Shown here: positions 1-64,000 of the stretch, piece by piece
How the letters are laid out: each line of letters starts with the position of its first letter
How positions within the stretch are numbered: position 1 is the stretch's first letter
Source of the DNA: Vicinamibacterales bacterium
Lineage (GTDB): Bacteria; Acidobacteriota; Vicinamibacteria; Vicinamibacterales; JAMQPK01
DNA: 64,000 nucleotides
Direction: 5' to 3'
Assembly: GCA_963850725.1 (NCBI GenBank)
Contig: CAWKMQ010000018.1
Span: 191,128 to 255,127, forward strand
Translations under genes and position numbers: made by a program
The notes under the pieces: generated by a model
What the model saw: the letters and a program-made list of their open reading frames with translations, nothing else
What the model was told of the DNA's origin: nothing
Databases searched by the model: none

Positions 1-1197
1 CATGACAGCTACGCGGGGAACAGCTACCAGCAGGGCGGAGGCAACGCCGCGTTCCGCTACAACCGCGAAGTCCTGTTCACGGACCTCGACTCCTATCTCA
101 CAGGATCATCGGCGACCGCGGTCGTGCCGAATACCAGCGGTCCGATCCGGACCGAGAACGCGCGGCCGAACAACATCCGCTACACCGCCGCCATTCAGAG
201 AGAAGTCGGCCGGAACATCGTCGTGGATGCTGCGTGGGTTGCGTCGCGGACGAAAAACGTGGTGCGCGAGGTGAACATCAACGACGTACCGGCGGGAGCA
301 CGATTCCAGCCGCAGAATCGCGACACGACGGTGGCGGCAACCCCGCAGAATCCAGGCGCGCTTCCCGACGTGTACCTGAGGCCGATCCTCGGATTCAACG
401 ACATCGAGATTGGCCAGCCGAACGGGTGGCAGTCGTACGACTCCTTGCAGTTGCAGGTCACTCGCCGGTTCACCGGACGCTTCGAGATGGCCGGCAGCTA
501 CACGTGGGCACGCGGTTATGAAGACACGTATGGTGGCACCGGCACCAACGACCTGTATTCGACGTTGCCGAATCTCGATCAGCACAGGGATATTCAGGAA
601 CACGTGCTCGTCGCGTCCTACCAGGTCGAGCTGCCGGCGGCGAGCCCGCACATGGGTAACAACAAGGTCGCCCGGTGGGTGCTCGACAACTGGCGGATTT
701 CGGGGATCAGCACCTTCGGCACGGGCGGCCGTGGCAATATCGGCACGAACAGCAACAGAAACCCCGGAGTCGTAACCTACAGCCCGAGCTTCGACTTTAC
801 CGGCGGCGGCGAGCAGTGCGGTCTCTACAACATCGACGGGGAGCTCGATCTTCCGGGCGGCGAGCACACCGTCGACAAGTGGTTCAACACCAGCGCGGTC
901 AAGCCGCTGACGGCGCGCGGACAGAGCGGCAACGACTGCCGTGCGTGGAAGTTCACGCAGCCGGGCTGGCACAATCACGACCTCTCGTTCTTCAAGGACA
1001 TCAGGCTCAAGGGCAGCCAGCAACTGCAGTACCGGCTGGAAATCTACAACCTGTTCAACCAGGTCTCGTTCCAGGATGTCGACAACACGCCCGTCTTCGA
1101 CTCGAATACGGGGGCTCAGACCGACACGAACTTCGGCAAGGTCACGGCGGCCCGGAACGAGCGGCGGATGCAGATGTCGATTCGTTTCATCTTTTAA
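1..1197 (+). CDS. TonB-dependent outer-membrane receptor, C-terminal beta-barrel part (5' end upstream of window)
   Basis: Frame 1 is open from base 1 and continuous with track ORF 124..1197. Ends ...RRMQMSIRFIF (terminal aromatic residue typical of OM barrels). The C-terminal region resembles the receptors at 39599, 46043 and 49930. Confidence 0.8.
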   Translation, partial: HDSYAGNSYQQGGGNAAFRYNREVLFTDLDSYLTGSSATAVVPNTSGPIRTENARPNNIRYTAAIQREVGRNIVVDAAWVASRTKNVVREVNINDVPAGARFQPQNRDTTVAATPQNPGALPDVYLRPILGFNDIEIGQPNGWQSYDSLQLQVTRRFTGRFEMAGSYTWARGYEDTYGGTGTNDLYSTLPNLDQHRDIQEHVLVASYQVELPAASPHMGNNKVARWVLDNWRISGISTFGTGGRGNIGTNSNRNPGVVTYSPSFDFTGGGEQCGLYNIDGELDLPGGEHTVDKWFNTSAVKPLTARGQSGNDCRAWKFTQPGWHNHDLSFFKDIRLKGSQQLQYRLEIYNLFNQVSFQDVDNTPVFDSNTGAQTDTNFGKVTAARNERRMQMSIRFIF

Positions 1198-1200
1198 CGA

Positions 1201-1259
1201 GGTGGTTCGTTAGTCGTAAAGTTCGTAAAGTGTCGGGTTCGTCGGGTTCGTTGGGTTCG
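1201..1259. repeat. Word array, core GTTCG/GGGTTCG (about 7 units of 9-10 bp)
   Basis: Sequence ggtggttcgt/tagtcgtaaa/gttcgtaaa/gtgtcgggttc/gtcgggttc/gttgggttc lies directly after the stop at 1195-1197. It is the reverse-complement word of the CGAACCC array at 59166..59317. Confidence 0.7.
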
Positions 1260-1293
1260 GGGCGACGGCTGAAAAGGCCGTCGCCCTTTTTTT
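1260..1293 (+). terminator. Rho-independent terminator
   Basis: Perfect 10-bp GC-rich stem (1260-1269 with 1277-1286), 7-nt loop, then T7 (1287-1293). Confidence 0.85.
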
Positions 1294-1310
1294 GTAGTAC
1301 ACATTGATCC

Positions 1311-2924
1311 ATGAAAATCGGCAGACGTCAGATCGGGGTTCTCGTCGTCGTCGCGCTGTTGCTGGCGGCTCATCCTGCCGGTCAGTCGCCGACGCCACAG
1401 CACGCATGGCTCACGATCCTGTCGACGACGGATCTGCACGGCAACATCCTGCCGATCGACTACTACACGGGACAGCCGGACGCGCGCGGGCTGGCGAAGA
1501 TCGCGTCGCTCGTGCGGCAGATTCGCAAAGAGAATCCGTCGGGCACGCTGCTGCTGAACTCGGGCGACACCATACAGGGTGCGCCGCTCGCGTACGTCCA
1601 CAACACGCGCAACAACACGCCGCCCGATCCGATGATGCTCACGATGAGCGCCATCGGCGTCGACGCCATGGCCGTCGGCAATCACGAGTACAACTTCGGG
1701 TTGACGGTGCTCGAGAAGGCCCGGAAGGAAGCAGCCTTCCCGTGGCTGTCAGCGAATACCTACGACGTTGGCACCGGGCGCCCGCACTACGCGCCGTACA
1801 TCATGAAAGACCTGCAGGGCGTTCGCGTCGGCATCCTCGGCTTGACGACGCCCGGCGTTCCGTCCTGGGACGATCCGAAAAACTATGCCGGCCTCGAATT
1901 CCGGGAACCGCTGGCCGAGGCGAGGAAGTGGGTGCCGCATCTGAGGACGGAAGAGCGCGCCGACGTGGTCGTCATCGCCATGCACATGGGGCTCGAAGAG
2001 GATCTCCGAACGGGTGTTGTCTACCCGGGGCAGGTGCCGAATGAAAATCAGGCGCTGGCGATTGCCCGGCAGGTCGATGGCGTCGATCTCATCGTCATGG
2101 GCCATACGCATCGCGACGTCAGTGCGCTCGTCGTCAACGGCACGCTGATGACCCAGGCGAACGCCTGGGGGCGGCATCTGGCCCGGGCCGACATCCATCT
2201 CCAGCGAGACGCCAACCAGCGCTGGCGGGTCGCGACGAGGCAGGCCAATACGATTCCGGTGACCGACAGCACGCCGGCCGATCCCGAGATCGTCAAGCTG
2301 GCCGAGCCGTACGATCGCGAGACGCGGGCTTTCTTGAGCCGCGTGATCGGCCAGTCGGACGCCGAGCTCAGCCTCAACGACTTCCGCGATCGCGACACGG
2401 CCATCCTCGATCTCGTGCATCGCGTGCAGCTCGATGCCGGCAAGGCCGACGTCTCGATGGTGGCGCCCTTCAACGAGCAGGCGCGGGTTCCGAAAGGCGA
2501 CGTGCGCGTCCGCGACATCGCGGGCCTTTACGTGTACGACAACACGCTGGTGGTGCTCGATGTGTCCGGCCAGCAGTTGAAAGACGCGCTCGAGCATTCC
2601 GCGCGTTTCTTCGACGGCGGCATCCCCGCGTTCAACTACGACCAGGCCGAGGGGGTGACCTACGAGCTCGATAGCCGCAAGGCGGCCGGAGAACGGATCC
2701 AGAACCTGCGCTTCCAGGGCAAGCCGCTCGGTCCCACTCAGCGCCTCCGGCTGGCCACGAACAACTACCGCGTCAACGGGGGCGGCGGCTACGTGATGTA
2801 CCGCGGGGCCCCCGAGGTGTACCGATCGTCAAAGGAAATCCGGGAGCTGATTGTCGAATGGGTCGAACAGCACAAGGAGATCCCCTCACAGCCGACGAAC
2901 AACTGGCGAACAGTCTCACGCTGA
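1311..2924 (+). CDS. Bifunctional metallophosphatase / 5'-nucleotidase (UshA/CpdB-like), exported
   Basis: Intact 537-aa ORF with a signal peptide. Metallophosphoesterase motifs DLHG, GDTIQG, GNHEYNFG and GHTH are followed by a 5'-nucleotidase-type C-terminal domain. Confidence 0.9.
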   Translation: MKIGRRQIGVLVVVALLLAAHPAGQSPTPQHAWLTILSTTDLHGNILPIDYYTGQPDARGLAKIASLVRQIRKENPSGTLLLNSGDTIQGAPLAYVHNTRNNTPPDPMMLTMSAIGVDAMAVGNHEYNFGLTVLEKARKEAAFPWLSANTYDVGTGRPHYAPYIMKDLQGVRVGILGLTTPGVPSWDDPKNYAGLEFREPLAEARKWVPHLRTEERADVVVIAMHMGLEEDLRTGVVYPGQVPNENQALAIARQVDGVDLIVMGHTHRDVSALVVNGTLMTQANAWGRHLARADIHLQRDANQRWRVATRQANTIPVTDSTPADPEIVKLAEPYDRETRAFLSRVIGQSDAELSLNDFRDRDTAILDLVHRVQLDAGKADVSMVAPFNEQARVPKGDVRVRDIAGLYVYDNTLVVLDVSGQQLKDALEHSARFFDGGIPAFNYDQAEGVTYELDSRKAAGERIQNLRFQGKPLGPTQRLRLATNNYRVNGGGGYVMYRGAPEVYRSSKEIRELIVEWVEQHKEIPSQPTNNWRTVSR

Positions 2925-2934
2925 CGATCCACAC

Positions 2935-3035
2935 ACAGAAGGTCAGAAGATCAGGATCAAAGAGTCAAAGAGTCGTAGAGTCGCCCAGGTCGCCAGAGTC
3001 TTGGAGTCCTGACGAGTCCTGGAGTCCGACGAGTC
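2935..3035. repeat. Word arrays: AGAAGATCAG word, then a GAGTC array
   Basis: cagaaggtcagaagatcaggatcaaagag is followed by nine 8-10 bp units ending in GAGTC/AGGTC. There are 8 exact GAGTC in about 74 bp (2962..3035). It starts 11 nt after the stop at 2924. Confidence 0.8.
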
Positions 3036-3065
3036 AAGTGCTTTCAGAAGATGTACGCGTCGCAA

Positions 3066-3244
3066 CAGCAACAGTTGGGTTGGCGTTGCTGCGGCGCGAA
3101 GCCGTGCGCAGGCGGCCGATGTCTGACGCCTGACCGCGCGAGAAGCCTCAGGGAACCGAGCGAGGATGAATGGCGGAAGTCGGTGTTCGCTCGGCCCCGA
3201 AGCTTCGGATTCGCGCGGCAGCGACGCCAACCCAAGTGTTGCTG
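3066..3244. repeat. Long imperfect inverted repeat (39-nt arms) enclosing 101 nt with two internal hairpins; MITE-like element or structured RNA candidate
   Basis: Arm 3066-3104 pairs with 3206-3244: 35 Watson-Crick pairs, 1 G-U and 3 mismatches by hand pairing. Internal stems are 3109-3114/3127-3132 and 3156-3163/3187-3194. It lies between convergent genes. Confidence 0.6.
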
Positions 3245-3267
3245 GCGGAAATCGAACGATCGCGCCG

Positions 3268-4369
3268 CTATCTTTTGATCTTCTGATCTTCTGTAAGAGG
3301 GCCAAGCGTCGCGACGTACAGATCGAAATCATTACGCTCGTCCGTTGGACCGGTGGGATGGCGCGAGGAGAACGCGATCACCGAGCCGGTGGCGTCGATC
3401 GACGGACCGACGCTGGGCTCGATCCATGCCCCGTCGGGATCGCCGCTGACGCGCACCATCGTGCCGTCCTGCCGATCGTAGACGAACACATCCCACAGCA
3501 GATTGAAGTCCTCGCCCGCCACCAGATCGCTGGCTTCCGATTGAAAGACGACGAATCGGCCATTGGAGGAGATGGCAGGGTTGGCGCTCGCACCATTGGC
3601 CAGTCCACGTCTCACGCTTTTCGTAATGATCCGGACGGCGCCCGTGTGAAGGTCGGCGACATGGATGTGCGAAAGCCCGCCACCATCCGGGCCGACAAAC
3701 GCCAGCGCGCCCGCGTCGCCGCTGATCGACGGCGCCCAGCCGATGCCGATGCGTCGTGTGGTGCCCAGGAGCATATCGCGCACCAACACCTGTGAACTGG
3801 GACGGCGACGCGCGTCGAAGGGCGGTCTCGCCGAAAACGCGACGTACCGTCCGTCTGCGCTCGGACTCGGGCTGAAGCTCCACGTCAACGCTGTGTCGAC
3901 GCCCGGGCCCATCGATGATGCTGACGCGATGGGGGACACCGCCGCGCGGATCGATCGAAAAAATATCGTGCTCCGACGTAAAAAACACGACGCCGTTTCC
4001 GGCGACGGACGGCTGCCGTCCTTTGCCAAGGGTCCGATCGACATTGTCGACCGTGTCGCGCCACAGGATCGTGCCGTCGGCCTGAAAGACAAGGTAGCGG
4101 CCGTCTGCGCTGATGTCAGGATCCTGGCAGTCGATTGGTCCGCACGCCGGGCTCTCGAAGGTGACCTTCTGCCGAGCGCGATCGAGCACGTAGACATCAA
4201 TGGTGTGGTCGGTGTCGGCATCGGCAAGCGGCGCATGCGTGAGAAACGCGACGTAACGGCCGTCCGCGCTGACCGAAGCCGACGGGCGATCGAGCCCTGC
4301 CCGGTTGGCATCTTTCTGATCGATGGTGAGCATCCCGCTCATGATCAGCGCGGCGACCTGTGCCTTCAT
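3268..4369 (-). pseudogene. TolB-like / PD40 (WD40-like) beta-propeller repeat protein, one frame change as assembled
   Basis: The N-terminal ~155 codons are in track ORF 3332..4369 and the rest in ORF 3268..4311. The join is near 3900 at a GGGCCCGGG run. Repeated motifs SADGRYVAF, SADGRYLVF, SSNGRFVVF and ATGSVIAF are present. Confidence 0.75.
3271..3293. repeat. Word array, reverse complement of the AGAAGATCAG word
   Basis: tcttttgatcttctgatcttctg is inverted relative to 2935-2960. It encodes the last codons (..EDQKIKR) of the minus-strand gene ending at 3268. Confidence 0.7.
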
Positions 4370-4947
4370 GGCGACCCGCGCATCTCGCCGGCAACCCTCA
4401 GACCTATCCGCGTGGCGCGTACTGTCTCGAACATTCCCACCGGCCCCGACTGTGCGTGAACGCCAGTACGCGGCCGCGCCGCTTGCGCGGCCAGATCGAC
4501 GCCGTCCAGCTGTTCGACGATGTGCTCGAACTCGTGCGCGACGAGCTCGACGAGGTCCTGCCGCGGCGCGATGGCGATGTGCGCGACCTGACGTCCATCA
4601 GGCTCTCGTGTGATGGTCGTCATGGCGCGGACGTCCGATCGCCACGACGGAGGCGCGAAGATGAGATGAATCATCAGCTTCGGTTCGCCGGCAATCCGCA
4701 GGCATTGCCGTCGGAACGTGGGCGAGTCGTGCAGCATCGATTCGACGACGGGACGAAAGTTGTCGGGCACGATGAAATTTGGCGGAAGGGCCAGCCGTGC
4801 CGGGACCGTTTGGGCGGCGACGTACTGCCGCACCGACGTGAATGACGTGTGCGTCCGTTCGAATCCGGAATTCGTTTGTGCGATTGCGGGACGCATCGGC
4901 ACCACCCATGCGCAGATCGTCATGACAAGAACCGTGCGTCGCTGCAT
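4366..4947 (-). CDS. Secreted hypothetical protein with an HExxH motif (putative zinc metallopeptidase-like)
   Basis: Intact 193-aa ORF. Signal peptide MQRRTVLVMTICAWVVPMRPAIAQ. Motif VAHEFEHIVEQ. Its stop overlaps the start of the downstream propeller gene (ATGA at 4366-4369). Confidence 0.55.
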   Translation of the reverse strand: MQRRTVLVMTICAWVVPMRPAIAQTNSGFERTHTSFTSVRQYVAAQTVPARLALPPNFIVPDNFRPVVESMLHDSPTFRRQCLRIAGEPKLMIHLIFAPPSWRSDVRAMTTITREPDGRQVAHIAIAPRQDLVELVAHEFEHIVEQLDGVDLAAQAARPRTGVHAQSGPVGMFETVRATRIGLRVAGEMRGSP

Positions 4948-5065
4948 GTTCGTTCTCCCGTGCGTTAGACGGCACGCCTCATGGTTTCGTTGTCCGGGCG
5001 TGTCTCATGAACATTTACGCGCATCTGCCACGAATGGTTAATCGACGTAAAATGCCGTCGTATCC

Positions 5066-5895
5066 ATGCAAGACGGTGCGCAGGGTCAGACGGTTGCAAA
5101 GCACGGGCCCATCGGTGTGTTCGATTCGGGTGTCGGCGGGCTGTCCGTGCTCCGCGCGATCCGCGATGAGCTGCCCGGCGAGCATCTTGTGTACGTCGCC
5201 GATTCAGGGTGTGCTCCCTACGGCGAACGATCGGCGGCGTTTGTCGTCGAGCGTGCACTGACTATTACGGATTTCCTGGTCCGCCAGGGTGCAAAAGCGA
5301 TCGTCGTGGCGTGCAACACCGCGACGGGCGCCGCGGTCGAGTCGCTTCGGGAGCGTTTCACGATTCCGATCGTCGCCATCGAGCCCGCGGTCAAGCCCGC
5401 GGCGGCGCGAACGCGATCCCGTGTCGTGGGTGTGCTCGCGACCACCGGTACGCTGTCGAGCCCGAACGTCGGCAAGCTTCTGGCGAATTACGGCGCCGAC
5501 GTCGAGTTCGTCATTCAACCGTGCCCGGGCCTTGCGGATCAGGTGGAGAAAGGCGATCTGGATTCCGACCAGACGCGGGACCTCGTGAGGCGATACGTGC
5601 AGCCGATCGTCGACAAGGGTGCGGATATCCTCGTGCTGGGATGCACGCACTACCCGTTTCTGCGGCACGCTCATCGAAGAGGTCGCGGGCTCGGGCATGG
5701 ACATCATCGATCCTGCCGGCGCCGTGGCCCGCGAGCTGCGGAGACGGCTCGAAGCGGCCGGCCTGCTTCGGCGGATCCGCGAACGCGGGAGGCGAGCAGT
5801 TCTGGACAACCGGCAAGACGGTCGACGTCGAGCCGGTCGTGCGTCAATTGTGGGGACAGGACGTGATGGTGTCCGCTCTGAGTGGAGGCCGATGA
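5066..5895 (+). pseudogene. murI: Glutamate racemase, two frame changes as assembled
   Basis: Motifs [21 protein letters not shown] and [10 protein letters not shown]. Frame 2 shifts to 3 near 5670 ([23 protein letters not shown]) and frame 3 to 1 near 5780 ([15 protein letters not shown]). The stop overlaps the next start (ATGA at 5892). Confidence 0.85.
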
Positions 5896-8025
5896 TGCGT
5901 GTCATGCGTCGCGCCGGTGTCGTCTCGCTGGGAGTCGTGGCTCTTCTCGCGATCGCGCGGCCATTCGCGGCCGAAAGCACCGAGATCCTCTGGGATCGGT
6001 ACGGCGTGCCGCATATCTACGCCTCCGATCGCGAGGCGATGTTCTACGCGCACGGGTGGGCGCAGATGCGCAACCACGCCGACCTGCTGCTGCGCTTGTA
6101 TGGCGAGTCGCGCGGGCGTGCCGCGGAGTACTGGGGCGGCGACGCCAATCTCGAGCTCGACAAGTGGGTGCACCTGAACGGCGTGCCCGAGCGCGCGCGC
6201 AGCTGGTACGACGCCCAGGATCCTCAGTTCCGCAAATATCTCGACGCGTTCGCCCGCGGCATCAACGATTTCGCCGCGAAGAATCCCGATTCGATCGGTC
6301 AGGCCTCTCGCGTGGTGCTGCCGGTGAGCGGAGTCGACGTCGTGCAGCACCCGCTGCGCGCGGTCCACTACGGATACATGGGATCGCGCGCGCGGATGGA
6401 AACCGAGGTGAACGCGATGCTGCGCGGGCGCGCGGCACTGCGACGGCGGTGAACGCGACGAGCTGGCCGCGGGCTCCAATACCTGGGGAGTCGCGCCGTC
6501 ACGTTCCGAAAGCGGGAACGCGATGCTCATCATCAATCCCCATCTTGCGTGGGGCAACACGTTCTACCGCTACATGCAGGTCCACCTCGTCGGACCGGAC
6601 TACGACCAGGTTGGCGCGCCCCAGGTAGGATTTCCCGTCGCTGTCGTCGGCTTCAACCGCCATACGGGCTGGGGCCGGACCGTCAACACGATCGATACGG
6701 TCGATTTCTACAGGCTGACGGTGCAGGGCGATCAATACCTGTTCGACGGCGCGGCGCGGCCGTTCGATCGTGAGACCCGCACCATCAAGGTCAGGCAGGC
6801 CGACGGCTCGATGCGCGACGAACGGCTCGATATTCGCCGCAGCGTTCATGGCCCTGTCGTGTACGACCAGAACGGCGTCACGGTGGCGATGCGCGTGGCC
6901 GGTCTCGATCGCCCGAAGATGCTCGAGCAGTGGTTCCGGATGGGCGAAGCGCGCACGCTCGAGGAATTTCAGTCGGCGCTGCGGATGATGTCGGTGCCGA
7001 TGTGGCACGCCAACTACGCCGACGATCGCGGACACATCATGTTCGTGTTCGACGGCCTCGTGCCCAGGCGCCGGCTGCACGACTTTCAGTACTGGTCGGG
7101 CGTCGTGCCGGGCGACACGTCGGACACGCTCTGGACCGACTATCTCTCGTTCGACGAGCTGCCCAAATCGATCGATCCCGCCAGCGGATTCCATCAGAAC
7201 GCCAACGAACCACCGTGGCTGATGACGCTGCCGCAGGTCGATCGCGCGAAGTATCCGGCCTACGTCGCCCCGTCCGGCCAGGCACTGCCGCAGATGCGCA
7301 CGCTGCGCTCGCTGCGGTTGATCACCGAAGGGCGGAAGATCTCGTACGAACAGCTCATCGCCAGGAAGCATTCCACCCGGATGGAGCTCGCCGACAAGGT
7401 GCTCCCCGATCTGCTCCAGGCGGCGGCGGGGACCGAAGCCGGAAACGTCCTCGGCAAGTGGGATCGTCTGACCGACGTGGACAGCCGCGGTGCCGTCCTC
7501 TTTCAGATGTTCGCCGACCGGTACTTTGCGGCGGCCAATGGCGGCATGGCCAGCAAGCTGCGCGTCGCGTACGATCCCGCACGTCCCCTGGACTCCGCCT
7601 ACGGCCTGGCCGATCCGGCGTCGGCCGCGGCTGCGCTCTCGGCGGCCGCCGACGAATGTCGCAAGCTCTACGGCGCGCTCGACGTGAAGTGGGGCGACGT
7701 CTTCCGATTCGCCAGCGGATCGGCCGATCTGCCGGGCAATGGCGGCCCGGGTGGCTCCGGTCTTTTCCGGACGATCGCCTTTACGCGACGCGAGGGCAAC
7801 AAGTACTACGCCGCGAGCGGCGAAACGATAGTATGTGCCATTGAATTCGGCCGGACCCAGCGGGCCCAGTGCCTGCTGGGATACGGCAATGCGACCCAGC
7901 CCGGCTCGCCGCACCTCGAGGACCAGCTGCCGTTGATGGTGCAGAAGAAGCTGTTGCCGGTGCGCCGCGACAAAAGAGAGATTGAAGGCAGCGTCGAATT
8001 GCGCGAACGTGTAGGCGGGCCGTGA
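5892..8025 (+). pseudogene. Penicillin/cephalosporin (glutaryl-7-ACA-like) acylase family protein, Ntn hydrolase (peptidase S45), one frame change
   Basis: Signal peptide, then the alpha-subunit part WDRYGVPHIYA...HGWAQMRNHADLLL in frame 3 up to about 6420. The beta-subunit runs from the nucleophile motif G-SNTWGVAP (Ser codon at 6475) in frame 1 (track ORF 6523..8025). Confidence 0.8.
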
Positions 8026-8041
8026 GGTACGGAGGAGCCAG

Positions 8042-9644
8042 GTGAAGCGAACGATTGCACTTGCATGCGTATTTGTGGCGGGGTTGGTGATGGTCCGGCT
8101 GAAGCCGGACACGACGTACGCGCAGGGCGCCCCGTACGATCTCATCATCCGCAACGGGCGGATTATCGACGGAACCGGGAGCCCGTGGTATCGCGGCGAT
8201 GTCGCCGTGCGCGGCGATACCATCGCGCAGGTCGCGTCGTCGATTTCCGAACCCGCGACACGCGTGATCGACGCGGGCGGCCAGATCGTCTCGCCCGGCT
8301 TCATCGACATTCACAACCACGGCCGCGAAAACATCTTCAAGGTTCCGACGGCCGACAACTACATCAGGCAGGGCGTCACGACCATCATCGAGGGACCCGA
8401 CGGCGGATCCGTCGTGCCGCTCGGTCCGTTTTTCGACAAGCTCGAGGCGCTGCAGAAGTCGATCAACATCGGTTCGTTCGTCGGCCAGGGCTCGGTGCGC
8501 GAGGCGGTCCTCGGACGCGCGAACCGCCGGCCGACGCCCGCCGAGCTCGACAAGATGCGCGGCCTGGTCGAGGAAGGGATGAAAGCCGGCGCCTTCGGCA
8601 TGAGCACGGGCCTGTTCTACGTCCCCGGCGCCTTCACGCCCATCGAGGAAGTGATCGAGCTCGCCAAGGTTGCGGCCAAATACGGCGGCATCCACATCTC
8701 TCACATGCGCGACGAGGCCTTCGGCGTCATCGACAGCGTGAAAGAGACCATCCGCATCGGCGAGGAAGGCGGCCTGCCGACGCAGATCACGCATCACAAG
8801 ATCGTGGGACCGGCCAACTACGGCAAGAGCGTCGAGACGCTGAAGCTGCTCGAGGCCGCGCGCGTCCGCGGCGTCGACACGACGAGCGATCAGTATCCGT
8901 ACACGGCGTCGAGCAACGCGTTTGTGGCGTCGATGGTCCCGCAGTGGGCGCAGGAAGGCGGGCGCGAGCAGATGCTCGCGCGCCTCAAGAATCCCTCGTC
9001 GCGCAAGGAAATCGCGGCCGAGACGGTCCGGATCATCAAGGAAGAGCGCGGCGGCGGCGATCCCAAGAACGTGTTCCTCGCGCATTGTGACTTCGATGCC
9101 GCGATGGCGGGCAAGAACCTCGCGGATGTGGCGAAGATGCGCGGCCTCGAGCCGACCATCGAGAACGGCGCCGAAGCCGCGCTGTGGATCGTCGAGCAGG
9201 GCAACTGCCAGGGCGTGTATCACGCCATGGCGGAGCAGGATCTCGAGCGCATCATGCGGCATCCGGCTACGATGGTGGCGTCCGACGGCTGGGTGCAGGT
9301 GTTCAACGAGGGCGTGCCGCATCCGAGAAGCTACGGCACGTTTGCGCGCGTGCTTGGCGTCTACGTGCGCGAGCGCAACGTGATCACGCTCGAAGACGCG
9401 ATCAGGAGGATGACGTCGTTTCCGGCGCAGCGCATCCGGGTGAACGATCGCGGTATCTTGCGTCCGGGCATGAAGGCCGACATCGTCGTCTTCGATCCCG
9501 GCGCGCGTGCGCGACATGGCGACGTTCGAAAAGCCGCATCAATATGCGGAAGGGTTTTCGTCGGTGATCGTCAACGGACAGCTCGTGTTCGACGGAAAAG
9601 CCATGACGTCGGCGCGACCGGGAAGGTCGTTCGCGAGACACTGA
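8042..9644 (+). pseudogene. N-acyl-D-amino-acid deacylase (D-aminoacylase) family amidohydrolase, one frame change near the 3' end
   Basis: GTG start after the RBS GGAGGAG. Motifs YDLIIRNGRIIDGTG and SPGFIDIHNHG. After ...DIVVFDP an indel near 9505 moves the conserved tail (VRDMATFEKPHQYAEGFSSVIVNGQLVFDGK..) to another frame. The reconstructed stop is 9642-9644, whereas the track ORF runs on to 9712. Confidence 0.85.
8094..8120. repeat. REP-like palindromic element, single hairpin copy inside the predicted N-terminus of the D-aminoacylase
   Basis: gtccggctgaagccggac + acgacgtacg. The 7-bp stem GTCCGGC/GCCGGAC has a 4-nt loop. In frame it reads ..VRLKPDTTY.. The same element occurs at 26124, 45971 and 54978. 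Confidence 0.8.
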
Positions 9645-9708
9645 ACTCGCAGATTAGGAGATTGGTCAGATTGAGACTACTCGATTCTGTAGATTGTCAG
9701 GAGGGCAT

Positions 9709-11883
9709 ATGAGGAGGTTGCATCTGGCGTGGGTATTCGTCGCCGTCGTTGGCATCGTGCTGCTCTTCGCCTCTCGCAGTCCGATGAGCGCCGCAGGCAG
9801 GGCGCGGCCATTCCCGTGGACAACGACGATCTCGGCGGCACGGTGACCGGGCCGAAGGGGCCCGAAGCCGGCGTCTGGGTCATCGCCGAGACCACCGACC
9901 TGCCGACGAAGTTCGCGAAGATCGTCGTCACCGACGATCGCGGGCGGTATCTCATTCCCGATCATGCCCAAGGCGAACTACACCGTGTGGGTGCGGGGCT
10001 ACGGGCTGGTCGATTCGCCGAAAACACAGTCGGTGCCCGGCAAGGTCGTGGACCTGAAAGCGGTGGCCGCGCCGAACCCTCACGCCGCCGCGCAGTACTA
10101 CCCGGCCGGCTACTGGCTGTCGCTGATGAAGGTGCCCGACAAGAGCGAGTTCCCGGGCACTGGCGAGACCGGCAACGGCATCGCGACAGGCATGCGGAAT
10201 CAGGCGATGTGGCTGCGCAGCCTGAAGTCGGGTGGCTGCACGGCGTGCCACGCGTTCGGCAACAAGGCGATGCGGGAGATTCCGAAAGAGCTCGGCACGT
10301 TCCCGAACTCGGCAGCGGCGTGGGATCGGCGCGTTCAGTCCGGCCAGGCGGGCGGTGCGGATGAGCAACGGCCTCAACGCGTTCGGCCGGCGCCGCGTGC
10401 TCGAGATGTTCGCCGACTGGACCGATCGCATCGCCGCGGGCGAAGTGCCTCCGGCGCCGCCGCGTCCGCGCGGCATCGAGCGCAACATCGTCATCACGCA
10501 GTGGGACTGGGCCGATCCGAAGTCGTACCTGCACGATTCGGTGTCGACCGATCGCCGCAATCCGCGGCTGAATCCGTACGGCCCGCTCTATGGCTCGCTC
10601 GAGCTGAGCTCCGACTACGTGCCGGTGCTGGATCCGGTGAAGACACACGGTCAGCCGGGTTCCGCTGACCGTGCGCGATCCGAACACGCCGCCGACCAGC
10701 CCGAAGATGCCGGCGAGCCTCGCCGTACTGGGGCGACGAGGTGATCTGGACGAGCAAGAACAACGTGCACAACCCGATGCTCGACGAGAAGAGACCGGCT
10801 GTGGCTGACCTCGGCCGTGACGCCGTTCGACAATCCGGCGTTCTGCAAGGCAGGGGTCGACGCATCCGTCGGCGAAGGCGTTTCCGCTCGACAGCGCGAG
10901 CCGGCATCTGCAGATGTACGACCCGCAGACCAAGAAGCTGACGCACATCAGAACGTGCTACGCCACGCATCACCTGATGTTTGCCGAAGACGCGAATCGC
11001 ACGCTGTGGACGAGCGGCGGCGGTCCCGTGATCGGCTGGCTCAACACGAAGATGTTCGACGAGACCGGCGACGAGGTGGCGTCGCAGGGATGGACGCCGC
11101 TGATCGTCGACACCAACGGCAACGGCCGGCGCGACGCCTGGACCGAGCCGAACCAGCCGGCCGATCCGACGAAGGATCGCCGCATCAACTCGCCGTTCTA
11201 CGCGGCGTCGCCCGCCGCCGACGGATCGATCTGGGGCACGGCGCTCGGTTTCCCTGGCGCGATCATGCGCGTCGTGCCGGGATCGAATCCTTCCGAGACA
11301 GCGCTGACCGAAATCTACGAGCTGCCGGCGGTCACCGATCCGAAGGCCGACGTGCGCGGCTTCTCGCCGCGCGGCGGCGACGTCGATCGCAACGGCGTGT
11401 TCTGGGCGGCGCTCTCCAGCGGGCACATGGCGAGCTTCGATCGCCGCAAGTGCAAGGCGCCGCTGAACGGTCCGAAAGCCACCGGCCAGCACTGCCCGGA
11501 AGGCTGGACGTTCTATGCCGAGCCGCTGCCGCAGTTCAAGGGCGTCACCGACGACGGCAGCGTCGAAGGGCAGCTATTACACCTGGGTCGATCAGTTCAA
11601 CACGTCGGGTCTCGGCGCGAACACGCCGATCAACACCGGCAACGCGTCCGAGGGCTGCTCGCGCTGAACAACGGCAACTGGGTCGTGATGCGCGTGCCGT
11701 ATCCGCTGGGCTTCTACACCAAGTGGATGGACGGACGCATCGACGATCGAGAAGGCCGGATGGAAGGGGCGAGGGCTCTGGGCGACCATCAGCACGCGCG
11801 CGCCGTTCCACATGGAAACAGGGAAGGGCACGACGAGCAAGGTGATGCACTTCCAGGTCCGGCCCGATCCGCTCGCGAAGTGA
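9709..11883 (+). pseudogene. Exported CarboxypepD_reg-like / monohaem cytochrome c / beta-propeller-like protein, about 10 frame changes
   Basis: RBS AGGAGG with ATG at 9709. Pieces lie in track ORFs 9729, 9964, 10232, 10741, 10817, 10914 and in unlisted frames. Segment VWVIAETTDLPTKFAKIVVTDDRGRYLIPD..YTVWVRGYG. CxxCH (CTACH) at 10237-10251. Reconstructed end ..MHFQVRPDPLAK, stop at 11881-11883. Confidence 0.7.
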
Positions 11884-11893
11884 GGCGGATTGA

Positions 11894-11958
11894 ACAGGAG
11901 ACTAGGAGATCAGGAGAATCTTTTCGAAAAGAATTCTCTGAGTCTCCTGATCTCTTGT
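11894..11958. repeat. Word-array hairpin (GGAGAYYAGG word), possible terminator
   Basis: acaggagactaggagatcaggagaatcttttc | gaaaagaattctctgagtctcctgatctcttgt. The central palindrome tcttttcgaaaaga is perfect. About 33 positions pair with a few mismatches. It sits 11 nt after the stop at 11883. The same word occurs at 62205..62333. Confidence 0.7.
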
Positions 11959-11964
11959 AAAACG

Positions 11965-12486
11965 ATGATCGACGATTCGGGACGCTCGGATCGAGGATGC
12001 CGAAGACATGGTGGGCATCCTGAATCCGATCATCGCGGCGAGGATCTACACGGCCCTCGATACGCCAGTTTTCCGTCGACGCAGCAGCGCGAGTTCATCC
12101 GCACGCTTTCCGCGACGCGGGATTTTTCTCGTCGCGGTCGACGCCGGCTCGAACCGCGTCGTCGGCCTGCAGGACGTCTCGCCGTTCGGCGATTTCACGC
12201 CCGCCTTCGATCATGTCGGCGTCATCGGCACGTTCGTCGACCTGAGCCGCCGCCGCCAGGGCATCGCCTCGCGGCTTGTTCGCGGCGACCTTCGATGCCG
12301 CGCCGAAGAAGGGCTACGAGAAGTTCTTCACCTACGTGCGGGCCGACAACACGGCGGCGCTCCAGACCTACCTCCGCCAGGGCTTCCGCGTCGTCGGGAC
12401 AGGCCGAGCGCCACGCCAAAATCGACGGCCGGTATATCGACGAGATCATGATCGAAAAGTTCCTCCAGGCGCCTGGACAGGGCTGA
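11965..12486 (+). pseudogene. GNAT family N-acetyltransferase, at least 4 frame changes
   Basis: Reconstructed from ORFs 11890 (frame 1), 12008 (frame 2) and 12276 (frame 3): ..MVGILNPIIAARIYTALDTP..VAVDAGSNRVVGLQDVSPFG..RRRQGIASRL..KKGYEKFFTYVRADNTAALQTYLRQGFRVVGT..IDGRYIDEIMIEKFL. Confidence 0.7.
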
Positions 12487-12550
12487 AGCCCTGTGCCACC
12501 AGGGTGTGCGCTGCAGCCCTGTGCCACCAGTGGCGCGACTATCGACTACA

Positions 12551-13008
12551 ATGACGCACGCCATGGACTGGTGGCACTGGCTGGTCATCGGCTTCATCCT
12601 CGTCGCCCTCGAGATGGCGGCGTCGGGCGGCTTTTACGTCATTTTCTTCGGCATCGCCGCCCTGGCGATCGCCGGTCTGCACGTCGCTCGACTGGGCCGG
12701 GCCCGTCTGGGTGCAGCTGGTGCTGTTCTCGCCGATATCGGTCGGCTCGCTGCTGTTCTTCCGCGGCCCGCTGCTGAGATGGATGAAGCTCGACCAGCCG
12801 GGCCAGGACGTCGACTCCCTGGTGGGAGACATTGCCGATGCCGCTCGAAGACATCCCCGCCGGCGCGGTCGGCCGGGCCGAGCTGCGGGGCACGGTCTGG
12901 TCGGCGCGCAATCAGGATGCGGCGACGCTTGCGCGCGGGCAGCGGTGCAAGGTCGTCGAGGTTGACCGTCTCATGATTTTCCTCAAACCAGAAAGCGAGC
13001 GCCCATGA
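12551..13008 (+). pseudogene. NfeD-family membrane protein (short form), 2-3 frame changes
   Basis: MTHAMDWWHWLVIGFILVALEMAASGGFYVIFFGIAALA (frame 2), then VQLVLFSPISVGSLLFFRGPLLRWM (frame 3), then a C-terminal OB-like part ..GRAELRGTVWSARN..GQRCKVVEVDRLMIFLKPE (frame 1). The stop overlaps the SPFH start (ATGA at 13005). Confidence 0.7.
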
Positions 13009-13979
13009 CCGGTGGTCTTCTTGCGTTGCTCATTCTCACGTTCCTCGTGCTCGTCATCATCGCGAAGACGGCGATCGTCGTGCCGCAGCAGAGCGCGTAC
13101 GTCGTCGAGCGGCTGGGACGTTTCACGGCGATTCTCAACGCCGGCTTCCACGTGCTGCTGCCGTTCGTCGACGTGATCCGCTACCGCCATTCGCTGAAGG
13201 AAATCGCCGTCGACATCCCGGCGCAGGTCTGCATCACGCGCGACAACGTGCAGGTCGGCGTCGACGGGGTCCTCTACCTGAAGGTGCTGAACCCGGAGCG
13301 CGCGTCATACGGCATCTCGGACTACATGTTCGCGATCAGCCAGCTCGCGCAGACGACGCTGCGCAGCGAGGTCGGCAAGATCGACCTCGACCGCACGTTC
13401 GAGGAGCGCACGAACATCAACACGCAGGTGGTCAGCGAGCTCGACAAGGCATCCGAAGCGTGGGGCGTGAAAGTGCTTCGCTACGAAATCAAGAACATCA
13501 CGCCGCCGGCGGATATCCTCGCGGCGATGGAGAAGCAGATGCGCGCCGAGCGGGAGAAGCGCGCGGTGATTCTCACCTCCGAAGGCACGCGCGACGCGGC
13601 GATCAATACGGCGGAGGGCGTGAAGCAGGAAGTGATCAAGCAGTCGGAGGCCCGCAGGCTGCAGCAGATTAACGAGGCCGAAGGGCAGGCCGCGGCGATT
13701 ACGTCTGTCGCCACCGCGACGGCCGCGGGCATCCGCAGCGTGGCCGAGGCGATCAGGCTTCCCGGAGGTCAGGAAGCCGTGCAGCTTCGTGTGGCCGAGC
13801 AGTACATCGGCCAGTTCGGCGAGATTGCCAAAAAGGGCAACACCATCGTGCTGCCGGCGAACGTCGCGGACGTCGGATCGATGATCGCGCTCGCCATGAA
13901 AATGACGGGACGGAGTCCGGAGAGTCCTAGAGTCCTAAGAGTCGGCTGGGAGTCGGGAGAGTCTGAGAGTCAGAGATGA
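13005..13979 (+). CDS. SPFH/Band 7 (stomatin-like) protein
   Basis: Intact 324-aa ORF with an N-terminal TM helix. SPFH core VVPQQSAYVVERLGRF...LRYEIKNITPP, then a coiled-coil A/E/Q-rich region. The last ~20 codons (..SPESPRVLRVGWESGESESQR) are encoded by the GAGTC array. Confidence 0.9.
   Translation: MTGGLLALLILTFLVLVIIAKTAIVVPQQSAYVVERLGRFTAILNAGFHVLLPFVDVIRYRHSLKEIAVDIPAQVCITRDNVQVGVDGVLYLKVLNPERASYGISDYMFAISQLAQTTLRSEVGKIDLDRTFEERTNINTQVVSELDKASEAWGVKVLRYEIKNITPPADILAAMEKQMRAEREKRAVILTSEGTRDAAINTAEGVKQEVIKQSEARRLQQINEAEGQAAAITSVATATAAGIRSVAEAIRLPGGQEAVQLRVAEQYIGQFGEIAKKGNTIVLPANVADVGSMIALAMKMTGRSPESPRVLRVGWESGESESQR
13912..13971. repeat. GAGTC word array (7 exact GAGTC in about 60 bp)
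   Basis: cggagtc/cggagagtc/ctagagtc/ctaagagtc/ggctgggagtc/gggagagtc/tgagagtc. It lies inside the 3' end of the SPFH ORF and abuts the ATG of the M28 gene (13976). Confidence 0.85.
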
Positions 13980-15559
13980 AAGCCAGAGTCGTCTTGATTC
14001 TGCTGGCGGCTGTGTTCGTGTCGTTGAGCGCCGAGGAGCGCATCGACCTCGACGTCTACGGCAGGATTCGACAGGAAGCGACGACGCACTCGCAGATTCT
14101 GCGGACGACGCACGTGCTGACCGATCGATACGGGCCGCGTCTCACTGGATCGCCGAACCTGAAGGCGGCGGGAGAGTGGGCCGTCGCGCAGCTTGAATCG
14201 TGGGGGCTGCAGAACGGCCGGATGGAGCCCTGGAACTGGAGCTATCCGGGCTGGCTCAACGAGCGGTTGTCGGCGCACATCATTTCGCCCGTCAAAGATC
14301 ATCTGGTTGCCGAAGCGCTGGCCTGGACGCCGGGCACCGATGGCCGCGTGAAGGGGACGGCCGTCCAGATCACGCTTCCGAACCCGTCCGACGAAAGACG
14401 AGCTCGCCAGACACCTCGACGGTCTGCGCAACACCGTCCGAGGACGAATCGTGCTGGTCGGCGCGCATCGGTCGTGCCGGTGACGTTCAACGACATGGAC
14501 GAGCGCTACGATGACAGCGAAGTGATTCAGCGGCTCAACGCGCCAGCCCGTGGCGGCGGACCTGGCCCGCAGAACGGTCCCCAGAATACGCAGCCGGCGC
14601 GCGGGCCGATGGCGCCGCTGACCAACGCCCAGCTCACCGCGCAGGTGTACGAGTTCCTGCAATCGAGCGGCGCGCTCGTGCGCGTGAACGATGCGGGCCG
14701 CGATCACGGGATGATCCGCGCCTTCGCGAACAACACCTACGATACCGGCAAGGCGATCCCGACCGTCGTGCTGCGCAACGAAGACTACGGCCGCATCTCA
14801 CGGCTGCTCGCGGACAAGCAGAACGTCGAGCTCGAATTCGACATCGTGAACCGGACGTATCCGGAAGGCCGAACCAGTTACAACGCCATTGCGGAGATTC
14901 CCGGCACGACCGACGAAGTCGTGATGCTGGGCGGACACCTCGACTCGTGGCACGCCGCAACCGGCGCCACCGACAACGCCGTCGGATGCGCGGTCGTCAT
15001 GGAAGCCGCACGCATCCTGAAGGCGATCGGCGTCAAGCCGCGGCGGACGATTCGCGTCGCATTGTGGAGCGGCGAAGAGCAGGGCCTGCGCGGGTCGCGC
15101 GCGTACGTCCGCGAGCACTTCGGTTCGTTCGAAGAGCCGAAAGAGGCGTTCGGCAAGTTCGGCGGCTATGTCAACTTCGACGACGGGACCGGCCGGCCGC
15201 GCTACATGAGCGTGTTCGGCCCGGAGTCCGCGGCGGCCGTGCTGCGCGAGGCGCTCGCACCGTTGAAAGACCTCGGCGTGCTCGGCGCGAACACCATCGT
15301 CCGCCGCCAGGGCTTCAGCAGCGATTACGGCGCGTTCAACGAAGCCGGGCTCCCGGGTATTTACATCGGGCAGGATCCGATCGAGTACAACAACTACACG
15401 TGGCACAGCAATCTCGACACCTACGAACGCATCGTGGAAGAAGACGTGATGAAGTCGGCGATCGTGATCGCCGCAACCGTCTACCATCTCGCCACCCGCG
15501 ATGAGCTGCTGCCGAGGCTTTCGAAGGGCGACATGCCGAAACGCGCGAACACGCGATGA
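13976..15559 (+). CDS. M28 family metallopeptidase (aminopeptidase) with PA-like insert, exported
   Basis: 527-aa ORF overlapping the SPFH stop (ATGA). Motif VMLGGHLDSWHAATGATDNAVGCAVVMEAARIL...ALWSGEEQGLRGSRAYV. A compensating pair of indels (about 14393 and about 14468) hides a segment that reads KDELARHLDGLRNTVRGRIVLVGAHR in another frame. Confidence 0.85.
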   Translation: MKARVVLILLAAVFVSLSAEERIDLDVYGRIRQEATTHSQILRTTHVLTDRYGPRLTGSPNLKAAGEWAVAQLESWGLQNGRMEPWNWSYPGWLNERLSAHIISPVKDHLVAEALAWTPGTDGRVKGTAVQITLPNPSDERRARQTPRRSAQHRPRTNRAGRRASVVPVTFNDMDERYDDSEVIQRLNAPARGGGPGPQNGPQNTQPARGPMAPLTNAQLTAQVYEFLQSSGALVRVNDAGRDHGMIRAFANNTYDTGKAIPTVVLRNEDYGRISRLLADKQNVELEFDIVNRTYPEGRTSYNAIAEIPGTTDEVVMLGGHLDSWHAATGATDNAVGCAVVMEAARILKAIGVKPRRTIRVALWSGEEQGLRGSRAYVREHFGSFEEPKEAFGKFGGYVNFDDGTGRPRYMSVFGPESAAAVLREALAPLKDLGVLGANTIVRRQGFSSDYGAFNEAGLPGIYIGQDPIEYNNYTWHSNLDTYERIVEEDVMKSAIVIAATVYHLATRDELLPRLSKGDMPKRANTR

Positions 15560-16085
15560 GCTCAGGCGTGCGGCAGCTCGTCGCGATCATCGATCAGGCG
15601 TACAACAAACCTTCCTGGCACGGCACGAACCTTCGTGGCGCCGTCCGGCGCGTCACCGCCAGGCAGGCCGCGTGGCGGCCGTCTCCACGCCGTCACAACA
15701 TCTGGGAGCTCGTCGTCCATGCCGCGTACTGGAAGTACGCCGCGACGAGGCGCTTCACGGACGCCGCGCGGGGATCGTTTCCGCCTCCGAGTGGCTCGCG
15801 AGGCGTCCCGAGCGAAGTCGAGCGGCGCACAAGGGATCGAACTGGTTCCGGCGGCCGATCGACGCCGCGCACGCCGGCGACAAGGCATGGCGGGCCGATC
15901 TCGAACTGCTCGACGAGATGCACGCAAGGCTGCGGGTCGCCGTGATGCGGCTGTCGCCGCGCGATCTCGCGCGCACACCGGCCGGCCGGAAAGTCAGCAA
16001 CTTCGCCCTCCTTTCCGGCGTGGCGGCGCACGACCTCTATCACGCCGGCCAGATTCAGTTGTTGAAGCGGCTCGGGTCGCTTTAG
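15556..16085 (+). pseudogene. DinB-superfamily protein, 1-2 frame changes
   Basis: N-terminal part in ORF 15556..15945 (..IIDQAYNKPSWHGTNLRGA..NIWELVVHAAYWKY). C-terminal part in ORF 15501..16085 (..LELLDEMHARLRVAVMRLS..LLSGVAAHDLYHAGQIQLLKRL). The start overlaps the M28 stop (ATGA). Confidence 0.7.
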
Positions 16086-16130
16086 CGGTAAACTAGGCCG
16101 GTTTTCCGCATTCATTCAAGAGGTAGCGAC

Positions 16131-17932
16131 ATGAGAACACGTGTTTGCGCCGTGATTCTTTTTCTTCGCCATGGCGGCCGGTGCCGTCAACTTTGCTCAA
16201 CAGGGTGGGCGGGGCGGGCGCAGGAGGCGCGCCACAGCAACCGCCGCCGGTACCCTCCGTGTCGAAGAGGCCCAACGGTGGCGGTCTTGCGACGATTCGG
16301 ATGGGTGCCCCCGATAACAGCATGTGGTTCGGCTGGCGTGTGGCAATGCCCACCGCGGCGGTGAAAGGGATGACGTTCTCCGACGCGCTCGCGAAGGCAG
16401 ACGTGATCCCCTTCTCCTCCGTTGAAGCCTCGAGCACGCAGATCACCAGCTTCGAAGTGCCGAAGCCGCTCGACCAGCGCCTTCAGGCAAACGAGCGTGC
16501 CGCGGTCGTCTATCGTCTTCGCGAGCTTGCCGAGTCGATCGCGGCGTATCGTGTCGACAGCATCGGGACCGATTCCGCCATGCGGCGGCGGGTGTTCGAG
16601 TTCGCCAGGTCGATCAACGTGCCGCTCCTCATCACGAGCGCAGATGCAGCGAATCTCGCCGAGCTCGACAAGCTTGCGCAGGAGTTCGAGATCAACGTCG
16701 CGCTCGAGAGCAAGGGCGATCCGAAGACCGTGATGGCCGCGCTCGAAGGCCGCAGCAAACGACTGGGCGTCAGCGCGCATCTCGGCGGATGGGCACAGGC
16801 CGGCATCAAAGCCGTGAATGGCCTTGCGCTCGTCAAGGACAGGCTGCTGCACGTGACGGCCTCCGATCGGAGCGCGCCTGGCGCGCGTGGCCGCGTGGTG
16901 CCGCTGGGCGAGGGTGCGGCGGGAGTCGCCGATTTCTTTCTGGCGGCCTACGAGGGGGGCATCACGTCGCTGACCGTCACCGTGGAGTCGACCGGCGCGA
17001 CCGAAGCCGACATGATGAAGAACGTCAACGCGTTCGAACGCGTGATGTGGCCGGCGATGTCGGCACGCGTCAACGCCATGCTGAAAACTCCCGCCGGCCA
17101 GATTCGCGGCGGCGATCGCCTCGACGCGGCGATGCGCGCGGAGATTGACGCGGCGATTCCCCGCCAGGCGCCGGCGAAGCCGGCGAAACCGCGCAAGCTG
17201 CTCGTCACCGATATCCAGATGTACTCCGGTCACAGCACGATTCCGCACGGCAACTACATGATCGAGCTGATGGCGAAGTACACCGGCGCGTTCGACGCGA
17301 CCTTCAGCAACGATCCGGCGATGCTGAAATATCCGAAGATCAAGGAGTTCGACGCCGTCTTCTTCAACAACGTGTGCGGGATGGTGCACAACGATCCCGA
17401 GGTGCGCGAAAGCCTGTTGCGCTACATTCGCGAAGGCGGGGGCCTTGGCGGCAACCACGCCGTGACCTACGCCAATCTGAACTGGCCGGAATTTGCCGAC
17501 ATGATGGGCGGCTGGGCGGGGCAGCACCGTGTCGAGGAGCAGGTCCTCAAGATCGAAGACCCGAACAGCCCGCTCATGAAGCCGTTCGGCAGCGAGCCGT
17601 TTACGCACACCGACGAGTTCTATATCTTCCCGCCCTACTCGCCGTACTCGCGGGAGAAGCAGCACGTGCTGATGAGCATCGACGTCGAAAAATCGGATCG
17701 CGGATTTGGCGGGCGTTTCAGCGAGCTCAGCACACGCCCCGATCAGGACTACGGGGTCGCGTGGGTAAAGGGGTACGGAAAAGGGCGCACGTACTTCACG
17801 CCGCTGGGGCACACGAAGATCATGTACACGGATAAGCGCTGGACGGGCCACCTGCTGGCCGCGATTCAGTACATCCTCGGCGATTTACCGACGGACGAGA
17901 CACCGAGCGCGAAGGCGAGGAAGACGAACTGA
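16131..17932 (+). pseudogene. Fusion protein: xylose-isomerase-like TIM barrel + ThuA (trehalose-utilisation-like) domain; indels in the signal-peptide region
   Basis: The body is intact in track ORF 16145..17932. ThuA part: LLVTDIQMYSGHSTIPHGN...YGVAWVKGYGKGRTYFTPLGH. The likely true start is ATG 16131 (RBS AAGAGG; MRTRVCAVILF..AMAAGAVNFAQQ), which needs frame changes within 16160-16230. Confidence 0.75.
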
Positions 17933-17971
17933 ATTGGCAGATTCGCAGATTGGCAGATTGGGAGATTACGG
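17933..17971. repeat. Word array, core CAGATT(G/C)
   Basis: attggcagattcgcagattggcagattgggagattacgg fills the 46-nt spacer between the stop at 17932 and the start at 17979. The same word occurs at 58973..59045. Confidence 0.75.
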
Positions 17972-17978
17972 GACGCTC

Positions 17979-18926
17979 ATGAAAACACAACTCTTCGTCT
18001 TTACGCTGTTCGTGACGGCAGCATCGCCCTCGTTCGCGCAGTCGTGGGCGCCGCCGAGCGACGCCCAGCGCTGCCCGTCGAAGTGGGGCGCGAACGACCA
18101 GCGCGGGTCGGGGAATCACATGAAACCCGAGAGCGTGCTGCGGGCGGTCAAGCTCATCCGTACCGGTGAGGTCATCGAGCTGGGACGCGTGCTCAGGACC
18201 GACATGCCGTTTTCGGTCGGCCGCCGGTTCGAGATGCACACCAAGCGGACGAACATGAACACCGGTTCGAACCGGCGCGGCAGCAACGAAGAGATCATGT
18301 TCACCGAGATGGGGCAGGTCGGCACGCAGTTCGACGGCTTCACGCACCAGACGATCGGCGACAGCCTCTACAACTGCGTGAAGATGGACGATGTGGCGAC
18401 GCGCGGCGGGTTTACGAAGCTGGGCATCGAGAACGTCGGGTCGCTCATCACGCGCGGCGTGCTCATCGACGTGGCGGCGCTGAAGGGCGTCGAGATGCTG
18501 CCCGCGACCTATCCCATTACCGTGGCCGATCTGCAGGCCGCGCTGCAGCGCCAGAAGATCGCGCTGCAGCCGGGCGATGCGGTCATCGTCAATAGCGGCT
18601 GGGGCCGGTTGTGGGACACCGAGGGAGAGCGCTACCTCAAGACGAATCCGGGGCTCACGACGGCGGCCGCGGAGTGGCTGGCCAAACAGGATCCCATGCT
18701 CATCGGCATGGACAACGGGCCGGTGAGCGTCACGCCCGACCCCGATCCGAATCTGAACAACCCGGTGCATCAGATCGCGCTCGTCGTGCATGGCATTCAT
18801 CTGCTCGAGAACCTGAAGCTCGACGAGCTGGCCGGCAAGCAGGTGTACGAGTTCGCGTTCGTCATGCAGCCGCTCAAGATCAAAGGAGCGACGGGATCGA
18901 CCGTCGCGCCGATCGCGGTCCGGTAA
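17979..18926 (+). CDS. Cyclase-family protein (kynurenine-formamidase-like metal hydrolase fold), exported
   Basis: In-frame ATG within track ORF 17934..18926. Signal peptide MKTQLFVFTLFVTAASPSFAQ. Motifs WGANDQRGSGNH and GTQFDGFTHQ. Confidence 0.8.
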   Translation: MKTQLFVFTLFVTAASPSFAQSWAPPSDAQRCPSKWGANDQRGSGNHMKPESVLRAVKLIRTGEVIELGRVLRTDMPFSVGRRFEMHTKRTNMNTGSNRRGSNEEIMFTEMGQVGTQFDGFTHQTIGDSLYNCVKMDDVATRGGFTKLGIENVGSLITRGVLIDVAALKGVEMLPATYPITVADLQAALQRQKIALQPGDAVIVNSGWGRLWDTEGERYLKTNPGLTTAAAEWLAKQDPMLIGMDNGPVSVTPDPDPNLNNPVHQIALVVHGIHLLENLKLDELAGKQVYEFAFVMQPLKIKGATGSTVAPIAVR

Positions 18927-18988
18927 CGCACGAAGACACGGAACCACGAAGGCACGAAGAGACGCACACGAACGAGCACGAAGGTCGA
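18927..18988. repeat. Word array, core CACGAAG (5 units of 9-13 bp)
   Basis: cgcacgaagacacggaaccacgaaggcacgaagagacgcacacgaacgagcacgaaggtcgag starts directly after the stop at 18924-18926. Confidence 0.7.
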
Positions 18989-19035
18989 GAACTCAGCGTC
19001 TTTGCGAGCTCTCGTCGCTGGTGGCAGGTGTTCAT

Positions 19036-20951
19036 ATGAACGTTCGAACCATGCTTCCGCTCGCCCTGGCGATTGCGGTTCGATAGCCGTGACACCGCAC
19101 ATCACCACGCTCCGCGGCCAGAGCGGGCCCAGGCTCTACACGACCTGGAGCCAGCCGGGCGGCAGCATCGAAGGGGCGCAGTACTCCGCGCTCAAGCAGA
19201 TCGACAAGACGAACGTTCATCAGCTCGAGCTGCAATGGTTCTTTCCCGCGCCTGGTCCCATCGGCCGGTTCGCCTTCAGCCCGCTCGTCGTCGACAACGT
19301 GATGTACGTCGTCGGCAAGGACAATGCGGTCTTCGCCCTCGATGCCGTGACGGGGAAGGAAATCTGGCGGTTCGATACCGAAGGGACGCCGACCAACCGC
19401 GGCTTCAACTACTGGGAAAACACCGATCGTTCCGATCGCCGCCTCATCTTCGCGTCGCGCAGCTACCTTCAGGAGATCGATGCGCGAACCGGGAAGCCGA
19501 TCGCGAGCTTTGGCGCCAACGGCCTCGTGAACCTGCGCGAGGGCCTCGGCCGCACCCCGCTGCCCACGGGTGGCGCGCAATCGGGATCGCCCGGTCAGGT
19601 CTGGGGCAATCTGCTCGTGCTCGGTTCGGCTCCCGGAGAGGGCTACAACTCACCGCCCGGCGACATCCGGGCGTTCGACGTGCAGACCGGCAAGCTGGTG
19701 TGGACGTTCCACACGATTCCCCGGCCCGGCGAGTTCGGCTACGACACGTGGCCGCCCGACGCGTGGAAGACGGCCGGCGGCGCCAACACCTGGGCCGAGT
19801 TCGCGATCGACGAGAAACGCGGCATCGGGTATTTCCCAACGGGATCGCCGACGTTCGATCTGTGGGGCGGCGATCGAAAAGGCAACAACCTCTTCGGCAA
19901 CACGCTCCTCGCCCTCGATCTGCGCACGGGCAAGCGTCTCTGGCACTATCAAGCGCTTCATCACGATCTGTGGGACTACGATCTGGTGACCGGACCGAAG
20001 CTGCTGACGGTGAAGCTGAACGGGAAGCCGGTGGACATCGTCGCGCAGGCGACGAAGTACGGCTTGCTGTTCGTGTTCGATCGCGTCACCGGCAAGCCGA
20101 TCTGGCCCATCGAAGAACGGCCCGTCCCGCAGAGCGACGTGCCCGGCGAGCAGTCGTCGCCGACCCAGCCCTTTCCGACCCGACCCGCGCCGTTCGCACG
20201 GCTGAAGTTCACCGAGGCGGATGTGAACCCGTACCTCGACGCCGACGAGCGTCAGCGGATTCTCGAGATCGTGCGCACGTCGCGCAATGAAGGGATCTTC
20301 ACGCCGCTCAGCATCACGCGGCGTCAGATTTCAGTGCCCGGCGAGCTCGGCGGCGCCAACTGGGGCGGGGCTGCCGCGGATCCCGAAACCGGGATGCTGT
20401 ACGTGCGCTCGGCCGATCAGCCCGCCCTGCACGAGCCGATGACGCTCGTGGAAGACAGCGAAGCCGTCAGCCGGATGGCGCCGCAGCCACGCTACACGGG
20501 GCGTCTCGGATCGATGTTCTTCGCGTCGAACGGCCTGAACGCGATGAGCCCGCCCTGGGCGCAGATTACCGCGTACGATTTGAACAGCGGCGCGATCAAG
20601 TGGCAGGCGCCGTTCGGCGTCGTGCCGTCGCTCGCCGCGAAAGGCATCACGAACACCGGGAACAACTATCGCGCGCACAGGAACGGACCTGTCGTCACGG
20701 CGGGCGGATTGATTTTCATCGCGCACTTCGCCGATCGCACCGTTCGCGCCTACGACAAAGACAACGGGAAAATTCTCTGGGAGAAGAAGATGCCCCCCAA
20801 CTTCGCGGGCATCCCCTCCGTGTATGAGGTCAACGGACGGCAGTTCGTCGCCTTCTACGGCAGCAGCTTCGAGAGCCCGGCCGACGGCAACATCGCATGG
20901 GAAGGCGGGGAGCCCGGGTCGCAAGGGTATTACGTGTTTGCACTGGCGTAG
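19036..20951 (+). pseudogene. PQQ-dependent dehydrogenase (glucose/quinate/shikimate-type 8-bladed propeller), soluble periplasmic; one indel after the signal peptide
   Basis: The body is intact in track ORF 19002..20951 (..YSALKQIDKTNVHQLELQWFF..VVDNVMYVVGKDNAVFALDAVTGKEIWRF..). The signal peptide MNVRTMLPLALAIAV starts at ATG 19036 in frame 1, and the join is near 19080. Confidence 0.85.
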
Positions 20952-21062
20952 AAAGTAGAAAGTAGAAAAGTAGAAAGTGAAAAGTAGGAAAGTAAGCGAA
21001 GCAGGCGCCCGATGACTTTCAAACTTCCTTTTTACTTTTCCCTTTTCACTTTCTACTTTCTC
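20949..21062. repeat. Word-array hairpin (GTAGAAAG word) spanning the stop of one gene and the start of the next
   Basis: The 5' arm is tagaaagtagaaagtagaaaagtagaaagtgaaaagtaggaaagtaag. The loop contains ATG 21012. The 3' arm acttcctttttacttttcccttttcactttctactttctc includes a 17-nt exact complement of the 5' arm. The same word occurs at 55497..55613. Confidence 0.8.
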
Positions 21063-22257
21063 TGCGCTCCTGCCGCCAGCGCGCAATCCACCGACTGGCC
21101 CCAGTTCCGCGGTCCGGACGGGCAGGGGCACTCGACGGAAACCAACCTGCCGCTCGAGTGGAGCGAGACGAAGAACGTCGCCTGGAAGACCGCCATCCGC
21201 GGCCGCGGATGGTCGTCGCCGGTCGTGGCCGACGGCCGTGTCTGGGTGACGACGTCTGTCGAGCAGGCGCGCAGTGCGTCGCTGCGCGCGCTGGCGTTCG
21301 ATGTCGAAAGCGGCCGCGAGATCGTCAACGTCGAGGTGTTCCGGCTGTCGAATGCCACGCTGAAGAATCCCAAGAACAGCAACGCGTCTCCCACTCCGAT
21401 CGTCGAAGGCAACCGCGTCTACCTCCACTTCGGCGCCGATGGCACCGCGGCGATCGATGCCGCGACGGGAGCGGTCGTCTGGAAGGCGCAGTTTCCCTAT
21501 GAGTCGCAGCATGGCGCCGGCGGGTCGCCGGCGCTGTACAAGGATTTGCTGATTTTCAGCGGCGACGGTCACTACGAAGCCTGGGTCGTCGCGCTCGACA
21601 AGAACACCGGCAAGGTGCGGTGGAAAACAGAGCGCCGGAAGCCCTTCGCCCAGGCCTATACGACGCCGCTGGTGATTTCCGTCGGCGGGCGCGATCAGGT
21701 CGTCAGCGTCGGCGCGTTCCGGGCGGAGGCCTACAATCCCGAGACCGGCAAGGAAATCTGGTACGTGCGCTACGAGGACGGATTTTCGAATGTGCCCACG
21801 GCCGGTGTTCGGGCACGGCCTCGTGTACATCACGACCGGATTTTTCGAGCCCGCGGTCCTGGCGGTCCGGGCCGATGGAACGGGCGACGTCACGTCGACG
21901 CACAAGGCCTGGTCGATCTCGCGCGGTGCCCCCTTCACACCCTCGCCCATTCTCGTCGGCGACGAGCTGTACATCGTCAGCGATCTCGGCATCCTCTCGT
22001 GCGTCGATGCGAAGACGGGCAAGGTGCTCTGGCAGCAACGGCTGGGGGGCAATCATTCGGCGTCACCGATTTTCGCCGACGGCCGTCTTTACTTTCTCAG
22101 TGAAGAGGGCGTGGCCACGGTGATTGCGCCGGGAAAGACGTTCCAGAAGCTTGCCGTCAACGAGCTCGACGGCGCCACGCTCGCCTCGATGGCCGTCGCG
22201 CGCGGCTCCTTCTTCATCCGCAGCCTCACGCATCTCTACAGAATCACAGCGGGATAA
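21012..22257 (+). pseudogene. PQQ-like (BamB-like) beta-propeller repeat protein, exported; one frame change
   Basis: ORF 21012.. (frame 3: ..STDWPQFRGPDGQGHS..VAWKTAIRGRGWSSPVVADGRVWV..) joins ORF 21790..22257 (frame 1: ..PVFGHGLVYITTGF..DAKTGKVLWQQRLGG..) near 21790. Confidence 0.8.
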
Positions 22258-22260
22258 GAC

Positions 22261-22330
22261 GGGGTCGAGGTTTCTGGACCTCCTCGAAAACCCCTCCCGA
22301 CCCTGCCGTACTGCGCGCCCTGCAGGGTCG
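22261..22330 (+). terminator. Two consecutive GC-rich hairpins (possible terminator, no U-tract)
   Basis: Hairpin 1 is 22261-22294 (GGGG+TCGAGG / CCTCGA+CCCC). Hairpin 2 has a perfect 9-bp stem, 22298-22306 with 22322-22330. Both lie just after the stop at 22257. Confidence 0.35.
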
Positions 22331-22366
22331 CAGTAGAATGCGCCACTGATGATCTGGAGGCTTGCC

Positions 22367-23378
22367 ATGACGCGCCTGTTGACGATCGGTGTGCTCGCGT
22401 TGATGCCCGTGCAGGTGTTCGCCCAGGGGGCCGCCGCCGCCGACGCCGTCCGATATCAAGCCGGGCAGCATCACCTGCGAGGACGTGCCGTATCCGTATC
22501 CGGTGTCCTATCTGCCGATGACGCTGTACGGGCAGGACATCCGGATGGCCTACATGGACGTCCCGGCGCAGGGCCAGCCGAACGGCAAGACGGTCGTGCT
22601 CTTCCACGGGATGAATTTCGCCGGCTTCTACTGGGGCGGGCCGATCGACGCGTTGAGGAAAGAAGGCTTTCGCGTGGTCGTGCCCGATCAGATCGGCTTC
22701 GGCCGGTCGTCCAAGCCGATCATTCCTTACAACTTCCACGACATGGCGCGGAACACGTCCCTGCTCCTGCAGCACCTCAAGATCGACAAGGTGTTCATCG
22801 TCGGTCATTCGATGGGCGGCATGCTGGCGGCGCGATTCGCGACGCAGTATCCCGACGTGGCCGAACGCGTCGTCATCTACAACCCGATTGGCCTCCTCGA
22901 TCCGCGCTACGAGCGCCCGTGGGGCAGCATCGACGAAGCGTACAAGCGGAATCTGAGCACCACCTACCAGCAGATTCACGCCGGCATCTTCCGCTACTTC
23001 TCGCACAACCCGGCGGCGTGGAAGCCGGAGTTCGACAAGTATCCGCGCATCCGTTACGCCTGGACGCTGAGCGCCGACTGGCCGCGCTACGCCATGGTGC
23101 AGGCGCTGCTCGGGCAGATGACGTATCTCGACCCCGTGATCAACGACTGGGCGCACATCAAGGCGCCCACGCTCGTGTTCGGAGGGGCCGAGGACAGCCT
23201 CGCCGGACCGGCGAGCGTCTTTCAGGAGCGGATGAAGTTCATCGCAGACACGATTCCCAACGGCAAGGGCAAGCTGCATCTGATCCCGGGACTGGGACAC
23301 GTCCCGCACTTCGAGGCGCCGGAGAAAACATATCCGCCGCTCATCGCATTTCTCAAGGAAGGGTTGACGGCGAAATGA
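22367..23378 (+). pseudogene. Alpha/beta hydrolase, exported; one frame change after the signal peptide
   Basis: Signal peptide MTRLLTIGVLALMPVQVFAQG (frame 2). The body is in track ORF 22485..23378 (frame 3: ..VVLFHGMNFAGFYW..VGHSMGGMLAARFA..LGHVPHFE). The join is near 22435. Confidence 0.8.
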
Positions 23379-24082
23379 ATCTCAAGAATGCAACGGCGCT
23401 CATCACCGGCGGTTCGAGCGGCATCGGGCTCGCCATCGCGCAAACGCTGGCCGAGGCCGGATCGCGCGTCGCGATTACGGGCCGCGACGAAGGCCGGCTG
23501 AAAGAGGCGGCGAAGACCGTCTCGGCGCACGCGATCAAGGCCGACGTCGGGAGCGAGGAAGACGTCAAGCGCACCTACCGCGAGTTCTTCGACAAGTTCG
23601 GCCACCTCGACATCCTGGTCAACAGCGCCGGCTTCGGCGTGCGCCGGCAGCTCGTCGACATGGATCTGGCGAAGTTCGAGGCCATCTTCCGGACCAATGT
23701 GACGGGCACCATGCTGATGTCGCGCGAAGCGGCGAAGCACTTCATCGAGCGCAAGCGCGGCAACATCGTCAATCTCGCGTCGACGGCCGCGCTCCGTGGC
23801 GCGGCCAACGGCACGGCCTACTACGGCAGCAAGTTCGCGGTCCGCGGCATGACCGAATGCTGGCGCGCGGAGCTGCGGCAGCACAACGTCCGCGTGTTCC
23901 TCGTCAATCCGAGCGAAGTGCTGACCAGCTTCGCCGCCAACGCCGGCTTCAGTCAGGACGACAACAACCCGACGAAGCTGCTGTCGGAAGACATCGCGCA
24001 TGCGGTGAAGGCGGCGCTCGAGATGAACGACCGCGGGTTTACGGTCGAGTTCACGGTCTTTGCCACCAATCCCAAAGACTAG
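23375..24082 (+). CDS. SDR family oxidoreductase
   Basis: Start overlaps the previous stop (ATGA). Motifs TGGSSGIGLAIA, NSAG and YYGSKFAV (YxxxK). It is in frame within the long track ORF 22349..24082. Confidence 0.9.
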   Translation: MNLKNATALITGGSSGIGLAIAQTLAEAGSRVAITGRDEGRLKEAAKTVSAHAIKADVGSEEDVKRTYREFFDKFGHLDILVNSAGFGVRRQLVDMDLAKFEAIFRTNVTGTMLMSREAAKHFIERKRGNIVNLASTAALRGAANGTAYYGSKFAVRGMTECWRAELRQHNVRVFLVNPSEVLTSFAANAGFSQDDNNPTKLLSEDIAHAVKAALEMNDRGFTVEFTVFATNPKD

Positions 24083-24095
24083 GCCACGAGCGCCG

Positions 24096-24560
24096 TTGAG
24101 CATTCACGAAGCACACATGCGCGAGGTGTTCTCGGTGGCGCGGCGGGCGCGCGCGCACGGGAATCGTCCGTTCGGCGCGCTGCTGGTCGCCGGGAACGGA
24201 GCGATCCTCGCGGCGGCGGAAAACAGCCAGCTGACCGACGGCCAGATTCTGGCGCACGCGGAGATGAACCTGCTGCACCGGGCGGTCCGGGAGTTCGGCG
24301 CCGACGTGCTCGAGCAGGCCACCTTGTATACGAGCGCTGAGCCGTGCGCGATGTGCGCGGGCGCGATCTTCTGGAGTGGTATCGGCAGGCTGGTGTACGG
24401 ACTCAGCGGCAATCGACTGCACGAGCTCTCGGGCTTTACGCCGCAGATGCTCGTGGCCAGCGCGCGCGACGTGCTGTCGAGCGCGGGCCGGCAGGTCGAA
24501 ATCGTTGGCCCGTTGTTCGAAGCCGAAGCCGCGTCGCTGTTCGAGGGAGGCGTGGTGTGA
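24096..24560 (+). CDS. Nucleoside/guanine deaminase family (CMP/dCMP-type zinc deaminase)
   Basis: Motifs HAEMNLL and PCAMCAGAI. The start is uncertain: TTG 24096 is preferred, with ATG 24117 or the track start 24060 as alternatives. Confidence 0.8.
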   Translation: MSIHEAHMREVFSVARRARAHGNRPFGALLVAGNGAILAAAENSQLTDGQILAHAEMNLLHRAVREFGADVLEQATLYTSAEPCAMCAGAIFWSGIGRLVYGLSGNRLHELSGFTPQMLVASARDVLSSAGRQVEIVGPLFEAEAASLFEGGVV

Positions 24561-24973
24561 CGCTCAGGCCGCGGCGGGTGCTCGAGACGGCCGTGTATTG
24601 CGACGATCTCTCGCGCACGACCGGTTTCTACCGCGACCTGCTCGCGACAGACCCCATGCTTGCGGTCGAGCGGGTGGTGGCGTTCGATGCGGGAGAGGGA
24701 ACGGTGCTGCTCCTCTTCCAGCGGGGCGCGTCGGATCACGCGTTCCACACGTCTGGTGGCGTCGTGCCCGGGCATACGAGCACCGGGCCCGCGCACATTG
24801 CGTTTGCGATCGACAAGGCAGACGTGCCCACATGGCTCGAAAGGCTGGAGACGCTGCACATCGCCATCGAGAGCCGCGTGGACTGGCCGCGCGGCGGGCA
24901 CAGCATCTACTTTCGCGATCCCGACGGACGCTCGGTCGAGCTGGCCACGCCAGGCACGTGGGCGAGCTACTGA
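24557..24973 (+). CDS. VOC (glyoxalase/bleomycin-resistance/dioxygenase) family protein
   Basis: GTG start overlaps the deaminase stop (GTGA). Sequence ..VLETAVYCDDLSRTTGFYRDLL..HIAFAI..GGHSIYFRDPDGRSVELATP. It is the tail of track ORF 24344..24973. Confidence 0.75.
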   Translation: MTLRPRRVLETAVYCDDLSRTTGFYRDLLATDPMLAVERVVAFDAGEGTVLLLFQRGASDHAFHTSGGVVPGHTSTGPAHIAFAIDKADVPTWLERLETLHIAIESRVDWPRGGHSIYFRDPDGRSVELATPGTWASY

Positions 24974-25018
24974 GACTCGATCTCGGTTCGCACCTTCCGG
25001 TTGAGATCTCGTCGCACA

Positions 25019-25048
25019 TTGGGATCGGAGCCGGCCGGCCGATATAAT
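25019..25048 (+). promoter_or_regulatory. Candidate sigma70-type promoter of the ferritin gene
   Basis: TTGGGA (25019-25024), an 18-nt spacer, then a perfect TATAAT (25043-25048). RBS AAGGAG at 25061-25066 and start at 25072. Confidence 0.4.
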
Positions 25049-25071
25049 CGGCCACAGACAAGGAGACTCCC

Positions 25072-25566
25072 GTGTTAATCAGCCCCAAGCTCGCGAAAGC
25101 GTTCAACGAACAAATCGGTCACGAATTCGGTGCCAGCCTGCAATACATCGCCATCGCGGCGCATTTCTATCAGCGCTCGCTGACGCTCATGGCGAAGCTG
25201 TTCGGCGACCAGGCCGAGGAAGAGAAGCAGCACGCGATGAAGTTCGTCAAGTACCTGCAGGACACCAGCGGCGGACTGCAGATTCCGTCGATCCCCGCGC
25301 CCACGCCCACGTTCGCTTCGGCCGAAGAAGCCGTGCAGGCCGCCTTGAACTGGGAGAGGGACGTCACAAAGCAGGTCACGTCGCTGATGGATCTGGCCAT
25401 CAAGGAGAACGATTACCTCGCGCAGAGCTTTCTGCAGTGGTTCATCGACGAGCAGCTCGAGGAAGTCGTCAAGATGGAGCGCATCCTGAGCGTCGTCAAG
25501 CAGTCCGGCGAGAAGAACCTGCTGATGGTCGAGGCCTACCTCATCCACATCGAGAAAGCTCATTGA
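25072..25566 (+). CDS. Ferritin (non-haem, Ftn-like)
   Basis: Intact 164-aa ORF with a GTG start. Sequence NEQIGHEFGASLQYIAIAAHF..EEEKQHAMKFVKYL..FLQWFIDEQLEEV shows the ferroxidase-centre pattern. Confidence 0.9.
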   Translation: MLISPKLAKAFNEQIGHEFGASLQYIAIAAHFYQRSLTLMAKLFGDQAEEEKQHAMKFVKYLQDTSGGLQIPSIPAPTPTFASAEEAVQAALNWERDVTKQVTSLMDLAIKENDYLAQSFLQWFIDEQLEEVVKMERILSVVKQSGEKNLLMVEAYLIHIEKAH

Positions 25567-26081
25567 TCGAGCGGCACTACCTCGACGATTGCCTTGTCCA
25601 GCTGCGCAAGCTCAAGACGCAGGTGGACAAGGCCATCGCGCAGATCGACGATCGGCAGTTCTTCGCCGCGCTCGACCCCGAGGCCAACAGCATCGCGCTC
25701 CTGATGAAGCACATCTCGGGCAATATCCGTTCGCGCTCGACCGACTTCCTGACGACCGACGGCGAAAAGCCCAATCGGAATCGAGACGGCGAATTCGAGC
25801 TCGGCGGCGAGGACACGCGCGCGGCCATCCAGTCGCGATGGGAGGAGAGCTGGCGGCTGTTGTTCGAGACGATTGGCTCGCTTCAGCCCGGGGATCTCGA
25901 GAAGACCGTCACGATTCGGGGAGAAGCCCACACGGTCGTGCAGGCGTTGAACCGCCAGGTGTCGCACTATTCAGCCCACGTCGGCCAGATCGTGCTGCTC
26001 GCCAAGCACTTCGCGGGGGCGCGCTGGCAGACGCTGAGCATACCGCGGAGGAAAGCACCGGTTCAGGGTTCCGGGTGCTAG
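25563..26081 (+). CDS. DUF1572 / DinB-like family protein
   Basis: TTG start overlaps the ferritin stop. Sequence ..LMKHISGNIRSRSTDFLTTDGEKPNRNRDGEF..VSHYSAHVGQIVLLAKHF. The last codons (..VQGSGC) run into the GGTTCYRG word array. Confidence 0.6.
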   Translation: MIERHYLDDCLVQLRKLKTQVDKAIAQIDDRQFFAALDPEANSIALLMKHISGNIRSRSTDFLTTDGEKPNRNRDGEFELGGEDTRAAIQSRWEESWRLLFETIGSLQPGDLEKTVTIRGEAHTVVQALNRQVSHYSAHVGQIVLLAKHFAGARWQTLSIPRRKAPVQGSGC

Positions 26082-26236
26082 GTTCTAGGTTCCGGTTCTG
26101 AACCTGCTAGCCTGGGCAGATTCACGTATCTGGTTCAGGCGGACCGCGTGAACGTCCGGCTAAAGCCGGACACTACGTATCCACGGCACCGAACCTGGAA
26201 CCGGAACCCAGAACCTAGCACCCAGAACCCAGAACC
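26061..26236. repeat. Word-array long hairpin (GGTTCYRG word) with a REP element in its loop
   Basis: Segment 26066-26098 is complementary to 26198-26230 (33 nt, 2 mismatches by hand alignment). The 99-nt loop carries the REP copy at 26124..26179. The hairpin fills the gap between the convergent stops at 26081 and 26240. Confidence 0.8.
26124..26179. repeat. REP-like element, doublet with a degenerate first hairpin
   Basis: acgtatctggttcaggcggaccgcgtgaacgtccggctaaagccggacactacgta aligns to the reverse complement of the doublet at 45971..46030. The track ORF 26148.. (MNVRLKPDTTY..) is its translation artefact. Confidence 0.8.
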
Positions 26237-26239
26237 GCT

Positions 26240-26909
26240 CTATCCTTCCACGCCTCGCATCCGGCTGAGGTGCATCTCCAGCTCTTTCAGCCGTTGCTGC
26301 TCCTCCTTCAGCCGCGCGATCTCGGCCTTGCGCATGCGGTCGAATCCACCATCGAGAATGAACTGCACCACCTGATGCAGCTCGCCGCGATCGAGGAACG
26401 TGCCGTGGCCGCCGCACGTGTCGACGATCGCGCCCGAGAGGCGGCCGAAATTCTGGCGGTTCATCATCTTGCCGCACTGCGGGACAGGGCCGGTACCGGA
26501 TCCGATCGGCCGGCGACGGCACGTGAGCGGTGGCCTTGCGCGGTTCGACGCTCTTCTGCGCCATGATCGCCTGCTGCTCGCGTTGCGCGCACAGGCGGTC
26601 GAAGCTGGCGGCCTCGATCCATGTGCCGTCGCAGCTCGCGCACTCGAGCAGATCGACGTCGCCCACGCGGATCCAGTGCATGTCCCCCCGGCACGCCGGG
26701 CATTTGGTCGAGTGTGGCTGGGTCTCTTCGGATCGGCTGCGTGCCGAGCCGCACGACGGACAGAACGCCGCCCCCTGGAAGAGCAGGTTCAGGCACACCG
26801 GGCACCCGATGGCCGCGAGACGCGACTGGCAGTACGCGCACCGGCCGGCGTCGGGCGCGGCCGGCGCGCCGCAGCTCGGACACCGGAGGGTCGCCACACT
26901 GGTCTGCAC
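26240..26909 (-). pseudogene. Multi-zinc-ribbon protein with two zf-TFIIB-type domains (YdjG-like), one frame change
   Basis: ORF 26160..26909 has CPSCG..CAYC, CPVC..CPSCG and CPACRGDMHWIRVGDVDLLECASCDGTWIE. It joins ORF 26240..26467 (..MMNRQNFGRLSGAIVDTCGGHGTFLDRGELHQVV.. plus a coiled-coil tail) near 26470. Confidence 0.7.
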
Positions 26910-26953
26910 GATCTGTGTATCGGCGTGTTGGCCTGGGGCCGATAACAGGAGGC

Positions 26954-27964
26954 ATGGGATTGATGGATTTCATCAAAGGCGAGCTCATCGAGATCGTGGA
27001 GTGGACAGACGACTCGAGAGACACACTCACGCACCGGTTTCCCGATGCCGACAAGGCCATCAAGAACGGCGCGCAGCTCATCGTGCGCGAATCGCAGTGC
27101 GCCCAGTTCGTTTACCTGGGCCAGTTCGGCGATGCGTTCGGGCCCGGCAGGCACACGCTGACGACCGACAACATCCCGGTGCTCACGAGGCTCCGATCGT
27201 GGAAGTACGGGTTCGACTCGCCGTTCAAGGCCGATGTGTACTTTTTGAACACGAGGCTCTTCACCGGGAACAAATGGGGAACGACCAATCCCGTGATGAT
27301 GCCCGACGAAGACCTCGGCGTCGTCCGCGTCAGGGCGTTCGGCACCTACGATTTCAAGATCGTCGACGTCAGGACGTTCCTTCGCGAGGTCGCCGGATCG
27401 GATCACGATTTCACCGTCGACGAGTTCATCGACGTCATGCGCTCGCGCATGGTCAGCGCGTTCAGCGACGCGGTGGCCGCCGCCAGAATTCCCGTGCTGC
27501 AGATTGCCAGCCGCTATCGCGAAATCGGAGAGGCGCTGCTGCCCGTCATCAATCCCACGATTCGCGAGAAGTACGGCCTGCAGATTTCCAGCTTCGTCGT
27601 CGAGAACGTCTCGGTGCCCGCGGAAGTCGAACAGGCGCTCGACAAGCGTTCGAGCATGGCCGCGGTGGGCAACCTCAACGATTACGTGAAATACCAGATG
27701 GCTCAGGGCATGGAGAAGGGCGGCGGTACCGCCGGCGCCGCCACCGAGCTGGCGGTGGGCCTTTCGATGGCCCAGCAGATCATCCAGGCCCAGGGCGCTC
27801 TGGGCTCGACAGATCTCATGTCGCCCGCCGACGTCGCCCGCCGCCTGAGCGTGAACGAGCCCGACGTCATCGCGCTCATCGAATCGGGCGAGCTGGCGGC
27901 CAAGAAAATCGGCTCGACCTATCGGGTCAAGCGTTCGGAGCTCGAGGCCTACCTGAGCCGATAA
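26954..27964 (+). CDS. SPFH-domain protein of the YdjI/COG4260 type with a C-terminal excisionase-type helix-turn-helix
   Basis: RBS AGGAGG with ATG at 26954, within track ORF 26621..27964. Sequence MGLMDFIKGELIEIVEWTDDSRDTL..RESQCAQFVYLGQ..VRAFGTYDFKI. The C-terminus LMSPADVARRLSVNEPDVIALIESGELAAKKIGSTYRVKRSELEAYL is HTH_17-like. Confidence 0.75.
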   Translation: MGLMDFIKGELIEIVEWTDDSRDTLTHRFPDADKAIKNGAQLIVRESQCAQFVYLGQFGDAFGPGRHTLTTDNIPVLTRLRSWKYGFDSPFKADVYFLNTRLFTGNKWGTTNPVMMPDEDLGVVRVRAFGTYDFKIVDVRTFLREVAGSDHDFTVDEFIDVMRSRMVSAFSDAVAAARIPVLQIASRYREIGEALLPVINPTIREKYGLQISSFVVENVSVPAEVEQALDKRSSMAAVGNLNDYVKYQMAQGMEKGGGTAGAATELAVGLSMAQQIIQAQGALGSTDLMSPADVARRLSVNEPDVIALIESGELAAKKIGSTYRVKRSELEAYLSR

Positions 27965-27967
27965 GTT

Positions 27968-28354
27968 TCATTTTCGGGTTCGCTTCTTGGCGATTCCGTC
28001 GAGATGCGCTTTCCGAATCTCCGTCTTTCGATCTTTCTCCTTATTTCTACATGCGCGACAGAGGACTGCTCGTGTGTTGATGTTTCCCTTGGCGACTTCG
28101 TACCACCATTTTTGCCTGTCAGCGGGCCAAACCTCTTCTTTACCGCAAGCACGACAGGTGATCGCTTTGTCTACGTAGAACCGTGGCAGAGGATCGTACG
28201 TATTGTTGTGGGCCAGTTGCGCAGGGTCGGCAGGAACCGCTCCACGCGGCAGTACGGCATCTGAATCACGAGTATCGATATGCCCCAGTTCTTTTGCTCG
28301 CTTCAGGGCGGCGTCTTTCTGACGTTCTTGTTTTCTCTTTTTGGACGCCATCAA
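27968..28354 (-). CDS. Basic zinc-ribbon protein (CxxC...CxxC), low-GC islet gene 2
   Basis: Intact 128-aa ORF. Motif YVDKAITCRACGKEEVWPADRQKWWYEVAKGNINTRAVLCRACR with K/R-rich termini. The local G+C is clearly below the flanks. Confidence 0.6.
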   Translation of the reverse strand: MMASKKRKQERQKDAALKRAKELGHIDTRDSDAVLPRGAVPADPAQLAHNNTYDPLPRFYVDKAITCRACGKEEVWPADRQKWWYEVAKGNINTRAVLCRACRNKEKDRKTEIRKAHLDGIAKKRTRK

Positions 28355-28761
28355 CCGTTGTAAAAATAAACCACCATCATGTTGGTTTTCTTGTTGATTC
28401 CTACCGCCCTATAGGAGTCGGAGTTCCCGCTATATCCCTCACTCAACTCGTCCTCCGCAAATCGGCAATACGTTTTTCCTCCGGTGGCCACACCATGAAA
28501 AGCGTTTAAATTTGAAACCAGATTCCATTTTGCAACCAGTCTTCTCTTCAGCTCATCATCTACCGGTGAAATTTCCCAGCACCGCCACGGATCGTTTCCC
28601 CAATTCCCGTCCATCTTGACAATCTCCACGTTGGAGGGAAGTGGTATTCGCATGAATGTTTCAAAGTCTGATGATGGTGAGTTACATCCAGTCAGTAACG
28701 AAGATCCTGATAGGAACAAAAGAAGTATCCGTGATAATCCAAGCCCAGAGCGCATGCTCAC
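28351..28761 (-). CDS. Lipoprotein of unknown function, low-GC islet gene 1
   Basis: Intact 136-aa ORF with lipobox LLTGC after a signal peptide. Its stop overlaps the start of the downstream zinc-ribbon gene (ATGA at 28351-28354). Confidence 0.6.
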   Translation of the reverse strand: MSMRSGLGLSRILLLFLSGSSLLTGCNSPSSDFETFMRIPLPSNVEIVKMDGNWGNDPWRCWEISPVDDELKRRLVAKWNLVSNLNAFHGVATGGKTYCRFAEDELSEGYSGNSDSYRAVGINKKTNMMVVYFYNG

Positions 28762-28851
28762 CTCGCCTTGTGTGGGCCATTCTGCGCGCGCGCTCCGTGC
28801 CTAATCAAGCGGCTAAATCCGCCTCATTCTGTCGTAAGCTAGCCGTCTCAT

Positions 28852-30402
28852 ATGTCGCGCATTCTTCTCGGCAAGGGCGACGAGCCCGTCTATCTCCAGG
28901 CACAATACGGTAACCGTCACGGCCTGATTGCCGGTGCCACCGGCACCGGGAAGACCGTCTCGCTGATGGTCATGGCCGAGGGGTTTTCGCGCCTCGGCGT
29001 GCCGGTGTTCATGCCCGACATCAAGGGCGACGTCGCGGGACTCGCCATGCCGGGCAAGGGCGGCGACAAGATTCAACAGCGAGCCACGCAGGTCGGCGTC
29101 GAAGCCTACGCCCCCGAGGCGAATCCGGTCGTGTTGTGGGATCTGTACGGGACTTCCGGGCATCCGGTCCGGACGACCGTCAGCGAGCTGGGGCCGACGT
29201 TGCTCGGCCGGATTCTGGAACTGAGCCCGGCACAGGTCGGCGCGCTCGAGATTGCGTTCAAGCTGGCGGACGACCGCGGATTGCTGTTGCTCGATCTCGA
29301 CGATCTGCGTGCGCTGCTCACCTTCGTTGCTGACAACCGCAAAGAGATCTCCTCGAGCTACGGACTCGTGAGCACCCAATCGGTGGCCGCCATCCAGCGG
29401 TCGCTGCTGTCGCTCGAGCGCGAGGGGGCGACGTCGCTCTTCGGCGAGCCGGCGCTGGAGCTGGTCGATCTGTTTCGCACCGATCTGAGCGGCCGCGGCA
29501 TCATCAATGTCCTCGCCGCCGATCAGCTGATCCTCAAGCCGCGCCTGTTCTCGAGCTTCCTGCTGTGGCTGCTGTCGGAGCTGTTCGAGAATCTTCCCGA
29601 AGTCGGCGATCTCGAGAAGCCCAAGCTGGTGTTCATCTTCGACGAGGCGCACCTGCTCTTCGACGACGCGCCCGAAGCGCTGCGCGATCGCGTGGAGCAG
29701 GTGGTGCGCATCATCCGATCGAAGGGCGTCGGCGTGTATTTCTGCTCGCAGTTTCCCGACGATGTGCCCGACGAAATTCTCGGACAGCTGGGCAACCGCG
29801 TGCAGCACGCGCTGCGGGCGTTCACGCCGCGCGACCAGAAGGCGGTGCGCACGGCGGCCGAGACATTCGTGCCGAATCCGAAGCTGGACGTGGCCCAGGT
29901 GATTTCCACGCTTGGTGTGGGCGAGGCGCTCGTGTCGACGCTGCAGGACAACGGCGTGCCGATGCCGGTGCAGCGCACGATGATGGCGCCGCCGCGAAGC
30001 CGCATCGGGGCGATTACCGCCGAAGAGCGCGCGACGGTGCGCGCGCGCAGTCCCATCGGGCCGAAGTACGACAAGGCGGTCAACCGTGAGTCGGCCTATG
30101 AGATGCTGAAAGCCGGAATGGGTGCGTCAGGTGCGGGAGGCCTGTCGCGCCGAAGCTCGTCGGAACCGGATCGAGCGAAGCCGGATTCGACAGGTGCGGG
30201 AGGTGCGTCAGGTGCGGGGGGTGCGACAGCTACGTCGGGTGTGGGCGGGGCGATAAACGATTTTCTCTGGGGCACCAAGCGGCGTCAGGGGATGGTGGAG
30301 ACGATGGCGAAGCAGACTGCGCGCACAGTGGGCGGCCAACTGGGCAGGCAGATCCTTCGCGGCATGTTCGGTGGCATTCTCGGGGGACGACAGTCGCGCT
30401 GA
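28852..30402 (+). CDS. HerA-like P-loop ATPase, DUF853 (YjgR-like) family
   Basis: Intact 516-aa ORF. Walker A GATGTGKT and Walker B-like LVFIFDEAHLLF. Gly-rich C-terminal tail ..GAGGASGAGGATATSGVGG..ILGGRQSR. The antisense ORF 28813..29808 is a shadow. Confidence 0.8.
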   Translation: MSRILLGKGDEPVYLQAQYGNRHGLIAGATGTGKTVSLMVMAEGFSRLGVPVFMPDIKGDVAGLAMPGKGGDKIQQRATQVGVEAYAPEANPVVLWDLYGTSGHPVRTTVSELGPTLLGRILELSPAQVGALEIAFKLADDRGLLLLDLDDLRALLTFVADNRKEISSSYGLVSTQSVAAIQRSLLSLEREGATSLFGEPALELVDLFRTDLSGRGIINVLAADQLILKPRLFSSFLLWLLSELFENLPEVGDLEKPKLVFIFDEAHLLFDDAPEALRDRVEQVVRIIRSKGVGVYFCSQFPDDVPDEILGQLGNRVQHALRAFTPRDQKAVRTAAETFVPNPKLDVAQVISTLGVGEALVSTLQDNGVPMPVQRTMMAPPRSRIGAITAEERATVRARSPIGPKYDKAVNRESAYEMLKAGMGASGAGGLSRRSSSEPDRAKPDSTGAGGASGAGGATATSGVGGAINDFLWGTKRRQGMVETMAKQTARTVGGQLGRQILRGMFGGILGGRQSR

Positions 30403-30418
30403 CGCGCGCGAGGTTGCG

Positions 30419-30928
30419 ATGATGTTCGACGAGCTGGAAACCGATCGGCTGAAGCTGCGCATGTGGCGTGAGAGCGATCTCGACGCATACGCCGACATGT
30501 GCGCCGATCCGCTCGTCATGCGCTATCTCGGCCCCGGAAAGGTGATGACCCGCCCGGAATCCTGGCGCAGCATGGCGGTGTTCATCGGCCACTGGCACAT
30601 GAGGGGCTACAGCCACTGGGCGGTCGAAGAGAAGGCGACGCAGAAGATGATCGGGCGCATCGGGTTCCTCAACCCGGAAGGATGGCCGGGCTTCGAGATC
30701 GGCTGGACGCTCGCGCGCCACGCGTGGGGCAAAGGCTACGCGACCGAAGGTGCGAAGGTCGCCCTCCAGTATGCGTTCAAGGAACTGGATCAGCGCCACG
30801 TCATCAGCCTGATTCATCCGTGCAACGTGGCATCGATGAAAGTGGCCGAGCGCATCGGCGAGAAGTTCGAGCGCAAGACCAGACTGTTCGAGTGGGATGT
30901 GCTGGTGTACGGAATAGACCGCCCATGA
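30419..30928 (+). CDS. GNAT family N-acetyltransferase (RimJ/RimL-like)
   Basis: In-frame ATG within track ORF 30371..30928. Sequence TDRLKLRMWRESDLDAY..HWAVEEKATQKMIGRIGF..GWTLARHAWGKGYATEGAKVAL. Confidence 0.85.
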   Translation: MMFDELETDRLKLRMWRESDLDAYADMCADPLVMRYLGPGKVMTRPESWRSMAVFIGHWHMRGYSHWAVEEKATQKMIGRIGFLNPEGWPGFEIGWTLARHAWGKGYATEGAKVALQYAFKELDQRHVISLIHPCNVASMKVAERIGEKFERKTRLFEWDVLVYGIDRP

Positions 30929-31009
30929 TCGACTGCGAGTGAGGAGCCGCGTCTGCGCGCATCTGCCCTTCAGCTTTACCATCAGTTTCCGAAGAAATTC
31001 TGGATTGTC

Positions 31010-32213
31010 GTGGGCGTCCACTTCGTCGACAAGATCGGCGCCACGATCATGTTTCCCTTCTTCGCGCTGTACATCACGCGGAAGTTCCACGTCGGCATGA
31101 CCGAGGCCGGCGTCCTGCTCGGCTTGCTCTCGCTGGCGGGCATGGTCGGATCGGTCATTGGCGGGGCGCTGACCGACCGCCTCGGGCGGCGCAAGCTGAT
31201 TCTCTTCGGCCTCGTGACGAGCGCGCTGAGCGCGCTGACGCTGGGCTCGGTCAACCGATTCGCGTGGCTGTTTCCCGTGGCCACGCTCGTCGGCCTCTTC
31301 TCCGAAGTCGGCGGGCCGGCGCATGCCGCGATGATTGCCGACATCCTGTCGAAGGAACAGCGCCAGGAAGGCTTCGGTGTTTTGCGCGTGGTCGGCAACA
31401 TGGCCTGGCTGGTCGGGCCGACGATCGGCGGCTTCGTGGCACGCACGTCGTTTTTCGCGCTGTTCGTCATCGATGCCTCGATCAGCTGCGTCGTGGCCGT
31501 GCTCTTCTATCTCTTCATGTCCGAAACGAAGCCCGCAGCGCACGAGCAGCACGAAGAGGAGGGGTTTCTCCAGACATTCCGCAATTACCGCCTCGTGTTA
31601 CGCGACAGGCCGTTTGTCGCGTTCGTGGTTGCCGCGGTGCTCATGGGGACGGTATACATTCAGATGTACAACTCGCTCTCGGTGTACTTGCGGGACAACC
31701 ACGGCATCGAGCCTCAGGGCTACGGATTTCTCCTGACGTCGAGTGCCATCACCGTGATTTGTTTTCAGATCTGGACGATGCGCGTCATCAAGACGCAGGC
31801 CGCAGTTTCTGATGATGGCATTCGGCACCCTCTTCTATCTCGTCGGGTTCGGGATGTTCGGCATGGTGTCGGCCTACTGGCTGTTCGTGGCCGCCGTGGT
31901 CATCATCACGATCGGCGAGATGATCGTCATGCCGACGAGCCAGGCCATCGCCGCCGGTTTTGCCCGGATGGACATGCGCGGACGGTATATGGCCGTATTC
32001 GGTCTGTCGATCAGCGTGCCGGCGGCCGTGGGGCCGGTTGCGGCCGGGCTGGTCCTCGACAACTACAGCCCGAACCTTCTCTGGCACCTCAGCGCGTTGT
32101 TCTGTGCGGTTTCGGCGATCAGCTTTTACGCGCTTCACGTGCGGCTCGGCGCCGAGAGCCGGTTCGCGCCGGGACCGGCGCCCGTCGACGCCACACGCTT
32201 CGCGACGGACTGA
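31010..32213 (+). pseudogene. MFS transporter, one frame change; 5' end uncertain
   Basis: Frame 2 (track ORF 31010..) carries TM helices up to about 31800, then frame 3 (ORF 31812..32213). The upstream in-frame sequence ..LYHQFPKKFWIVVG lacks an ATG/GTG, so the true start is probably near 30939-31010 behind another indel. Confidence 0.75.
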
Positions 32214-32653
32214 TGCTGCGAGTGTTTCTGGTCATCGTGCTCGCGCTGACACCGCTTGCCGGTGCGCAAACGGGTGTCAGCTTGCCCAGGGGCGTCAAGA
32301 GCGTGGCCTTCGGGACGGCGCATCGCTATTTCGGTCCCGGCAAGGAGATGTGCGTCATCGTGTATCCGCTGCCGAGCGCGATGTTCGAGCGAGGCGTGAC
32401 CGAGCTGACCTACGCGGTCGAGCTCGAGCCCCGGACCGTCAAGCAGGCCTCGGCGCAAGTGGTCGGCGATTCGCCTCAGCAACTGCGCTCGACTCCGTGC
32501 AACGTGTTCACACCGGTCCCCGGCGGGTTCAGCCAGACGCAAATCGGCAATACGATCTCGCGGTCCGACAAGAAACCGCTCGCCCCGGGTCAGTACAAAC
32601 TGCGCATCGTCGTCGATGGCCAGACGGCCGATGTGCCCTTCAGTATCAAATAA
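32213..32653 (+). CDS. Small secreted hypothetical protein
   Basis: ATG overlaps the MFS stop (TGATG). Signal peptide MLRVFLVIVLALTPLAGAQ. It is the tail of track ORF 31010..32653. Confidence 0.5.
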   Translation: MLRVFLVIVLALTPLAGAQTGVSLPRGVKSVAFGTAHRYFGPGKEMCVIVYPLPSAMFERGVTELTYAVELEPRTVKQASAQVVGDSPQQLRSTPCNVFTPVPGGFSQTQIGNTISRSDKKPLAPGQYKLRIVVDGQTADVPFSIK

Positions 32654-32663
32654 CGGTGTACAC

Positions 32664-33425
32664 ATGTCGGCGAAATTGCACCCGACCCCTCTTAAGGGTA
32701 TGAGTCCTCGCGCCATCCTGCTCGATCTCGACGACACGATTCTCGACGACAGCAGCCTCGTGCACGAGTGCTGGCGCGAGGCGTGTGCGGGTCAGGCGCA
32801 TCGATTTGCGCCCCTCGATCAGGAGGTCATCGTCGACGCCATCCGCACCGCGTCGCGCTGGTACTGGGGCGATGCCGACCGGCATCGTACCGGGCGCCTC
32901 GAGCTCGAAGCCGCGCGGCGCGAGGTCGTCAGCATCGCGTTGACGGAGCTCGGCATCGACGATGCGTCTCTTGCCGCCGCGATCGGCGATGCGTACAGCC
33001 ATCGGCGCGACGCCGGCATGGAGCCGCTGCCCGAGGCGATCGACACGGTCCGGTGGCTTCGCGATTCGGGACGCCGGCTGGCGCTCCTGACCAACGGCGC
33101 CGGACCGGCCCAGCGAAAGAAGGTCGTTCGATTCGGGCTGGCCGATTTCTTCGACGTCATTCTCATCGAAGGGGAGATGGGATTCGGCAAGCCGGATGAG
33201 CGCGTGTACCAACGGGCCCTGACGGCGCTCGACGTACCGCCGTCCGATGCCTGGATGGTCGGCGACAACCTCGAATGGGACGTCGCCGCACCGCAGAAAC
33301 TGGGCATTTCGGGCATCTGGATCGATCTCCGCGGCCGCGGCGTGCCGCAGGACTCCACGGTTCGGCCCGATCACGTGGTGAAGGGCCTTTCAGACGTGCG
33401 TTCGTTGATCGCGCGGGGCGTTTGA
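32664..33425 (+). CDS. HAD family hydrolase
   Basis: Motif I LLDLDDTI, motif II LLTNG, and motifs III/IV GFGKPDERVY..VGDNLEWDV. Start is ATG 32664 or 32700, within track ORF 32616..33425. Confidence 0.8.
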   Translation: MSAKLHPTPLKGMSPRAILLDLDDTILDDSSLVHECWREACAGQAHRFAPLDQEVIVDAIRTASRWYWGDADRHRTGRLELEAARREVVSIALTELGIDDASLAAAIGDAYSHRRDAGMEPLPEAIDTVRWLRDSGRRLALLTNGAGPAQRKKVVRFGLADFFDVILIEGEMGFGKPDERVYQRALTALDVPPSDAWMVGDNLEWDVAAPQKLGISGIWIDLRGRGVPQDSTVRPDHVVKGLSDVRSLIARGV

Positions 33426-33456
33426 GGTAACGTCCGCCGAGTTCCCTGGAGCGAGA

Positions 33457-33946
33457 GTGACGACGAAGAAGGTCCGGTGCATCGGGTGTGGCGCGCTCGT
33501 GGCGGAAGGAGACGGTCCTGCCCATCGCTACATCGGGGCGTCGCCGGGCTGCTGGGCCCTCTACGGCGAAGTGCTCGCGCGCGAATACACCGACCCGCGT
33601 TACGGGGCCGCCCACCAACTGACGGTCGATGCCTATGCCGCTCAGCATCCGGGCACGCCGTCGCCACAGGCGATTCAATCGGTGACCGTGCACCTGGTCG
33701 GCCTCTACATCGTTTTCGAGCTCGCGTCGAACGCCGCAGGAGGCGCGCAAGACGATCCAGCGCGCCGTGCAGCACAAGAAGGACTTCGTCTGGCTCGATC
33801 CGCCGGAGTCGCTCGGGGCGATGACGATCCTCGATATCCACGCAGCCAGGGATCACAGCGAGCACACCACACGCGTGCGCGAGTGGGCGATGAGCGTCTG
33901 GAGGGCGTGGGAACCGCATCACCCGATGATCCGCCGCTGGGCGTAG
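33457..33946 (+). pseudogene. DUF5946-like protein (N-terminal CxxC), one frame change
   Basis: The frame of ORF 33457.. (..RCIGCGALV..HRYIGASPGCWALYGEVLAREY..LTVDAYAAQHPG..) joins a third frame near 33725 (..QEARKTIQRAVQHKKDFVWLDPPESLG..WRAWEPHHPMIRRWA). Stop at 33944-33946. Confidence 0.5.
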
Positions 33947-33951
33947 TGGTC

Positions 33952-33983
33952 GGGAAGGGTTCCTCCCGACCCCTTCCCTTTTT
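33952..33983 (+). terminator. Rho-independent terminator
   Basis: Stem GGGAAGGG (33952-33959) / CCCTTCCC (33971-33978), 11-nt loop, then TTTTT (33979-33983). An alternative overlapping stem is GTCGGGA/TCCCGAC. Confidence 0.6.
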
Positions 33984-34014
33984 CCTGTAGCATAGGCGCC
34001 ATCAGGAGCTACAT

Positions 34015-36212
34015 ATGAACCGTACCAGGGCTTCTATTCTTGCCGGATCGGCTGTCTTCATCGGGTTCACGATCGCCGCGACGGGCCGCCAGCAGCAGCC
34101 GGCAGCCGGTGGCGGCATATTCACGGCGGCGCAGGCACAGGCCGGACAGGCCTCATACGCACAGCAGTGCGCGGGGTGCCACGGTCAGGACTATCGCGGG
34201 TCCGCCGACGCACCAGCGCTCGAGGGTCCGGATTTCCGCGCCAAGTGGGGACCGCGCGCGGCGAACGAGTTGTTCACCTTGCTCGTTCAGACGATGCCGC
34301 CGACCAATCCAGGCGCGCTCGGGCGAAGAGGGAACGCTTGCCATGACGGCGTTTCTCCTTCAACTCAACGGTGCGCCCGCGGGCGCGCAACCGTTGACGC
34401 CGCGAAGCGGCAATCAGATCAGCACGCTGTTGACCGGCCCGGCAGGCGCTCCCGCCGCAGGCGGGCGGGCGGCGGACGCGGCGGACGCGGTGCGCAGCCG
34501 CGGCGCCGATGGTCGTCGGCGCGGGGACGGCGGCTCGCGGTGGCCGCGAGGGATCGCCGAACATGGGCGTCACTGTGCCCGGCGAAGTGAGGAACTACGT
34601 GCCGGTGACGCCGGAGATGCTCAAGAACCCGCCTCCCGGAGACTGGCTCATTTTCCGCCGCAACTACTACGGACACAGCCACAGTCCGCTGAATCAGATC
34701 ACGCCCACCAACGTGAAGAACCTTCAGTTGCAGTGGGTGTGGGCGATGAACGATTCCGGGCGCAAACCAGACCACGCCGATCGTGCACAACGGCATCATC
34801 TATCTGGCGACGCCGAGCAACATCGTTCAGGCGCTGGATGCCAAAACGGGCAGCCTGATTTGGGAAACACGCGCCGGCCCGGACCAGGCGCCTGGCTACG
34901 GCGGCATCCGCAGCATCGCGATTGCCGACGACAAGATCTTCCTGCCGGCGAGCAACGCCACCATGGTGGCGTTCAGCGCGCGCAACGGTGAGATCCTGTG
35001 GTCGACGCCGGCGGCGCCGGAGACGCAGCGCGTCAACACCAGCGGCGCGGTGGTCATCGGCGACAAGGTGCTTCAGGGCCTGACGGGATGCACGCGCTTC
35101 GATGGCGTCGGGTGCTTCATCAGCGCGTACGACACCAAGACGGGCAAGCAGGCGTGGCGCTTCTACACCGTGCCGAGGCAGGGCGAGCCGGGCAGCGAGA
35201 CTTGGGGCAACCTGCCGATGAGCTTTCGCGGCGGCGGCGACACCTGGATTGCCGGCAGCTACGATCCGGATCTCAACCTGACCTACTGGGGCGTGTCGCA
35301 GGCGAAGCCGTGGAACTTCCTGAGCCGCAAGCTCACGCTGCTCGACAAGACGCTCTACGCCAACTCCACGGTCGCGCTCAACCCCGATACCGGCAAGCTC
35401 GCGTGGTACTTCCAGCACGCTCCGGCCGAGTCGTTCGATCTCGACGAGGTGTTCGAGCGCATCCTGGTGGACATCGGCAATCAGAAAGTGTCGTTCAGCG
35501 CTGGAAAGGCCGGCGTGCTGTGGAAGATCGATCGGCGCACGGGCCAGTACATCGCGCATAAGGAGATGGTCTACCAGAACGTCTGGGATCGCATCGATCC
35601 GAAGACCGGTGTGCCGAGCTATCGTCCCGACATCCTGGAGATGTCGCTCGACAAGCCCATCTTCATCTGTCCGAGCACGGCCGGCGGCAAGAACTGGCAG
35701 GCGATGACCTACTACCAGCCGGGCGGGCTGATCATCGCGCCGCTGAGCCAGTCGTGCATGGACTTCACGGCGAGAAACGTCACGATGACCGAAAACGGCG
35801 GCGGCTCGGGTGCCGATCGCGCGTTCAAGCACTCGCCGAACAGCAAAGAGCAGACGGGCAAGCTCGGGCGCGTACGACGTGCGGACGATGGAGGAAGTCT
35901 GGAAGTTCGAGCAGCGCGCGCCGTTCCTGACGGCCGCCCTCTCGACCGCGGGCGGCGCTCGTGTTCATCGGCGATCTCGATCGGTACGTGCGTGCGCTCG
36001 ATGCCAAGAACGGGCAGGTGCTCTGGCAGACGAGGCTCGGGACGTCGGCGCAGGGGTATCCGGTGAGCTTCAGCGTCGACGGCCGTCAATACATCGCCGT
36101 CATGTCGGGGCTTGGCGGTGGCAGCCCGCGCAACGTGCCGGCCGCGATCGTGCCGGACATCAAGATTCCGCAGAGCGGCCAGGCGTTGTACGTGTTCGCG
36201 TTGCCGCAGTAA
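34015..36212 (+). pseudogene. Quinohaemoprotein-like PQQ-dependent dehydrogenase with an N-terminal cytochrome c domain, at least 6 frame changes
   Basis: Signal peptide, then CAGCH at 34168-34182. The propeller is reconstructed from ORFs 34509, 34783, 35810 and 35961 (..[84 protein letters not shown]..). Confidence 0.8.
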
Positions 36213-36257
36213 GCCACGCGATGTAGACGAAATTCGCCACTGCAGGTGCTAACGAGA

Positions 36258-36277
36258 GCAGATGGCAGATGGCAAAG
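36258..36277. repeat. Short word array, core ATGGCAG
   Basis: gcagatggcagatggcaaag. The same word occurs at 49833..49870. Confidence 0.5.
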
Positions 36278-36286
36278 TTCGCCGTC

Positions 36287-36323
36287 GTAGGGCGGGTCTT
36301 CTGTGGACCCGCCCTACTTTTTT
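36287..36323 (+). terminator. Rho-independent terminator abutting the next gene's RBS
   Basis: Perfect 12-bp stem GTAGGGCGGGTC (36287-36298) / GACCCGCCCTAC (36306-36317), 7-nt loop, then T6 (36318-36323). AGGAGG follows at 36325-36330 and ATG at 36336. Confidence 0.8.
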
Positions 36324-36335
36324 CAGGAGGACCTC

Positions 36336-37323
36336 ATGCGCAGGAAAGCTCTCATCGCCGGAGTGGCCGTCACGTTCGCGGCCATGCTTCACGGTCAGAT
36401 CAGGTTCCAGCGTCACGCCCGACGACTACAAGCGCTGGCGCACCGAATTGCGCAACTGGGGACGCTGGGGCCCGAACGATCAGAAGGGCACCGCCAATCT
36501 CATCACCGAGAAGAAAGTGCTCGAGGCTGCGCGCCTGGTCCGAAACGGCATCGTCGTGTCGATGTCGGGCCCGGTGCCGCAGGCCGAGGCAGCCGATGTC
36601 GGGCCGAATCAGGTGTTCAAACGTACCACCAACGCCATCGGCCCGAACACGACCACCGATACGTATTCGGTGAGCTACCACGGCCTGTCGACCGGCCACA
36701 CCGATGCCTTCTGTCACTTCTTCATGGACGACCAGATGTACAACGGCTACTCGGCGAAGGAGAACATCACCGCCGAGAGCGGGTGCAAGCAGGGCAGCAT
36801 CATGAGCCGCCGCGACGGCATCGTGACGCGTGGCGTGCTGTACGACATGCCGCAGTTGAAAGGCGTCGAATGGATTGAGCCGGGTACGCCCATCACGCGC
36901 GCCGATCTCGAGGCGTGGGAGAAACGATCGGGAGTGCGCGTCGGTCCTGGTGATGTGATCGTGCTGTATGTCGGCCGCTGGAAGCGTCGCGCCGCCAAGG
37001 GTCCGTGGTCGGGGCAGGTCGCCGGGTTCTATGCCGATGCGATTCCGTTCTTCAAGGCGCGGGACATCGCGTTTGCCGCGCACGACATGAACATCGATTG
37101 GAACCCTCGTCCCGGATGGGGTCCCGAACAGGGGATTCCCGGCAATCCGATCCACCACGCGCTGCTCGGCTGGCTCGGGGCGGGCATCGTCGAAAACCTC
37201 GATCTCGAGAATCTTGCGCAGACCGCGCGCAGGCTGAAGCGCTACGAGTTCATGATGACGTTCGCGCCGCTCCCGGTGGAGGGAGGCAGCGGCTCGCCGG
37301 TCAATCCCATCGCCGTGTTCTAG
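36336..37323 (+). pseudogene. Cyclase-family protein (second copy), exported; one indel after the signal peptide
   Basis: Signal peptide MRRKALIAGVAVTFAAMLHGQ (frame 3). The body is in track ORF 36262..37323 (frame 1: ..WGRWGPNDQKGTANL..GHTDAFCHFF..). The join is near 36405. Confidence 0.75.
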
Positions 37324-37682
37324 CGGGCGTGTCCCCCTATATAGGGAGCTGGTTGCACGGAGTGAGACAGGCTCTACGCGCGGGACGGCGACGGCGCGCG
37401 TGGCTTCTTGCACAGATTTTTCGTCAGGCGCCGGCGCGAGCCGTCCATGTAGTTTGAACGCAAAGATTTAGACATCAAAGCATTAGCGCCGCGAAACGGG
37501 CCGAAATGCGCACGCGTGGCTCTTCCCGCGCGCTCGTTTCAGCATGTGGGACAGGTTGCCATCGCGGTCTCCTTGTTGTAAACCATCGCTTTAAGACAAC
37601 CGGCGAAGAATATCCACGCGCGTTCTGTTCCTTCCGCGCACGATCGATCGGGGTCACACCCCGGAACAGGAGTCGAACGGAC

Positions 37683-38708
37683 ATGACACTACTTCGACGC
37701 ATTGGCTGCGTGACGGCAGCCCTCGGCCTGTTCGCGATGTTCATGGGCCCGCAGGCAGACCTGCACGGCCAGCAACCAGAGCGAGGTGCCGGCGGCGGCC
37801 GGGGACAAGGGGCGGCGGCGGCGGCCGCGGCATGATGGACGTCTGGGTGCCGATGCCGGTCAAAGCCAATCCATTCGTTCCGCCGAACAAGCCGCACACG
37901 AAGCTGTCCGATGTCGCTCGCCAAACACAAGGGGCAGCAGAACTGGAGCGAGGTCGTCTTCCACGATCATCTGTTCCACGGCGAGTACATCTCGCTGGCG
38001 GCCGGCGCGAAAACGCCCCGGCGGTTTCATCAGGATCATCGTGTGTGGTGGGTCGTCCAGGACGGCCAGATGCGCGTGACGGTCGAGGGACAGGAGCCGT
38101 TCGTGGCCTCGAAGGGATTCCTCATCCAGGTGCCGAAGCGTCTCGTGTACAGCATCGAGACGGTCGGCGATCGCCCATCGCTGCGGTTCGAAGTGACCAA
38201 CCCTGCCGCGATCGTGATGTATCCGGGCGATGAAACACCGGCACCGCTGCCGGGCATGAAGTACGAACGGGCCCGCGTGGCGTCGGCCAAGGGCGCGTAC
38301 GACGAGGCCAACGTTCCGTACATCGATTACAACCTGACGATTGCGGGAACGCAGAAGCCCAAGCGCAACCCGACCCAGTTCATCGGCGACGCGCATGACG
38401 GCGGCTACGTCAACGTGGGCATCGTGAACATCCTGAGGGGCGATCCGAAAACACAGAAACCGGCCGCGCCCGGCGACAAGGGGCACTTCCATCTGACAGG
38501 CCCCGAAGCGTGGTTCATTCTCGAGGGGCAGAACGAGTTCCTGATCGGTGACGTGCCGCTCTTCGTGGCGAACCAGGGTGACGTCGTCTACGCGCCGGCA
38601 CAGACGTGGCATCGGCCGCGGCACGTGGGCGACGGCATGGCGACCAGGCTCGCGATCGTGGGCTATGCCAATTCGCACGTGTACTCAGCCACTGGAGGGA
38701 CGGAATAA
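37683..38708 (+). pseudogene. Exported cupin (bicupin-like) protein, two frame changes near the N-terminus
   Basis: Signal peptide MTLLRRIGCVTAALGLFAMFMG (frame 3, stop at 37833). Then MMDVWVPMPVKANPF.. (frame 2), then track ORF 37911..38708 (frame 3) with two cupin-like halves (..WWVVQDGQMRVTVEG.. and ..WFILEGQNEFLIGD..). Confidence 0.65.
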
Positions 38709-38756
38709 CCGCGACGTATTGAACACGGAAGTCGAGGGTCAGACAAGGAGTGCATC

Positions 38757-39573
38757 TTGGCCACCGATATCCGAAACAAGTCGGACACCGACCACGAGAC
38801 GGATCCGTTTGTCACCCGCTACAAGGTGCAGGTGTTGGAGCGCGCGCTGGCGCTGCTCGACGCCCTCGCCATTGCCAACAAGGAAGTCGGTCCGGCCGAG
38901 CTGGCCGCCGTTCTTCATCTTCATAAGAGCACCATTCACCGGCTGCTCAAGGTGCTCGAAGGCCACCGCTTCGTCAGGCGCAATCAGCAGGGCAAATACG
39001 ACCTGGGTCTCAAGCTGTTCGAGCTCGGCAACGTGTCGGTCTCGCGTTTCAGCCTGCCCAAGCGGGCCGAGCCGTTCCTGAAGGACGTCGTCGGAAGGAC
39101 CGGTGAGACCGCGCACATCTGCGTCTTGAGCAACATTCAGATGCTGTCGATTGCCAGCGCCGAAGCGCCGTGGATCGTTCGCGCCATCGGGCACCGCGGC
39201 GAACTGCACTCGTCGGCGTCGGGAAAGGCATTCCTCGCGTTTCTTCCGCGACAGGCGCAGGACCTGATCATCCCGCGGCTGGCGATGACTCGACACACGC
39301 CCAACACGATCGTGATGCCGGCGGCGCTCAAGCTCGAGCTGGCCCGCATCCGCCGGCGCGGGTTTTCGCTCAACGACGAAGAAGTCGAGCTCGGCGTGCG
39401 CTGCATCGCCGCGCCCATCTTCGACTACAAGGCTCGAGTCATCGCCACGCTCTCGATTGCGGGCCCGGTGTTCCGGATGACCAGGGGCCGGCTGCCCGAA
39501 TCTGGCGAGAACCGTCGTCTCGGTGGCGAACGCGTTGTCCCTGGAGCTCGGATATCACGAGGCGGCGTCATAA
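38757..39573 (+). pseudogene. IclR family transcriptional regulator, one frame change near the 3' end
   Basis: wHTH VQVLERALALLDALA..GPAELAAVLHLHKSTIHRLLKVLE, then an IclR effector domain. After ..AGPVFRMT an indel near 39485 moves the tail (..LARTVVSVANALSLELGYHEAAS) to frame 1. Stop at 39571-39573. Confidence 0.85.
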
Positions 39574-39598
39574 AAACAGCGTCGAGAAGGAGGAGCGT

Positions 39599-42461
39599 AT
39601 GGTCGCGTTCGGTTACGGCGCTCGATCGTTCCTTGGGAGACTGGCGGTCGTTGTCCTCTTTCTGAGCGCGCTGGAGTTGTTTTCACTCGCAGCGCCGGCG
39701 TCAGGTCAGGCGACGCTGGCCTCGATCATCGGCGTCGTCACCGACACATCGAACTCGATTCTTCCCGGTGTGACGGTCAGCGCGACGGGGCCCGCTCTGC
39801 AGGTTCCTCAAGTCACCGCGGTGACCAACGAGCGAGGCGAATATCGTCTCGGCCTGCCTCCGGGCACCTACACGCTGACGTTCGAGCTCGCTGGCTTCCA
39901 GCAGGTGAAGCGCGAGGGGGTGCGGCTGGCAGTGGGGTTTACGGCGACCATTGACCAGAGCATGAGCCTGGGGACGGTTGAAGAAACGATCACCGTGTCA
40001 GGTCAATCGCCGCTGGTCGATGTGACCAATCCTGCCACCAGCGTGGATCTGGCGTCCGACGCGCTGGAGCTGCTGCCGACGACCAGAGACGGGCTGAAGG
40101 CGTTCATGGCTCAGGTGCCGGGCATGCGGACCAACCTCGACGTCGGCGCGTCGAGCATGACCGACACGATCGTGATCCGCGCCTACGGCCAGCAGGGTGC
40201 GCCCTGGCAGATGCTCGAAGGCATCATGTTCGCCTCGTCGGGCGGCAACGGTGTGCAGGGCGCGCACGTCGACTTCAACTCCATCGAGTCGACGCGGCTG
40301 CAGACGGTCGGCAGCAGCGCCGAGATGCCGCGGCGCGGCCCGTTCATCGACTCGATCGTGAAGTCGGGCGGCAACCAGTTCAACGGCGAGTTCGTCGCCT
40401 ACGGATCGTCGGATGCGCTCGAAGGCGAGAACGTCGACGAAGAGCTGGCGGCGGCGGGCGTGCGAAACGTGCCCAAGCTGCACGGGATGTGGGACTACAG
40501 TGGCGCCTTTGGCGGCCGGATCATCCGCAACAAGTTGTGGTTCTTCGTGTCGGCCCGCAGCGAGGGATACAACCGGGAAATCCTGAACGCCTTCTATCCC
40601 GACGGCACGCCGATCCTCATCGAAACGGATCAGGCGTTCCATTCGGAGAAGCTGCAGTGGCAGCTTTCGCCGCAGAACAAGGTGACCCTCTTCTATCATG
40701 GCGCGCTCGACATCCAGAGACGAGGCGCCAGCCAGTTCCGCCCGCCGGAATCGATGGAGATCCATCGCGGACCGGTGTCGATGTACAAGGGCGAATGGCA
40801 GAACGTGCGGGGCAATTCGATGGTGGCCTCGCTGCAGTACGGCAACTGGTACAAGCACGCGTACTACTTTGCCTTGCCCGGGTACAACGGAGAGGGGCAC
40901 AAGGTCGCGACGATCGACAATCGCCACTCAATTCGTCACCGGGGATCACTTGAGCGATCAGCGCGTGGAGGACTACTTCCGGAATCATTTCAAGGGATCG
41001 GCCAGTATCTTCGGGTCCGACTTCATCGGTCCCGGGACTCACCAGCTGAAGACGGGGTTCGACTACCTGTTCGGCGGGTATCCGCACAAGAACGGCTCAC
41101 GTCCCGGCGGCAATTATCAGCTCCAGTTCCAGAACTCGGTGCCGTTTGCCGGTCGACACGTTCAACTATCCGGTAAGGCCGTTCAACGACAACAGCTACC
41201 TGGGCCTGTATCTGCAGGATGCGTGGGCAGTCAACCGCCGGCTGAATCTCAGTCTCGGTGTGCGCTACGCCTATGACAACGCGTACGCCCCTCCACAGTG
41301 CCTCGGCCAGACCGACTTCGCGCCGGCCGCCTGCTACGACAAGATCCAGATGCGAGTCTGGCACTCGGTCGTCCCGCGCATCCACTTCGCGCTCGATCTC
41401 ATGGGCGACGGCAAGTCGGTGCTCAAAGGCGGATACGGCATGTTCGTGAATCTGCGCGAGGTCAATCCGGAAGTGGTGACCGCCAATCGCAACAACCGAA
41501 CGGCGACCAACTGGGTCTGGCACGACAACAACAACAATCGTCTGCTCGACAGCGGGGAAATCAACTTCGATCCGAATGGTCCGGATTTCCGGTCGATCTC
41601 GGGTGTGACCGATGCCGTGGCCAATCCGGACGAAGTCCAGCCGAAGTCGGACGAGTGGTCGCTCACCTTCGAACGGGAGGTCAACGGCAGGTGGGGCATT
41701 CGCGGGACCGCGGTATATGCGAGGAACTACGATCTTCGCCGGACGGAGGAAATCTACAGACCGGTACTCCGCGCTACAACATTGCGATCACCAACCCGGA
41801 TCCTGGCGCCGACGGGCGGGTCGGGACCAGTGACGATCCCGGGAAGACGCAAACCTACTACGAGTACCCGCTGGCCCTGAGCGCCCGTCAATTCGCAGGT
41901 ACAACGCTGGTCGACTGGCCTGGCAACCAGGTCTACAAGACCTTCGAGGTCGCCGGAACGAGGCGGCTGGCCGGCGGCTGGCAGATGAACGCTTCGATGT
42001 CGTTCACCAGGGCCGATGCGGACTTCGCCGATCGTCAGGCTCTGAATCCAAATTCAGAGATCAACACAGCCGAACGGTTCTGGGAGAATACGGCCAAAAT
42101 ATCTGGAGGGTACGTCCTGCCGTGGGAGATCATCGCGTCGGCAAACTTCGAGCGAAGGCTGGGCGCTCCGCAGTCGCGACAGGTGCAGTGCACTGGCGGC
42201 CAGACCATTCGATCGATCGTGCTCAATACCGATCCGTTGGGGACGATTCGTCTGCCGAGCACGAACCTGGTGGATTTCCGGTTTGCCAAGCGGATCAGAA
42301 TCCACGGCTCGGGCACGCTGGAGGGGCGGTTCGACTTCTTCAACGTGTTCAACGCCAATTTCGTGACGGCCCGGAATCTTCGGTCGAGCGCCACCTATCT
42401 CGTTCCGTCGGCGATCATTCTGCCGCGCATCCTTCAGCTGGGCGTGACCTACAACTTCTAG
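39599..42461 (+). pseudogene. TonB-dependent receptor with N-terminal CarboxypepD_reg domain, about 3 frame changes
   Basis: N-terminus ..GQATLASIIGVVTDTSNSILPGVTVSATGPALQ..ERGEYRL..YTLTFELAGF. Pieces are in ORFs 39170 (frame 2), 40698 (frame 3), 41146 (frame 1) and 41298 (frame 3). Ends ..ILQLGVTYNF. Confidence 0.85.
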
Positions 42462-42534
42462 CGACAGAGACTCAAGCGATGAAACGTCGGGAAACTCGAA
42501 CCTCAACGATTGGTATTCGAACGGGCGATCGTGG

Positions 42535-44620
42535 ATGAAGGCCTTCCATCGTTCTATCGCAGCCGTGGTCGTCGTTCTGGGAGGTGTGCTGTGTGCGTCA
42601 GTCGCCTCCCAGGAACTCCCCACATTCAAAGCCGAGGTCGAATACGTCGAAGTCGACGCGCTGGTGACGGATCAGAGCGGCGCGCTCGTCAGGGACCTCA
42701 AGAAGGAAGATTTCCAGATCTTCGAAGACGGCAAGTCGCAGTCGATCGCGGGATTCGCGTTCATCGAGATTCCCGTTGAAACCGGCGACCGGCTATCCAC
42801 CGCCTCGCAGCAGCCGGATGTCGCCAGCAACGAACAGCCCTTCGCAGGGCGCGTCTACGTCCTGATCCTGGACGCCCTCCATACCGCGCCCGAGCGGGCT
42901 CCCCGTGTGAAGCGGGCAGCGCAGCAGTTCATCGACAAGTACCTGGCGGCGAACGATCTCATGGCGGTCTTGCACAACGGAGGGTCGTCGGCGGGCTCCC
43001 AGGAGTTCACGAGCGACAAGCGTCTTCTTTCCGCGGCCGTTGACCGTTTCATGGGCCAGAAGCTCATGTCTGCCACGCTGGCGCGCAACGAGCAGTTTTA
43101 CGCGGGCGCGTCGGTGGCCAACGGCACGATCGAGGATCCCCTCGACGCCGAGCGGGGTTTCAACGCGCGGGCGACGACGCGGGTGCTGACCGAGGTCGCC
43201 GACAAGCTGAGCGCGATACGCGGGAGGCGGAAGTCGATTCTCTTCGTCAGCGAAGGCCTGGACTACGACATCACCGACGTGATGAACAACCGTTCGGCGT
43301 CGATCGTGCTCGACGGCATCCGCGACGCCATCGCCGCGGCGACCCGCTCGAACGTCAGCATCTACGCCATCGATCCGCGAGGGCTCACGACGCTGGGCGA
43401 CGACACGATCGAAGTCGGCATGTTCGCCGATCAGCGGCCCATCACGGCTGCGGACACGCCCGATGCGACGCCCGAAGCCATGCAGCGGCAGACCGGCATT
43501 GGCATGAGCTCGCTTCGAAACGAATTGCAGGTGTCGCAGGACAGCCTGAGGACGCTTTCAGACGAGACCAACGGGTTCGCCGCGGTCAACGCGAACGATT
43601 TCAGCGCCGCCTTCGAGCGGATTGTCAGCGCCAACAGCTCGTACTGACGTGCTGGCGTACTATCCGCCCTCGGGCAGGCGGGATGGCAGGTTCCATCGGA
43701 TCGAGGTTCGCACGTCCCGTCCCGGCCTCACGATTCGCGCCCGGCGAGGCTATGTCGTGCCCAAGAGCAATACGAAGGACCAGCGCACCGGAAACAACGA
43801 CGTCTCACCGCAGTTGATGCGGGCGCTGACGAGCATCGTCCCGGCCACCGGATTGAAAATGCGGCTCTTCGTGGCGCCGTTCCTGGGCGCGGGCGCGAAC
43901 GCCTCGGTGCTGCTGGGGATCGAGTTGCGAGGCGCCGATCTCGCGCTGGCCGACAGTCAGCGCGTGGATCTTGCGTACGTCGCCCTGGACTCGTCGGGCG
44001 AGACCCGCACCGACAAGGAGTCCTTCACTCTGAAGCTGCCGCCGGACGCCAAGGCGCGGATCAAGCAAACGGGCATTCGCTTTCTGAAGCGGCTGAATCT
44101 CCCGCCAGGTCGCTACCAGCTTCGGGTCGGGGCGTACGACACCACGAACGGGGCGACCGGCACGGTGATGTACGACCTCGATATTCCAGCTTTCAGCAAG
44201 CTGCCGTTCAGCATGAGCGGTCTGCTCGTGACGTCGAGAGCGGCGGTCTCGATGGTGACGGCGCGTGGAGACCCCGAACTGCAGAAGTTCCTGAAGCTGC
44301 CGCCCGCGGCGCTTCGCACGTTTCCGCAGAACGACGAGGTGGCGGTGGTGACCGAAATCTACGATCGGTCGGGGCCCACGCCGCACACGGTCGACGTCAA
44401 GACCACGGTCAAGTCGCGCGAAGGAAAGGTCGTGTTCGAGCACAACGACCAGCGGTCGTCAGACGAGCTCAAGGGCGCCAACGGCGCGTACGTGCACGGC
44501 ATCGGTCTTCCCGTCGGTGAGCTGCCGCCCGGCAGTTATCTCCTGACCATCGAGGCGCGCTCGCGCCTCGGGCAGTCTGCGAGCAGGCAGATTGAGTTCA
44601 CGGTGGCGGCGGCGCCATAG
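42535..44620 (+). pseudogene. VWFA-related (acidobacterial-type von Willebrand factor A) domain protein, one frame change
   Basis: Signal peptide, then FKAEVEYVEVDALVTDQSGALVRDLKKEDFQIFEDGKSQSI and a VWA-like core. ORF 42535..43647 joins ORF 43622..44620 near 43645 (..ANSSY|VLAYYPPSGRRDGRFHRIEVRT). Confidence 0.8.
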
Positions 44621-44640
44621 CGATCGGCGAACCGCTTTCC

Positions 44641-45151
44641 TTGAAAGAGATTCAAATCGTTCCTACGGCCATCAAGTACGCGGACAGCTTCAACGCTGCC
44701 GTGGATACCGTTGCGAGGGAGCGGAAGTACATCGGCTTCGTCGAAGGCCCGCCACTCGAGGGCACGCGCCACTTCATTCAAAGCCTCGTCGACGGGTCCG
44801 GTATCCAGATGCTGGCGGTCACGCCGGCGGACACGGTCGTGGGCTGGTGCGACATCATCCGCAATCCGCACGAAGGATTTCGACACGTGGGCCGTCTGGG
44901 AATGGGCCTGCTTTCGGAATATCGCGGCCGAGGGTTGGGCAGGCAATTGGCGGTTCACGCCATCAGGGCGGCGCGACAGATGGGTATCGAGCGCATCGAG
45001 CTCGAGGTGTTCGCGTCCAACACCGCCGCCATCGCTCTCTATCGTGCGCTCGGGTTTGTCACCGAAGGCACGAAGCGGCGTGCCCGAAAGCTGGACGGCG
45101 AGTACCGACGACAACGTCGTCATGGCTCTGCTGGCAGACACCTCGATATGA
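44641..45151 (+). pseudogene. GNAT family N-acetyltransferase, one frame change near the 3' end
   Basis: Sequence ..VGWCDIIRN..GMGLLSEYRGRGLGRQLAVHAI..IELEVFASNTAAIALYRALGF. The tail ..DDNVVMALLADTSI is in the frame of ORF 44711..45151. The stop overlaps the next start (ATGA at 45148). Confidence 0.8.
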
Positions 45152-45970
45152 GCAACCGGAGCGAATATCTGCTTGGGATGGAGCCGGCCGAAGTTGCGCG
45201 GCTCGAGCGGCAGCACGCCGTCTGGCGTGCCGAGACCCACAAGGTCTGGGAACTGGCCGGCTTTGGTGCCGGTCAGACGCTCGTGGACCTGGGCAGTGGA
45301 CCCGGGTTCGCTGCGGTCGAGCTCGCGCATCTCGTGGGCAGTTCGGGTCGTGTGATCGCCGTCGATGCTTCCAGTACCGCGACCGATCAGCTTCGGAAGA
45401 TCGCTGAAGAGAGGGCCATCGAGAACGTCGAGATCGTGACGGCAGACGTCGCCGAATTCGATCCGTCTCCGTGGAACCCGGATGGCCTGTTCGCACGGTG
45501 GCTCTTCTCCTTCGTGGAACGGCCAGAGGCCGCGATCGCGACACCTCACCTCAGGGCTTCGTGCCGGAGCGACGGTGGCCGTCATGGATTACTGGAACTA
45601 TCTCGCGATGCGCACCGAGCCCGGCAGCCCCTTGTTCGCAAAAGTCTTCCGGGCGGTCTATGACAGTTTCGCCGACGCCGGAGGTTCCCTCGACATTGCC
45701 GGGCGGCTGCCCGCGATGTTCGACCGGGCGGGGCTGACCGTCACGCACGTGGAGGCGCTGTGTCAGACGGGGCAGCCAGGGTCGTCCGTGTGGGAGTGGG
45801 TGGCAGAGTTCCAGCGGCTCTACCTTCCCGTGCTGGTGCGGAAGGGGTATCTCACACAATCCGAGTCCGAGATCTACGAAGCGTGGTGGCGGACACAGGA
45901 AGAGAATCGGACCGCGGTCCTCTTCGGTCCGCCGCTTCTCGGTGTCATCGCCGTGAAGAATTCCGTGTAG
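45148..45970 (+). pseudogene. Class I SAM-dependent methyltransferase, one frame change
   Basis: Motif I LVDLGSGPGFAAVELA, then ..VIAVDAS... The frame of ORF 44641 joins ORF 45482..45970 near 45540 (..AVMDYWNYLAMRTEPGSPLF..). Confidence 0.8.
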
Positions 45971-46030
45971 TACGTAGTGTCCGGCTTTAGCCGGACTTCA
46001 CGCGGTCCGCCTGAAGGCGGACACTACGTA
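45971..46030. repeat. REP-like element, complete doublet (two hairpins plus a closing inverted repeat)
   Basis: tacgtagt-gtccggc-ttta-gccggac-ttcacgcg-gtccgcc-tgaa-ggcggac-actacgta. It fills 60 of the 72 bp between the convergent stops at 45970 and 46043. Track ORF 45977.. (MSGFSRTSRGPPEGGHYV..) is a translation artefact. Confidence 0.85.
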
Positions 46031-46042
46031 ATCGGACACGCT

Positions 46043-48937
46043 CTAGAACGTGTAACGCGCTTCGAACTGGAAAATCCTCGGCGGCGTCAGCCCGGTCCCG
46101 TTCTGCCCGCCGTTCTCGGACGCCGTCGCGTTCCCGAACGTCGGCCCTGCCCGGACGACGATCGACGTCACCGGATTGACGTTCATCACGTTGAAGCAGT
46201 CGAGACGAAGCTCGAGATTCTGTCCACCGAAGCGGAACCGCTTCGCGGCCCTCACGTCGACCAGGCCGACGTTTTCGAGGCTGAGACTGCCGATGGGCTC
46301 GGCATTGACGACGAGCGTCGTAATCGATCCGCCGCCTCTCAGCAGTACCTGCCGCGCGAGACGAGTGCCGTTTCGGAGGCTGTAGTTGATGCCGCCGATG
46401 ATGTCCCACGGGAAGACGTACAGGACCCTGACATCTTCGCCGATCCACGTCCAGGTCTCGTCCGCCGTGTTGATCTCCGCGTTCGGCGTGAGCGCCGAGC
46501 CGTCGACGAACGGGACGTGGCGTTTCGTGGCCGAGTACGACGCCATGAACTGCCACTCGTTCGCGAGCCGCTTGGTGGCCGCGAACTCGATCGTCTTGAA
46601 CGTCGCGTCGTTCTTCGGGTCGTCATTGACCAGCTTGGTCCCCTCGAACGCCGCGCCGCGGTAGGCGGCGGGGTAGTCGAAGTAGGTCAGCAGGACGCCC
46701 GTGTCGTCCGACGTACCCAGGTTGCCGTCCGGTCCCGGATCGAGGCTCGAAATCGGAATGTTGAACGCGTCGAATACGGCCGGAGCGGGTTCAGGTTCCG
46801 GTTGACGTTGAAGTTCTTCAGGTAGACGCCGGTCAACGCGGACGGCGAAATCCGTGGACAGTTGCCGCTCGAATCCGGCCGAGTACTCCTCCGACCCCGG
46901 GATGCGCTCATCGGGATTCAGGAACGCGTTCAGCTGCGAACCGCCGGACCTGAAGTCGGACCCGTTCGGGTCGAGATTGACTTCACCCGGGTCGTAGTTG
47001 CGATTGCCGTTGTTGTCGTGCCAGTCGTAGGTCATCGTCCGCTGGCCGTTCTTGTTGAAGTTGTTGATCTCGGCCCCGGTCGAGCGGATGTGCACGAAGC
47101 GGCCGTAGCCGCCTTTGATGACCGATCGACCGTCGCCGCTCAGGTCGAAGGCGGCGTGGATGCGCGGCGTGACCGAGTTGAAGATGTTCGGATGCACCTC
47201 GTCGTTGCAGTTTGGCGGGAACGCCTGCACGAATGCGCCGACACGCTGACATTGCGCCGGAACCCACCCGCGATCGCGCTGCGCGCGAACGCCGAGACTC
47301 AGCGTCAGCCGGCGGTTGATCGTCCAGGAATCCTGGACGTAGCCCGCGAGGTAGCGTGTCTTCAGTTCCGGGGCGTTCGGCGTGTTGTAGATCTCGATCT
47401 GAAACGGGGTGTTGTTGCTGAACAGGAGGCGATAGTCGCCGCTCCGCCGCGCCGGATTGGTGGCGCCGTTGCCGCCGTCGAGGAAGTCGAGGCCGAACGT
47501 AAACCCGTGGTTGCCCGCGAGCAGATTCGGCTTGTACCAGGAGAGCACGGCCCTGTCGTGAATCTGCCCGGTCGTGCTGTAACGCCCATCGGACACCGCA
47601 TCGCCGTCTTCCATGAGCGTCACGATGTCGCGGGTTCGCGGTATGCCGGGCGCGAACCCGGTGAACTGATTGACGTGCTCAAAGCGGCCGTGCTGCACCG
47701 ACAAGGTGAGGGACTGCCCGATGGTCGACTGCCACTCGAGCTTCCACGTCTCTCCCCACGCGTTGTTCTGTTCCATCGCGCGCTCGGGCACGAACTGGCT
47801 CGCGCTGCGCTTTTCATGGTCGCCGTACCGGTGCCAGAACGCGATGAGCTTGTTCGTCCTGTTGAGCTGCCCCGACACTTTGTAGGCCTGGAAGAACTGA
47901 TGCTGCGGCCTGTGGATGATCGACCCGTCCGGCCTGGACGGCAAACGGAATTTCCCGATGACATGACGATAGCGAAGGTCCCGAAGAACCACAACCGGTC
48001 CTGAATCAGCTTGCCTCCCAGCTGGCCGCCCCCGTCCTTCCGCGTGATGAGCTTCGGCGCAGAAACGACCCCCTGCTTCTTGAGCGCGGGCGTGATGTTG
48101 TCGCTCTCGAAGTTGCTGTTCGTGAAGCTGCCCTCCAGCGCACCGTGGTAGGCGTTGCCGCCCGATTTCGTGATGAGGTTGACGCTCATGCCGCGCTTCG
48201 GCATCTCGGCGCCGTTGCCGCTCGTCTGCACGCGCGCTTCCTCGATGGCGTTGAAGTTGTAGTGGGTGCCGCTGGCGCTCGTCTGGCTCGCGGCGGCAAA
48301 GACGCCTTCGAGCAGCGACCACAATTCATTGCCCTGCCCGTTGGAGACGAAGATGTTCGTGTCGGTGATGGCCGAGCCGCCGACCTCGATGTTGCTCTGC
48401 GCGCCCGGCACCTGTGACAGGAAGCCGACGATCCCGTTGGTCCCTGACGGAATCATCTCGAGCGCTTCGGTTTCGAGCAGCGTGGCGGTGGATGCCTGCG
48501 TCACGTCAACCAGAGGCGACTGGCCCGGAGACCGTCACGGTTTCCGCCAGCTGTCCGATCTGCAGCACCTGGTCGAGCTTTGCCGAGAAGTTCGTCGCCA
48601 GCCTCACATCTTCGACCCGGAGGGTCTGAAATCCGGTGAGCGAGTACTCGATGGTGTAGACGCCGATGGGCAGCGGGGTGATTCGGTACTCACCGCGCTC
48701 GTCGGTGATCGCGGTGACCTCGGGCACCTGCAGCGCAGGGCTTCTGAGGGTGACCGTGACGCCGGGAAGCGCTCCACCCGCATCGTCGGTGACCTGTCCA
48801 AGGATGGTGCCCGATCCGGTCTGGGCACCCGCCGGCGCCGCCAGGGCGAGCACGCTTACAGCCGTGGCAAAGGCGAGGCAAAGAGCGACGGATCGTCGAG
48901 GGAACAGTGACAGCAACATCGCGTTCCTCCCGTGCAA
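46043..48937 (-). pseudogene. TonB-dependent receptor with N-terminal CarboxypepD_reg domain, at least 5 frame changes
   Basis: N-terminus in ORF 48506..48937 (..TGSGTILGQVTDDAGGALPGVTVTLRSPALQ..ERGEYRI..). The middle is in ORF 47620..48504 and the rest in ORF 46043..48322, with a local double shift near 46800. Ends ..RIFQFEARYTF. Confidence 0.85.
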
Positions 48938-48976
48938 TTTCTCGAATTGTCCCCCCGAGACGGGTCAAGTCAAGGC

Positions 48977-48995
48977 GGTCTCACCTTGTGAGACC
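48977..48995. promoter_or_regulatory. Perfect 7-bp inverted repeat GGTCTCA-N5-TGAGACC in a divergent promoter region
   Basis: Lies between the receptor start (48937, minus strand) and the HpcH-like gene start (49047). It is an operator candidate only. Confidence 0.3.
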
Positions 48996-48998
48996 GGC

Positions 48999-49050
48999 TA
49001 GAATCTGGAATCTAAAACTAAAATCTGAAATGAAACTGAAGACTGAATGG
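48999..49050. repeat. Word array, cores GAATCT/AAAACT/GAAACT
   Basis: tagaatctggaatctaaaactaaaatctgaaatgaaactgaagactgaatgg. It is related to the array at 61514..61570. Confidence 0.7.
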
Positions 49051-49817
49051 AGGGCATGATGAATCGTCGAGCATTCGGCATGACGCTGGTCGGAATGGCC
49101 GCGGCGGCCCGTGCCGCGGCCGCGCAGGCGCCCGCGATTCCGAGCTGGAGCCAGTTCAAGCCACTCCCCGGATCGCTGAAAGAGAAGATGCACACCGGCC
49201 AGCGGATTCGATCGGCGGCCGCGACCATCGACACGACGCGTGCCCAGCTCCAGGAACTCAGCAAGAAGGCCGGCGGGGCAGAGCTCTTCAGTCTCGACGC
49301 GCAGCATCGCCCGTTGCCGGACGAGCGCGAGCTGGTGAAGTTCTGCAAGATGGCGGAAGAGCTCGGCGCGGGCGTGCAGATCCGGCTGCAACATCCCAGA
49401 CTGGCGTACCTGGCCGGCCGCTACGCGGATCTCGGCGTGCTCGCCGTCATGGTGCCGCTCGTCGAGGAGGTGGAGACCGCGAACGAGGCCATCAACAACT
49501 TCTACTATCCTCCGCTCGGCAACCGGAGCTGGGGTGGGGAATTCCGGTTCCGCGAGAAGCCGCCCACCGATCGCCTGAAGTACGCGCAGTGGTGGAACGG
49601 CAACGGGCTGCTGGGCTTTCAGATCGAAACCCTGCGTGGGGCGCTCAACGCCAGGAACACCGTGAAGCCGGGCATCGACTGGATTTCATGGGGACCGGGC
49701 GACATGGCGTTCGACATCGAGCGGCACTCGAACAGCCCGTTCAAGACGATCGAGGACGTGCACAAATACGTGATCGAGCAGCTGAAGGGCTACGACGTGC
49801 GGCTGCCCGACTCGTAA
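49047..49817 (+). CDS. HpcH/HpaI aldolase family protein with a twin-arginine (Tat) signal
   Basis: Intact 256-aa ORF. Signal MNRRAFGMTLVGMAAAARAAAAQA. Family blocks FSLDAQHRP, AVMVPLVEEVETANEAINNFYYPPLGNRSW, GFQIETLRGA and WGPGDMAFD align by eye with the HpaI blocks LIDGEHAP, LLVPMVQNADEA..RYPPAGIRG, QIET and GPADL. Confidence 0.65.
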   Translation: MEGMMNRRAFGMTLVGMAAAARAAAAQAPAIPSWSQFKPLPGSLKEKMHTGQRIRSAAATIDTTRAQLQELSKKAGGAELFSLDAQHRPLPDERELVKFCKMAEELGAGVQIRLQHPRLAYLAGRYADLGVLAVMVPLVEEVETANEAINNFYYPPLGNRSWGGEFRFREKPPTDRLKYAQWWNGNGLLGFQIETLRGALNARNTVKPGIDWISWGPGDMAFDIERHSNSPFKTIEDVHKYVIEQLKGYDVRLPDS

Positions 49818-49832
49818 AGAGCGGCGGGCTCT

Positions 49833-49870
49833 GATGGCAAATGGCAGATGGCAGAGCGTGCTACTGCCAT
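49833..49870. repeat. ATGGCAG word array forming a short hairpin after the stop
   Basis: gatggcaaatggcagatggcagagcgtgctactgccat. The 7-bp stem ATGGCAG (49848-49854) / CTGCCAT (49864-49870) lies 16 nt after the stop at 49817. Confidence 0.6.
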
Positions 49871-49929
49871 ATGCTTGACGTGCTTTCTTCGTGATCTTGT
49901 CCATCCGCCTTCTGTCATCGTGCCTGCTG

Positions 49930-52900
49930 TCAGAACTTGTAGTTCACCGCCAGCCTCGGGAAGCGCCCCGTCATGATCGTCGTGGCATTGCCGAGGCTCG
50001 CGCCAACGAGTTGTTGGCTGCACGGATGGCGTTGGCGTTCAGCACGTTGAAGATGTCGATCTGGAACGTCAGCACGTTGTTGTTGTGCCGGATGTTCTTC
50101 TTGACGTTGAGGTCGAGCTGGTTCCAGCGATCGTAGAAGACCGATCCTGGCGGCGACAGGATGAACGTCTGCGCCTGCGTGCGCTGGTTGTTCGGGAACC
50201 GTGCCTGCTTCGGGCGCCCAGGTGATCACGCGTTCCACGCCACCATAGCTCTGCAGACCGCACCGACGTCGATCGAGTACGGGAGCGAGTAGTTTCCCGC
50301 GAACTTCACCTCCTGGATGAACGGGTAGTCGAACTGCGTCTGGTCGCAGTAGCGGCCTCCCAGCGGCGCATCCACGCCCGTGGTGGCGGCCGTCGGGTTG
50401 AATTGCCCCGTCGTCGTCGGGCCGTTCGGGTCGTCGTTGTTGTCGCACCACCGCTGGAGCGTGTGCTCCGCGGTCCAGCTGCCAAACAGCATCGCGCCGC
50501 CCGGAAGTCTCACGTTGAATGACGCCTCGAAACCCGTATAGAGCGTGTCGTTGGTCGTGTCGCTGCGATCGACCACGCCCGACGTTGAAGACGCCCAGCT
50601 TGGCCTGATTCAGGTTGTAGACCGGAACCATCTCGCCGGATTCAGGACGGCGGCGACGTCTGGATCTCGCGAGACGTCCGGCATCGGCGTCTCGAACCGG
50701 GTGTAGTCGGTCTCGGCGATGTTCAACCGATCCTGGAACGCCAGGTCGGCGATCTTGCGCTTGTAGAACATCGCGCCGACGGCCAGGCGCTGAGATACCT
50801 GGTGTTGCACGCCGGCCGTGAACTCGTCGTTGTACTGGCGCTCGAGATTCAGCGGTTTGCGATCGGGTCTGTCAGGGTTCGCGAACGCGCCGTTGCTCGG
50901 GCTCAGTCCGATCTCGTTGTCCTGCGCAACGCCGTCGCAATCGGTCGGCAGGACTTTGATCCCGGGACAGAGGCCCGCAGCCCCTGATGGGTTGTTGCTG
51001 CCGGTGACGAGGTTCCGGTCGAGCCAGGTGCGCATCTCGCTGCGTTCGCCGGCTCTGCCGTAGGCGTTGGCCGCGATGTCGCCGTCGTAGTTGCGATAGT
51101 ACTTGCTCCAGCTGCCCTTCAGCGCCGTACGGCCGTCGCCAAACAGGTCGTACACCGCGCTGAAGCGCGGAGAGTAGTCGGCACCGAAATCGATGAGGCC
51201 CCTCTCCTCTTCGATGAAGCGGGCCGGCGCGAACCGCCCTGCCGCCATGCTGCTCTCGTACATGCCGGTCTCGACCCACTGAACGCGAATGCCGGGGTTG
51301 ATGGTCAGGCGCTTGAGCGTCCAGCTGTCCTGCACGAAGATGCCGACGTCGTAGGCGACATAGGCGGGCTGGATGACCGGATTGTTGAAGACCTCGACCG
51401 TCGTCGGCTGATTGTTGGTATAGCGCTGCTGCAAATGGCCGTTGCGCGTGTTCTTGCGCTGCCGGCCGGGACCCCAGTCGTTCTCGATGCCGAACTTGAG
51501 GTTGTGAGATCCGGTGACGTACGAGGCCATGAACTTCGCCTCGTTGTGGACGCTTTCCTGCCGCTGTTCGCGGGTCGCGTTCCACGCCGGTGCAGCCGTT
51601 GGGGGCAGGCAGCAGCGCATAAATGCACTTGTCCGGGAAGTTGCGGTTGAGCGCGGTGTCGGTCGTCGGCGCCGTCGCATACCATTCCGGTGTGAATGGA
51701 AAGTCGTGCGCGGTGCCGGCTGGCGTACCCGAGGGGCTGCCGCCCCTCCAGTAGAACTCGGCAAAGGACCAGCCGGCCTCAACCAGCCATTTGCTGGTGA
51801 CCGGTGCGGTCAGCTTGATGTTGCCGATCGCGTGGTGCGCATTGCGCGGGTCGCGCTGTTCTCCGGCGCGCGGGTCGACGCCGGCGCCAATCGAATGGCC
51901 TTTCTTGTGCCACCACCGCTCGAGGAACCCGGCCACCTTGTATTTCTCGGCCGCCTGCCACGTCAGTCGCGTCGATATGCTCCGCACGTACAGGTCGTTG
52001 GTCGCCTTGTACTGCGTGCCGTCTGCCGCCGTCACGTACTTCGGCACGTTCGCGATCGTCGTTTCCGTCGACTGATGGCGGGCCGAGAGGATCCACCACA
52101 TCTTGTCTCTCAGGATGGGACCACCGAGCCGATCCGGTGAACGCCTCGAGGTGATCGATGCCGTTGGCGACGTTCAAGCCGCGCGAGCGCAACCGATCGT
52201 CGATGTTGTCCTTCACCCACGTGCCCTTGGTGCCGCCCATGAACGCGGAGCCGCTGAACTGGTTGCCGCCGTCCTTGAGGATGCTGTTCAAGCGGATGCC
52301 GCCGCCGCCGGTGTCGGCCGGAATCGCGGCCGTGCTGACCGTCATTTCCGACTGCAGGGTGTCGTCGAGAAAGCTCAACGACGTGCCTTCGTAGCTCTGA
52401 ATCGACATGCCTTCGACGAGCTGATCGCCGTCGAGGCCGCCGAGCCCGCGCGCACGCAACCCGACTTGCTCGGTCGTCTGGATGCCGCCCATGTCGGGTG
52501 TGCCCGGGCGCACGCCGGGAACAATCACCGCCAGCCCCATGACGTTGCGCGAAATCGGCAGCGCGTCGATGACGTCGCGCGCGATCGTAGTCGTGCGGGT
52601 CGCCTGCTGCACGTCAACCTGCGGCGAGGTGCCAGAGACGTTGATCGTTTCTTCGAGCGAGCCGACCTTCATCTCGGCATTGACGGTGGCTGTGAAGTTT
52701 GCAGGAAGGGCAACGCCCTCTCGAACCACCGTGCCGAAACCGGTGAGCGAAAACGTCAGCTTGTAAGTGCCGGGCCGCATCGCCTCAAACCGATAGCGTC
52801 CCTGGCCGTCTGTGACCGTCGTCTTTGAGCCTTCGATCATCACCGGGCTGCTGACTTCGACGGACACGCCGGGAAGCACGCCTCCCGAGTCGTCCGTCAG

Positions 52901-52996
52901 CAGACCAACGATCGAACTTTGAGCCGAGGACTCTGCCGGGACCATCAAGAGCATGGCCAGACCAAGCAGGATCCCCAGACCGAGTCTCTGCTTCAT
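49930..52996 (-). pseudogene. TonB-dependent receptor with N-terminal CarboxypepD_reg domain, at least 7 frame changes
   Basis: N-terminus in ORF 51779..52996 (..SSIVGLLTDDSGGVLPGVSVEVSSPVMIEG..GQGRYRF..). Further pieces are in ORFs 50872..52101, 50610..51782, 50226..50576 and 49930..50631. Ends ..TGRFPRLAVNYKF. Confidence 0.8.
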
Positions 52997-53117
52997 ACTT
53001 GCTTACCTCCGTGGTCGTGCTGACTGTCGGAATCGTGTGGACGGATTCTAGCGCGTCAAAAGTTGAAGTCAAACGAATCCTTTACCGGTAAACCACGAGA
53101 TCTGCACGGACGGAATT

Positions 53118-53781
53118 TTGGATCGAATGCGAAGAATGGGCGTCCCCGACCTGTACAACCGTTTCATCCTGCCGCGCCTGATCAACTTTGCGATGCAACG
53201 CGATGACGCGACGCGACTGCGGGCGGCCTTCGTTCCCGGGGCGACCGGTACGGTGCTCGAGGTGGGCATCGGTTCGGGTCTGAATCTGCCGCATTACGCG
53301 CACGGTGTCCGACAGCTTTACGGGATCGATCCGTCCGCGGAGCTCCTCGCGATGGCGACCGCGCACGACCTCGTCGGCTCCCTTTCCGGTCGACCTCTCC
53401 AGGCAGAGCGCCGAGCGCATCCAGCTGGCGGACGCCACGGTCGATACGGTCGTCGTCACGTGGTCGCTCTGTTCCATTGAAAATCCCCGCGCGGCCCTTG
53501 GCGAGATCCGCCGGGTGCTGAAGCCCGGCGGCCGGTTCATTTTCGTCGAGCACGGCCTCGCACCCGATGCGGACGTGCAACGGTGGCAGAATCGTCTTAC
53601 GCCGGTGTGGCGCCGGCTCGCCGGAGGCTGTCACTTGAACCGGCCGATCGCGGACCTGATTCGCGAATCGGGCTTCGCGATCGCCGAACTGAAAACGGAA
53701 TATCTGCCCGGACCCCGGCCGATGACGTTCATGTACGAAGGAATCGCTCATGCCAACGATTCGTCTCGCGTGCGAAGCTGA
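53118..53781 (+). pseudogene. Class I SAM-dependent methyltransferase, one frame change
   Basis: Motif I VLEVGIGSGLNL (ORF 53118.., frame 3) joins ORF 53305..53781 (frame 1: ..DTVVVTWSLCSIENPRAALGEIRRVLKPGGRFIFVEHG..) near 53370. Confidence 0.8.
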
Positions 53782-54370
53782 CGCGCCGTCCGTCGCTGAA
53801 ATCTACGCGCCGTATTGCAACGAGACCGTCATCTCGTTCGAGGAAGCGGGGCCGGCCGCCGACGAGATGGCCGGGCGCATTGGCAGGATCGGCCGAACTC
53901 ATCCCTGGATCGTGTTGGAAGACGCGGGAGCGATCGTCGGGTATGCCTACGCGTCGCCGCACCACGAACGTGCGGCCTACCGCTGGTCGGTGAGCACGGC
54001 GATCTACATCGGCCGCGGGCTCCATCGGCGGGGCGCAGGGCGCGCCTTGTATACGACCCTGTTCGAATTGCTGCGCCATCTCGGTTATTACACCGCCACC
54101 GCGGGCATCACGTTACCGAACGCGGCCAGCGTCGGGCTGCACGAAGCGTTTGGATTCACGCTGGTTGGCGTGTATCGTGACATCGGACACAAGATGGGCG
54201 CCTGGCACGACGTCGCGTGGTACCAGACGACGGTGCAGCCGGCGATCGGCGCAGCCGTCCGATCCCCGTCCGATTGGCGCCATACACGGCTCGCCGTCCT
54301 GGCACGATGCCGTGGCGCGAGGAGTGGCCTTGTATGCCGAGCGCGCCTGACGAGCTCACCGAATTCGTGA
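53750..54370 (+). CDS. GNAT acetyltransferase of the phosphinothricin-N-acetyltransferase (PAT)-like type; 3' end uncertain
   Basis: Sequence MPTIRLACEADAPSVAEIYAPYCNETVISFEE..WIVLEDAGAIVGYAYASPHHERAAYRWSV..GRGLHRRGAGRALY..SVGLHEAFGF..KMGAWHDVAWYQ. The tail after about 54245 may be out of frame. Confidence 0.75.
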   Translation: MPTIRLACEADAPSVAEIYAPYCNETVISFEEAGPAADEMAGRIGRIGRTHPWIVLEDAGAIVGYAYASPHHERAAYRWSVSTAIYIGRGLHRRGAGRALYTTLFELLRHLGYYTATAGITLPNAASVGLHEAFGFTLVGVYRDIGHKMGAWHDVAWYQTTVQPAIGAAVRSPSDWRHTRLAVLARCRGARSGLVCRARLTSSPNS

Positions 54371-54987
54371 AAGCGGCGCTGTCGCGCGGCGTGCCGCGCG
54401 CCGAGATCGAAGACGTGCTGCGCGAGGCCGGATGGACGATCGATCAGACCCGGATGGCGCTGGCGGGTTTCGCCGATACGACGTTTCCCGTTCCGGTGCC
54501 GAAACCGCGCCCGTATCTCGATGCGCGCGACGCGTTCATGTACCTCGTGCTGTTTTCCACGCTGTACTGGAGCGCCTACCATCTCGGCAGCCTGCTGTTC
54601 GACATCATCAACGTGATGTTCCCGGATCCGGCCACCGACCAGGGGCAGTTCCTGCCTTACACGCGCAGCGCGATGCGTTTCTCCATCGCGTCGCTCATCG
54701 TCGCCTTCCCCGTGTTCCTGTACATGTCGCGCCTGATCGCGCGCGACATGGCCGCCGATCCGAACAAGAAGTATTCCAAGGTGCGTCGCTGGCTGACGTA
54801 CCTGACGCTGTTCTTCGCGTCGAGTGTCGTCATCGGCGACGTCATCTCGCTCCTGTACAACCTGCTCGGGGGCGAGCTGACGATTCGATTCGTCCTGAAA
54901 ACGCTCGTCGTCGCGTTCATCGCCGGCACGACGTTCTGGTATTACCTGACATCGCTCGAGGATGCCGTTCAGCGACGGTCCGGCTGA
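54334..54987 (+). CDS. DUF5671-like integral membrane protein
   Basis: In-frame ATG within track ORF 54217..54987. A soluble N-terminal domain (..FVKAALSRGVPRAEIEDVLREAGW..) is followed by 4 predicted TM helices. Confidence 0.55.
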   Translation: MPSAPDELTEFVKAALSRGVPRAEIEDVLREAGWTIDQTRMALAGFADTTFPVPVPKPRPYLDARDAFMYLVLFSTLYWSAYHLGSLLFDIINVMFPDPATDQGQFLPYTRSAMRFSIASLIVAFPVFLYMSRLIARDMAADPNKKYSKVRRWLTYLTLFFASSVVIGDVISLLYNLLGGELTIRFVLKTLVVAFIAGTTFWYYLTSLEDAVQRRSG

Positions 54988-55004
54988 AGCCGGACACTAG
55001 TACA
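54978..55004. repeat. REP-like element, single hairpin; the gene's stop codon lies in the loop
   Basis: gtccggctgaagccggac + actagtaca. The TGA at 54985-54987, in the hairpin loop, is the stop of the DUF5671-like gene. Confidence 0.8.
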
Positions 55005-55100
55005 TGCAGCACTAAGCAGGACGTCGCCACAAACATCGTCGAGCGACCAACGGTCGCGAGATACAGGTCGCGGGGGTGGGGCCCCGCGACAAACTGAATA

Positions 55101-55496
55101 ATGCGAACGGTCATTGTCGTCATCGCCGTCCTCGTGGTGCTGGGTGCGCTTGGCGGCGGGTTCTATCTCATCGGGCCTCCCGCGGAGGAACGCGCGCGGC
55201 AATTCGACGCCCGGCGGGAAGCCGACCTGCAGCGGCTGCGTCTGGCGGCCGATCTGTACTGGACCCGCAACCGGCGTCTGCCCGCGTCGCTCGACGAGCT
55301 TCACAAGGAAGCCGGCACGAACATCTTTGCCCGCGATCCGCAGTCCGGCGCGGCGTACGGCTACGCGGTGAAAGCCGGCGACGCGTACGAGCTGTGCGCC
55401 GAATTCGCCCGCGCATCCGAGCTGCGCGGTGACTTCTGGTCGCATGGAGAGGGAAGGCAGTGTTTTCAGATAACGGCAAAGGTGCTGACACCGTAA
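55101..55496 (+). CDS. Membrane-anchored hypothetical protein
   Basis: Intact 131-aa ORF with an N-terminal TM helix (VIVVIAVLVVLGALGGGFYLI). The segment LPASLDEL..RDPQSGAAYGYAV..YELCAEF loosely resembles pseudopilin-type globular domains (weak). Confidence 0.45.
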   Translation: MRTVIVVIAVLVVLGALGGGFYLIGPPAEERARQFDARREADLQRLRLAADLYWTRNRRLPASLDELHKEAGTNIFARDPQSGAAYGYAVKAGDAYELCAEFARASELRGDFWSHGEGRQCFQITAKVLTP

Positions 55497-55613
55497 GTAA
55501 AAAGTAGAAAGTAGAAAGTAAGGAATAAGGAAGCTAATGTTGATGCGACTGAGGTTGCCGTCTCGCTATTCCTTTTTACTTTTCACTTTTCACTTTCCAC
55601 TTTTTCCTTTCCA
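55497..55613. repeat. Word-array hairpin (GTAGAAAG word) spanning a stop, the next start codon and a signal-peptide region
   Basis: The 5' arm is gtaaaaagtagaaagtagaaagtaaggaataaggaag. The loop contains ATG 55537. The 3' arm is tcctttttacttttcacttttcactttccactttttcctttccac. The architecture matches 20949..21062. Confidence 0.8.
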
Positions 55614-57188
55614 CTGTTCCTCCTCCGCCCAGCCCCCATTCTCCGTCGTCGAAGCCACCATTGCGGACATGCAGGCCGCGATGCAGCAGAAACGCATTAC
55701 CTCGCGCGGCATCGTCCAGCAGTACCTCGACCGCATCGCGAAGTACGAGGATCGCCTGAACGCCATCATCACGCTCAATCCCCGCGCGCTCGAAGAGGCC
55801 GACCGGCTCGATCGAGAGCGGGCGCAGGGCCGGATCCGCGGCCCGCTGCACGGCATTCCGATCGCGCTCAAGGACAACATTCACACGACCGACATGCCCA
55901 CGACCGGCGGCGCGCTCGCGTTCAAGGGGTTCGTGCCGCCGTACGAGGCCACGCTGACGAAGCAGCTTCGCGAGGCGGGCGCGATCATCATCGCGAAGAC
56001 GAACATGACCGAGCTGGCCAACTGGATTGCCGCCGGCATGCCGGGCAACTACAACGGCCTTGCCGGCTACGGCTTCAATCCCTACGATCCACGGCCCGAT
56101 CCGCGCGAGGGGACCAGACGACGGCAGGCCCGCGCTGACGGCCGGCCGGATCGAGCTCGGGCGCCGGCACGGCGGCCAATCTGTGGGCGGCGAATGTCGG
56201 CACCGAAACGTCCGGATCGATTCTCTCGCCCGCCAAACCAGACGATGATTGTGGGGATCAAGCCGACGGTGGGGCGGATCAGCCGGTACGGAATCATCCC
56301 GATTACCGCGGATCAGGACACCGCCGGGCCGATGGCGCGAACGGTGGCGGATGCGGCGATGCTGCTTCGGCGTGCTCGAAGGTGCGACGCCGGACCCGAA
56401 CGATGCGGCGACGCGGACGTGTCCACGAACGCCCAACGGTGACTACACGCGTCATCTGAACGCACGCGGACTGGAGGGCGCCCGTATCGGCATTCCGCGC
56501 GCGACGTTCGTCGATGAGGCCAGGCAAGGCGACGTCGTGCGCGAGGCCATCGCCATTCTCCGAAAGGCCGGGGCGGTCGATCGTCGATCCGGCCGACCTG
56601 CCCGAGCAACCGCCGCCGGTCTGCCGCGACGATACGGGCATCAGGGGCAAGGACGTCAATTGCTCGATCGTGTTCAAGTACGGCATGAAGCGCGACTTCA
56701 ACGCCTGGCTGGCCACGCTGGGTGCCGGCGCTCCGGTGAAAACGCTCGCGCAGCTGCGCGAGTGGAACCTCGCCCATCGCGCCGAAGGCGCCATCAAGTA
56801 CGGCCAGATCCAGCTCGACAACTCGGATGCGGTGGATCTCGAGGCCGATCGCGCGCGCTATCTTGCCGATCGGCAGAAGGATGTGCGCGTGACCGGCACG
56901 GATGGCATCGACGCGGTCTTCAAGCGCGAGCGGCTCGACGCGCTGCTGTTTGTCGGTTCGAGCGGATCGGCGTTTGCCGCCAAGCCCGGCTATCCGACCG
57001 TGATTGTGCCGTTCGCCTTCGTGCCGAACGCCCCCACGCCGCCGTTCCCGCCGGGCTTCGATGCCAAGCCGTCACCGCTCGGCATCAGTTTTACGGGTAC
57101 CGCGTGCAGCGAGCCGCGCTTGATCGAACTGGCCTATGCGTTCGAGCAGGCCACGAAGCGAAGAGTGGCGCCGGCAGAGTTTCCCTAG
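55537..57188 (+). pseudogene. Amidase (amidase-signature family), exported; at least 4 frame changes
   Basis: Sequence ..ATIADMQAAMQQKRITSRGIVQQYLDRIAKYE..LHGIPIALKDNIHT.. The signature GGSSSGAGTAANLWAANVGTETSGSILSPA is readable only in a third frame near 56150-56240. The C-terminal part is in ORF 56514..57188. Confidence 0.8.
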
Positions 57189-57197
57189 AGTCGTCTC

Positions 57198-57265
57198 AAC
57201 GCAAAGACGCGAAGACGCCAAGAATTCTGCTTTAATAAGATTCCTTGTCTTGGCGCCTTGGCGTT
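57198..57265. repeat. Imperfect word-array hairpin (AAGACGC / CCAAG words)
   Basis: cgcaaagacgcgaagacgccaagaattc ... gattccttgtcttggcgccttggcgtt lies 10 nt after the amidase stop. Confidence 0.5.
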
Positions 57266-57296
57266 AGATATCGAAACCCCGAGGACTGAGAGCCAC

Positions 57297-57707
57297 ATGG
57301 GCAGAACGGTGAGCGTTGAGATCGAGCAAGTGGGGCCGTCGACGGGGCAGGCGACGGCGCGGACGCATACGGTGTTCGTCGATCGGCCCACCGACAAAGG
57401 TGGCCACGATCGCGGACCGCTGGGTGGAGAATATTTGCTGGTGTCGCTGGGGGGCTGCTTTCTGAGCACGCTTCTGGCCGCCGTCAAGACGCGCGGCGCC
57501 GACGTCTCGAACGTGCGCGTGTCGGTGGCCGGCACCATCGGCGGCGTGCCCGAACGGTTCGAGTCGATGGCCGTGCGCGTCAATGCCACCTACAAAGACA
57601 AGGACGAAATGCGAAAGCTCCTGACGATTGCCGAGCGCGGTTGCCTCGTGACCAACACGCTCAGGGACGCCGTGGCGCTGTCACTCTATCTCGAGCCATC
57701 ACAGTGA
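57297..57707 (+). CDS. OsmC/Ohr family protein
   Basis: ATG 57297 (RBS GAGGA) within track ORF 57258..57707. Sequence ..DRPTDKGGHDRGPLGGEYLLVSLGGCFLSTL..IAERGCLVTNTL shows the two conserved Cys. Confidence 0.8.
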   Translation: MGRTVSVEIEQVGPSTGQATARTHTVFVDRPTDKGGHDRGPLGGEYLLVSLGGCFLSTLLAAVKTRGADVSNVRVSVAGTIGGVPERFESMAVRVNATYKDKDEMRKLLTIAERGCLVTNTLRDAVALSLYLEPSQ

Positions 57708-58175
57708 GCGCGCGCGCACTCGCGGCCCTCGTCATCGCGCTGGCGTGCGAGGTTGACGGCCTCGCAGTCTGCCGGCATTCAGCGCGCCGCGTGGCTGCAG
57801 GGGTGCTGGGAGATGTCCACACCGGGGAGGAGCGTCGAGGAAATCTGGACCACGCCGAAGGGCGGCAGCATGATCGGCGTCAGCCGGACGATTCGCGACG
57901 GCAAGCTCGCGGAGTACGAAATGATCGTGCTCCGCGAAGAGGGAGATCGGCTCGCCTACGAAGCGCATCCGTCGGGCCAGCCGGCGGCGACGTTTCTGTC
58001 CACGCGCGTCACCGCATCCGAACTCGTGTTCGAAGATCCGGCGCACGACTTTCCGCAGCAGGTTGGCTACCGGATCGACGGAGAGGCGTTGCTCGCCTGG
58101 GTGAGCGGATCCCAGAACGGCAAGGTGCGAAGGATTGAGTTTCCCTACAAGCGCGCCAGGTGCGCGGCGCCATGA
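57704..58175 (+). pseudogene. DUF6265-like protein, exported; one indel after the signal peptide
   Basis: GTG overlaps the OsmC stop (GTGA). Signal peptide VSARALAALVIALAC (frame 2) joins track ORF 57753..58175 (frame 3: ..AAWLQGCWEM..EIWTTPKGGSMIGVSR..AHDFPQQVGYR..) near 57760. Confidence 0.5.
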
Positions 58176-58194
58176 CCGTGTACCTGGACGGGCG

Positions 58195-58443
58195 TCAGGC
58201 GATCTTTCTGATCAATGCGCCGGCGCGCGTGGCGAGTGGACGCGCCTGAAAACGCAGCACCGGGCGGCTCGTGGTTTCAACCGTTTCAACCGTCCAGCCG
58301 GGCGACTCGTGACCGCACGCGACACACTCCAGATACACTCTGTTCTTGTCGAAGTGCATGTATTCTTCGTGTCCCCGTAACGCACAATACAATCGGTTCA
58401 AAGACTCCATAGCATGTTCCACCCTATAAGACGCAGAACCCAC
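58195..58443 (-). CDS. Small hypothetical protein with Cys/His cluster (possible zinc-binding)
   Basis: 82-aa ORF in a locally lower-GC stretch. Motif C-x3-H...C-x2-C-x-H (LYCALRGHEEYMHFDKNRVYLECVACGHESPGW). No recognisable family. Confidence 0.35.
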   Translation of the reverse strand: MGSASYRVEHAMESLNRLYCALRGHEEYMHFDKNRVYLECVACGHESPGWTVETVETTSRPVLRFQARPLATRAGALIRKIA

Positions 58444-58488
58444 CTTCTGTGGTTCCCTTTGTGAGGATTAACGCTGGGGCGCTTCAGA

Positions 58489-58971
58489 ATGAACAAGTTA
58501 GGGCAATTGACCATCGCCGAAGCGTGCATCGATGACGCCCCCATCCTGCTTGCCCTGATGCAGGCGGCCTTTGAAGAGTACGAAGGCATACTCACCCCGC
58601 CTTCCGGCGCACACAACGAGACGGTCGATACCGTCCGCGCCCGGCTGGCGGCCGGTGCCGCCGCGCTGGCGCGCGTGGGCGAAGATGCGGCCGGCTTTGC
58701 GTTCTACGAGCCCGCCGGCGATCTCGTTTATCTGGGACGGCTGTCGGTGCTGCCGCGATTCCGCAACAACGGCATCGGCGGCGCGCTCGTCGCGTACGTC
58801 GAGCGCCGCGCGAAAGAGCAGGGCGCCGCCGGCATGCGCCTCGGCGTGCGGCTGCAACTGCCGCATCTCGTCGCGCGCTACGAACGGCTGGGCTACCGCA
58901 TCACCCGGTACATGACCCATCGCGGCTACGATCAACCCACGTGGGTGTATATGGAGAAACGGTGGGCTTGA
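58489..58971 (+). CDS. GNAT family N-acetyltransferase
   Basis: Intact 160-aa ORF. Sequence ..YLGRLSVLPRFRNNGIGGALVAYVERRAKEQG..YERLGY. Confidence 0.85.
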   Translation: MNKLGQLTIAEACIDDAPILLALMQAAFEEYEGILTPPSGAHNETVDTVRARLAAGAAALARVGEDAAGFAFYEPAGDLVYLGRLSVLPRFRNNGIGGALVAYVERRAKEQGAAGMRLGVRLQLPHLVARYERLGYRITRYMTHRGYDQPTWVYMEKRWA

Positions 58972-58972
58972 A

Positions 58973-59045
58973 GAATTCGCAGATTCGCAGATTCGTAGAT
59001 TGGAAGATTGATTGCCGGATTGCGGATTGGCGATTGCCCGGTTTG
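58973..59045. repeat. Word array, core (C/G)AGATT / GGATTG (at least 8 units)
   Basis: gaattcgcagattcgcagattcgtagattggaagattgattgccggattgcggattggcgattgcccgg starts 2 nt after the stop at 58971. Confidence 0.8.
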
Positions 59046-59059
59046 GAGTGCTGTTCTTA

Positions 59060-59105
59060 CAGAAGACCAGAAGATCAGAAGAGGCCTTGATCTTCTGACC
59101 TTCTG
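59060..59105. repeat. Word-array hairpin (AGAAGATCAG word)
   Basis: cagaagaccagaagatc (59060-59076) pairs with gatcttctgaccttctg (59089-59105) at 15 of 17 positions, with a 12-nt loop. Confidence 0.75.
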
Positions 59106-59165
59106 ATCTTTTGTTTCATAGTCAGCATCCGGCGCGTTGGCGAACCGTGCGATTTTCTGAGCAGA

Positions 59166-59317
59166 CACGAAGACGACGAACCGCCGAACCCACGAACCCG
59201 CCGAACCCAACGAACCCGACGAACCCAGGAACCCGACGAACCCACGAACCCCACGAACCCGACGAACCCGTTAACGAACTTAACGAACTTGACGAACCCA
59301 CGAACCTGACTAACCCG
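59166..59317. repeat. Word array, consensus GAACCCRAC (about 15 units of 8-9 bp)
   Basis: ..cgaaccgccgaacccacgaacccgccgaacccaacgaacccgacgaacccaggaacccgacgaacccacgaaccccacgaacccgacgaacccgttaacgaacttaacgaacttgacgaacccacgaacctgactaaccc. It ends 19 nt before ATG 59336. Confidence 0.85.
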
Positions 59318-59335
59318 TGACGAGGTCGTGCTAGG

Positions 59336-60274
59336 ATGCGGGCCTTTATGAAGCCTCTCATGCTTACGTTGCTCATCGTGGTGGCGGCCGGGACGCTCGC
59401 GGCGAGACAGGCCATTCCGCAGGCGACCGGGGCCAACGTCGCGCGCGATCTGCGCGGGGCGATCGACATTCACGTGCATTCCTATCCCGACAGAGTGCCC
59501 CGCGTGCTCGACGGCCTCGAGGCGGCGCGCCAGGCCAGGGACAAAGGGCTGCGCGCGATCGTGCTCAAAAGTCACTACGACCCCACGGCCGGGCTCGCGT
59601 GGATGGCGCGCAAGGCGGTGCCCGGCATCGAGGTGTTCGGCGGCATCGACCTGAACCTGCCGGTCGGCGGCATGAACGTCCACGCCGTCGAACACATGGT
59701 GCAGACCACCGGCGGCTGGGGACGTATGGTGTGGATGTCGACGTTCGACGCGGAAAACCAGGTGCGATCGAGGAAAGCCAGCCGGCCGTTCGTGCGCGTC
59801 TCCGACAACGGCGCGCTGCTGCCGGAAACGAAGGCCGTCATCGCCGCCATCGCGAAGCACGGGCTCGTGCTCGCCAGCGGGCACGTGTCGGCTGCCGAAG
59901 CGCTGATGATGTTCGAGGAAGGCCGGCGCGTGGGTGTGCGGGCCATGGTCGCGACGCACGGCATGTCCACGCCGACGCTGCTCAGCGTCGAGCAGGCAAA
60001 GCGGGCCAACGCGCTCGGCGTGCTCGTCGAGTTCACCGGCGACACCATGCAGGGGCCAAACGCGCGTGCGCGGGTCGATCGCATTGCGGCCGACATCAGG
60101 AGCATCGGGGTCGAACATGCGATCGTGTCGTCCGATCTCGGAAAGGGAGGCGCCGAAATGCCCGTCGAGGGATTCGCGACCCTCCTCGAAGCGCTGCGCC
60201 AGAAGGGCTTCACCGATCGCGAGCTGGATCAGCTGGTAAAGGACAACCCCGCCCGCCTGCTGGGTCTGAAGTAG
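59336..60274 (+). CDS. Exported metal-dependent hydrolase-like TIM-barrel protein (amidohydrolase-related, DUF6282-like)
   Basis: Intact 312-aa ORF with a signal peptide and an HxH motif (IDIHVHS) near the N-terminus. The antisense ORF 59075..60475 is a shadow. Confidence 0.55.
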   Translation: MRAFMKPLMLTLLIVVAAGTLAARQAIPQATGANVARDLRGAIDIHVHSYPDRVPRVLDGLEAARQARDKGLRAIVLKSHYDPTAGLAWMARKAVPGIEVFGGIDLNLPVGGMNVHAVEHMVQTTGGWGRMVWMSTFDAENQVRSRKASRPFVRVSDNGALLPETKAVIAAIAKHGLVLASGHVSAAEALMMFEEGRRVGVRAMVATHGMSTPTLLSVEQAKRANALGVLVEFTGDTMQGPNARARVDRIAADIRSIGVEHAIVSSDLGKGGAEMPVEGFATLLEALRQKGFTDRELDQLVKDNPARLLGLK

Positions 60275-60284
60275 GAGCTCGAGT

Positions 60285-61522
60285 ATGAGACGCGTGGCAT
60301 CCGCCCTCGCCGCCGTCGTGCTGGTGGCTGCCATCGCGATGCACGCGCAGTCCCCGTCATCGTCTGCCAACCTTCCGTTGTTCCTGTACGCCGCGGTGGG
60401 TCCCGAGCTCTCGACGTATGCGGTGCACGCCGCGGATGGAGTCGCTGCGAAAAACCTCGAGCGCGACGTTGCCATTTGCCGTGCAGTACGTGTGGCCGCA
60501 CCCCTCGACGAAATTTCTGTATGTGGCGTGGAGCAACGGCATGCAGGGCGATCGCCACGGCATAAACGCGTACCGTATCGACCCCGTCACGGGCGCGCTG
60601 TCGCCGCACGGTGCGCCGATCGAAATCCGGCATCGGCCCGTGCACCTGACGCTCGATGCGAACGCGACCCACGTCCTCGTGGCCTACAACAATCCCAGCA
60701 GCTTGAGCGTGCACGCGCTGAACGCGGACGCCACGCTGGGACGCCGAGGTGAAGCAGCCCGCGCCGCTCGACCAGGGCATCTACGCGCACCAGATCCGTG
60801 TGCATCCGTCGAACACGATGGTCGTGCTGGTGACGCGCGGCAATGGCCCCACGGCAACACGGCCCGAAGACCCCGGCGCACTGAAGGTCTACGGCTACAA
60901 GAACGGGGTCCTGACCAATCGGCAGTCGATCGCGCCCAACGGCGGCTTCGGCTTTCAGTCGCGCCATCTGGATTTCCATCCAACACTGCCGCTCATGTAT
61001 CTCAACCTCGAGCGCCAGAACCAGCTTCAGGTCTACCGCGTCAAGGGCGACGCCATCGATCCCCAGGCCGTGTTCACCCGCAACACGCTCGATCACCCGG
61101 AGACGAGCAAGCCGGCGCAGATGACAGGTGCCATCCACATCCATCCGAACGGCCGGGTCGTCTACCTGAGCAATCGTGCGAGCGGTACTCAGGTCGTCGA
61201 CGGGAAGACGGTCTGGGAGGGGGGCGAGAACACCATCGGCGTCTATGCGATCGATCAGAAGACAGGCGAGCCCACGCGCCTTCAGAACATCGACAGCGGT
61301 GGGATGCACGCGCGCACGTTTGCGCTCGACGCGGACGCCGGCCTGCTCGTGGCGGCCAATCAGAATGCGGTGACCAAAGCGGACGGTACGCGCGTGTCCG
61401 CGTCGCTGGCCGTCTTTCGCATCGGGAGCACCGGGACGCTTACGTTTCTGCGGAAATACGACGTCGAGACGGGGCGGGGCGACACGCTCATGTGGACGGG
61501 GTTGGTGCGAATCCGAAACTAA
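60285..61522 (+). pseudogene. Lactonase-type 7-bladed beta-propeller protein (6-phosphogluconolactonase-like), exported; two frame changes
   Basis: Signal peptide in ORF 60285 (frame 3), then ORF 60418 (frame 1: ..PHPSTKFLYVAWSNG..INAYRIDPVTGAL..), then ORF 60749..61522 (frame 2: ..IHIHPNGRVVYLSNRASG..GVYAIDQKTGEPT..). Confidence 0.6.
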
Positions 61523-61570
61523 AATCTAGAAACTAGAAACTAGAACTGAAAACTGACAACTGAAAACTGG
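61514..61570. repeat. Word array, cores GAAACT / AGAAACT / GAAAACT
   Basis: gaaactaaaatctagaaactagaaactagaactgaaaactgacaactgaaaactgg spans the stop at 61520-61522 and ends 10 nt before ATG 61580. Confidence 0.75.
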
Positions 61571-61579
61571 AGTGCCGAG

Positions 61580-62194
61580 ATGCGCGTGATGGTCGCTGTG
61601 CTGATGCTGTTTGCTGTTACGATGCCCGCTGTGGCACAGGATCGACTGCCGCCCATTCCGGCGGACAAGCAGACGCCCGAGCAGCAGAAGGCATCCGAGG
61701 CGTTTCGTGCGAACCGGAAACAGGATGTGTTCGGGCCGTTCGTGCCGCTCCATCGCAGCCCCGAAGTCATGCTGCGCGCGATGGCGATGGGCGATTTCCT
61801 TCGCTACCGCACGGTGTTTCCCACCAGGCTGAACGAGCTCATCATCCTGATTACCGCCAGGCATTTCACGCAGCAGTACGAATGGTACGTGCACCAGCCG
61901 ATCGCGTTGAAGGAAGGCCTGGACCGCGGCGTCGTCGACGCCATCGCCGACGGCCGGCGGCCATCGGGCATGGCGCCCGACGAGGAGTTGATCTACGAGT
62001 TCTGCACCGAGCTTCTGCGGAACAACAGCGTGAGCGACGCCACATATGCGCGGGCCGTGCAGCGCTTCGGCGAACAGGGGATGATCGAGATGGTGGGCGT
62101 CGTGGGGTACTACACGTTCCAGTCGATGGTCCTGAACACCGCCCGCACGCCGGTCCCGGGCGGCGTCCTCGGTCTCAAACCTTTTCCCAGGTGA
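61580..62194 (+). CDS. Carboxymuconolactone decarboxylase (CMD/AhpD-like) family protein, exported
   Basis: Intact 204-aa ORF with a signal peptide. Sequence ..LNELIILITARHFTQQYEWYVHQPIALKEGL..MIEMVGVVGYYTF. Confidence 0.7.
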   Translation: MRVMVAVLMLFAVTMPAVAQDRLPPIPADKQTPEQQKASEAFRANRKQDVFGPFVPLHRSPEVMLRAMAMGDFLRYRTVFPTRLNELIILITARHFTQQYEWYVHQPIALKEGLDRGVVDAIADGRRPSGMAPDEELIYEFCTELLRNNSVSDATYARAVQRFGEQGMIEMVGVVGYYTFQSMVLNTARTPVPGGVLGLKPFPR

Positions 62195-62204
62195 ATACCC
62201 TTAA

Positions 62205-62268
62205 CAAGAGATTAGGAGACTAAGAGAATTTCTTTTCAAAGAATTCTCCTGATCTCTAGTCTCCTGTT
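62205..62268. repeat. Word-array hairpin (GGAGAYYAGG word)
   Basis: caagagattaggagactaagagaatttcttttc | aaagaattctcctgatctctagtctcctgtt. It is related to 11894..11958 and lies 11 nt after the stop at 62194. Confidence 0.7.
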
Positions 62269-62283
62269 TCCGTTTAAACAAAA

Positions 62284-62328
62284 GATCAGAAGATCAGAAG
62301 GAAATTTTTTCCTCCTAATCTCCTGATC
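62284..62328. repeat. Hairpin pairing an AGAAGATCAG arm with a GGAGATCAGG-type arm
   Basis: gatcagaagatcagaaggaaa (62284-62304) pairs with tttcctcctaatctcctgatc (62308-62328) at 18 of 21 positions, with a 3-nt loop. Confidence 0.7.
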
Positions 62329-62357
62329 TCCTGTTCGAATTTTGTTTTGAACGTTTT

Positions 62358-63156
62358 TCAGACGAGCTTGCAGATCCAGCTCGATGCGGCGTCGCAGTAC
62401 CACAGCGCGCCGTTGCGATCGATGTCGAGCCCGTGCGGCGCCGGGTCGTCCTTGCTGAGCTGAATCTTCGACACGACCGTGCCGTTTTTCGGATCGAGCT
62501 TGAAGATGATGCGGTCGTCGGAGTTGATGACCCACAGCATCCCCTTGTCGATCGCCATGCCGTGCGTGCGCGGCGTGCTGCCCGGGACCGGGAATACTGC
62601 GCACGATCTCGCCGGTTTCGGGTTCCATGAGGAACACCTTATTGGCAGCCGGGACGGCCATCCAGTATTTGCCGTCGAGCCACTTCAGGCCGTGCGCGCC
62701 CGATGGCGTGTCGCCCCGCTCGAGGCTCATGCGTCCGTACAGGCCCGACCCCGGCGTGACGAACACCTTGAGCGTCTTGCCGGTGTGCGGATCGACTTTC
62801 AGCGTCTTGGGTGGATCCTGCGCGTTCTTGCCTTTGGTGGAGCCAATCCACAGGGCGCCGTTGCCGTAGGTGATGCCGCTGGCGTGCAGCGCCTCGGTCT
62901 GGATTTCGCGAATCACGCTGCCGTCTTCGGGCTTCACGAGGAACGCCTTGTTGGTCGGCTGGTCGACCTGATCCAGCACCCAGAGTCCCTCGGCCACGAA
63001 CTGCAGGTCGTTGGGCTCTTTCGATCCCGCAACTTTGTAAAGCTTCTCGACCCGTTTGGTGATGGTCGGCACTTCCTGGGCATGTGCCGCGCGAAGCGCC
63101 GCAACCGTGCCGGCCACGCCCGCGAAAAACGCACGCCGCGAGACTGCTCGATCCAT
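62358..63156 (-). pseudogene. Tat-signal beta-propeller protein (NHL/YncE-like repeats), function unknown; one frame change
   Basis: RBS AGGAGG with ATG at 63156. Signal MDRAVSRRAFFAGVAGTVAAL. The body is in ORF 62236..63297 and the C-terminal 66 codons in ORF 62358..62558, joined near 62570. The upstream part of the track ORF beyond 63156 is not coding. Confidence 0.55.
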
Positions 63157-63208
63157 ATATGCGCCTCCTATTGTCAGACCAAGGGATTCCGGGCAGTATA
63201 GCTCTGAA

Positions 63209-64000
63209 ATGGCCAAGATGACATGCGCCGGATGCGCGGCGCTCGTGCTGGTTGCCTTCGTCGCGGGATGCGGGCCGGCGGAGCCCCCACCGGCCAATAC
63301 CCCCGCACCTCGTCCGGAGGCGGCCGTGCCGAGCGACCCGTATCAGGCGGAGATCGCAAAGTTCCGTCAGGACCGGGAAAACACGCTGAAGGGCGACGCG
63401 GGCTGGCTGACGATCGGCGGACTGTGGTTTCTGACCCAGCCGAAGACGGCGTTCGGCTCCGATCCCTTGAGCGATATCGTCTTTCCCGCGAGCGCGCCCG
63501 CCGCAGGCGGGGACGTTCGAGCTCCAGAATGGCAAAGTCACGGTGAGGGCGGCCAGCGGCGTCACATTTCTGCTCGATGGCAAACCCTTCACGTCGGGCG
63601 AGCTGAAACCGGACGTGCCCGGGCCGGCCGATCGGCTGTCGCTTGGCGAGCACCTGCAGTTCTGGGTGCACGTCAGCGGCGATCGCCTGTCGATCCGCCT
63701 GCGCGACCAGAACAACTCGCTCCGGAAGGAGTTCGTCGGGCTCAGCTGGTTCCCCGTCAACACGGCGTATCGCGTCGAGGCCCGCTACACGCCCTACGAC
63801 AAAGCGAAGACGGTCGACGTGCCGACGATTCTCGGCGATATCGACAAGGCCACGATCCCGGGCATCGTGTCGTTCATGTTGAACGGCCAGGAATACAAGC
63901 TCGAGCCGTACGCCGAGCCGGGCGACCCGCAGTTCTGGTTCGTGTTCCGCGATCTCACGAGCCAGAAGGAGACGTATCAGGCGGCTCGATTCCTGTACGC
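63209..64000 (+). pseudogene. DUF1684-family lipoprotein (3' end beyond window), one frame change
   Basis: ATG 63209 with lipobox LVAFVAGC. Sequence ..YQAEIAKFRQDRENTLKGDAGWLTIGGLWFL.. (frame 2). After about 63505 frame 3 reads ..FELQNGKVTVRAASG..HLQFWVHVSGDRLSIRLRD..FVFRDLTSQKETYQAARFLY. Confidence 0.7.

Follow-up and report, generated by a model that had tools for sequence, protein, structure and literature searches.

Purine-polarised arrays of 7–8-nt tandem units beside gene 3′ ends in a Vicinamibacterales genome

Short tandem arrays in non-coding DNA

What are the word-like tandem arrays that fill many spacers of a soil acidobacterium, and how do they arise? The window analysed here is a 64,000-nt stretch of a MAG of Vicinamibacterales (Acidobacteriota), in which a sequence-only reading had listed such arrays. 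TRF (period 6–11) covers 17.8% of its non-coding nucleotides (about 5 kb) and 1.1% of its coding nucleotides. Compared with 100 dinucleotide-preserving shuffles of 46 non-coding segments, the arrays occupy 875 nt vs 23.7 ± 20.8 (maximum 86), 37 times the expectation, and are present in 15 segments vs 1.2. Autocorrelation peaks at lags of 7–8 and 14–16, in non-coding DNA only. Most units are 7 nt (12 non-coding TRF rows) or 8 nt (15 rows) long, with few rows at 9–10, and not 8–10 bp as first described. Periods of 7 and 8 are restricted to non-coding DNA, and coding repeats have periods of 9, 12 and 15. TRF and direct reading place the listed arrays at, or a few bases from, their original positions. 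They occupy 16–18 spacers, fewer than the claimed minimum of 20, and the array-bearing spacers are lower in GC (52%) than spacers without arrays (61%) and the window as a whole (about 64%), as had been noted. The arrays are real and non-random, and display one architecture with differing words, in agreement with the original description.

The MAGs most closely related to this one are long-read (MFD) assemblies and several genes in the window are frameshifted, which would suit an assembly or polishing artefact of long-read MAGs. This explanation is effectively refuted: independent samples share homologous arrays and hairpins, both are found in short-read MEGAHIT/metaSPAdes MAGs (L010, L011, L012, L013), and ordered 7–8-nt arrays with complementary partners do not resemble typical long-read errors, which are homopolymer indels.

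The same words recur tens of kilobases apart, as claimed. Allowing one mismatch, 12 pairs of sites more than 400 nt apart share a word vs 2.06 ± 1.35 after within-word letter permutation; for exact matches there are 5 pairs vs 0.39 expected. The recurrence is real but is partly due to a dispersed palindromic hairpin family of ~66 nt (P1), which the sequence-only reading missed. The vocabulary comprises 133 canonical words in 233 arrays. GGGATT-type arrays are rare (about 440 kb hold 3, all outside the window), as are G-quadruplex-capable words (3 arrays).

Position and polarity

Arrays number 57 in 40 convergent, 132 in 180 co-directional and 4 in 39 divergent spacers, in statistics that pool non-independent orthologous spacers and use our own approximate gene calls for the loci. 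The median gap from stop codon to array is 4 nt. Purine content on the sense strand averages 0.66 (above 0.6 in 68 arrays, below 0.4 in 6), and the purine arm is the 5′ arm in 16 of 19 scored hairpins. Array polarity tracks the direction of transcription, an indication that RNA or transcription is involved. Together with the persistence of arrays in 11–12 of 12–13 orthologues for two spacers, purine polarity suggests selection and not pure neutrality.

The polarity also bears on a role at the DNA level, in which non-B DNA or chromosome organisation (cruciforms, flexibility, replication or transcription barriers) would be selected for, as proposed in general terms for long SSRs (an idea raised in PMC4692102 and PMC4060949). 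Palindromes with a perfect centre (TTTTCGAAAA) could form cruciforms, polypurine/polypyrimidine asymmetry exists, and palindrome centres and loops carry insertions of other elements. Such a role is nonetheless very unlikely, as polarity follows transcription, the 7–8-nt period is not in phase with the helical repeat, and the words have no common structural motif, those capable of forming G-quadruplexes being rare.

Unpaired arrays

All arrays are described on the plus strand, except for the two distal hairpins (62203..62267 and 62277..62334), to which no strand is assigned. Most arrays (109 of 180 scored) are unpaired, and RNA folding finds them unstructured. The array at 1201..1259 (TCGTAAAGT ×2 followed by GTCGGGTTC ×3) begins 3 nt past the stop at 1197, and a canonical GC-rich terminator with a T7 tract (1260–1293) lies directly 3′ of it. 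Two others begin at the first base past a stop: CAGATTSG ×4.4 at 17933..17971 (stop at 17932), which occupies an entire 25-nt operon spacer and has no stable predicted structure (z = 0.18), and CACGAAGR ×4 at 18927..18988 (stop at 18926). The GAAACTA/NAACTGA array at 61514..61570 includes the TAA stop at 61520–61522 and occupies a 57-nt operon spacer as far as the GGAG preceding the start at 61580. An A-rich AATCTGA/AAACTGA array (48999..49050), the sole window array in a divergent spacer, extends into the start region of the gene at 49047. At 58973..59045, CAGATTCG and then GGATTGC arrays begin 1 nt past the stop at 58971; the hairpin proposed at this site by the sequence-only reading folds no better than shuffles (z = −0.9). 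About 16 units of ACGAACCC, with periods of 8 and 9, make up the array at 59166..59317, which ends 18 nt ahead of the start at 59336; it is rich in C, poor in G and unstructured (−7.3 kcal/mol over 141 nt). GCAGATG at 36258..36277, which overlaps a candidate start codon, is present but marginal, with 2.4 copies only.

Most arrays are intergenic, as described, but not all. The GAGTCC/GAGTCG array at 13912..13976 (period 8–9) sits inside the open 3′ tail of ORF 13005–13979 and reaches the ATG at 13976, and the array at 3271..3293 overlaps the final codons of a minus-strand ORF ending at 3268. Two pyrimidine-rich hairpin arms are coding, which the sequence-only reading overlooked, and form signal-peptide cores: that at 21020–21062 encodes the core MTFKLPFYFSLFTFYFLCAPAASA of a PQQ_2 protein, and the CTTTTCA arm at 55566–55619 encodes that of an amidase, whose frame is kept through arrays of differing length in 8 orthologues.

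Hairpins and the P1 family

About a quarter of the arrays pair with an inverted copy to form long, mismatched, AU-rich hairpins (z = −2.4 to −5.8), and the description of many arrays as hairpins beside stop codons is borne out. In one of them (20949..21062; −50.8 kcal/mol, z = −5.8), a GTAGAAA ×6.4 arm, whose first unit includes the TAG stop of a PQQ dehydrogenase gene, pairs with a CTTTTCA arm, and the ATG at 21012 lies in the loop. In another (55497..55619), which begins at the first base past the stop at 55496, a GTARAAA arm faces CTTTTCA ×6.9, and a Shine-Dalgarno (SD)-like AAGGAAG lies in the loop together with the ATG at 55537. A hairpin with a start codon inside it cannot terminate transcription efficiently, and the GC-rich stem and U-tract of canonical terminators are absent from most array hairpins. 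A GACGCRAA hairpin (57198..57265; −26.4 kcal/mol, z = −3.6) lies 9 nt past the stop at 57188, and GATGGCA ×3.3 with a short inverted partner, CTGCCAT (49833..49870; z = −2.6), lies in a convergent spacer, 15 nt past a stop.

Some pairs are split. The purine-rich arrays CAGAAGAT, TCAAAGAG and GAGTCCTG (2935..3035), which begin 10 nt past the stop at 2924, are the left arm of an inverted pair; ATCTTCTG ×3 at 3271..3293 is the partner of 2935–2963, with a MITE-like insert of ~215 nt in between. In a convergent spacer (26061..26236), a GGTTCYRG array (26061–26104) and its inverted partner (26191–26236) enclose a REP-like 26-mer (26154–26179). Palindrome centres and loops serve as insertion sites for other elements, and both the 26-mer and the 215-nt element are dispersed repeats of this lineage.

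P1 has four copies in the window (11893–11958, 59059–59114, 62203–62267 and 62277–62334) and further copies at non-orthologous sites in L019, L001 and L008. Both its ends (AACAG…CTGTT) and its centre (TTTTCGAAAA) are conserved. The copy at 11893..11958 (~66 nt), AACAG(GAGAYYAG)3 GAAT-TTTTCGAAAA-ATTC (…)3 CTTGT, has a predicted fold of −34.1 kcal/mol (z = −4.75). The P1-related CAGAAGAY hairpin at 59059..59114, followed by TTTTGTTTC, folds at −28.9 kcal/mol (z = −4.3). The palindromic hairpin at 62203..62267, in a convergent spacer 10 nt past the stop at 62194, is kept in orthologues with compensatory changes. In the P1 alignment, 89.6% of cells are paired vs 45–51% with the partners slid, and 14 cells carry double changes vs 8.3 ± 2.2 in shuffles (2 of 500 reach 14). 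In the second hairpin (62277..62334), a AAGATCAG arm faces a CTCCTRATCTCC arm; TTTTGTTT follows on the minus strand, and the structure therefore resembles a terminator for the minus-strand gene that ends near 62358.

The paired arrays might instead be copies of mobile hairpins of REP or MITE type that move to new sites at gene 3′ ends, in which case word recurrence would reflect copying and not independent slippage. The dispersed P1 copies with their conserved ends and centre fit this possibility, as do the other dispersed repeats of the lineage and the 59059–59114 hairpin, which differs as a whole block between close genomes (present in L002; absent from L001, L003 and L008). As a general account it is doubtful. 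Neither target-site duplications nor a transposase were seen, the unpaired arrays and the drift of words at orthologous sites are left unexplained, and the two arms of a hairpin change copy number independently (3 vs 6 units in L008; 4 vs 7 at 55497–55619). It could hold for the hairpin subset only, where it is compatible with slippage.

Turnover across related genomes

In 13 related MAGs, some of them short-read assemblies, arrays lie in the same spacers and differ in word and copy number. Blastn HSPs against relatives with 93–95% gene identity stop exactly at the spacers, which are bimodal: length-invariant without arrays, or hypervariable with them. Pairwise alignment left unit-sized indels without clean resolution. 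Spacer 61523–61579 is 57, 29, 85, 54 and 74 nt long in five close genomes, the differences from L001 and L002 being ±28 nt, or 4 × 7. Close relatives vary in its length and distant ones have other words; some words form a one-mismatch series (CTAGAAA, GTAGAAA, GTCGAAA), and others are unrelated (GAAACTA, GTAGAAA, GTCGCAAG, CGTTCAT, CCAGAGC, GGGATTG). Arrays can also be missing with nothing in their place: spacer 57189–57296 is 6 nt in L007, and spacer 58972–59335 is 13–41 nt in L005, L001 and L008. At 57198..57265, related genomes have other words or almost no spacer, and the 59166..59317 array is shorter in L002 and missing from L001, L003, L008 and L005. Array density is 15–35 nt/kb in close Vicinamibacterales, 4–12 in more distant Acidobacteriota and 1.0 in the gammaproteobacterial L018; pSymB, whose rows are short and GC-rich, has 4.6. 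The arrays are common to the whole lineage.

This turnover weighs against clustered binding sites for a sequence-specific RNA- or DNA-binding regulator (CsrA-, Csp-, S1- or Hfq-like, or a transcription factor), in which case every word family would be a post-transcriptional regulon, as proposed for TAACTGA repeats. The limited, recurring vocabulary, the location beside stops and starts, the sense-strand polarity and the GGA-containing words (e.g. GGAGATTAGGAGA) are in its favour, and it has precedents in a speculation (PMC4679880) and in reporter effects of Nostoc heptamers (bioRxiv 10.1101/2022.06.06.494920). With unrelated words at orthologous spacer 61523–61579, spacers that dispense with arrays, 133 words among 233 arrays and adjacent genes that are functionally unrelated, it is unlikely.

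Proposed origin of the arrays

The arrays are probably slippage-driven long simple-sequence repeats (LSSRs) in unconstrained DNA beside gene 3′ ends, some of them co-opted as RNA hairpins. We infer that arrays of 7–8-nt units arise and alter their length through strand slippage during replication or repair. Units would be homogenised within an array, and the word would therefore drift over time. Arrays would build up where selection tolerates them, between the stop codon and the next functional signal and in tolerant coding ends (C-terminal tails, signal-peptide cores), and promoter-only (divergent) spacers would keep them out. Presumably transcribed as 3′ UTRs or intercistronic RNA, they would be favoured in the purine-rich orientation on the sense strand. 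Unpaired arrays may serve as structure-free linkers. An inverted pyrimidine-rich copy downstream would create a long AU-rich hairpin with periodic mismatches, which compensatory change may maintain. Such hairpins are probably transcript 3′-end structures (termination or exonuclease barrier), and those bracketing a start codon are probably ribosome-sensitive. Slippage alone fails to account for a limited vocabulary at non-orthologous sites, so a dispersed hairpin family, homogenisation between arrays or another bias has to be added.

Comparison with known repeats

In membership tests, REP, CRISPR, MITE and canonical terminators fail to describe the arrays, as the sequence-only reading held. Its view that no described class fits does not stand: LSSRs, Xanthomonas GGGAATC repeats, Nostoc heptamers and Beggiatoaceae TAACTGA repeats share most features, and the window arrays belong to this known, poorly understood class of bacterial repeats. 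LSSRs (Mrazek, Guo & Shah 2007), as summarised in PMC4679880 and PMC4692102, are intergenic tandem 5–11-nt units, heptamers dominating. They occur sporadically, in particular lineages of free-living bacteria whose genomes are large and GC-rich, and polymerase slippage is their proposed generator. Going by these summaries, the window arrays agree in genome type, occurrence and proposed generator, in head-to-tail 5–11-nt units longer than chance, in confining units that are not multiples of 3 to non-coding DNA and in the abundance of heptamers, although octamers are equally common here. They differ in covering about 18% of non-coding DNA and in belonging to Vicinamibacterales (Acidobacteriota), absent from the lineages reported there.

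GGGAATC / GGGGA(C/T)T heptamers of Xanthomonas and Nostoc (Rehm et al. 2015, PMC4692102) are likewise over-represented in non-coding DNA. The Xanthomonas GGGAATC repeats lie on the sense strand within 50 bp past stops, are under-represented between divergent ORFs, vary at a given spacer from one relative to another and can make stem-loops from inverted copies (PMC4692102); position, divergent-spacer rarity, variation between relatives and stem-loops recur here. That type is dominated by a single G-rich word with G-quadruplex potential and favours 4 units (PMC4692102). Our arrays use many words, most of them A/G-rich and free of G-tracts.

Cyanobacterial STRR heptamer arrays were reportedly described by Mazel et al. 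in 1990. In Nostoc, several heptamer words each occur tens of times in intergenic regions (PMC2408588), and the STRR-type arrays of Nostoc, Anabaena and Calothrix (PMC2408588; bioRxiv 10.1101/2022.06.06.494920) resemble ours in having several recurring intergenic families per genome. They also include inverted array pairs, such as CAATTCG/AATTGCG on cyanobacterial plasmid alpha (L141:45681-45856), and some adjoin start codons. Unlike ours, they belong to another phylum with AT-rich genomes and other words, and no report of stop-codon anchoring, purine polarity or signal-peptide-encoding arrays was found in the cyanobacterial heptamer literature.

TAACTGA repeats of marine Beggiatoaceae, some Cyanobacteria and Bacteroidetes (MacGregor 2015, PMC4679880) are similar in being intergenic heptamers, with 2–6 or more copies just 5′ of start codons, no predicted fold and a forward orientation that closes every reading frame. 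The array at 61543–61570 consists of NAACTGA units (GAACTGA, AAACTGA, CAACTGA), but the exact TAACTGA unit is unused, and a single word mostly beside starts is replaced here by many words mostly beside stops.

Like REP/BIME palindromes and intrinsic terminators, the array hairpins lie at gene 3′ ends in transcribed spacers and plausibly stabilise or terminate transcripts, and P1, like REP/BIME, is dispersed in many copies. Unlike them, their arms are tandem 7–8-nt units with periodic mismatches, the stems are 25–45 bp long and AU-rich, the U-tract is usually missing and no transposase was seen with them. The lineage has its own canonical terminators (1260–1293) and REP-like 26-mer, separate from the arrays.

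Tandem arrays in the gene spacers

The gene spacers of the window carry tandem arrays of short repeat units (words), a feature that is real, statistically strong and lineage-wide. In the curated gene map, TRF arrays of period 6–11 cover 17.8% of the 5,048 non-coding bases and 1.1% of the coding bases. In the 46 window spacers the covered length is 875 nt versus 23.7 ± 20.8 nt in 100 dinucleotide-preserving shuffles, array-bearing spacers number 15 versus 1.2, and the spacer autocorrelation has its maxima at lags 8, 7 and 14–16, with genes showing a 3-nt period only.

The sequence-only reading was largely correct. TRF returns rows at every position where it placed an array, and the arrays were confirmed on reading the sequence; one (36258–36277) is marginal, and several are partly coding rather than intergenic. 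The unit, described as 8–10 nt long, is mainly 7–8 nt (12 non-coding TRF rows have period 7 and 15 have period 8; coding rows have periods 9, 12 and 15, mostly 9 and 12), and at least 20 array-bearing spacers become about 16–18. The arrays are less GC-rich than genes, as had been noted: array-bearing spacers have 52% GC, array-free spacers 61% and the window 62–66% throughout. The same word does recur at distant sites more often than expected, with 12 site pairs more than 400 nt apart sharing a word at ≤1 mismatch, in any rotation or strand, versus 2.06 ± 1.35 when letters are permuted within each word (exact sharing, 5 versus 0.39), and part of this recurrence is due to a dispersed hairpin family, P1.

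Gene map and genomic setting

Our own Markov gene callers recovered only 63–71% coding, so the window map was curated with ORFs, codon statistics and Pfam; in the loci of related genomes (L001 onward) the gene calls are approximate. By Pfam, the window genes are those of a soil bacterium's usual metabolism (5'-nucleotidase, penicillin amidase, amidohydrolase, M28 peptidase, ThuA, PQQ dehydrogenase, TonB-type outer-membrane proteins, HerA-like ATPase, MFS transporter, amidase, OsmC, GNATs and lactonase). Rfam (gathering threshold) and tRNA scans of the window gave no matches. Six genes have Pfam domains that run on in another reading frame: a PD40 propeller (3268–4369, minus strand), two OMP_b-brl_4 outer-membrane proteins (39170–42461, plus; 46043–48504, minus), a methyltransferase (53118–53781, plus), the amidase (55537–57188, plus) and the lactonase (60285–61522, plus). 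Errors of the long-read assembly (1-nt indels) or pseudogenes are the probable explanation, and because the genes are split between frames several apparent spacers are spurious.

A lower-GC patch at 26621–30402 (59% GC at 28–30 kb; minus-strand ORFs with GC3 of ~0.5) encodes an SPFH/Band-7 protein fused to an HTH_17 domain, a treble-clef zinc-finger protein, an unannotated ORF and the HerA-like ATPase (HerA_C, E = 3e-212), and may be a horizontally acquired or defence-related cluster. A small conserved ORF (58195–58443, minus strand; MESLNRLYCALRGHEEYMHFDKNRVYLECVACGHESPGWTVE…) with zinc-ribbon-like Cys/His spacing sits in an apparent 313-nt spacer; its region is of constant length, alignable in L001–L008 and array-free.

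Spread in the lineage

With the DUF6282 protein (59336–60274) as query, syntenic loci were found in 19 genomes, mostly Vicinamibacterales MAGs, at 98% to ~48% amino-acid identity in this protein; gene order over 49–64 kb of the window is kept in 13 of the 19 (blastn). Homologous arrays are found again in MAGs of independent origin (separate samples) and in assemblies of short reads (L010, L011, L012 and L013), which excludes the explanation that the arrays are an assembly artefact. The density of arrays with period 7, 8, 10 or 11 is 15–35 nt per kb in the window and close relatives, 4–12 nt per kb in more distant Acidobacteriota and 1.0 nt per kb in a gammaproteobacterial locus with a comparable GC content; Sinorhizobium pSymB (50 kb, 63% GC) gives 4.6 nt per kb, in short, GC-rich, two-copy rows.

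One word, GTAGAAA, was considered as a universal "attractor". Its triplet (GTAGAAA)3 is present in more than 120 metagenome contigs of 23–71% GC, but its 17 matches in viral contigs lie within the range of three letter-permuted control words (37, 23 and 12), and the candidate was rejected. The wide spread of (GTAGAAA)3 is the base rate of heptamer arrays and reflects no universal preference for this word.

Position and strand polarity

The arrays follow the ends of genes. Counted over the window and 18 loci, where orthologous spacers are pooled and thus non-independent and the gene calls of the loci are approximate, convergent spacers (40) hold 57 arrays, co-directional ones (180) hold 132 and divergent ones (39) hold 4. 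In the curated window alone, arrays occur in 4/6 convergent, 11/33 co-directional and 1/7 divergent spacers. The median distance from the upstream stop codon to the array start is 4 nt (quartiles −2.5 and 35; 79 unpaired arrays, i.e. those lacking a nearby inverted copy, in co-directional spacers). Among 153 stop-adjoining arrays, 84 start ≤15 nt from the stop and 31 overlap the gene end, and the stop codon often lies within the first unit (e.g. 20949, 55494 and 61520).

Read along the upstream gene's sense strand, arrays are rich in purines, with 37% A, 29% G, 18% T and 17% C; purines exceed 60% in 68 arrays and fall below 40% in 6. Rho-utilisation sites, a speculative reading, would have the opposite composition from that of most arrays, which are C-poor and G-rich, and only the CGAACCC array fits. 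Closing of reading frames was rejected as a general role, since all three frames are closed by 34 of 106 stop-adjoining arrays, and no frame by 40 of them.

Turnover at orthologous spacers

Orthologous spacers, mapped through blastn alignments, are of two kinds among the relatives: length-invariant and array-free (e.g. 50577–50609 and 58431–58488), or length-hypervariable and nearly always array-bearing. A few invariant "spacers" are coding, such as 56443–56513 within the frameshifted amidase. Comparison of orthologous spacers, proposed in the sequence-only reading, reveals variation of length and copy number at the same locus. At 61523–61579, where 11 of 12 orthologues have an array, the spacer measures 57, 29, 85, 54 and 74 nt in the five closest genomes, and the first two length differences are ±28 nt, exactly 4 × 7. 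Unit-sized indels from low-gap-cost blastn alignments were not used, as these alignments are too ambiguous.

The word at this spacer changes as well, from GAAACTA/NAACTGA in the window and close relatives to GTAGAAA in L004, GTCGCAAG/GCGCAAG in L005, a CGTTCAT hairpin in L007, GTCGAAA plus CCAGAGC in L009 and GGGATTG in L006 and L019. Among these orthologues the words CTAGAAA, GTAGAAA and GTCGAAA are one substitution apart, and the series fits a persisting array whose unit would drift by homogenisation. Binding of a word-specific regulator, which could draw on the recurrence of words at distant sites, is disfavoured, because words are replaced at orthologous spacers and because 233 arrays comprise 133 canonical words. 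Some arrays are missing altogether: at 57189–57296 in L007, where 6 nt are left, and at 58972–59335 in L005, L001 and L008, where 13–41 nt are left; the arrays at these sites are therefore dispensable in those genomes.

Larger insertions also sit in the hypervariable array spacers. A ~170-nt insert occupies the centre of a P1 hairpin at L005:12940–13140 (orthologous to 62195–62357), and whole extra genes of ~1 kb flanked by arrays are found in L004 and L006 (L004:5958–7224, and the L004/L006 spacers orthologous to 58972–59335). Gene gain or loss may favour array spacers.

Hairpins built from paired arrays

About a quarter of the arrays (44/180) have an inverted partner, defined as ≥17/20 matching positions within 260 nt, and 109/180 have none. 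Paired arrays fold into long hairpins (−22 to −51 kcal/mol, z = −2.4 to −5.8 versus shuffles) with AU-rich stems of 25–45 bp that carry a mismatch every 7–8 bp; in 16 of them the leading arm is the purine-rich one, in 3 the pyrimidine-rich one. Arrays without a partner have essentially no structure, e.g. a 66-nt stretch gives −4.5 kcal/mol and a 141-nt stretch −7.3 kcal/mol.

The array hairpins depart from the definition of an intrinsic terminator (GC-rich stem of ~5–14 bp, loop of 3–8 nt, U-tract directly after), and a U-tract follows only the hairpin at 59059–59114 and, on the minus strand, that at 62277–62334. A consensus terminator scan was uninformative (12 sites versus 11.9 expected). 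Directly after the GGGTTCG array lies a canonical intrinsic terminator (1260–1293; GGGCGACGGC-TGAAAAG-GCCGTCGCCC followed by T7), so the organism uses ordinary GC-rich terminators alongside array hairpins.

The P1 family is a ~66-nt near-perfect palindrome, AACAG(RAGAYYAG)3-GAATTC-TTTTCGAAAA-GAATTC-(…)3CTGTT. By profile search the window has four copies, and other genomes have non-orthologous ones, hence its share in the recurrence of words at distant sites. In nine sequences, 89.6% of the stem cells are paired versus 45–51% when the partners are slid; both sides have changed in seven pairs, with 14 double-change cells versus 8.3 ± 2.2 in shuffles. Pairing is thus maintained, whether selection or templated correction inside palindromes is the cause. 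Mobile palindromic modules are a plausible explanation for the hairpin subset alone. P1, dispersed and with conserved ends and centre, might fit the REP/BIME class, but it is ~66 nt long and built of tandem units.

Two other dispersed elements were noted. One, of ~215 nt (3036–3250), lies between two arms of array hairpins and has terminal inverted repeats (GTTGGGTTGGCGTTGCTGC … GCAGCGACGCCAACCCAAG) around a conserved GC-rich core. Copies are found at L002:7863–8060, L002:19358–19465, L002:20141–20312, L001:19694–19870 and L003:18646–18821, and the element is present in L002 at a spacer where L001 and L008 are without it. It has no Rfam match and resembles a MITE, or a structured mobile RNA, that targets hairpin centres. 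The other, distinct from the tandem arrays, is a REP-like 26-mer, GTCCGGCT(G/A)AAGCCGGAC+ACTACGTA, with an 8-bp stem, a tetraloop and a conserved tail (8093–8118, 26154–26179, 45971–45996 on the minus strand, 46005–46030 and 54978–54999). It has many copies in L001–L005, L008, L012 and L019, dispersed in spacers and sometimes in array-hairpin loops.

Hairpins with coding arms

Both GTAGAAA hairpins enclose an ATG in the loop (21012 and 55537), and their CTTTTCA arm, read in frame, encodes a signal peptide's hydrophobic core: MTFKLPFYFSLFTFYFLCAPAASA↓QS in a PQQ_2 protein after ATG 21012 and MLMRLRLPSRYSFLLFTFHFPLFPFHCSSSAQ in the amidase after ATG 55537. In eight amidase orthologues the frame is kept up to the conserved PFSV(V/I)EATIADMQ, despite arrays that differ in word and length. 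With the start codon enclosed and one arm coding, these hairpins cannot be efficient terminators. Because the purine arm of each starts right at the stop codon of the preceding gene, a coupling structure opened by the ribosome is possible. The idea that GTAGAAA always goes with a signal peptide proved false; other copies are unpaired, stand just before start codons or follow ordinary terminator stems, so the word has no single context.

Origin and significance

The account that the evidence supports best, and which we consider probable, combines slippage, homogenisation, purifying selection and transcription-linked polarity. Slippage would create the 7–8-nt tandem repeats and alter their length, and the unit would drift through homogenisation. 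Purifying selection would limit arrays to tolerant DNA, namely stretches after stops, operon linkers and change-tolerant protein ends, and would keep promoter-only spacers free of them. Purine polarity would be set by transcription-linked selection or mutation bias. Inverted pairs would be kept as RNA (or DNA) hairpins, some probably acting at transcript 3' ends. The data show the arrays themselves, their position, polarity, turnover and foldability, the covariation and the coding arms. We infer slippage as the generator, for which the length steps of 4 × 7 nt are indirect evidence, and likewise every function of the arrays.

A more far-reaching reading, which we regard as unlikely, takes the arrays not as junk but as a clade-wide, self-renewing RNA architecture. 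Stop-anchored purine arrays and their inverted pyrimidine partners would then be modular elements of adjustable length, opened by the terminating ribosome for translational coupling where the next start codon is bracketed and setting transcript 3' ends elsewhere; both the active production of arrays and the homogenisation of their vocabulary would be the work of an activity peculiar to the lineage (an oddity of repair or of a polymerase, or conversion between arrays).

Vicinamibacterales are an uncultured-dominated soil lineage with many MAGs at graded divergence, in which a spacer keeps its array while word and copy number change, and which also reveal strand polarity, stop-codon anchoring and co-option into hairpins and signal peptides. 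They are therefore well suited to comparisons that tell mutational drive from selection, and the graded series makes the origin and selection of such repeats tractable. In practical terms, array spacers break nucleotide alignments and may be unstable in cloning and assembly, and they mislead ORF callers, because array-coded N- and C-termini resemble non-coding DNA or the reverse.

Comparison with known repeats

Bacterial intergenic repeats with 5–11-nt units are known from cyanobacteria and, later, from prokaryote-wide surveys. The cyanobacterial STRRs are heptamer arrays of few words (CCCCAGT, TTGGTCA, CAACAGT) in heterocystous cyanobacteria. The window arrays have the same architecture and therefore work like STRRs, though they are no members in the strict sense, since their source is a member of the Vicinamibacterales and their words differ.

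The sequence-only reading knew of no described class for the arrays, but two studies summarise one, long simple sequence repeats (LSSRs) with 5–11-nt units, as heptamer-dominated, present in large GC-rich genomes and proposed to arise by slippage (PMC4679880, PMC4692102). The arrays belong to this class: they are head-to-tail runs of such units longer than chance by TRF, units that are not multiples of three are concentrated in non-coding DNA and multiples in coding DNA, and copy number varies at the same locus between related genomes. A literature search found no report linking Vicinamibacteria to such repeats.

REP, CRISPR, MITE and canonical terminators do not describe the tandem arrays, as the sequence-only reading held; for REP this concerns unpaired arrays only, which lack the conserved 20–40-nt imperfect palindrome in many dispersed copies that defines REP/BIME. 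Pfam scans of the 64-kb window and 21-kb loci revealed no RAYT (IS200/IS605-like) transposase. CRISPRs have 23–50-nt repeats with unique spacers of similar length, whereas the array units are 7–9 nt and contiguous; MITEs have a fixed length, terminal inverted repeats and a target-site duplication, whereas arrays vary by units, and no such duplication was seen at arrays in orthologous spacers. G-quadruplex GGGNATC repeats (at least four consecutive G-tracts of at least three G, 7-nt period) are absent from the window, and GGGATT-type arrays number only 3 in the loci. DNA-structural roles of the arrays are possible but unlikely.

Beggiatoaceae TAACTGA arrays lie before start codons (PMC4679880). 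The arrays described here are not direct repeats of that exact unit before starts; NAACTGA units occur at 61543–61570 and in L001–L003 and L008, but with N = G, A or C. The Xanthomonas GGGAATC repeats are stop-proximal on the sense strand, depleted between divergent ORFs and variable at the same spacer between relatives, and their inverted copies can give stem-loops (PMC4692102); placement, divergent depletion, variation and stem-loops are all shared with the window arrays. In Nostoc, several heptamer words each occur tens of times in intergenic regions (PMC2408588). Plasmid alpha of Nostoc PCC 7120 carries an inverted heptamer array pair, CAATTCG ×4.7 (45681–45713) and AATTGCG ×3.7 (45831–45856), so array-built hairpins are not unique to Vicinamibacterales.

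What the first reader, a model, noticed from the sequence alone, without database searches (positions are those of the whole stretch)
20949..21062. Conserved architecture: stop codon - repeat arm - loop with start codon - repeat arm that encodes a signal-peptide core (locus 1)
The GTAGAAAG array begins at the PQQ-dehydrogenase stop (20949-20951). ATG 21012 of the next gene lies in the loop. The T-rich 3' arm is translated as FKLPFYFSLFTFYFL, followed by CAPAASA|Q, a plausible Sec signal peptide. The same arrangement occurs at 55497-55613 with the word read in a different frame. A T-rich arm gives F/L/S/P-rich peptides in any frame, so the repeat may have been exapted as a signal-peptide h-region. 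Alternatively the hairpin could gate translation initiation of exported enzymes.
Basis: partly seen in the sequence, partly recalled or inferred. Interest (0 to 1): 0.65.

Follow-up and report, generated by a model that had tools for sequence, protein, structure and literature searches.

The report
Hairpin repeat arm encodes signal peptide
Between two pairs of neighbouring genes in a soil acidobacterium, a hairpin made of short tandem DNA words ends the upstream gene in its first arm, carries the next gene's start codon in its loop, and uses its second arm to encode the greasy core of that protein's export signal; relatives keep this layout even when the repeated word is swapped.

Summary
At 20948-21063 a purine-rich GTAGAAA(G) array starts at the TAG of a PQQ dehydrogenase. 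ATG 21012 lies in the loop. The complementary T-rich array is codons 5-17 of a BamB-like beta-propeller protein. The RNA hairpin is -54.5 kcal/mol (z -6.9). Locus 2 (55495-55619, amidase) has the same layout but a weaker hairpin (z -2.1).

The T-rich arm is the signal-peptide h-region. Orthologues without repeats carry ordinary signal peptides at the same position, and no other start codon exists.

The layout is present in 15 of 16 syntenic junctions, with three different words: GTAGAAA, ACGAAAA and GGAAAAA. Both arms always change together, including CG->GC compensatory changes at three stem pairs. Strains ~99% identical in the flanks carry completely different junction cassettes.

Purine arms have stops in all three frames. 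Pyrimidine arms have none, and give F/L/S/T/Y peptides in every frame.

What the hairpin does is not shown. Translational occlusion or coupling is inferred. The same word elsewhere is mostly a non-coding intergenic hairpin, so this is not a general rule for exported proteins. I found no description of the arrangement in the literature I searched. The closest precedent is the opa CTCTT leader repeats.

The parts
19002..20951 (+). Upstream gene of locus 1: PQQ-dependent dehydrogenase. Its last codons and TAG stop (20949-20951) sit at the start of the 5' arm.
   Evidence: ORF; Pfam PF01011, E 1.5e-174; syntenic in L001, L002, L123, L126, L127.
20948..20994 (+). Locus 1, 5' arm: purine-rich tandem array GTAGAAA(G), about 6 units. 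It has stop codons in all three frames.
20995..21022 (+). Locus 1, apical loop region. It contains ATG 21012-21014, the only possible start, and codons for the n-region MTFK.
21023..21063 (+). Locus 1, 3' arm: pyrimidine-rich complementary array with no stop in any frame. It is translated as LPFYFSLFTFYFL, the h-region.
   Evidence: orthologue N-termini.
21012..21083 (+). Predicted Sec signal peptide of the BamB-like protein: MTFKLPFYFSLFTFYFLCAPAASA, with inferred cleavage ASA|Q.
   Evidence: Positional equivalence with ordinary signal peptides of repeat-free orthologues; best 11-residue window has mean Kyte-Doolittle hydropathy 1.85.
21084..22257 (+). Mature BamB-like PQQ_2 beta-propeller protein. 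One frameshift near 21790 in this assembly.
55101..55496 (+). Upstream gene of locus 2: 131-aa protein with no Pfam hit. Stop TAA at 55494-55496, at the start of the 5' arm.
   Evidence: syntenic in L129 and L211.
55495..55528 (+). Locus 2, 5' arm: AAGTAAAAAGTAGAAAGTAGAAAGTAAGGAATAA.
55529..55568 (+). Locus 2, loop with ATG 55537 and ATG 55543 and the n-region MLMRLRLPSR.
55569..55619 (+). Locus 2, 3' arm: T-rich array of about 7 units, translated as SFLLFTFHFPLFPFH, the h-region.
55537..55629 (+). Predicted signal peptide of the amidase: MLMRLRLPSRYSFLLFTFHFPLFPFHCSSSA, followed by |QPPFSVVEAT.
   Evidence: Amidase orthologues have ordinary signal peptides ending just before (Q)PPFSVVEATI.
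55630..57188 (+). Mature amidase (PF01425), broken by frameshifts in this assembly.

Best explanation
Each locus is a structure-maintained hairpin between two cistrons, built from short tandem words. It has been absorbed into the ends of both flanking genes.

Shown:
- The purine-rich 5' arm carries stop codons in all three frames and terminates the upstream ORF.
- The loop, or in some relatives the end of the 5' arm, supplies the start codon and the positively charged n-region.
- The pyrimidine-rich 3' arm is stop-free in every frame. It translates to an F/L/S/T/Y heptad whatever the frame, and it encodes the hydrophobic core of a cleavable Sec signal peptide.
- Only the c-region and cleavage site (A-x-A|Q) lie outside the repeat.

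Inferred origin:
- Such hairpins are a common intergenic feature of these genomes.
- Where the 3' arm intrudes into a gene, it survives only if that gene encodes an exported protein. The h-region is the one protein segment that needs only hydrophobicity.
- Because A-rich codons (Lys/Arg/Glu) are complementary to U-rich codons (Phe/Leu/Ser), a purine-then-pyrimidine hairpin is intrinsically shaped like a signal peptide: a charged stretch followed by a hydrophobic one.

Inferred function, not shown:
- In the polycistronic mRNA the long stem sequesters the initiation region and the first ~17 codons of the downstream gene.
- Translation of that gene would then be damped, or made dependent on unwinding by ribosomes that terminate inside the 5' arm (translational coupling). 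The stem may also act as a processing or stability element.
- Word turnover occurs by slippage together with arm-to-arm homogenisation, and by recombinational swapping of the whole junction.
For: Signal-peptide role:
- Orthologue N-termini: for the BamB-like protein, for the amidase.
- Repeat-free relatives have ordinary signal peptides in the same slot and tightly coupled or overlapping genes. L128 has a 26-nt overlap. L211 has an ATGA overlap.
- ATG 21012 is the only in-frame start.
- Residues at -3/-1 are A/A and S/A, and hydropathy is 1.8-1.85.

Structure maintained:
- MFE -54.5 kcal/mol, z -6.9.
- Syntenic orthologues give z from -2.4 to -7.7, whereas most distant repeat-free orthologues give z near 0.
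- There are three word families at the BamB-like junction and two at the amidase junction, and the arms are complementary in each.
- The L123 junction is homologous to the ACGAAAA family, yet it has C->G in the 5'-arm units and G->C in the 3'-arm units. This gives CG->GC changes at three pairs of the consensus stem.

Persistence: four-fold synonymous sites are only 49-61% identical among GTAGAAA-family loci, yet the non-coding 5' arm keeps the word.

Frame logic.

Stop codon inside the 5' arm, or start codon inside it: L001, L002, L132 and L140.
Against: - No expression, TSS, ribosome or proteomic data exist. The hairpin's effect on translation is pure inference.
- In the window the upstream stop lies at the very base of a ~45-bp stem, so a terminating ribosome would open only its first ~12-15 bp.
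- Shine-Dalgarno-like motifs are not consistently present or sequestered.
- The locus 2 hairpin is only marginally better than shuffles (z -2.1), and L129 keeps only one arm. The pairing can therefore decay without loss of the gene.
- Within a word family the arms pair as well across loci as within a locus. Covariation therefore rests on few independent events: two or three word switches.
- Arm complementarity could be kept by a templated mutational process rather than by selection.
Confidence: 0.6

Rival explanations
1. Neutral by-product. A local mutational habit of these genomes (replication slippage plus intrastrand template switching) fills loosely constrained DNA with palindromic tandem arrays. 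The hairpin has no function. It persists here only because intergenic DNA and signal-peptide h-regions tolerate almost any sequence of the right composition, and arm-to-arm templated repair keeps the arms complementary.
For: - Nearly every intergenic spacer of the window carries 7-9-nt arrays with a different word, some as hairpins and some one-armed.
- The same word forms non-coding intergenic hairpins in many phyla.
- Arms can decay (L129; locus 2 z -2.1).
- There is no locus-specific pairing within a word family.
- All units changed together in L123, as concerted evolution would produce.
Against: - The architecture is retained at one junction across lineages whose synonymous sites are saturated.
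- It is retained through word replacement.
- In compact GC-rich genomes a useless 50-nt AT-rich arm should be deleted, as in L128 and L211.
- A -54 kcal/mol stem across an initiation region is unlikely to be expression-neutral.
Confidence: 0.27
2. Phase-variable contingency locus of the Neisseria opa type. Gain or loss of 7-nt units in the leader-peptide coding repeat would shift the frame and switch the exported enzyme on and off.
For: - The repeat unit is not a multiple of 3 and lies inside the leader-peptide coding region.
- Copy number differs between orthologues (P0075, P0005, P0009 and P0004 against P0013).
- opa precedent: PMC3745409.
Against: - The units are heterogeneous. In the locus 1 3' arm every unit differs, and 7- and 8-nt units are mixed, which suppresses slippage.
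- All 15 repeat-bearing syntenic loci are in frame.
- Copy-number differences between orthologues are whole 7-aa (21-nt) steps.
- The proteins are housekeeping-type soil enzymes, not surface antigens.
- The truncated proteins in the 90% clusters that I could trace to a contig come from long, probably long-read, ENA/NCBI contigs, which are error-prone. They are uninformative.
Confidence: 0.05
3. Portable palindromic cassette. The hairpin is a mobile or recombining element, similar to a MITE or REP. It brings its own stop codons, start codon and proto-signal peptide, and it is exchanged between strains and perhaps between genes.
For: - Window versus L123/L133: the flanks are ~99% identical and 4-fold sites 92% identical, but a ~200-nt junction is unrelated.
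- Both N-terminal types coexist within clusters of at least 90% identity.
- The 12-nt pattern AATARTGTCACG matches at BamB-like junctions (L123, L124, L127) and at an amidase junction (L129). Read by eye from the sequences printed, the L127/L129 identity extends to about 22 nt (CGAAAAACGAATAATGTCACGC).
- Both window loci use the same word.
Against: - No transposase, target-site duplication or fixed element ends were seen.
- The words differ widely between intergenic sites of one genome.
- The strain-level swap is equally explained by ordinary homologous recombination with a diverged allele. Substitutions are also elevated ~35 nt into the upstream gene.
Confidence: 0.08

Closest known systems
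Neisseria opa genes: CTCTT pentamer 'coding repeat' in the leader-peptide region (PMC3745409)
   Same: A pyrimidine-rich short tandem repeat lies inside the signal/leader-peptide coding sequence. (That it encodes the hydrophobic part is from my own knowledge, not from the passage read.) The unit length is not a multiple of three.
   Different: opa has homogeneous 5-nt units that slip at high frequency to give phase variation. It has no complementary upstream arm, no hairpin and no start codon in a loop. Here the units are 7-8 nt and heterogeneous, all alleles seen are in frame, and the repeat is one arm of a conserved inverted repeat.
Heptamer direct repeats upstream of start codons: TAACTGA repeats of Beggiatoaceae, Cyanobacteria and Bacteroidetes (MacGregor 2015, PMC4679880) and cyanobacterial STRR heptamers (own knowledge)
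   Same: Tandem 7-nt words in intergenic DNA, typically ending a few nucleotides before a start codon. The window has many of these, including AAACTGA/GAAACTA arrays at 49002-49047 and 61515-61569.
   Different: Those are one genome-wide word in direct orientation and are non-coding. Here the word differs from site to site, an inverted copy follows, and that copy is translated.
REP/BIME-type extragenic palindromes and intercistronic stem-loops of operons (PMC3733652 was listed and only its abstract seen; functions are from own knowledge)
   Same: An imperfect palindrome between co-directional genes. It is expected to form an mRNA hairpin that can affect stability, processing or downstream translation.
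   Different: REPs are 20-40-bp copies of a genome-wide consensus with a GTAG/CGTC head, mobilised by RAYT transposases. They stay extragenic. Here the arms are tandem arrays, the words are site-specific, and both arms overlap coding sequence.
Rickettsia palindromic elements inserted in frame into protein genes (own knowledge; not checked in the library)
   Same: Palindromic repeat DNA that is translated as part of a functional protein.
   Different: RPEs are ~100-150-bp dispersed copies of a consensus inserted inside genes. They are not tandem words, do not lie at an operon junction and do not form a signal peptide.
Translational coupling or occlusion by secondary structure, e.g. RNA-phage coat/replicase and operon junction hairpins (own knowledge)
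   Same: The downstream start region lies within a hairpin, and the upstream ORF terminates in the 5' side of that hairpin.
   Different: Function is untested here. The stem is unusually long (~45 bp, AU-rich) and its 3' side is the signal-peptide coding sequence.

Membership tests
Sec-type (signal peptidase I) signal peptide | Short, positively charged n-region after the start codon | tested here: met
   MTFK (one Lys) at locus 1 and MLMRLRLPSR (three Arg) at locus 2. In relatives the n-region is KSR, NSK or SRRHAxxxR.
Sec-type (signal peptidase I) signal peptide | Hydrophobic h-region of about 7-15 residues | tested here: met
   LPFYFSLFTFYFL and FLLFTFHFPLFPF. The best 11-residue Kyte-Doolittle means are 1.85 and 1.81, against 2.3-2.6 for ordinary orthologue signal peptides. 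They are hydrophobic but at the low end.
Sec-type (signal peptidase I) signal peptide | c-region with small residues at -3 and -1 | tested here: met
   A-S-A|Q at locus 1 and S-S-A|Q at locus 2. A-x-A|Q recurs in most orthologues. No SignalP run was possible.
Sec-type (signal peptidase I) signal peptide | Occupies the same position as the signal peptide of homologues, directly before the conserved mature N-terminus | tested here: met
   It ends 2-6 residues before WPQFRG in all BamB-like orthologues, and before PPFSVVEATI in the amidases.
Sec-type (signal peptidase I) signal peptide | Actual export and cleavage | not testable with these tools
   Needs N-terminal proteomics or PhoA/Bla fusions.
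Phase-variable contingency locus (opa-type coding repeat) | Repeat unit not divisible by 3 inside the reading frame | tested here: met
   7- and 8-nt units lie in codons 5-17.
Phase-variable contingency locus (opa-type coding repeat) | Long run of identical units prone to slippage | tested here: not met
   TRF reports 75-83% matches in the 3' arms. No more than 2 identical adjacent units occur.
Phase-variable contingency locus (opa-type coding repeat) | Out-of-frame (OFF) alleles in populations | tested here: inconclusive
   All 15 repeat-bearing junctions are in frame. Truncated cluster members come largely from long, probably long-read, contigs that are error-prone. No read-level data were available.
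REP/BIME extragenic palindromes | Many copies of one 20-40-bp consensus palindrome per genome, with a GTAG or CGTC head | tested here: not met
   The arms are tandem arrays. Other hairpins in the window use unrelated words. Only 2 loci in 64 kb share this word. Each unit does contain GTAG. RAYT presence was not tested.
Intrinsic (Rho-independent) terminator | Short GC-rich stem followed by a U-tract | tested here: not met
   No terminator-like site in 20700-21300 or 55300-55800. The stem is long and AU-rich.
TAACTGA/STRR-type heptamer direct repeats | One genome-wide heptamer in direct tandem copies, intergenic, just upstream of starts | tested here: not met
   The period and the position of the 5' arm fit. 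However, the word is site-specific, and an inverted, translated copy follows.
Any curated RNA family (Rfam 15) | Match at the gathering threshold | tested here: not met
   No hit in the whole window.

The most novel reading that the evidence does not exclude
Purine-then-pyrimidine tandem-word hairpins may be a de novo source, and an exchangeable cassette, of signal peptides. Codon complementarity makes the first arm encode Lys/Arg-rich sequence with stops in all frames. It makes the second arm encode frame-proof Phe/Leu-rich sequence. One small palindrome can therefore terminate the upstream gene, restart translation and target the downstream protein for export. Selection then maintains the RNA hairpin, with compensatory changes in the arms, to set the translation level of the exported enzyme. 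Alternative cassettes (GTAGAAA 'MTFK...TFYF' versus ACGAAAA/GGAAAAA 'MSR...LFVFPFSFF') would be kept as old alleles that recombine among strains, and perhaps move between genes.
Probability: 0.2. Interest if true: 0.8.

Novelty: new variant of a known kind. Interest (0 to 1): 0.62.

Why it matters
- Origin and turnover of export signals. It would show a concrete route by which signal peptides arise and are replaced: non-coding repeat DNA at gene junctions is recruited as coding sequence because the h-region needs only hydrophobicity.
- Dual constraint. One 40-nt stretch must satisfy both an RNA pairing constraint and a protein constraint. It changes quickly (word switches, cassette swaps between ~99% identical strains) without losing either.
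- Annotation. Start-codon calling and signal-peptide prediction in Acidobacteriota MAGs will be error-prone at such T-rich, homopolymer-rich arms, especially in long-read assemblies.
- Engineering. If the hairpin tunes translation of exported enzymes, it is a compact and portable expression/export module.

Tried and rejected
1. Protein-database census with an idealised repeat peptide (the first attempt was too short). Only 18 tiny spurious ORFs passed, so no census of protein families was possible.
2. Rfam, whole window at gathering threshold, plus an E-value search of 2850-3400. Nothing found.
3. Sigma-70 promoter and intrinsic-terminator scans at both loci. Nothing found, so a simple terminator/promoter reading was rejected.
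4. Looking up the contig of P0121, the exact window amidase fragment. It is not on record, so the source genome could not be scanned.
5. Genome-contig scan for GTAGAAAGTAGAAAG. It was useful only for showing that same-word hairpins in Vicinamibacterales, Blastocatellales, Anaerolineales, Planctomycetota and others are mostly non-coding.
6. Own-arm versus foreign-arm duplex energies. These separate the word families but show no locus-specific pairing within a family, so I do not claim fine-scale covariation.
7. Search of about 300 kb of Acidobacteriota loci for other Phe-rich N-termini. Only the BamB-like and amidase genes were found, so the idea of a general rule for exported proteins was rejected.
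8. Wrong start codon or a second signal peptide downstream. Rejected.
9. Lipoprotein signal. The Cys after the arm is not preceded by a lipobox (F-Y-F-L-C).
10. RNA thermometer. The stem is far too stable at -54 kcal/mol.
Full report
**1. What is in the sequence**

The window has 64% G+C. At 20948-20994 there is an AT-rich, purine-rich tandem array with units GTAGAAA or GTAGAAAG, 6.4 copies. It begins one base before the TAG (20949-20951) that ends a 649-codon ORF. Pfam identifies that ORF as a PQQ-dependent dehydrogenase (PF01011, E 1.5e-174).

After a ~28-nt G+C-rich spacer containing ATG 21012, the reverse-complement array (CTTTTCA/CTTTCTA units) runs from 21023 to 21063. An 18-nt stretch of the two arms is perfectly complementary.

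As RNA, 20940-21075 folds into one long stem of -54.5 kcal/mol. The z-score is -6.9, and none of 200 dinucleotide shuffles folds as well.

The second locus has the same order of parts:
- TAA stop of a 131-aa ORF at 55494-55496;
- purine arm 55495-55528;
- ATG 55537 and ATG 55543 in the loop;
- pyrimidine arm 55569-55619.

Its arms are only 76% complementary, and the fold is marginal at -33.3 kcal/mol with z -2.1.

**2. Is the 3' arm translated?**

The downstream gene at locus 1 is a BamB-like PQQ_2 beta-propeller protein. It has one frameshift near 21790 in this assembly. ATG 21012 is the only ATG/GTG/TTG between the last in-frame stop and the conserved mature N-terminus WPQFRG.

A database search returned more than 100 orthologues at 73-97% identity. 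Their N-termini fall into three groups:
- M-T/P-S-K/R-LTFYFLLFTFYFL...A-x-A-Q, the same repeat-derived peptide with 2 to 4 seven-residue units;
- MSRRHAxxxRIALFVLPFSFFV...;
- ordinary Leu/Val/Ala signal peptides.

All of them end 2-6 residues before WPQFRG.

The amidase at locus 2 behaves the same way. Most orthologues have ordinary signal peptides ending just before (Q)PPFSVVEATI, and a few have Phe-rich ones.

Both window proteins show the expected tripartite shape. They have a basic n-region (MTFK; MLMRLRLPSR). The hydrophobic stretch has a mean Kyte-Doolittle value of about 1.8 over 11 residues, lower than the 2.3-2.6 of ordinary orthologue signal peptides. The -3/-1 residues are small (ASA|Q; SSA|Q).

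There is no room for a second signal peptide downstream. It has not been shown experimentally.

**3. Conservation of the architecture and change of the word**

I fetched the orthologous PQQ-dehydrogenase/BamB-like junction from eight assemblies by exact-protein look-up. A metagenome scan gave 80 more loci.

In 15 of the 16 loci where the PQQ dehydrogenase is still the upstream neighbour, the layout is the same:
- the upstream ORF (...GYYVF-A/S-L...) runs a few codons into a purine-rich array and stops there;
- a start codon follows in the loop, or in L002, L132 and L140 inside the end of the purine arm, so that the arm itself encodes the n-region (K-S-R, N-S-K);
- the complementary pyrimidine array is the h-region.

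The word is not constant. It is GTAGAAA in the window, L001, L002, L125, L126, L130, L132 and L140. It is ACGAAAA in L127, L134, L136, L137, L139 and L141. It is GGAAAAA in L123 and L133.

The sixteenth locus, L128, has no repeat, an ordinary signal peptide, and genes that overlap by 26 nt. More distant orthologues at 65-72% identity, with different neighbours, have ordinary signal peptides, and most show no excess structure, with z near 0. A few have unrelated upstream hairpins (L147, L161/L189, L170, L209; see section 8).

The amidase junction repeats the story:
- L210 has a two-armed ACGAAAA hairpin whose 3' arm encodes HYSIFVFRFSFLLLLFL;
- L129 (91% identical protein) has only the upstream array and an ordinary signal peptide;
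- L211 has no repeat and an ATGA stop/start overlap.

**4. Evidence that the pairing, not just the peptide, is kept**

Duplex energies between 5' and 3' arms separate the word families but do not distinguish loci within a family.

The L123 junction aligns with the ACGAAAA family through a shared loop (GAATA-A/G-TGTCACG). Its units, however, have G where the others have C in the 5' arm, and C where the others have G in the 3' arm. In the RNAalifold consensus stem of 24 pairs, this gives CG->GC double changes at three separate pairs, columns 44-139, 51-132 and 65-118. This is compensatory change spread over all units.

Four-fold synonymous sites between the window and the other GTAGAAA-family loci are only 49-61% identical, which is near saturation. 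Yet the non-coding 5' arm still carries the word.

These facts argue that arm complementarity is actively maintained. They do not say whether this is by selection on an RNA or DNA hairpin, or by templated homogenisation between arms.

**5. Cassette replacement between near-identical strains**

The window and L123/L133 are ~99% identical in DNA on both sides of the junction, and four-fold sites are 92% identical. A ~200-nt segment between them is unrelated. It covers the last dozen codons of the dehydrogenase, the hairpin and the entire signal peptide.

Consistently, single clusters of at least 90% identity contain both N-terminal types. In cluster P0001, ten members have MSRLHNRRPTSSLFLFPFSFF and five have MTFKLPFYFSLFTFYF. 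The same mix is seen in cluster P0039.

The simplest reading is homologous recombination that imports a diverged junction allele. A mobile-cassette reading is not excluded. The pattern AATARTGTCACG matches a BamB-like junction (L127) and an amidase junction (L129). Read by eye from the sequences printed, the identity between these two extends to about 22 nt (CGAAAAACGAATAATGTCACGC). Both window loci also use the same word.

**6. Why a hairpin arm can be a signal peptide**

The purine arms contain stop codons in all three frames, and the pyrimidine arms contain none.

A perfect heptamer array gives the same seven-residue cyclic peptide in every frame. CTTTCTA gives LSTFYFL, TTTTCGT gives FSFFVFR, and TTTTTCC gives FFLFPFS.

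The purine arms translate to Lys/Arg/Glu/Ser-rich strings. This follows from the complementarity of the genetic code: A at the second codon position is hydrophilic, and its complement U is hydrophobic. A purine-then-pyrimidine hairpin is thus a ready-made 'stop, then charged, then hydrophobic' module. This is an inference and general knowledge of the code.

An intrusion of the 3' arm into a reading frame should be tolerated only in exported proteins. That would explain why the two coding cases are a periplasmic-type propeller protein and a secreted amidase.

**7. How general is it?**

The window is full of 7-9-nt intergenic arrays with other words. Some are hairpins: 11892-11952, 26044-26252, 59060-59105, and 62206-62333 (two). 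Some are one-armed arrays ending just before a start codon: 9651-9700, 13913-13976, 17933-17967, 49002-49047 and 61515-61569.

A scan of one genome per species found the GTAGAAAGTAGAAAG word in many phyla. In G+C-rich genomes (Vicinamibacterales, Blastocatellales, Anaerolineales, Planctomycetota, Verrucomicrobiota) it typically forms intergenic hairpins. Among about 20 such sites from Acidobacteriota, none outside the two gene families overlaps a plausible signal peptide.

The coding use is therefore a recurrent special case of a widespread non-coding element, not a rule for exported proteins.

**8. What the hairpin does**

Nothing here measures function. There is no sigma-70-like promoter, no intrinsic terminator and no Rfam family.

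Repeat-free relatives have overlapping, presumably translationally coupled genes at both junctions. I therefore consider the most likely role to be post-transcriptional. The stem would sequester the initiation region and the first ~17 codons of the downstream gene. It would be partly opened by ribosomes terminating in the 5' arm, and it may also act as a processing or stability element.

Points against this reading:
- in the window the stop lies at the base of a ~45-bp stem, so termination would open little of it;
- Shine-Dalgarno-like motifs are inconsistent;
- one arm can be lost (L129).

The main rival is a neutral mutational by-product (slippage plus template switching) that survives where constraint is lax.

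Phase variation of the opa type (PMC3745409) is unlikely. The units are heterogeneous, and all 15 repeat-bearing junctions are in frame.

**9. Comparison with known systems and novelty**

The nearest precedent for a repeat-encoded leader peptide is the opa CTCTT coding repeat. The nearest for intergenic heptamer arrays next to start codons is the TAACTGA/STRR repeats (PMC4679880). For junction hairpins the nearest are REP/BIME elements and coupling hairpins, and for translated palindromes the Rickettsia RPEs (own knowledge).

None of these combines a tandem-word inverted repeat, a start codon in the loop and a signal-peptide-coding 3' arm. I found no description of this combination in four of the literature searches. 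I therefore rate it a new variant of known kinds.

The organism is most probably a member of the Vicinamibacterales. Cluster mates of the 97%-identical orthologue are so named, and the closest loci come from MFD Vicinamibacterales MAGs.

**10. Verdict**

The exaptation reading is supported by comparative evidence, and the gating reading is open. Interest is moderate to high: a dual-constraint element whose arms co-vary and whose junction cassettes are swapped between near-identical strains. It is limited by the absence of any functional data and by its rarity outside two gene families.

Noticed in passing
window 1214-1259, 2936-3035, 3270-3293, 9651-9700, 11892-11952, 13913-13976, 17933-17967, 18928-18990, 26044-26252, 49002-49047, 57199-57262, 58970-59110, 61515-61569, 62206-62333: Almost every intergenic spacer carries a 7-9-nt tandem array, each with its own word (GAGTCCT, CAGAAGAT, ATTGGCAG, CACGAAG, GGTTCCG, AAACTGA, GAAACTA and others). 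Some form hairpins. Others are one-armed and end just before a Shine-Dalgarno sequence and start codon, reminiscent of the TAACTGA/STRR repeats.
   Followed up: partly
window 59174-59317: About 16 copies of a 9-nt unit (CGACGAACC, 76% matches), directly upstream of the ORF that begins near 59335. This is the longest array in the window.
   Followed up: no
window 2936-3293: A ~230-nt G+C-rich segment has a 39-nt, 90% complementary long-range inverted repeat (3066-3104 / 3206-3244). It is bracketed by inverted tandem arrays (CAGAAGAT... / ...ATCTTCTG). No Rfam match even at E<=1. It could be an undescribed structured RNA or a composite palindromic element.
   Followed up: partly
window 45971-46030 and 26150-26190: REP-like palindromes share the core GTCCGGCT(A/T)AAGCCGGACACTACGTA, with GTAG at the head. 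One sits in the loop of the large GGTTCCG-array hairpin.
   Followed up: no
window ~21790 and ~56100-56500: Both downstream genes, the BamB-like protein and the amidase, are interrupted by frameshifts. Related long-read contigs show many truncated gene calls. These are probably homopolymer indel errors of a long-read MAG rather than pseudogenes. T-rich arms would be especially error-prone.
   Followed up: partly
window 27968-28761: A lower-GC islet (59% in the 28001-30000 profile window) holds two small minus-strand ORFs of 128 aa and 136 aa that differ in composition from their neighbours. It may be horizontally acquired. (The 128-aa product is Cys-rich and looks zinc-ribbon-like by eye; the 136-aa ORF follows it.)
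   Followed up: no
L123 5997-6008, L124 1487-1498, L127 2997-3008, L129 2997-3008: The loop motif AATA[AG]TGTCACG (start codon plus Ser-Arg) is shared by BamB-like junctions and by an amidase junction. By eye, L127 and L129 share about 22 identical nucleotides across the array end and start codon. This hints at cassette transfer or conversion between different genes.
   Followed up: partly
protein clusters of P0001 and P0039: Within single clusters of at least 90% identity, two unrelated N-terminal signal-peptide types coexist (MTFKLPFYFSLFTFYF... and MSR...LF(L/V)FPFS...). This is an old junction dimorphism shuffled by recombination.
   Followed up: partly
L161 and L189 (about 190-85 nt upstream of the WPQFRG codon); L147; L170: More distant orthologues with ordinary signal peptides have other strong hairpins just upstream. 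L161/L189 have a near-perfect ~50-bp palindrome (z about -12). L147 has AATTACGC-array arms. L170 has GGGGCTA-array arms. Junction hairpins are thus common upstream of this gene in several lineages.
   Followed up: no
L039, L043, L044, L048, L070, L081, L096 (MAG CAZBPH, labelled Heliobacteriaceae) and L057, L062, L086, L105, L112, L117, L119 (Blastocatellales MAG JBFWQI): Two unrelated MAGs each carry many perfect GTAGAAAG-array hairpins, with up to 7 units per arm. The same word has therefore expanded genome-wide in distant lineages.
   Followed up: no

Follow-up and report, generated by a model that had tools for sequence, protein, structure and literature searches.

In a 64,000-nucleotide stretch of DNA from a Vicinamibacterales bacterium (the window), the gene for an amidase-signature enzyme (PF01425) follows an ORF that has no Pfam match. 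The entire spacer between the two genes is occupied by a purine-rich array of 7-nt units, which is the 5′ arm of an inverted repeat. The 3′ arm, a pyrimidine-rich heptamer array, lies within the amidase ORF, and the start codon of the amidase is located in the loop between the two arms (Table 1). This element is designated locus 2, and a sister element at the start of another gene of the window is designated locus 1. The original prediction for locus 2 had described a 5′ arm beginning 1 nt after the stop codon at 55494-55496, ATG 55537 within a loop of ~36 nt, and a 3′ arm read as SFLLFTFHFPLFPFH followed by CSSSA/Q, with the slash indicating the predicted cleavage site. When checked against the sequence, all of its positions held: GTAAAAAG begins at 55497, directly past the upstream TAA, the inner arms are 36 nt apart, and the translation agrees.

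Table 1. Positions and repeat words of the elements discussed (positions are those of the window unless a contig is named; L numbers denote loci in related DNA)
Feature	Position	Strand	Details
Upstream ORF, 131 aa	55101..55496	+	N-terminal transmembrane segment; stop TAA 55494-55496 abuts 5′ arm
5′ arm of locus 2, purine-rich heptamer array	55495..55533	+	AAGTAAA AAGTAGA AAGTAGA AAGTAAG GAATAAGGAAG
Loop with start codon and n-region codons (MLMRLRLPSR)	55534..55565	+	ATG 55537 or ATG 55543
3′ arm of locus 2, pyrimidine-rich heptamer array	55566..55619	+	CTATTCC TTTTTAC TTTTCAC TTTTCAC TTTCCAC TTTTTCC TTTCCAC
Signal-peptide coding region (predicted), 31 residues	55537..55629	+	MLMRLRLPSRYSFLLFTFHFPLFPFHCSSSA / QPPFSVVEATI
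Mature amidase (PF01425)	55630..57188	+	split across three frames by at least 4 frameshifts in the assembly
Second repeat-armed hairpin, just past amidase stop	57199..57262	+	(ACGCAAAG)x3 ... CTTGTCTTGGCGCCTTGGCGT; period 8; -27.4 kcal/mol, z = -2.85
Hairpin in L003 orthologous to 57199-57262	L003 11570-11652		word ACGCAGAG
Locus 1 sister element, same word class	20948..21064	+	between PQQ dehydrogenase and PQQ-like beta-propeller protein
L163 (independent JGI contig, 90% identical amidase)			5′ GGAAAAT / GGAAGAA; 33-nt arms at 88%, -59.6 to -63.5 kcal/mol
L002, L166			5′ AACGAAA / AGCGAAA; 3′ TTTTCG units
L164			5′ ACGAAGA; weak
L104			5′ CCACAAAGA; 3′ TCTTCGTGG
Word class A			AAGTAGA / TTTCTAC; window loci 1 and 2, L167, L168
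Word class B			AACGAAA / TTTTCG; L170, L002, L166
Word class C			GGAAAAT / CCATTTT; L163
Word class D			CCACAAAGA / TCTTCGTGG; L104

The 5′ arm of locus 2 contains 3.7 copies of a 7-nt period with the word AAGTAGA at 94% matches (TRF; 55495-55520), and its 3′ end is a Shine-Dalgarno-like AGGAAG (55528-55533). The 3′ arm contains 6.9 copies of the same period with the word CTTTTCA at 75% matches (TRF; 55572-55619). It is complementary to the 5′ arm, covers codons 10-27 of the amidase ORF, and is translated as YSFLLFTFHFPLFPFH. A repeat finder placed an outer pair of arms at 55495-55528 / 55576-55609 (34 nt, 76% complementary, 47 nt apart) and an inner pair at 55520-55532 / 55569-55581 (13 nt, 85%, 36 nt apart); depending on the register, complementarity ranges from 76 to 88% and spacing from 36 to 72 nt. 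Compared to a G+C content of ~64% for the window, that of 55495-55619 is ~24%. The predicted RNA fold is a single long interrupted helix of -33.3 kcal/mol with the AUG in the loop region, where it is expected to be unpaired with a probability of 0.70.

The amidase ORF opens at ATG 55537, and an in-frame TAA (55519-55521) closes the frame upstream. ATG 55543, which lies 9 nt past AGGAAG, is an equally possible start. A start downstream of the element, which had been raised as an objection to the original prediction, is at odds with the sequence: there is no in-frame start between the 3′ arm and the conserved QPPFSVVEATI, and the next ATG would remove residues conserved in 120/120 orthologues. 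In many distant orthologues, a TAnAAT box points to a leaderless start; here such a start was rejected because no box of this kind is found 6-9 nt before ATG 55537.

As judged from its sequence, the 31-residue N-terminus has the three regions of a Sec (signal peptidase I) signal peptide and is a predicted export signal. Its n-region, MLMRLRLPSR, is positively charged (R4, R6, and R10). The Phe-rich h-region, FLLFTFHFPLF, includes His and Pro and has a Kyte-Doolittle mean of 1.81 over 11 residues, compared to 2.8-3.0 in orthologues. The cleavage site, assigned by the -3/-1 rule and by the position at which orthologue signal peptides end, places S-S-A/Q immediately before the conserved PPFSVVEATI, where the orthologue signal peptides also stop (e.g., ...VAQ/QPPFSVV). 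Nearly all of the 120 best amidase orthologues carry an N-terminal signal peptide of ordinary composition that ends just before (Q)(P)PFSVVEATI (e.g., MPTRFALIVLTFAALQLATVAQQPP and MSRVYAAAVAIVLFGLVMTGQQPP), and the amidase family is therefore probably exported. This comparison is in line with the exported N-terminus of the original prediction and answers the question posed with it, as the orthologues do carry signal peptides unrelated to the repeat. A T-rich 3′ arm encodes Phe, Leu, Ser, Thr, Tyr, His, and Pro in every frame, and may therefore have been co-opted as the core of a Sec signal peptide.

The amidase gene and the gene at locus 1 are both split by frameshifts in the assembly. Because the closest genomes are nanopore MAGs of Vicinamibacterales (MFD series), these frameshifts are most likely sequencing errors. 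As such frameshifts are typical of long-read errors, the homopolymer lengths within the arms are uncertain. Despite the frameshifts elsewhere, the frame is open from the ATG through the 3′ arm into QPPFSVVEATI, and the same architecture is present in the independent assemblies L163, L002, and L166.

The repeat architecture at locus 2 was confirmed, and by three measures it exceeds chance. With at most one mismatch, GTAGAAAG occurs 29 times compared to 16.2 ± 4.1 expected (0/100 shuffles reach 29), and the excess sits in the two loci. The window contains 7 inverted repeats whose arms span ≥20 nt at ≥80%, compared to 0.2-0.27 in block shuffles that preserve local composition. A complementarity score comparing the 110 nt before the start with the reverse complement of the signal-peptide codons was computed at 155 orthologous amidase loci. 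Locus 2 of the window scored 34, whereas in 3000 trials mismatched pairs of loci gave 14.7 ± 2.7, reached 28 at most, and had their 99th percentile at 23. Taken by itself, locus 2 folds only modestly better than its shuffles (z = -2.1 for -33.3 kcal/mol; 8/200 shuffles equally good), and the fold of locus 1 reached -54.5 kcal/mol and z = -5.9.

Searches of known families returned little. Rfam 15 at the gathering threshold gave no matches in the whole window, and an E-value search of six orthologous loci returned only sub-threshold eukaryotic miRNA-precursor models, which are generic long hairpins. When a synthetic signal peptide of the repeat-encoded kind was used as a protein query, the only hits were 12 tiny hypothetical proteins. 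In the literature on heptamer and tandem repeats in Acidobacteria, Vicinamibacter, and Luteitalea, no description was found. Each arm is a tandem array of purines or of pyrimidines only and lacks self-complementarity; of the features of MITEs and REPINs, no flanking duplication was seen at either locus, nor was a terminal-repeat consensus or a conserved core. RNAalifold analysis of the four class-A hairpins showed pairs that are almost all invariant, with 1 compensatory pair of 24, which makes covariation uninformative, and the different word classes cannot be aligned column-wise since the arrays slip.

The original prediction regarded locus 2 as the second instance of the hairpin design of locus 1, and the two elements indeed align end to end with a score of 76, compared to 84 for locus 1 and its orthologue L167. 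At locus 1, the stop codon (TAG) of the PQQ dehydrogenase gene lies inside the first GTAGAAAG, ATG 21012 falls within the loop, and translation of the 3′ arm yields PFYFSLFTFYFL, part of the predicted signal peptide of the PQQ-like beta-propeller protein. These two copies within 64 kb have unrelated loops and 3′ arms that are identical at 38/41 nt but are read one base apart (W1, CCT TTT TAC; W2, TCC TTT TTA), the difference in reading frame that had been claimed for the two loci. With a 7-nt unit, any array gets read in all three frames. Since nearly identical arms are used in different frames, their likeness is at the nucleotide rather than the peptide level. From these alignments, copies within a genome appear to be no less similar to each other than orthologues are.

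Across the amidase family the hairpin is not conserved, yet it recurs in the closest clade with other words. Only 4 of the 155 loci exceeded the 99th percentile of the null (the window, L002, L104, and, marginally, L043). Among relatives of at least 80% amidase identity, the hairpin is present in the window, L163, L002, and L166 and weak in L164, whose cognate arm score of 20 is at background level; it is weak or absent in L001, L003, L004, L028, L083, and L165. In L163, a repeat tract of ~55 nt lies on each side with AGGAG...ATG within the loop, and variant units run in direct, not mirrored, order. The matching of the arms is word-specific: when 5′ regions were scored against signal-peptide regions in an 11 x 11 matrix, cognate or same-class pairs gave 25-61, compared to 10-20 (background) for cross-class pairs. 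The variable position of the unit, as read from the sequences, is U, C, or G in the 5′ arm and A, G, or C in the 3′ arm, which implies several joint changes of the two arms. The window, L002, and L001 all retain the inner stem GAATAA...TTATTC, with L001 having it in another reading frame.

A purine array right before the start, with little or no 3′ arm and an ordinary signal peptide, is found in L001, L165, L003, L004, L028, and L083, and the array of L003 uses the window's own word, AAAGTAGAAAGTAAAAAGTG. Either arm can be found alone, as in L003, L004, and L028 (5′ array only) and in L169 (expanded 3′ array only). The same upstream gene, with its stop codon directly followed by the purine array, precedes the amidase in L001, L004, L083, L163, and L165. 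The hairpin is present with two different upstream genes and thus tracks the amidase rather than its neighbor. Turnover of words and of arms is quick among relatives with 80-92% identical amidases. In L165 and L166, the mature part is not in frame with the start codon, and both loci come from error-prone assemblies. A heptamer array, (TTCTGCC)n, lies within the signal peptide of L031 without a 5′ arm.

At locus 1, an array-encoded signal peptide is present in ~95 of the 120 best orthologues (68-96% identity) and comes in two discrete forms, type 1 (M..(K/R)LTFYFLLFTFYFL...AQ, in which FTFYFLL corresponds to (ACTTTCT)x3) and type 2 (MSRRHAKRSRIALFVFPFSFFVF...AQ). The n-regions of both forms, which are not repeats, are conserved as well. 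A complementary 5′ arm was found in 4/5 of the locus 1 DNAs that were read. L167 and L168 (type 1) and L170 (type 2) occupy the same syntenic position as locus 1 and carry cognate 5′ arms, which are of the AAGTAGA type in L167 and L168 and of the AACGAAA type in L170. The upstream ORFs of L167 and L168 terminate within this arm. In L169, a different neighbor lies 4 nt upstream, leaving no room for a 5′ arm, and the 3′ array is expanded. The start codon is predicted to be unpaired with a probability of 0.90-0.98 in W1, L167, and L168. One form does not arise by inversion or frame-shifted reading of the other, as L168 and L170 differ in both arms and loops.

The distribution of the two forms is almost uncorrelated with the phylogeny of the mature protein as reconstructed from the sequences. 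Below 95% identity, 0.49-0.56 of pairs are of the same type, compared to 0.50 expected at random; at 95% identity or more, the fraction is 0.72 (13/18). P0161 (type 1) and P0201 (type 2) have mature parts that are 97.9% identical. On a neighbor-joining tree of 93 sequences, 26 type changes are required, compared to 31.3 ± 2.5 for shuffled labels. As the form is nearly independent of the phylogeny, the cassette of 5′ arm, loop, and signal peptide may have been exchanged often, or both forms may have been maintained together. In the genome of L003/L167, class A is found at both loci. A single word per genome holds for the window and for L003/L167 but fails for L028, whose amidase 5′ array (AAGTGAA) does not match its locus 1 signal peptide, IVLFLFPFPFFL, which implies CTTTTCC. 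A broader proposal is that Vicinamibacterales carry a class of exchangeable "start cassettes" before exported-protein genes, each consisting of a hairpin with the start codon in its loop and the signal peptide in its 3′ arm. The arms would stay complementary as the word changes, copies would be homogenized within each genome, and the forms at the PQQ-propeller gene would have been swapped at least 26 times among the 93 sequences. We regard this proposal as speculative and somewhat doubtful. If true, start cassettes would represent a new switch, acting post-transcriptionally or at the population level, whose nucleotides double as regulatory RNA helix and export signal. The two-form pattern at locus 1 makes cassette exchange a concrete, testable claim.

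To explain the element at the amidase start, we tentatively favor, with somewhat less than even confidence, a cis-acting mRNA hairpin of simple-sequence repeats that tunes the expression of an exported protein and whose pyrimidine arm was co-opted as a signal peptide. The long imperfect hairpin of 7-nt repeats would act in cis on a transcript of the upstream gene and the amidase. The purine array of the spacer would pair with the inverted pyrimidine array of the amidase coding region, leaving the start and the ~10 initial codons in the loop, and the resulting A-U-rich helix of 25-45 bp would set the yield of the exported protein from the read-through transcript. The helix could tie up the Shine-Dalgarno-like sequence and early codons, it could be a double-stranded substrate for RNase III-type processing, or ribosomes completing the upstream ORF at or within the 5′ arm could open it. 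Because the upstream ORF ends in the arm (L167 and L168) or at the arm (the window and L163), a terminating ribosome would melt the outer helix. The T-rich arm might be a passenger accommodated by the signal peptide, or it might be the origin of that peptide. A promoter of the amidase's own inside the element would produce an mRNA without the 5′ arm. A promoter and terminator consensus scan of 55000-57600 gave no site at the element. The cis-acting hairpin is favored because the arms stay complementary through changes of word, because conservation at the nucleotide level is independent of frame, because the element starts at the upstream stop, and because the hmw1A repeat of Haemophilus influenzae provides a precedent. 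Also in its favor are the retention of the array-encoded signal peptide and of complementary 5′ arms at locus 1 and the high probability of an unpaired start codon there. What the sequences themselves show is the anatomy, the reading of the 3′ arm as an export signal, the recurrence in relatives, and the word-specific match of the arms; a role of the pairing in the RNA, and its effect, are what we infer. Counted against this reading are its sporadic occurrence in the amidase family, the persistence of single arms, the weak helix at locus 2, and the lack of a G-U bias on the sense strand. The asymmetry of G-U versus A-C pairs was mixed and uninformative, with 5 loci favoring the sense strand (locus 1, L168, L166, L083, and, by 0.2 kcal/mol, L167) and 6 the antisense strand, among them locus 2 (fold of -35.4 antisense vs. 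-31.5 sense), L002, L104, L170, and L163.

The main rival explanation, possible though on the whole rather unlikely, is that the element serves no dedicated function and is tolerated as a by-product of repeat dynamics. Slippage combined with intra-strand template switching or arm-to-arm conversion would yield arrays and inverted copies in intergenic DNA, and where the purine strand lies upstream of an exported-protein gene, the inverted T-rich copy would spread into a permissive signal-peptide core. Such dynamics would account for the dozens of arrays of period 7-9 and the 7 long inverted repeats of the window (~0.2 expected), for the concentration of period-7 arrays in some acidobacterial loci, for the fast turnover of words and arms among 80-92% identical amidases, for the lower hydrophobicity of the repeat-encoded signal peptide and its His and Pro, and for the absence of a sense-strand G-U bias. 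The (TTCTGCC)n array without a 5′ arm in L031 and the direct order of variant units in L163 point in the same direction. However, neutral arrays should diverge, and the four word classes retain cognate arms. Furthermore, ~95/120 locus 1 orthologues retain an array-encoded signal peptide in two discrete forms that include non-repeat n-regions, and in 1.72 Mb of related DNA start-straddling hairpins are found at two gene families only, not at signal peptides generally. A terminator, attenuator, or 3′-end stabilizer of the upstream gene, with the overlap of its 3′ arm and the next gene due to chance, is an improbable explanation. The 5′ arm does begin at the upstream stop codon, the 3′ arm is U-rich, and other repeat-armed hairpins lie directly past stop codons, including some between convergent genes and two with a G-U bias on the transcribed strand. 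Compared to an intrinsic terminator, however, the element lacks a G+C-rich core stem (arm GC, ~0.24) and has a loop of 36-65 nt rather than 3-8 nt, which contains a start codon. The consensus scan detected nothing terminator-like at the element, termination past the 3′ arm would truncate the amidase mRNA, and the hairpin goes with the amidase under two different upstream genes.

A DNA-level contingency locus, in which gain or loss of units in the signal-peptide codons switches the gene as in the opa genes of Neisseria, is quite improbable. The 7-nt unit within signal-peptide codons, the described opa mechanism (PMC3960869), the in-frame expansions of 21 nt (7 residues) in orthologues (P0222/L169, LTFYFLLFTFYFLLFTFYPLLFTFYL, and P0124), and the out-of-frame start codons of L165 and L166 would suit such a switch. 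The arrays are nevertheless short and imperfect (75% matches), whereas phase-variable tracts are as a rule perfect. The out-of-frame cases stem from long-read assemblies that are prone to errors and have frameshifts outside the repeats as well, and the complementary 5′ arm would be left unexplained. We consider it very improbable that the arms mark an operator or regulon as inverted arrays of sites for a protein that binds DNA or RNA and co-evolves with the word. Sharing of one word class and near-identical 3′ arms by two unrelated genes of the window, of class A by both loci of the L003/L167 genome, and of class B by both gene families in other assemblies would fit this idea. Against it stand the mismatch between AAGTGAA and CTTTTCC in L028 and the 7-bp period, which sets successive sites on different faces of the duplex, and a candidate factor was not found.

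Individual parts of this arrangement are known separately from other systems: a repeat-built 5′ hairpin (hmw), a translated pyrimidine repeat (opa), pre-start heptamers (TAACTGA), and in-frame palindromes (Rickettsia). The (ATCTTTC)n repeat in the 5′-UTR of H. influenzae hmw1A forms a long hairpin that is cut by RNase III and controls expression (PMC12721329). Like the element described here, for which the hairpin is predicted, hmw1A and hmw2A have a heptamer repeat upstream of an exported-protein gene as one arm of a long imperfect hairpin, an opposite arm of complementary purine/pyrimidine composition, a similar length (122 nt compared to ~120 nt), and mismatches and bulges. However, the hmw hairpin lies wholly in the 5′-UTR, at least 54 nt before the ATG, whereas here the start is in the loop and the 3′ arm is translated. 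The hmw repeat is also perfect, with at least 11 copies, and phase-variable, compared to 4-7 imperfect copies here, and the orientation of the pyrimidine arm is reversed relative to hmw. In Neisseria opa genes, CTCTT repeats that encode the leader peptide switch frame at a rate of ~1e-3 per generation (PMC3960869). Both cases involve a pyrimidine-rich repeat in signal-peptide codons, with a unit that is not a multiple of three and is hydrophobic in all frames. The opa repeat is perfect and frame-switching but has no complementary upstream arm; the element here has such an arm, its units are degenerate, and its orthologues differ in length only by in-frame steps of 21 nt.

TAACTGA and other heptamer direct repeats are found just upstream of starts in Beggiatoaceae, Cyanobacteria (STRR), and Bacteroidetes (PMC4679880). 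They resemble the arrays here in lying in intergenic spacers a few nucleotides from the start codon. Arrays of the TAACTGA type, however, use a single word, have no inverted partner, and are untranslated, compared to the many words and the coding partner arm seen here. Among dispersed elements, Correia elements are hairpins in Neisseria mRNAs that are cut by RNase III, Rickettsia palindromic elements insert in frame and are translated with their host genes, and REP/REPIN doublets are dispersed hairpin-forming palindromic repeats in which each REP is itself a palindrome. The element may share with these the dispersal of hairpin repeats by or in genes, and it shares one arm that is readable as protein and copies that are at least as alike within a genome as between orthologous positions. 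Unlike in them, the arms are non-palindromic tandem arrays of variable length, and no conserved core or target-site duplication was seen. What appears to be new is a start codon in a hairpin loop with the 3′ arm as signal peptide, the turnover of words, and the presence of two exchangeable forms.

If the pairing is functional, the same nucleotides would both make up one arm of a regulatory helix and encode the hydrophobic core of the export signal. Such an arrangement would be a natural example of signal-peptide permissiveness, in which export signals are born from, and constrained by, a non-coding repeat structure. It would also extend the sole worked-out RNA hairpin of heptamer repeats (hmw) to the abundant and little-studied soil Acidobacteriota and provide a handle on the unexplained heptamer arrays of several phyla. 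On the practical side, gene callers mis-start or split such genes, and predictors may miss signal peptides encoded by repeats.

The scan of 1.72 Mb of related DNA located start-straddling repeat hairpins only at the amidase and PQQ-propeller genes. Other candidates were mostly false ORFs, PadR-type operator palindromes, or hairpins upstream of the true start (L006), and a candidate in L079 actually lies between convergent genes. Repeats of other kinds are common in the window, where dozens of arrays of period 7-9 with many words lie in intergenic spacers; the period-7 arrays are concentrated in a subset of acidobacterial loci or lineages. Direct arrays of AAACTGA/AATCTGA lie just before the SD and ATG of exported proteins at 49002-49047 and 61515-61569, in the manner of the TAACTGA repeats (PMC4679880). 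Repeat hairpins with short loops are found after stop codons or between convergent genes at 11899-11979, 57199-57262, 59059-59114, 62283-62329, and 26059-26237, and look like terminators or 3′-end stabilizers; two post-stop repeat hairpins show a G-U bias on the transcribed strand. By its modeled fold, the hairpin past the amidase stop looks like a terminator. Similar hairpins adjacent to stops or between convergent genes occur in L003 (4250 and 11570), L028, L004, and L079 (14544).

The signal peptide and hairpin at the start of the PQQ-like beta-propeller gene (ATG 21012 in the window) and of its orthologues (proteins P0121-P0240; DNA loci L167, L168, and L170) occur in two discrete forms, type 1 (LTFYFLLFTFYF) and type 2 (MSRRHAKRSRIALFVFPFSFFVF). 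The form is almost uncorrelated with the phylogeny of the mature protein. On the tree of 93 taxa, 26 form changes are needed, compared with 31.3 ± 2.5 when the labels are shuffled, and the type can differ between proteins that are 96–98% identical. In the window, the GTAGAAAG element at this gene (20946-21066) aligns end to end with its sister at the start of the amidase (55492-55620), and the 3′ arms of the two show 38/41 identity while being read in different frames. Such likeness suggests that copies of the GTAGAAAG element within one genome have been homogenised.

Both genes are split by frameshifts in the window assembly, with at least four in the amidase (55537-57188) and at least one in the propeller gene (21012-22257). 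As the closest genomes are nanopore MAGs, these frameshifts most likely represent long-read homopolymer errors rather than pseudogenes.

A repeat-armed hairpin follows directly behind the amidase stop, and its word differs on both arms between the orthologous amidase locus L003 and the window (ACGCAAAG vs ACGCAGAG). At L003, the amidase 5′ array (9990-10010) encodes the C-terminal end of the acetyltransferase that precedes it (ending in KGKVESKK and the stop), and the acetyltransferase stop and amidase start overlap (GTGATG). Another amidase locus, L031, carries a heptamer array, (TTCTGCC/TTGTGCC)n, within the signal-peptide codons (MRAAARFCLLLCAFCLVTFALCFAVAC; approximately 9880-9960); the complementary 5′ arm is absent at this locus, and the gene looks leaderless. 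At many loci of distant orthologues, a TAnAAT box sits 6–9 nt 5′ of the ATG (e.g., L005, L006, L018, L053, L065, and L067), which suggests that other Acidobacteriota make leaderless amidase mRNAs. Just 5′ of this box, heptamer arrays are often present (L021, L072, and L082).

Repeat arrays and palindromes in the window and at L003
Feature	Location	Positions
Repeat-armed hairpin directly 3′ of amidase stop	window	57199-57262
Orthologous post-amidase hairpin	L003	11570-11652
AATCTGA/AAACTGA and GAAACTA/AACTGAA heptamer arrays	window	49002-49047 and 61515-61569
Further arrays/hairpins	window	11899-11979, 59059-59114, 62206-62333, 2936-3035 / 3270-3293, 58970-59038, 59174-59317
Pair of REP-like G+C-rich palindromes, GTAG/CTAC ends (TACGTAGTGTCCGGCTTTAGCCGGAC ... 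GTCCGCCTGAAGGCGGACACTACGTA)	window	45971-46030

The AATCTGA/AAACTGA and GAAACTA/AACTGAA arrays, which are similar to the TAACTGA repeats known from Beggiatoaceae and Cyanobacteria, stand immediately 5′ of the SD and ATG of two genes, one for a TAT-signal protein and one for a Sec-signal protein. Many more arrays of period 7–9 and short-loop repeat-armed hairpins are built from other words (AGGAGAT, CAGAAGAT, ATTCGCAG, and CGACGAACC x16), including an inverted pair, 2936-2954 / 3270-3293, spaced by approximately 300 nt.

The largest inverted repeat of the window (26059-26098 / 26198-26237; 40-nt arms, 93%) lies between convergent genes, consists of the heptamers GGTTCCG / GAACCCA, and holds a REP-like palindrome (GTCCGGCTAAAGCCGGACACTACGTA). 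The unit of the tabulated palindrome pair recurs at 26150-26182. Across approximately 1 kb (28001-29000), G+C falls to 0.52, with several AT-rich blocks.
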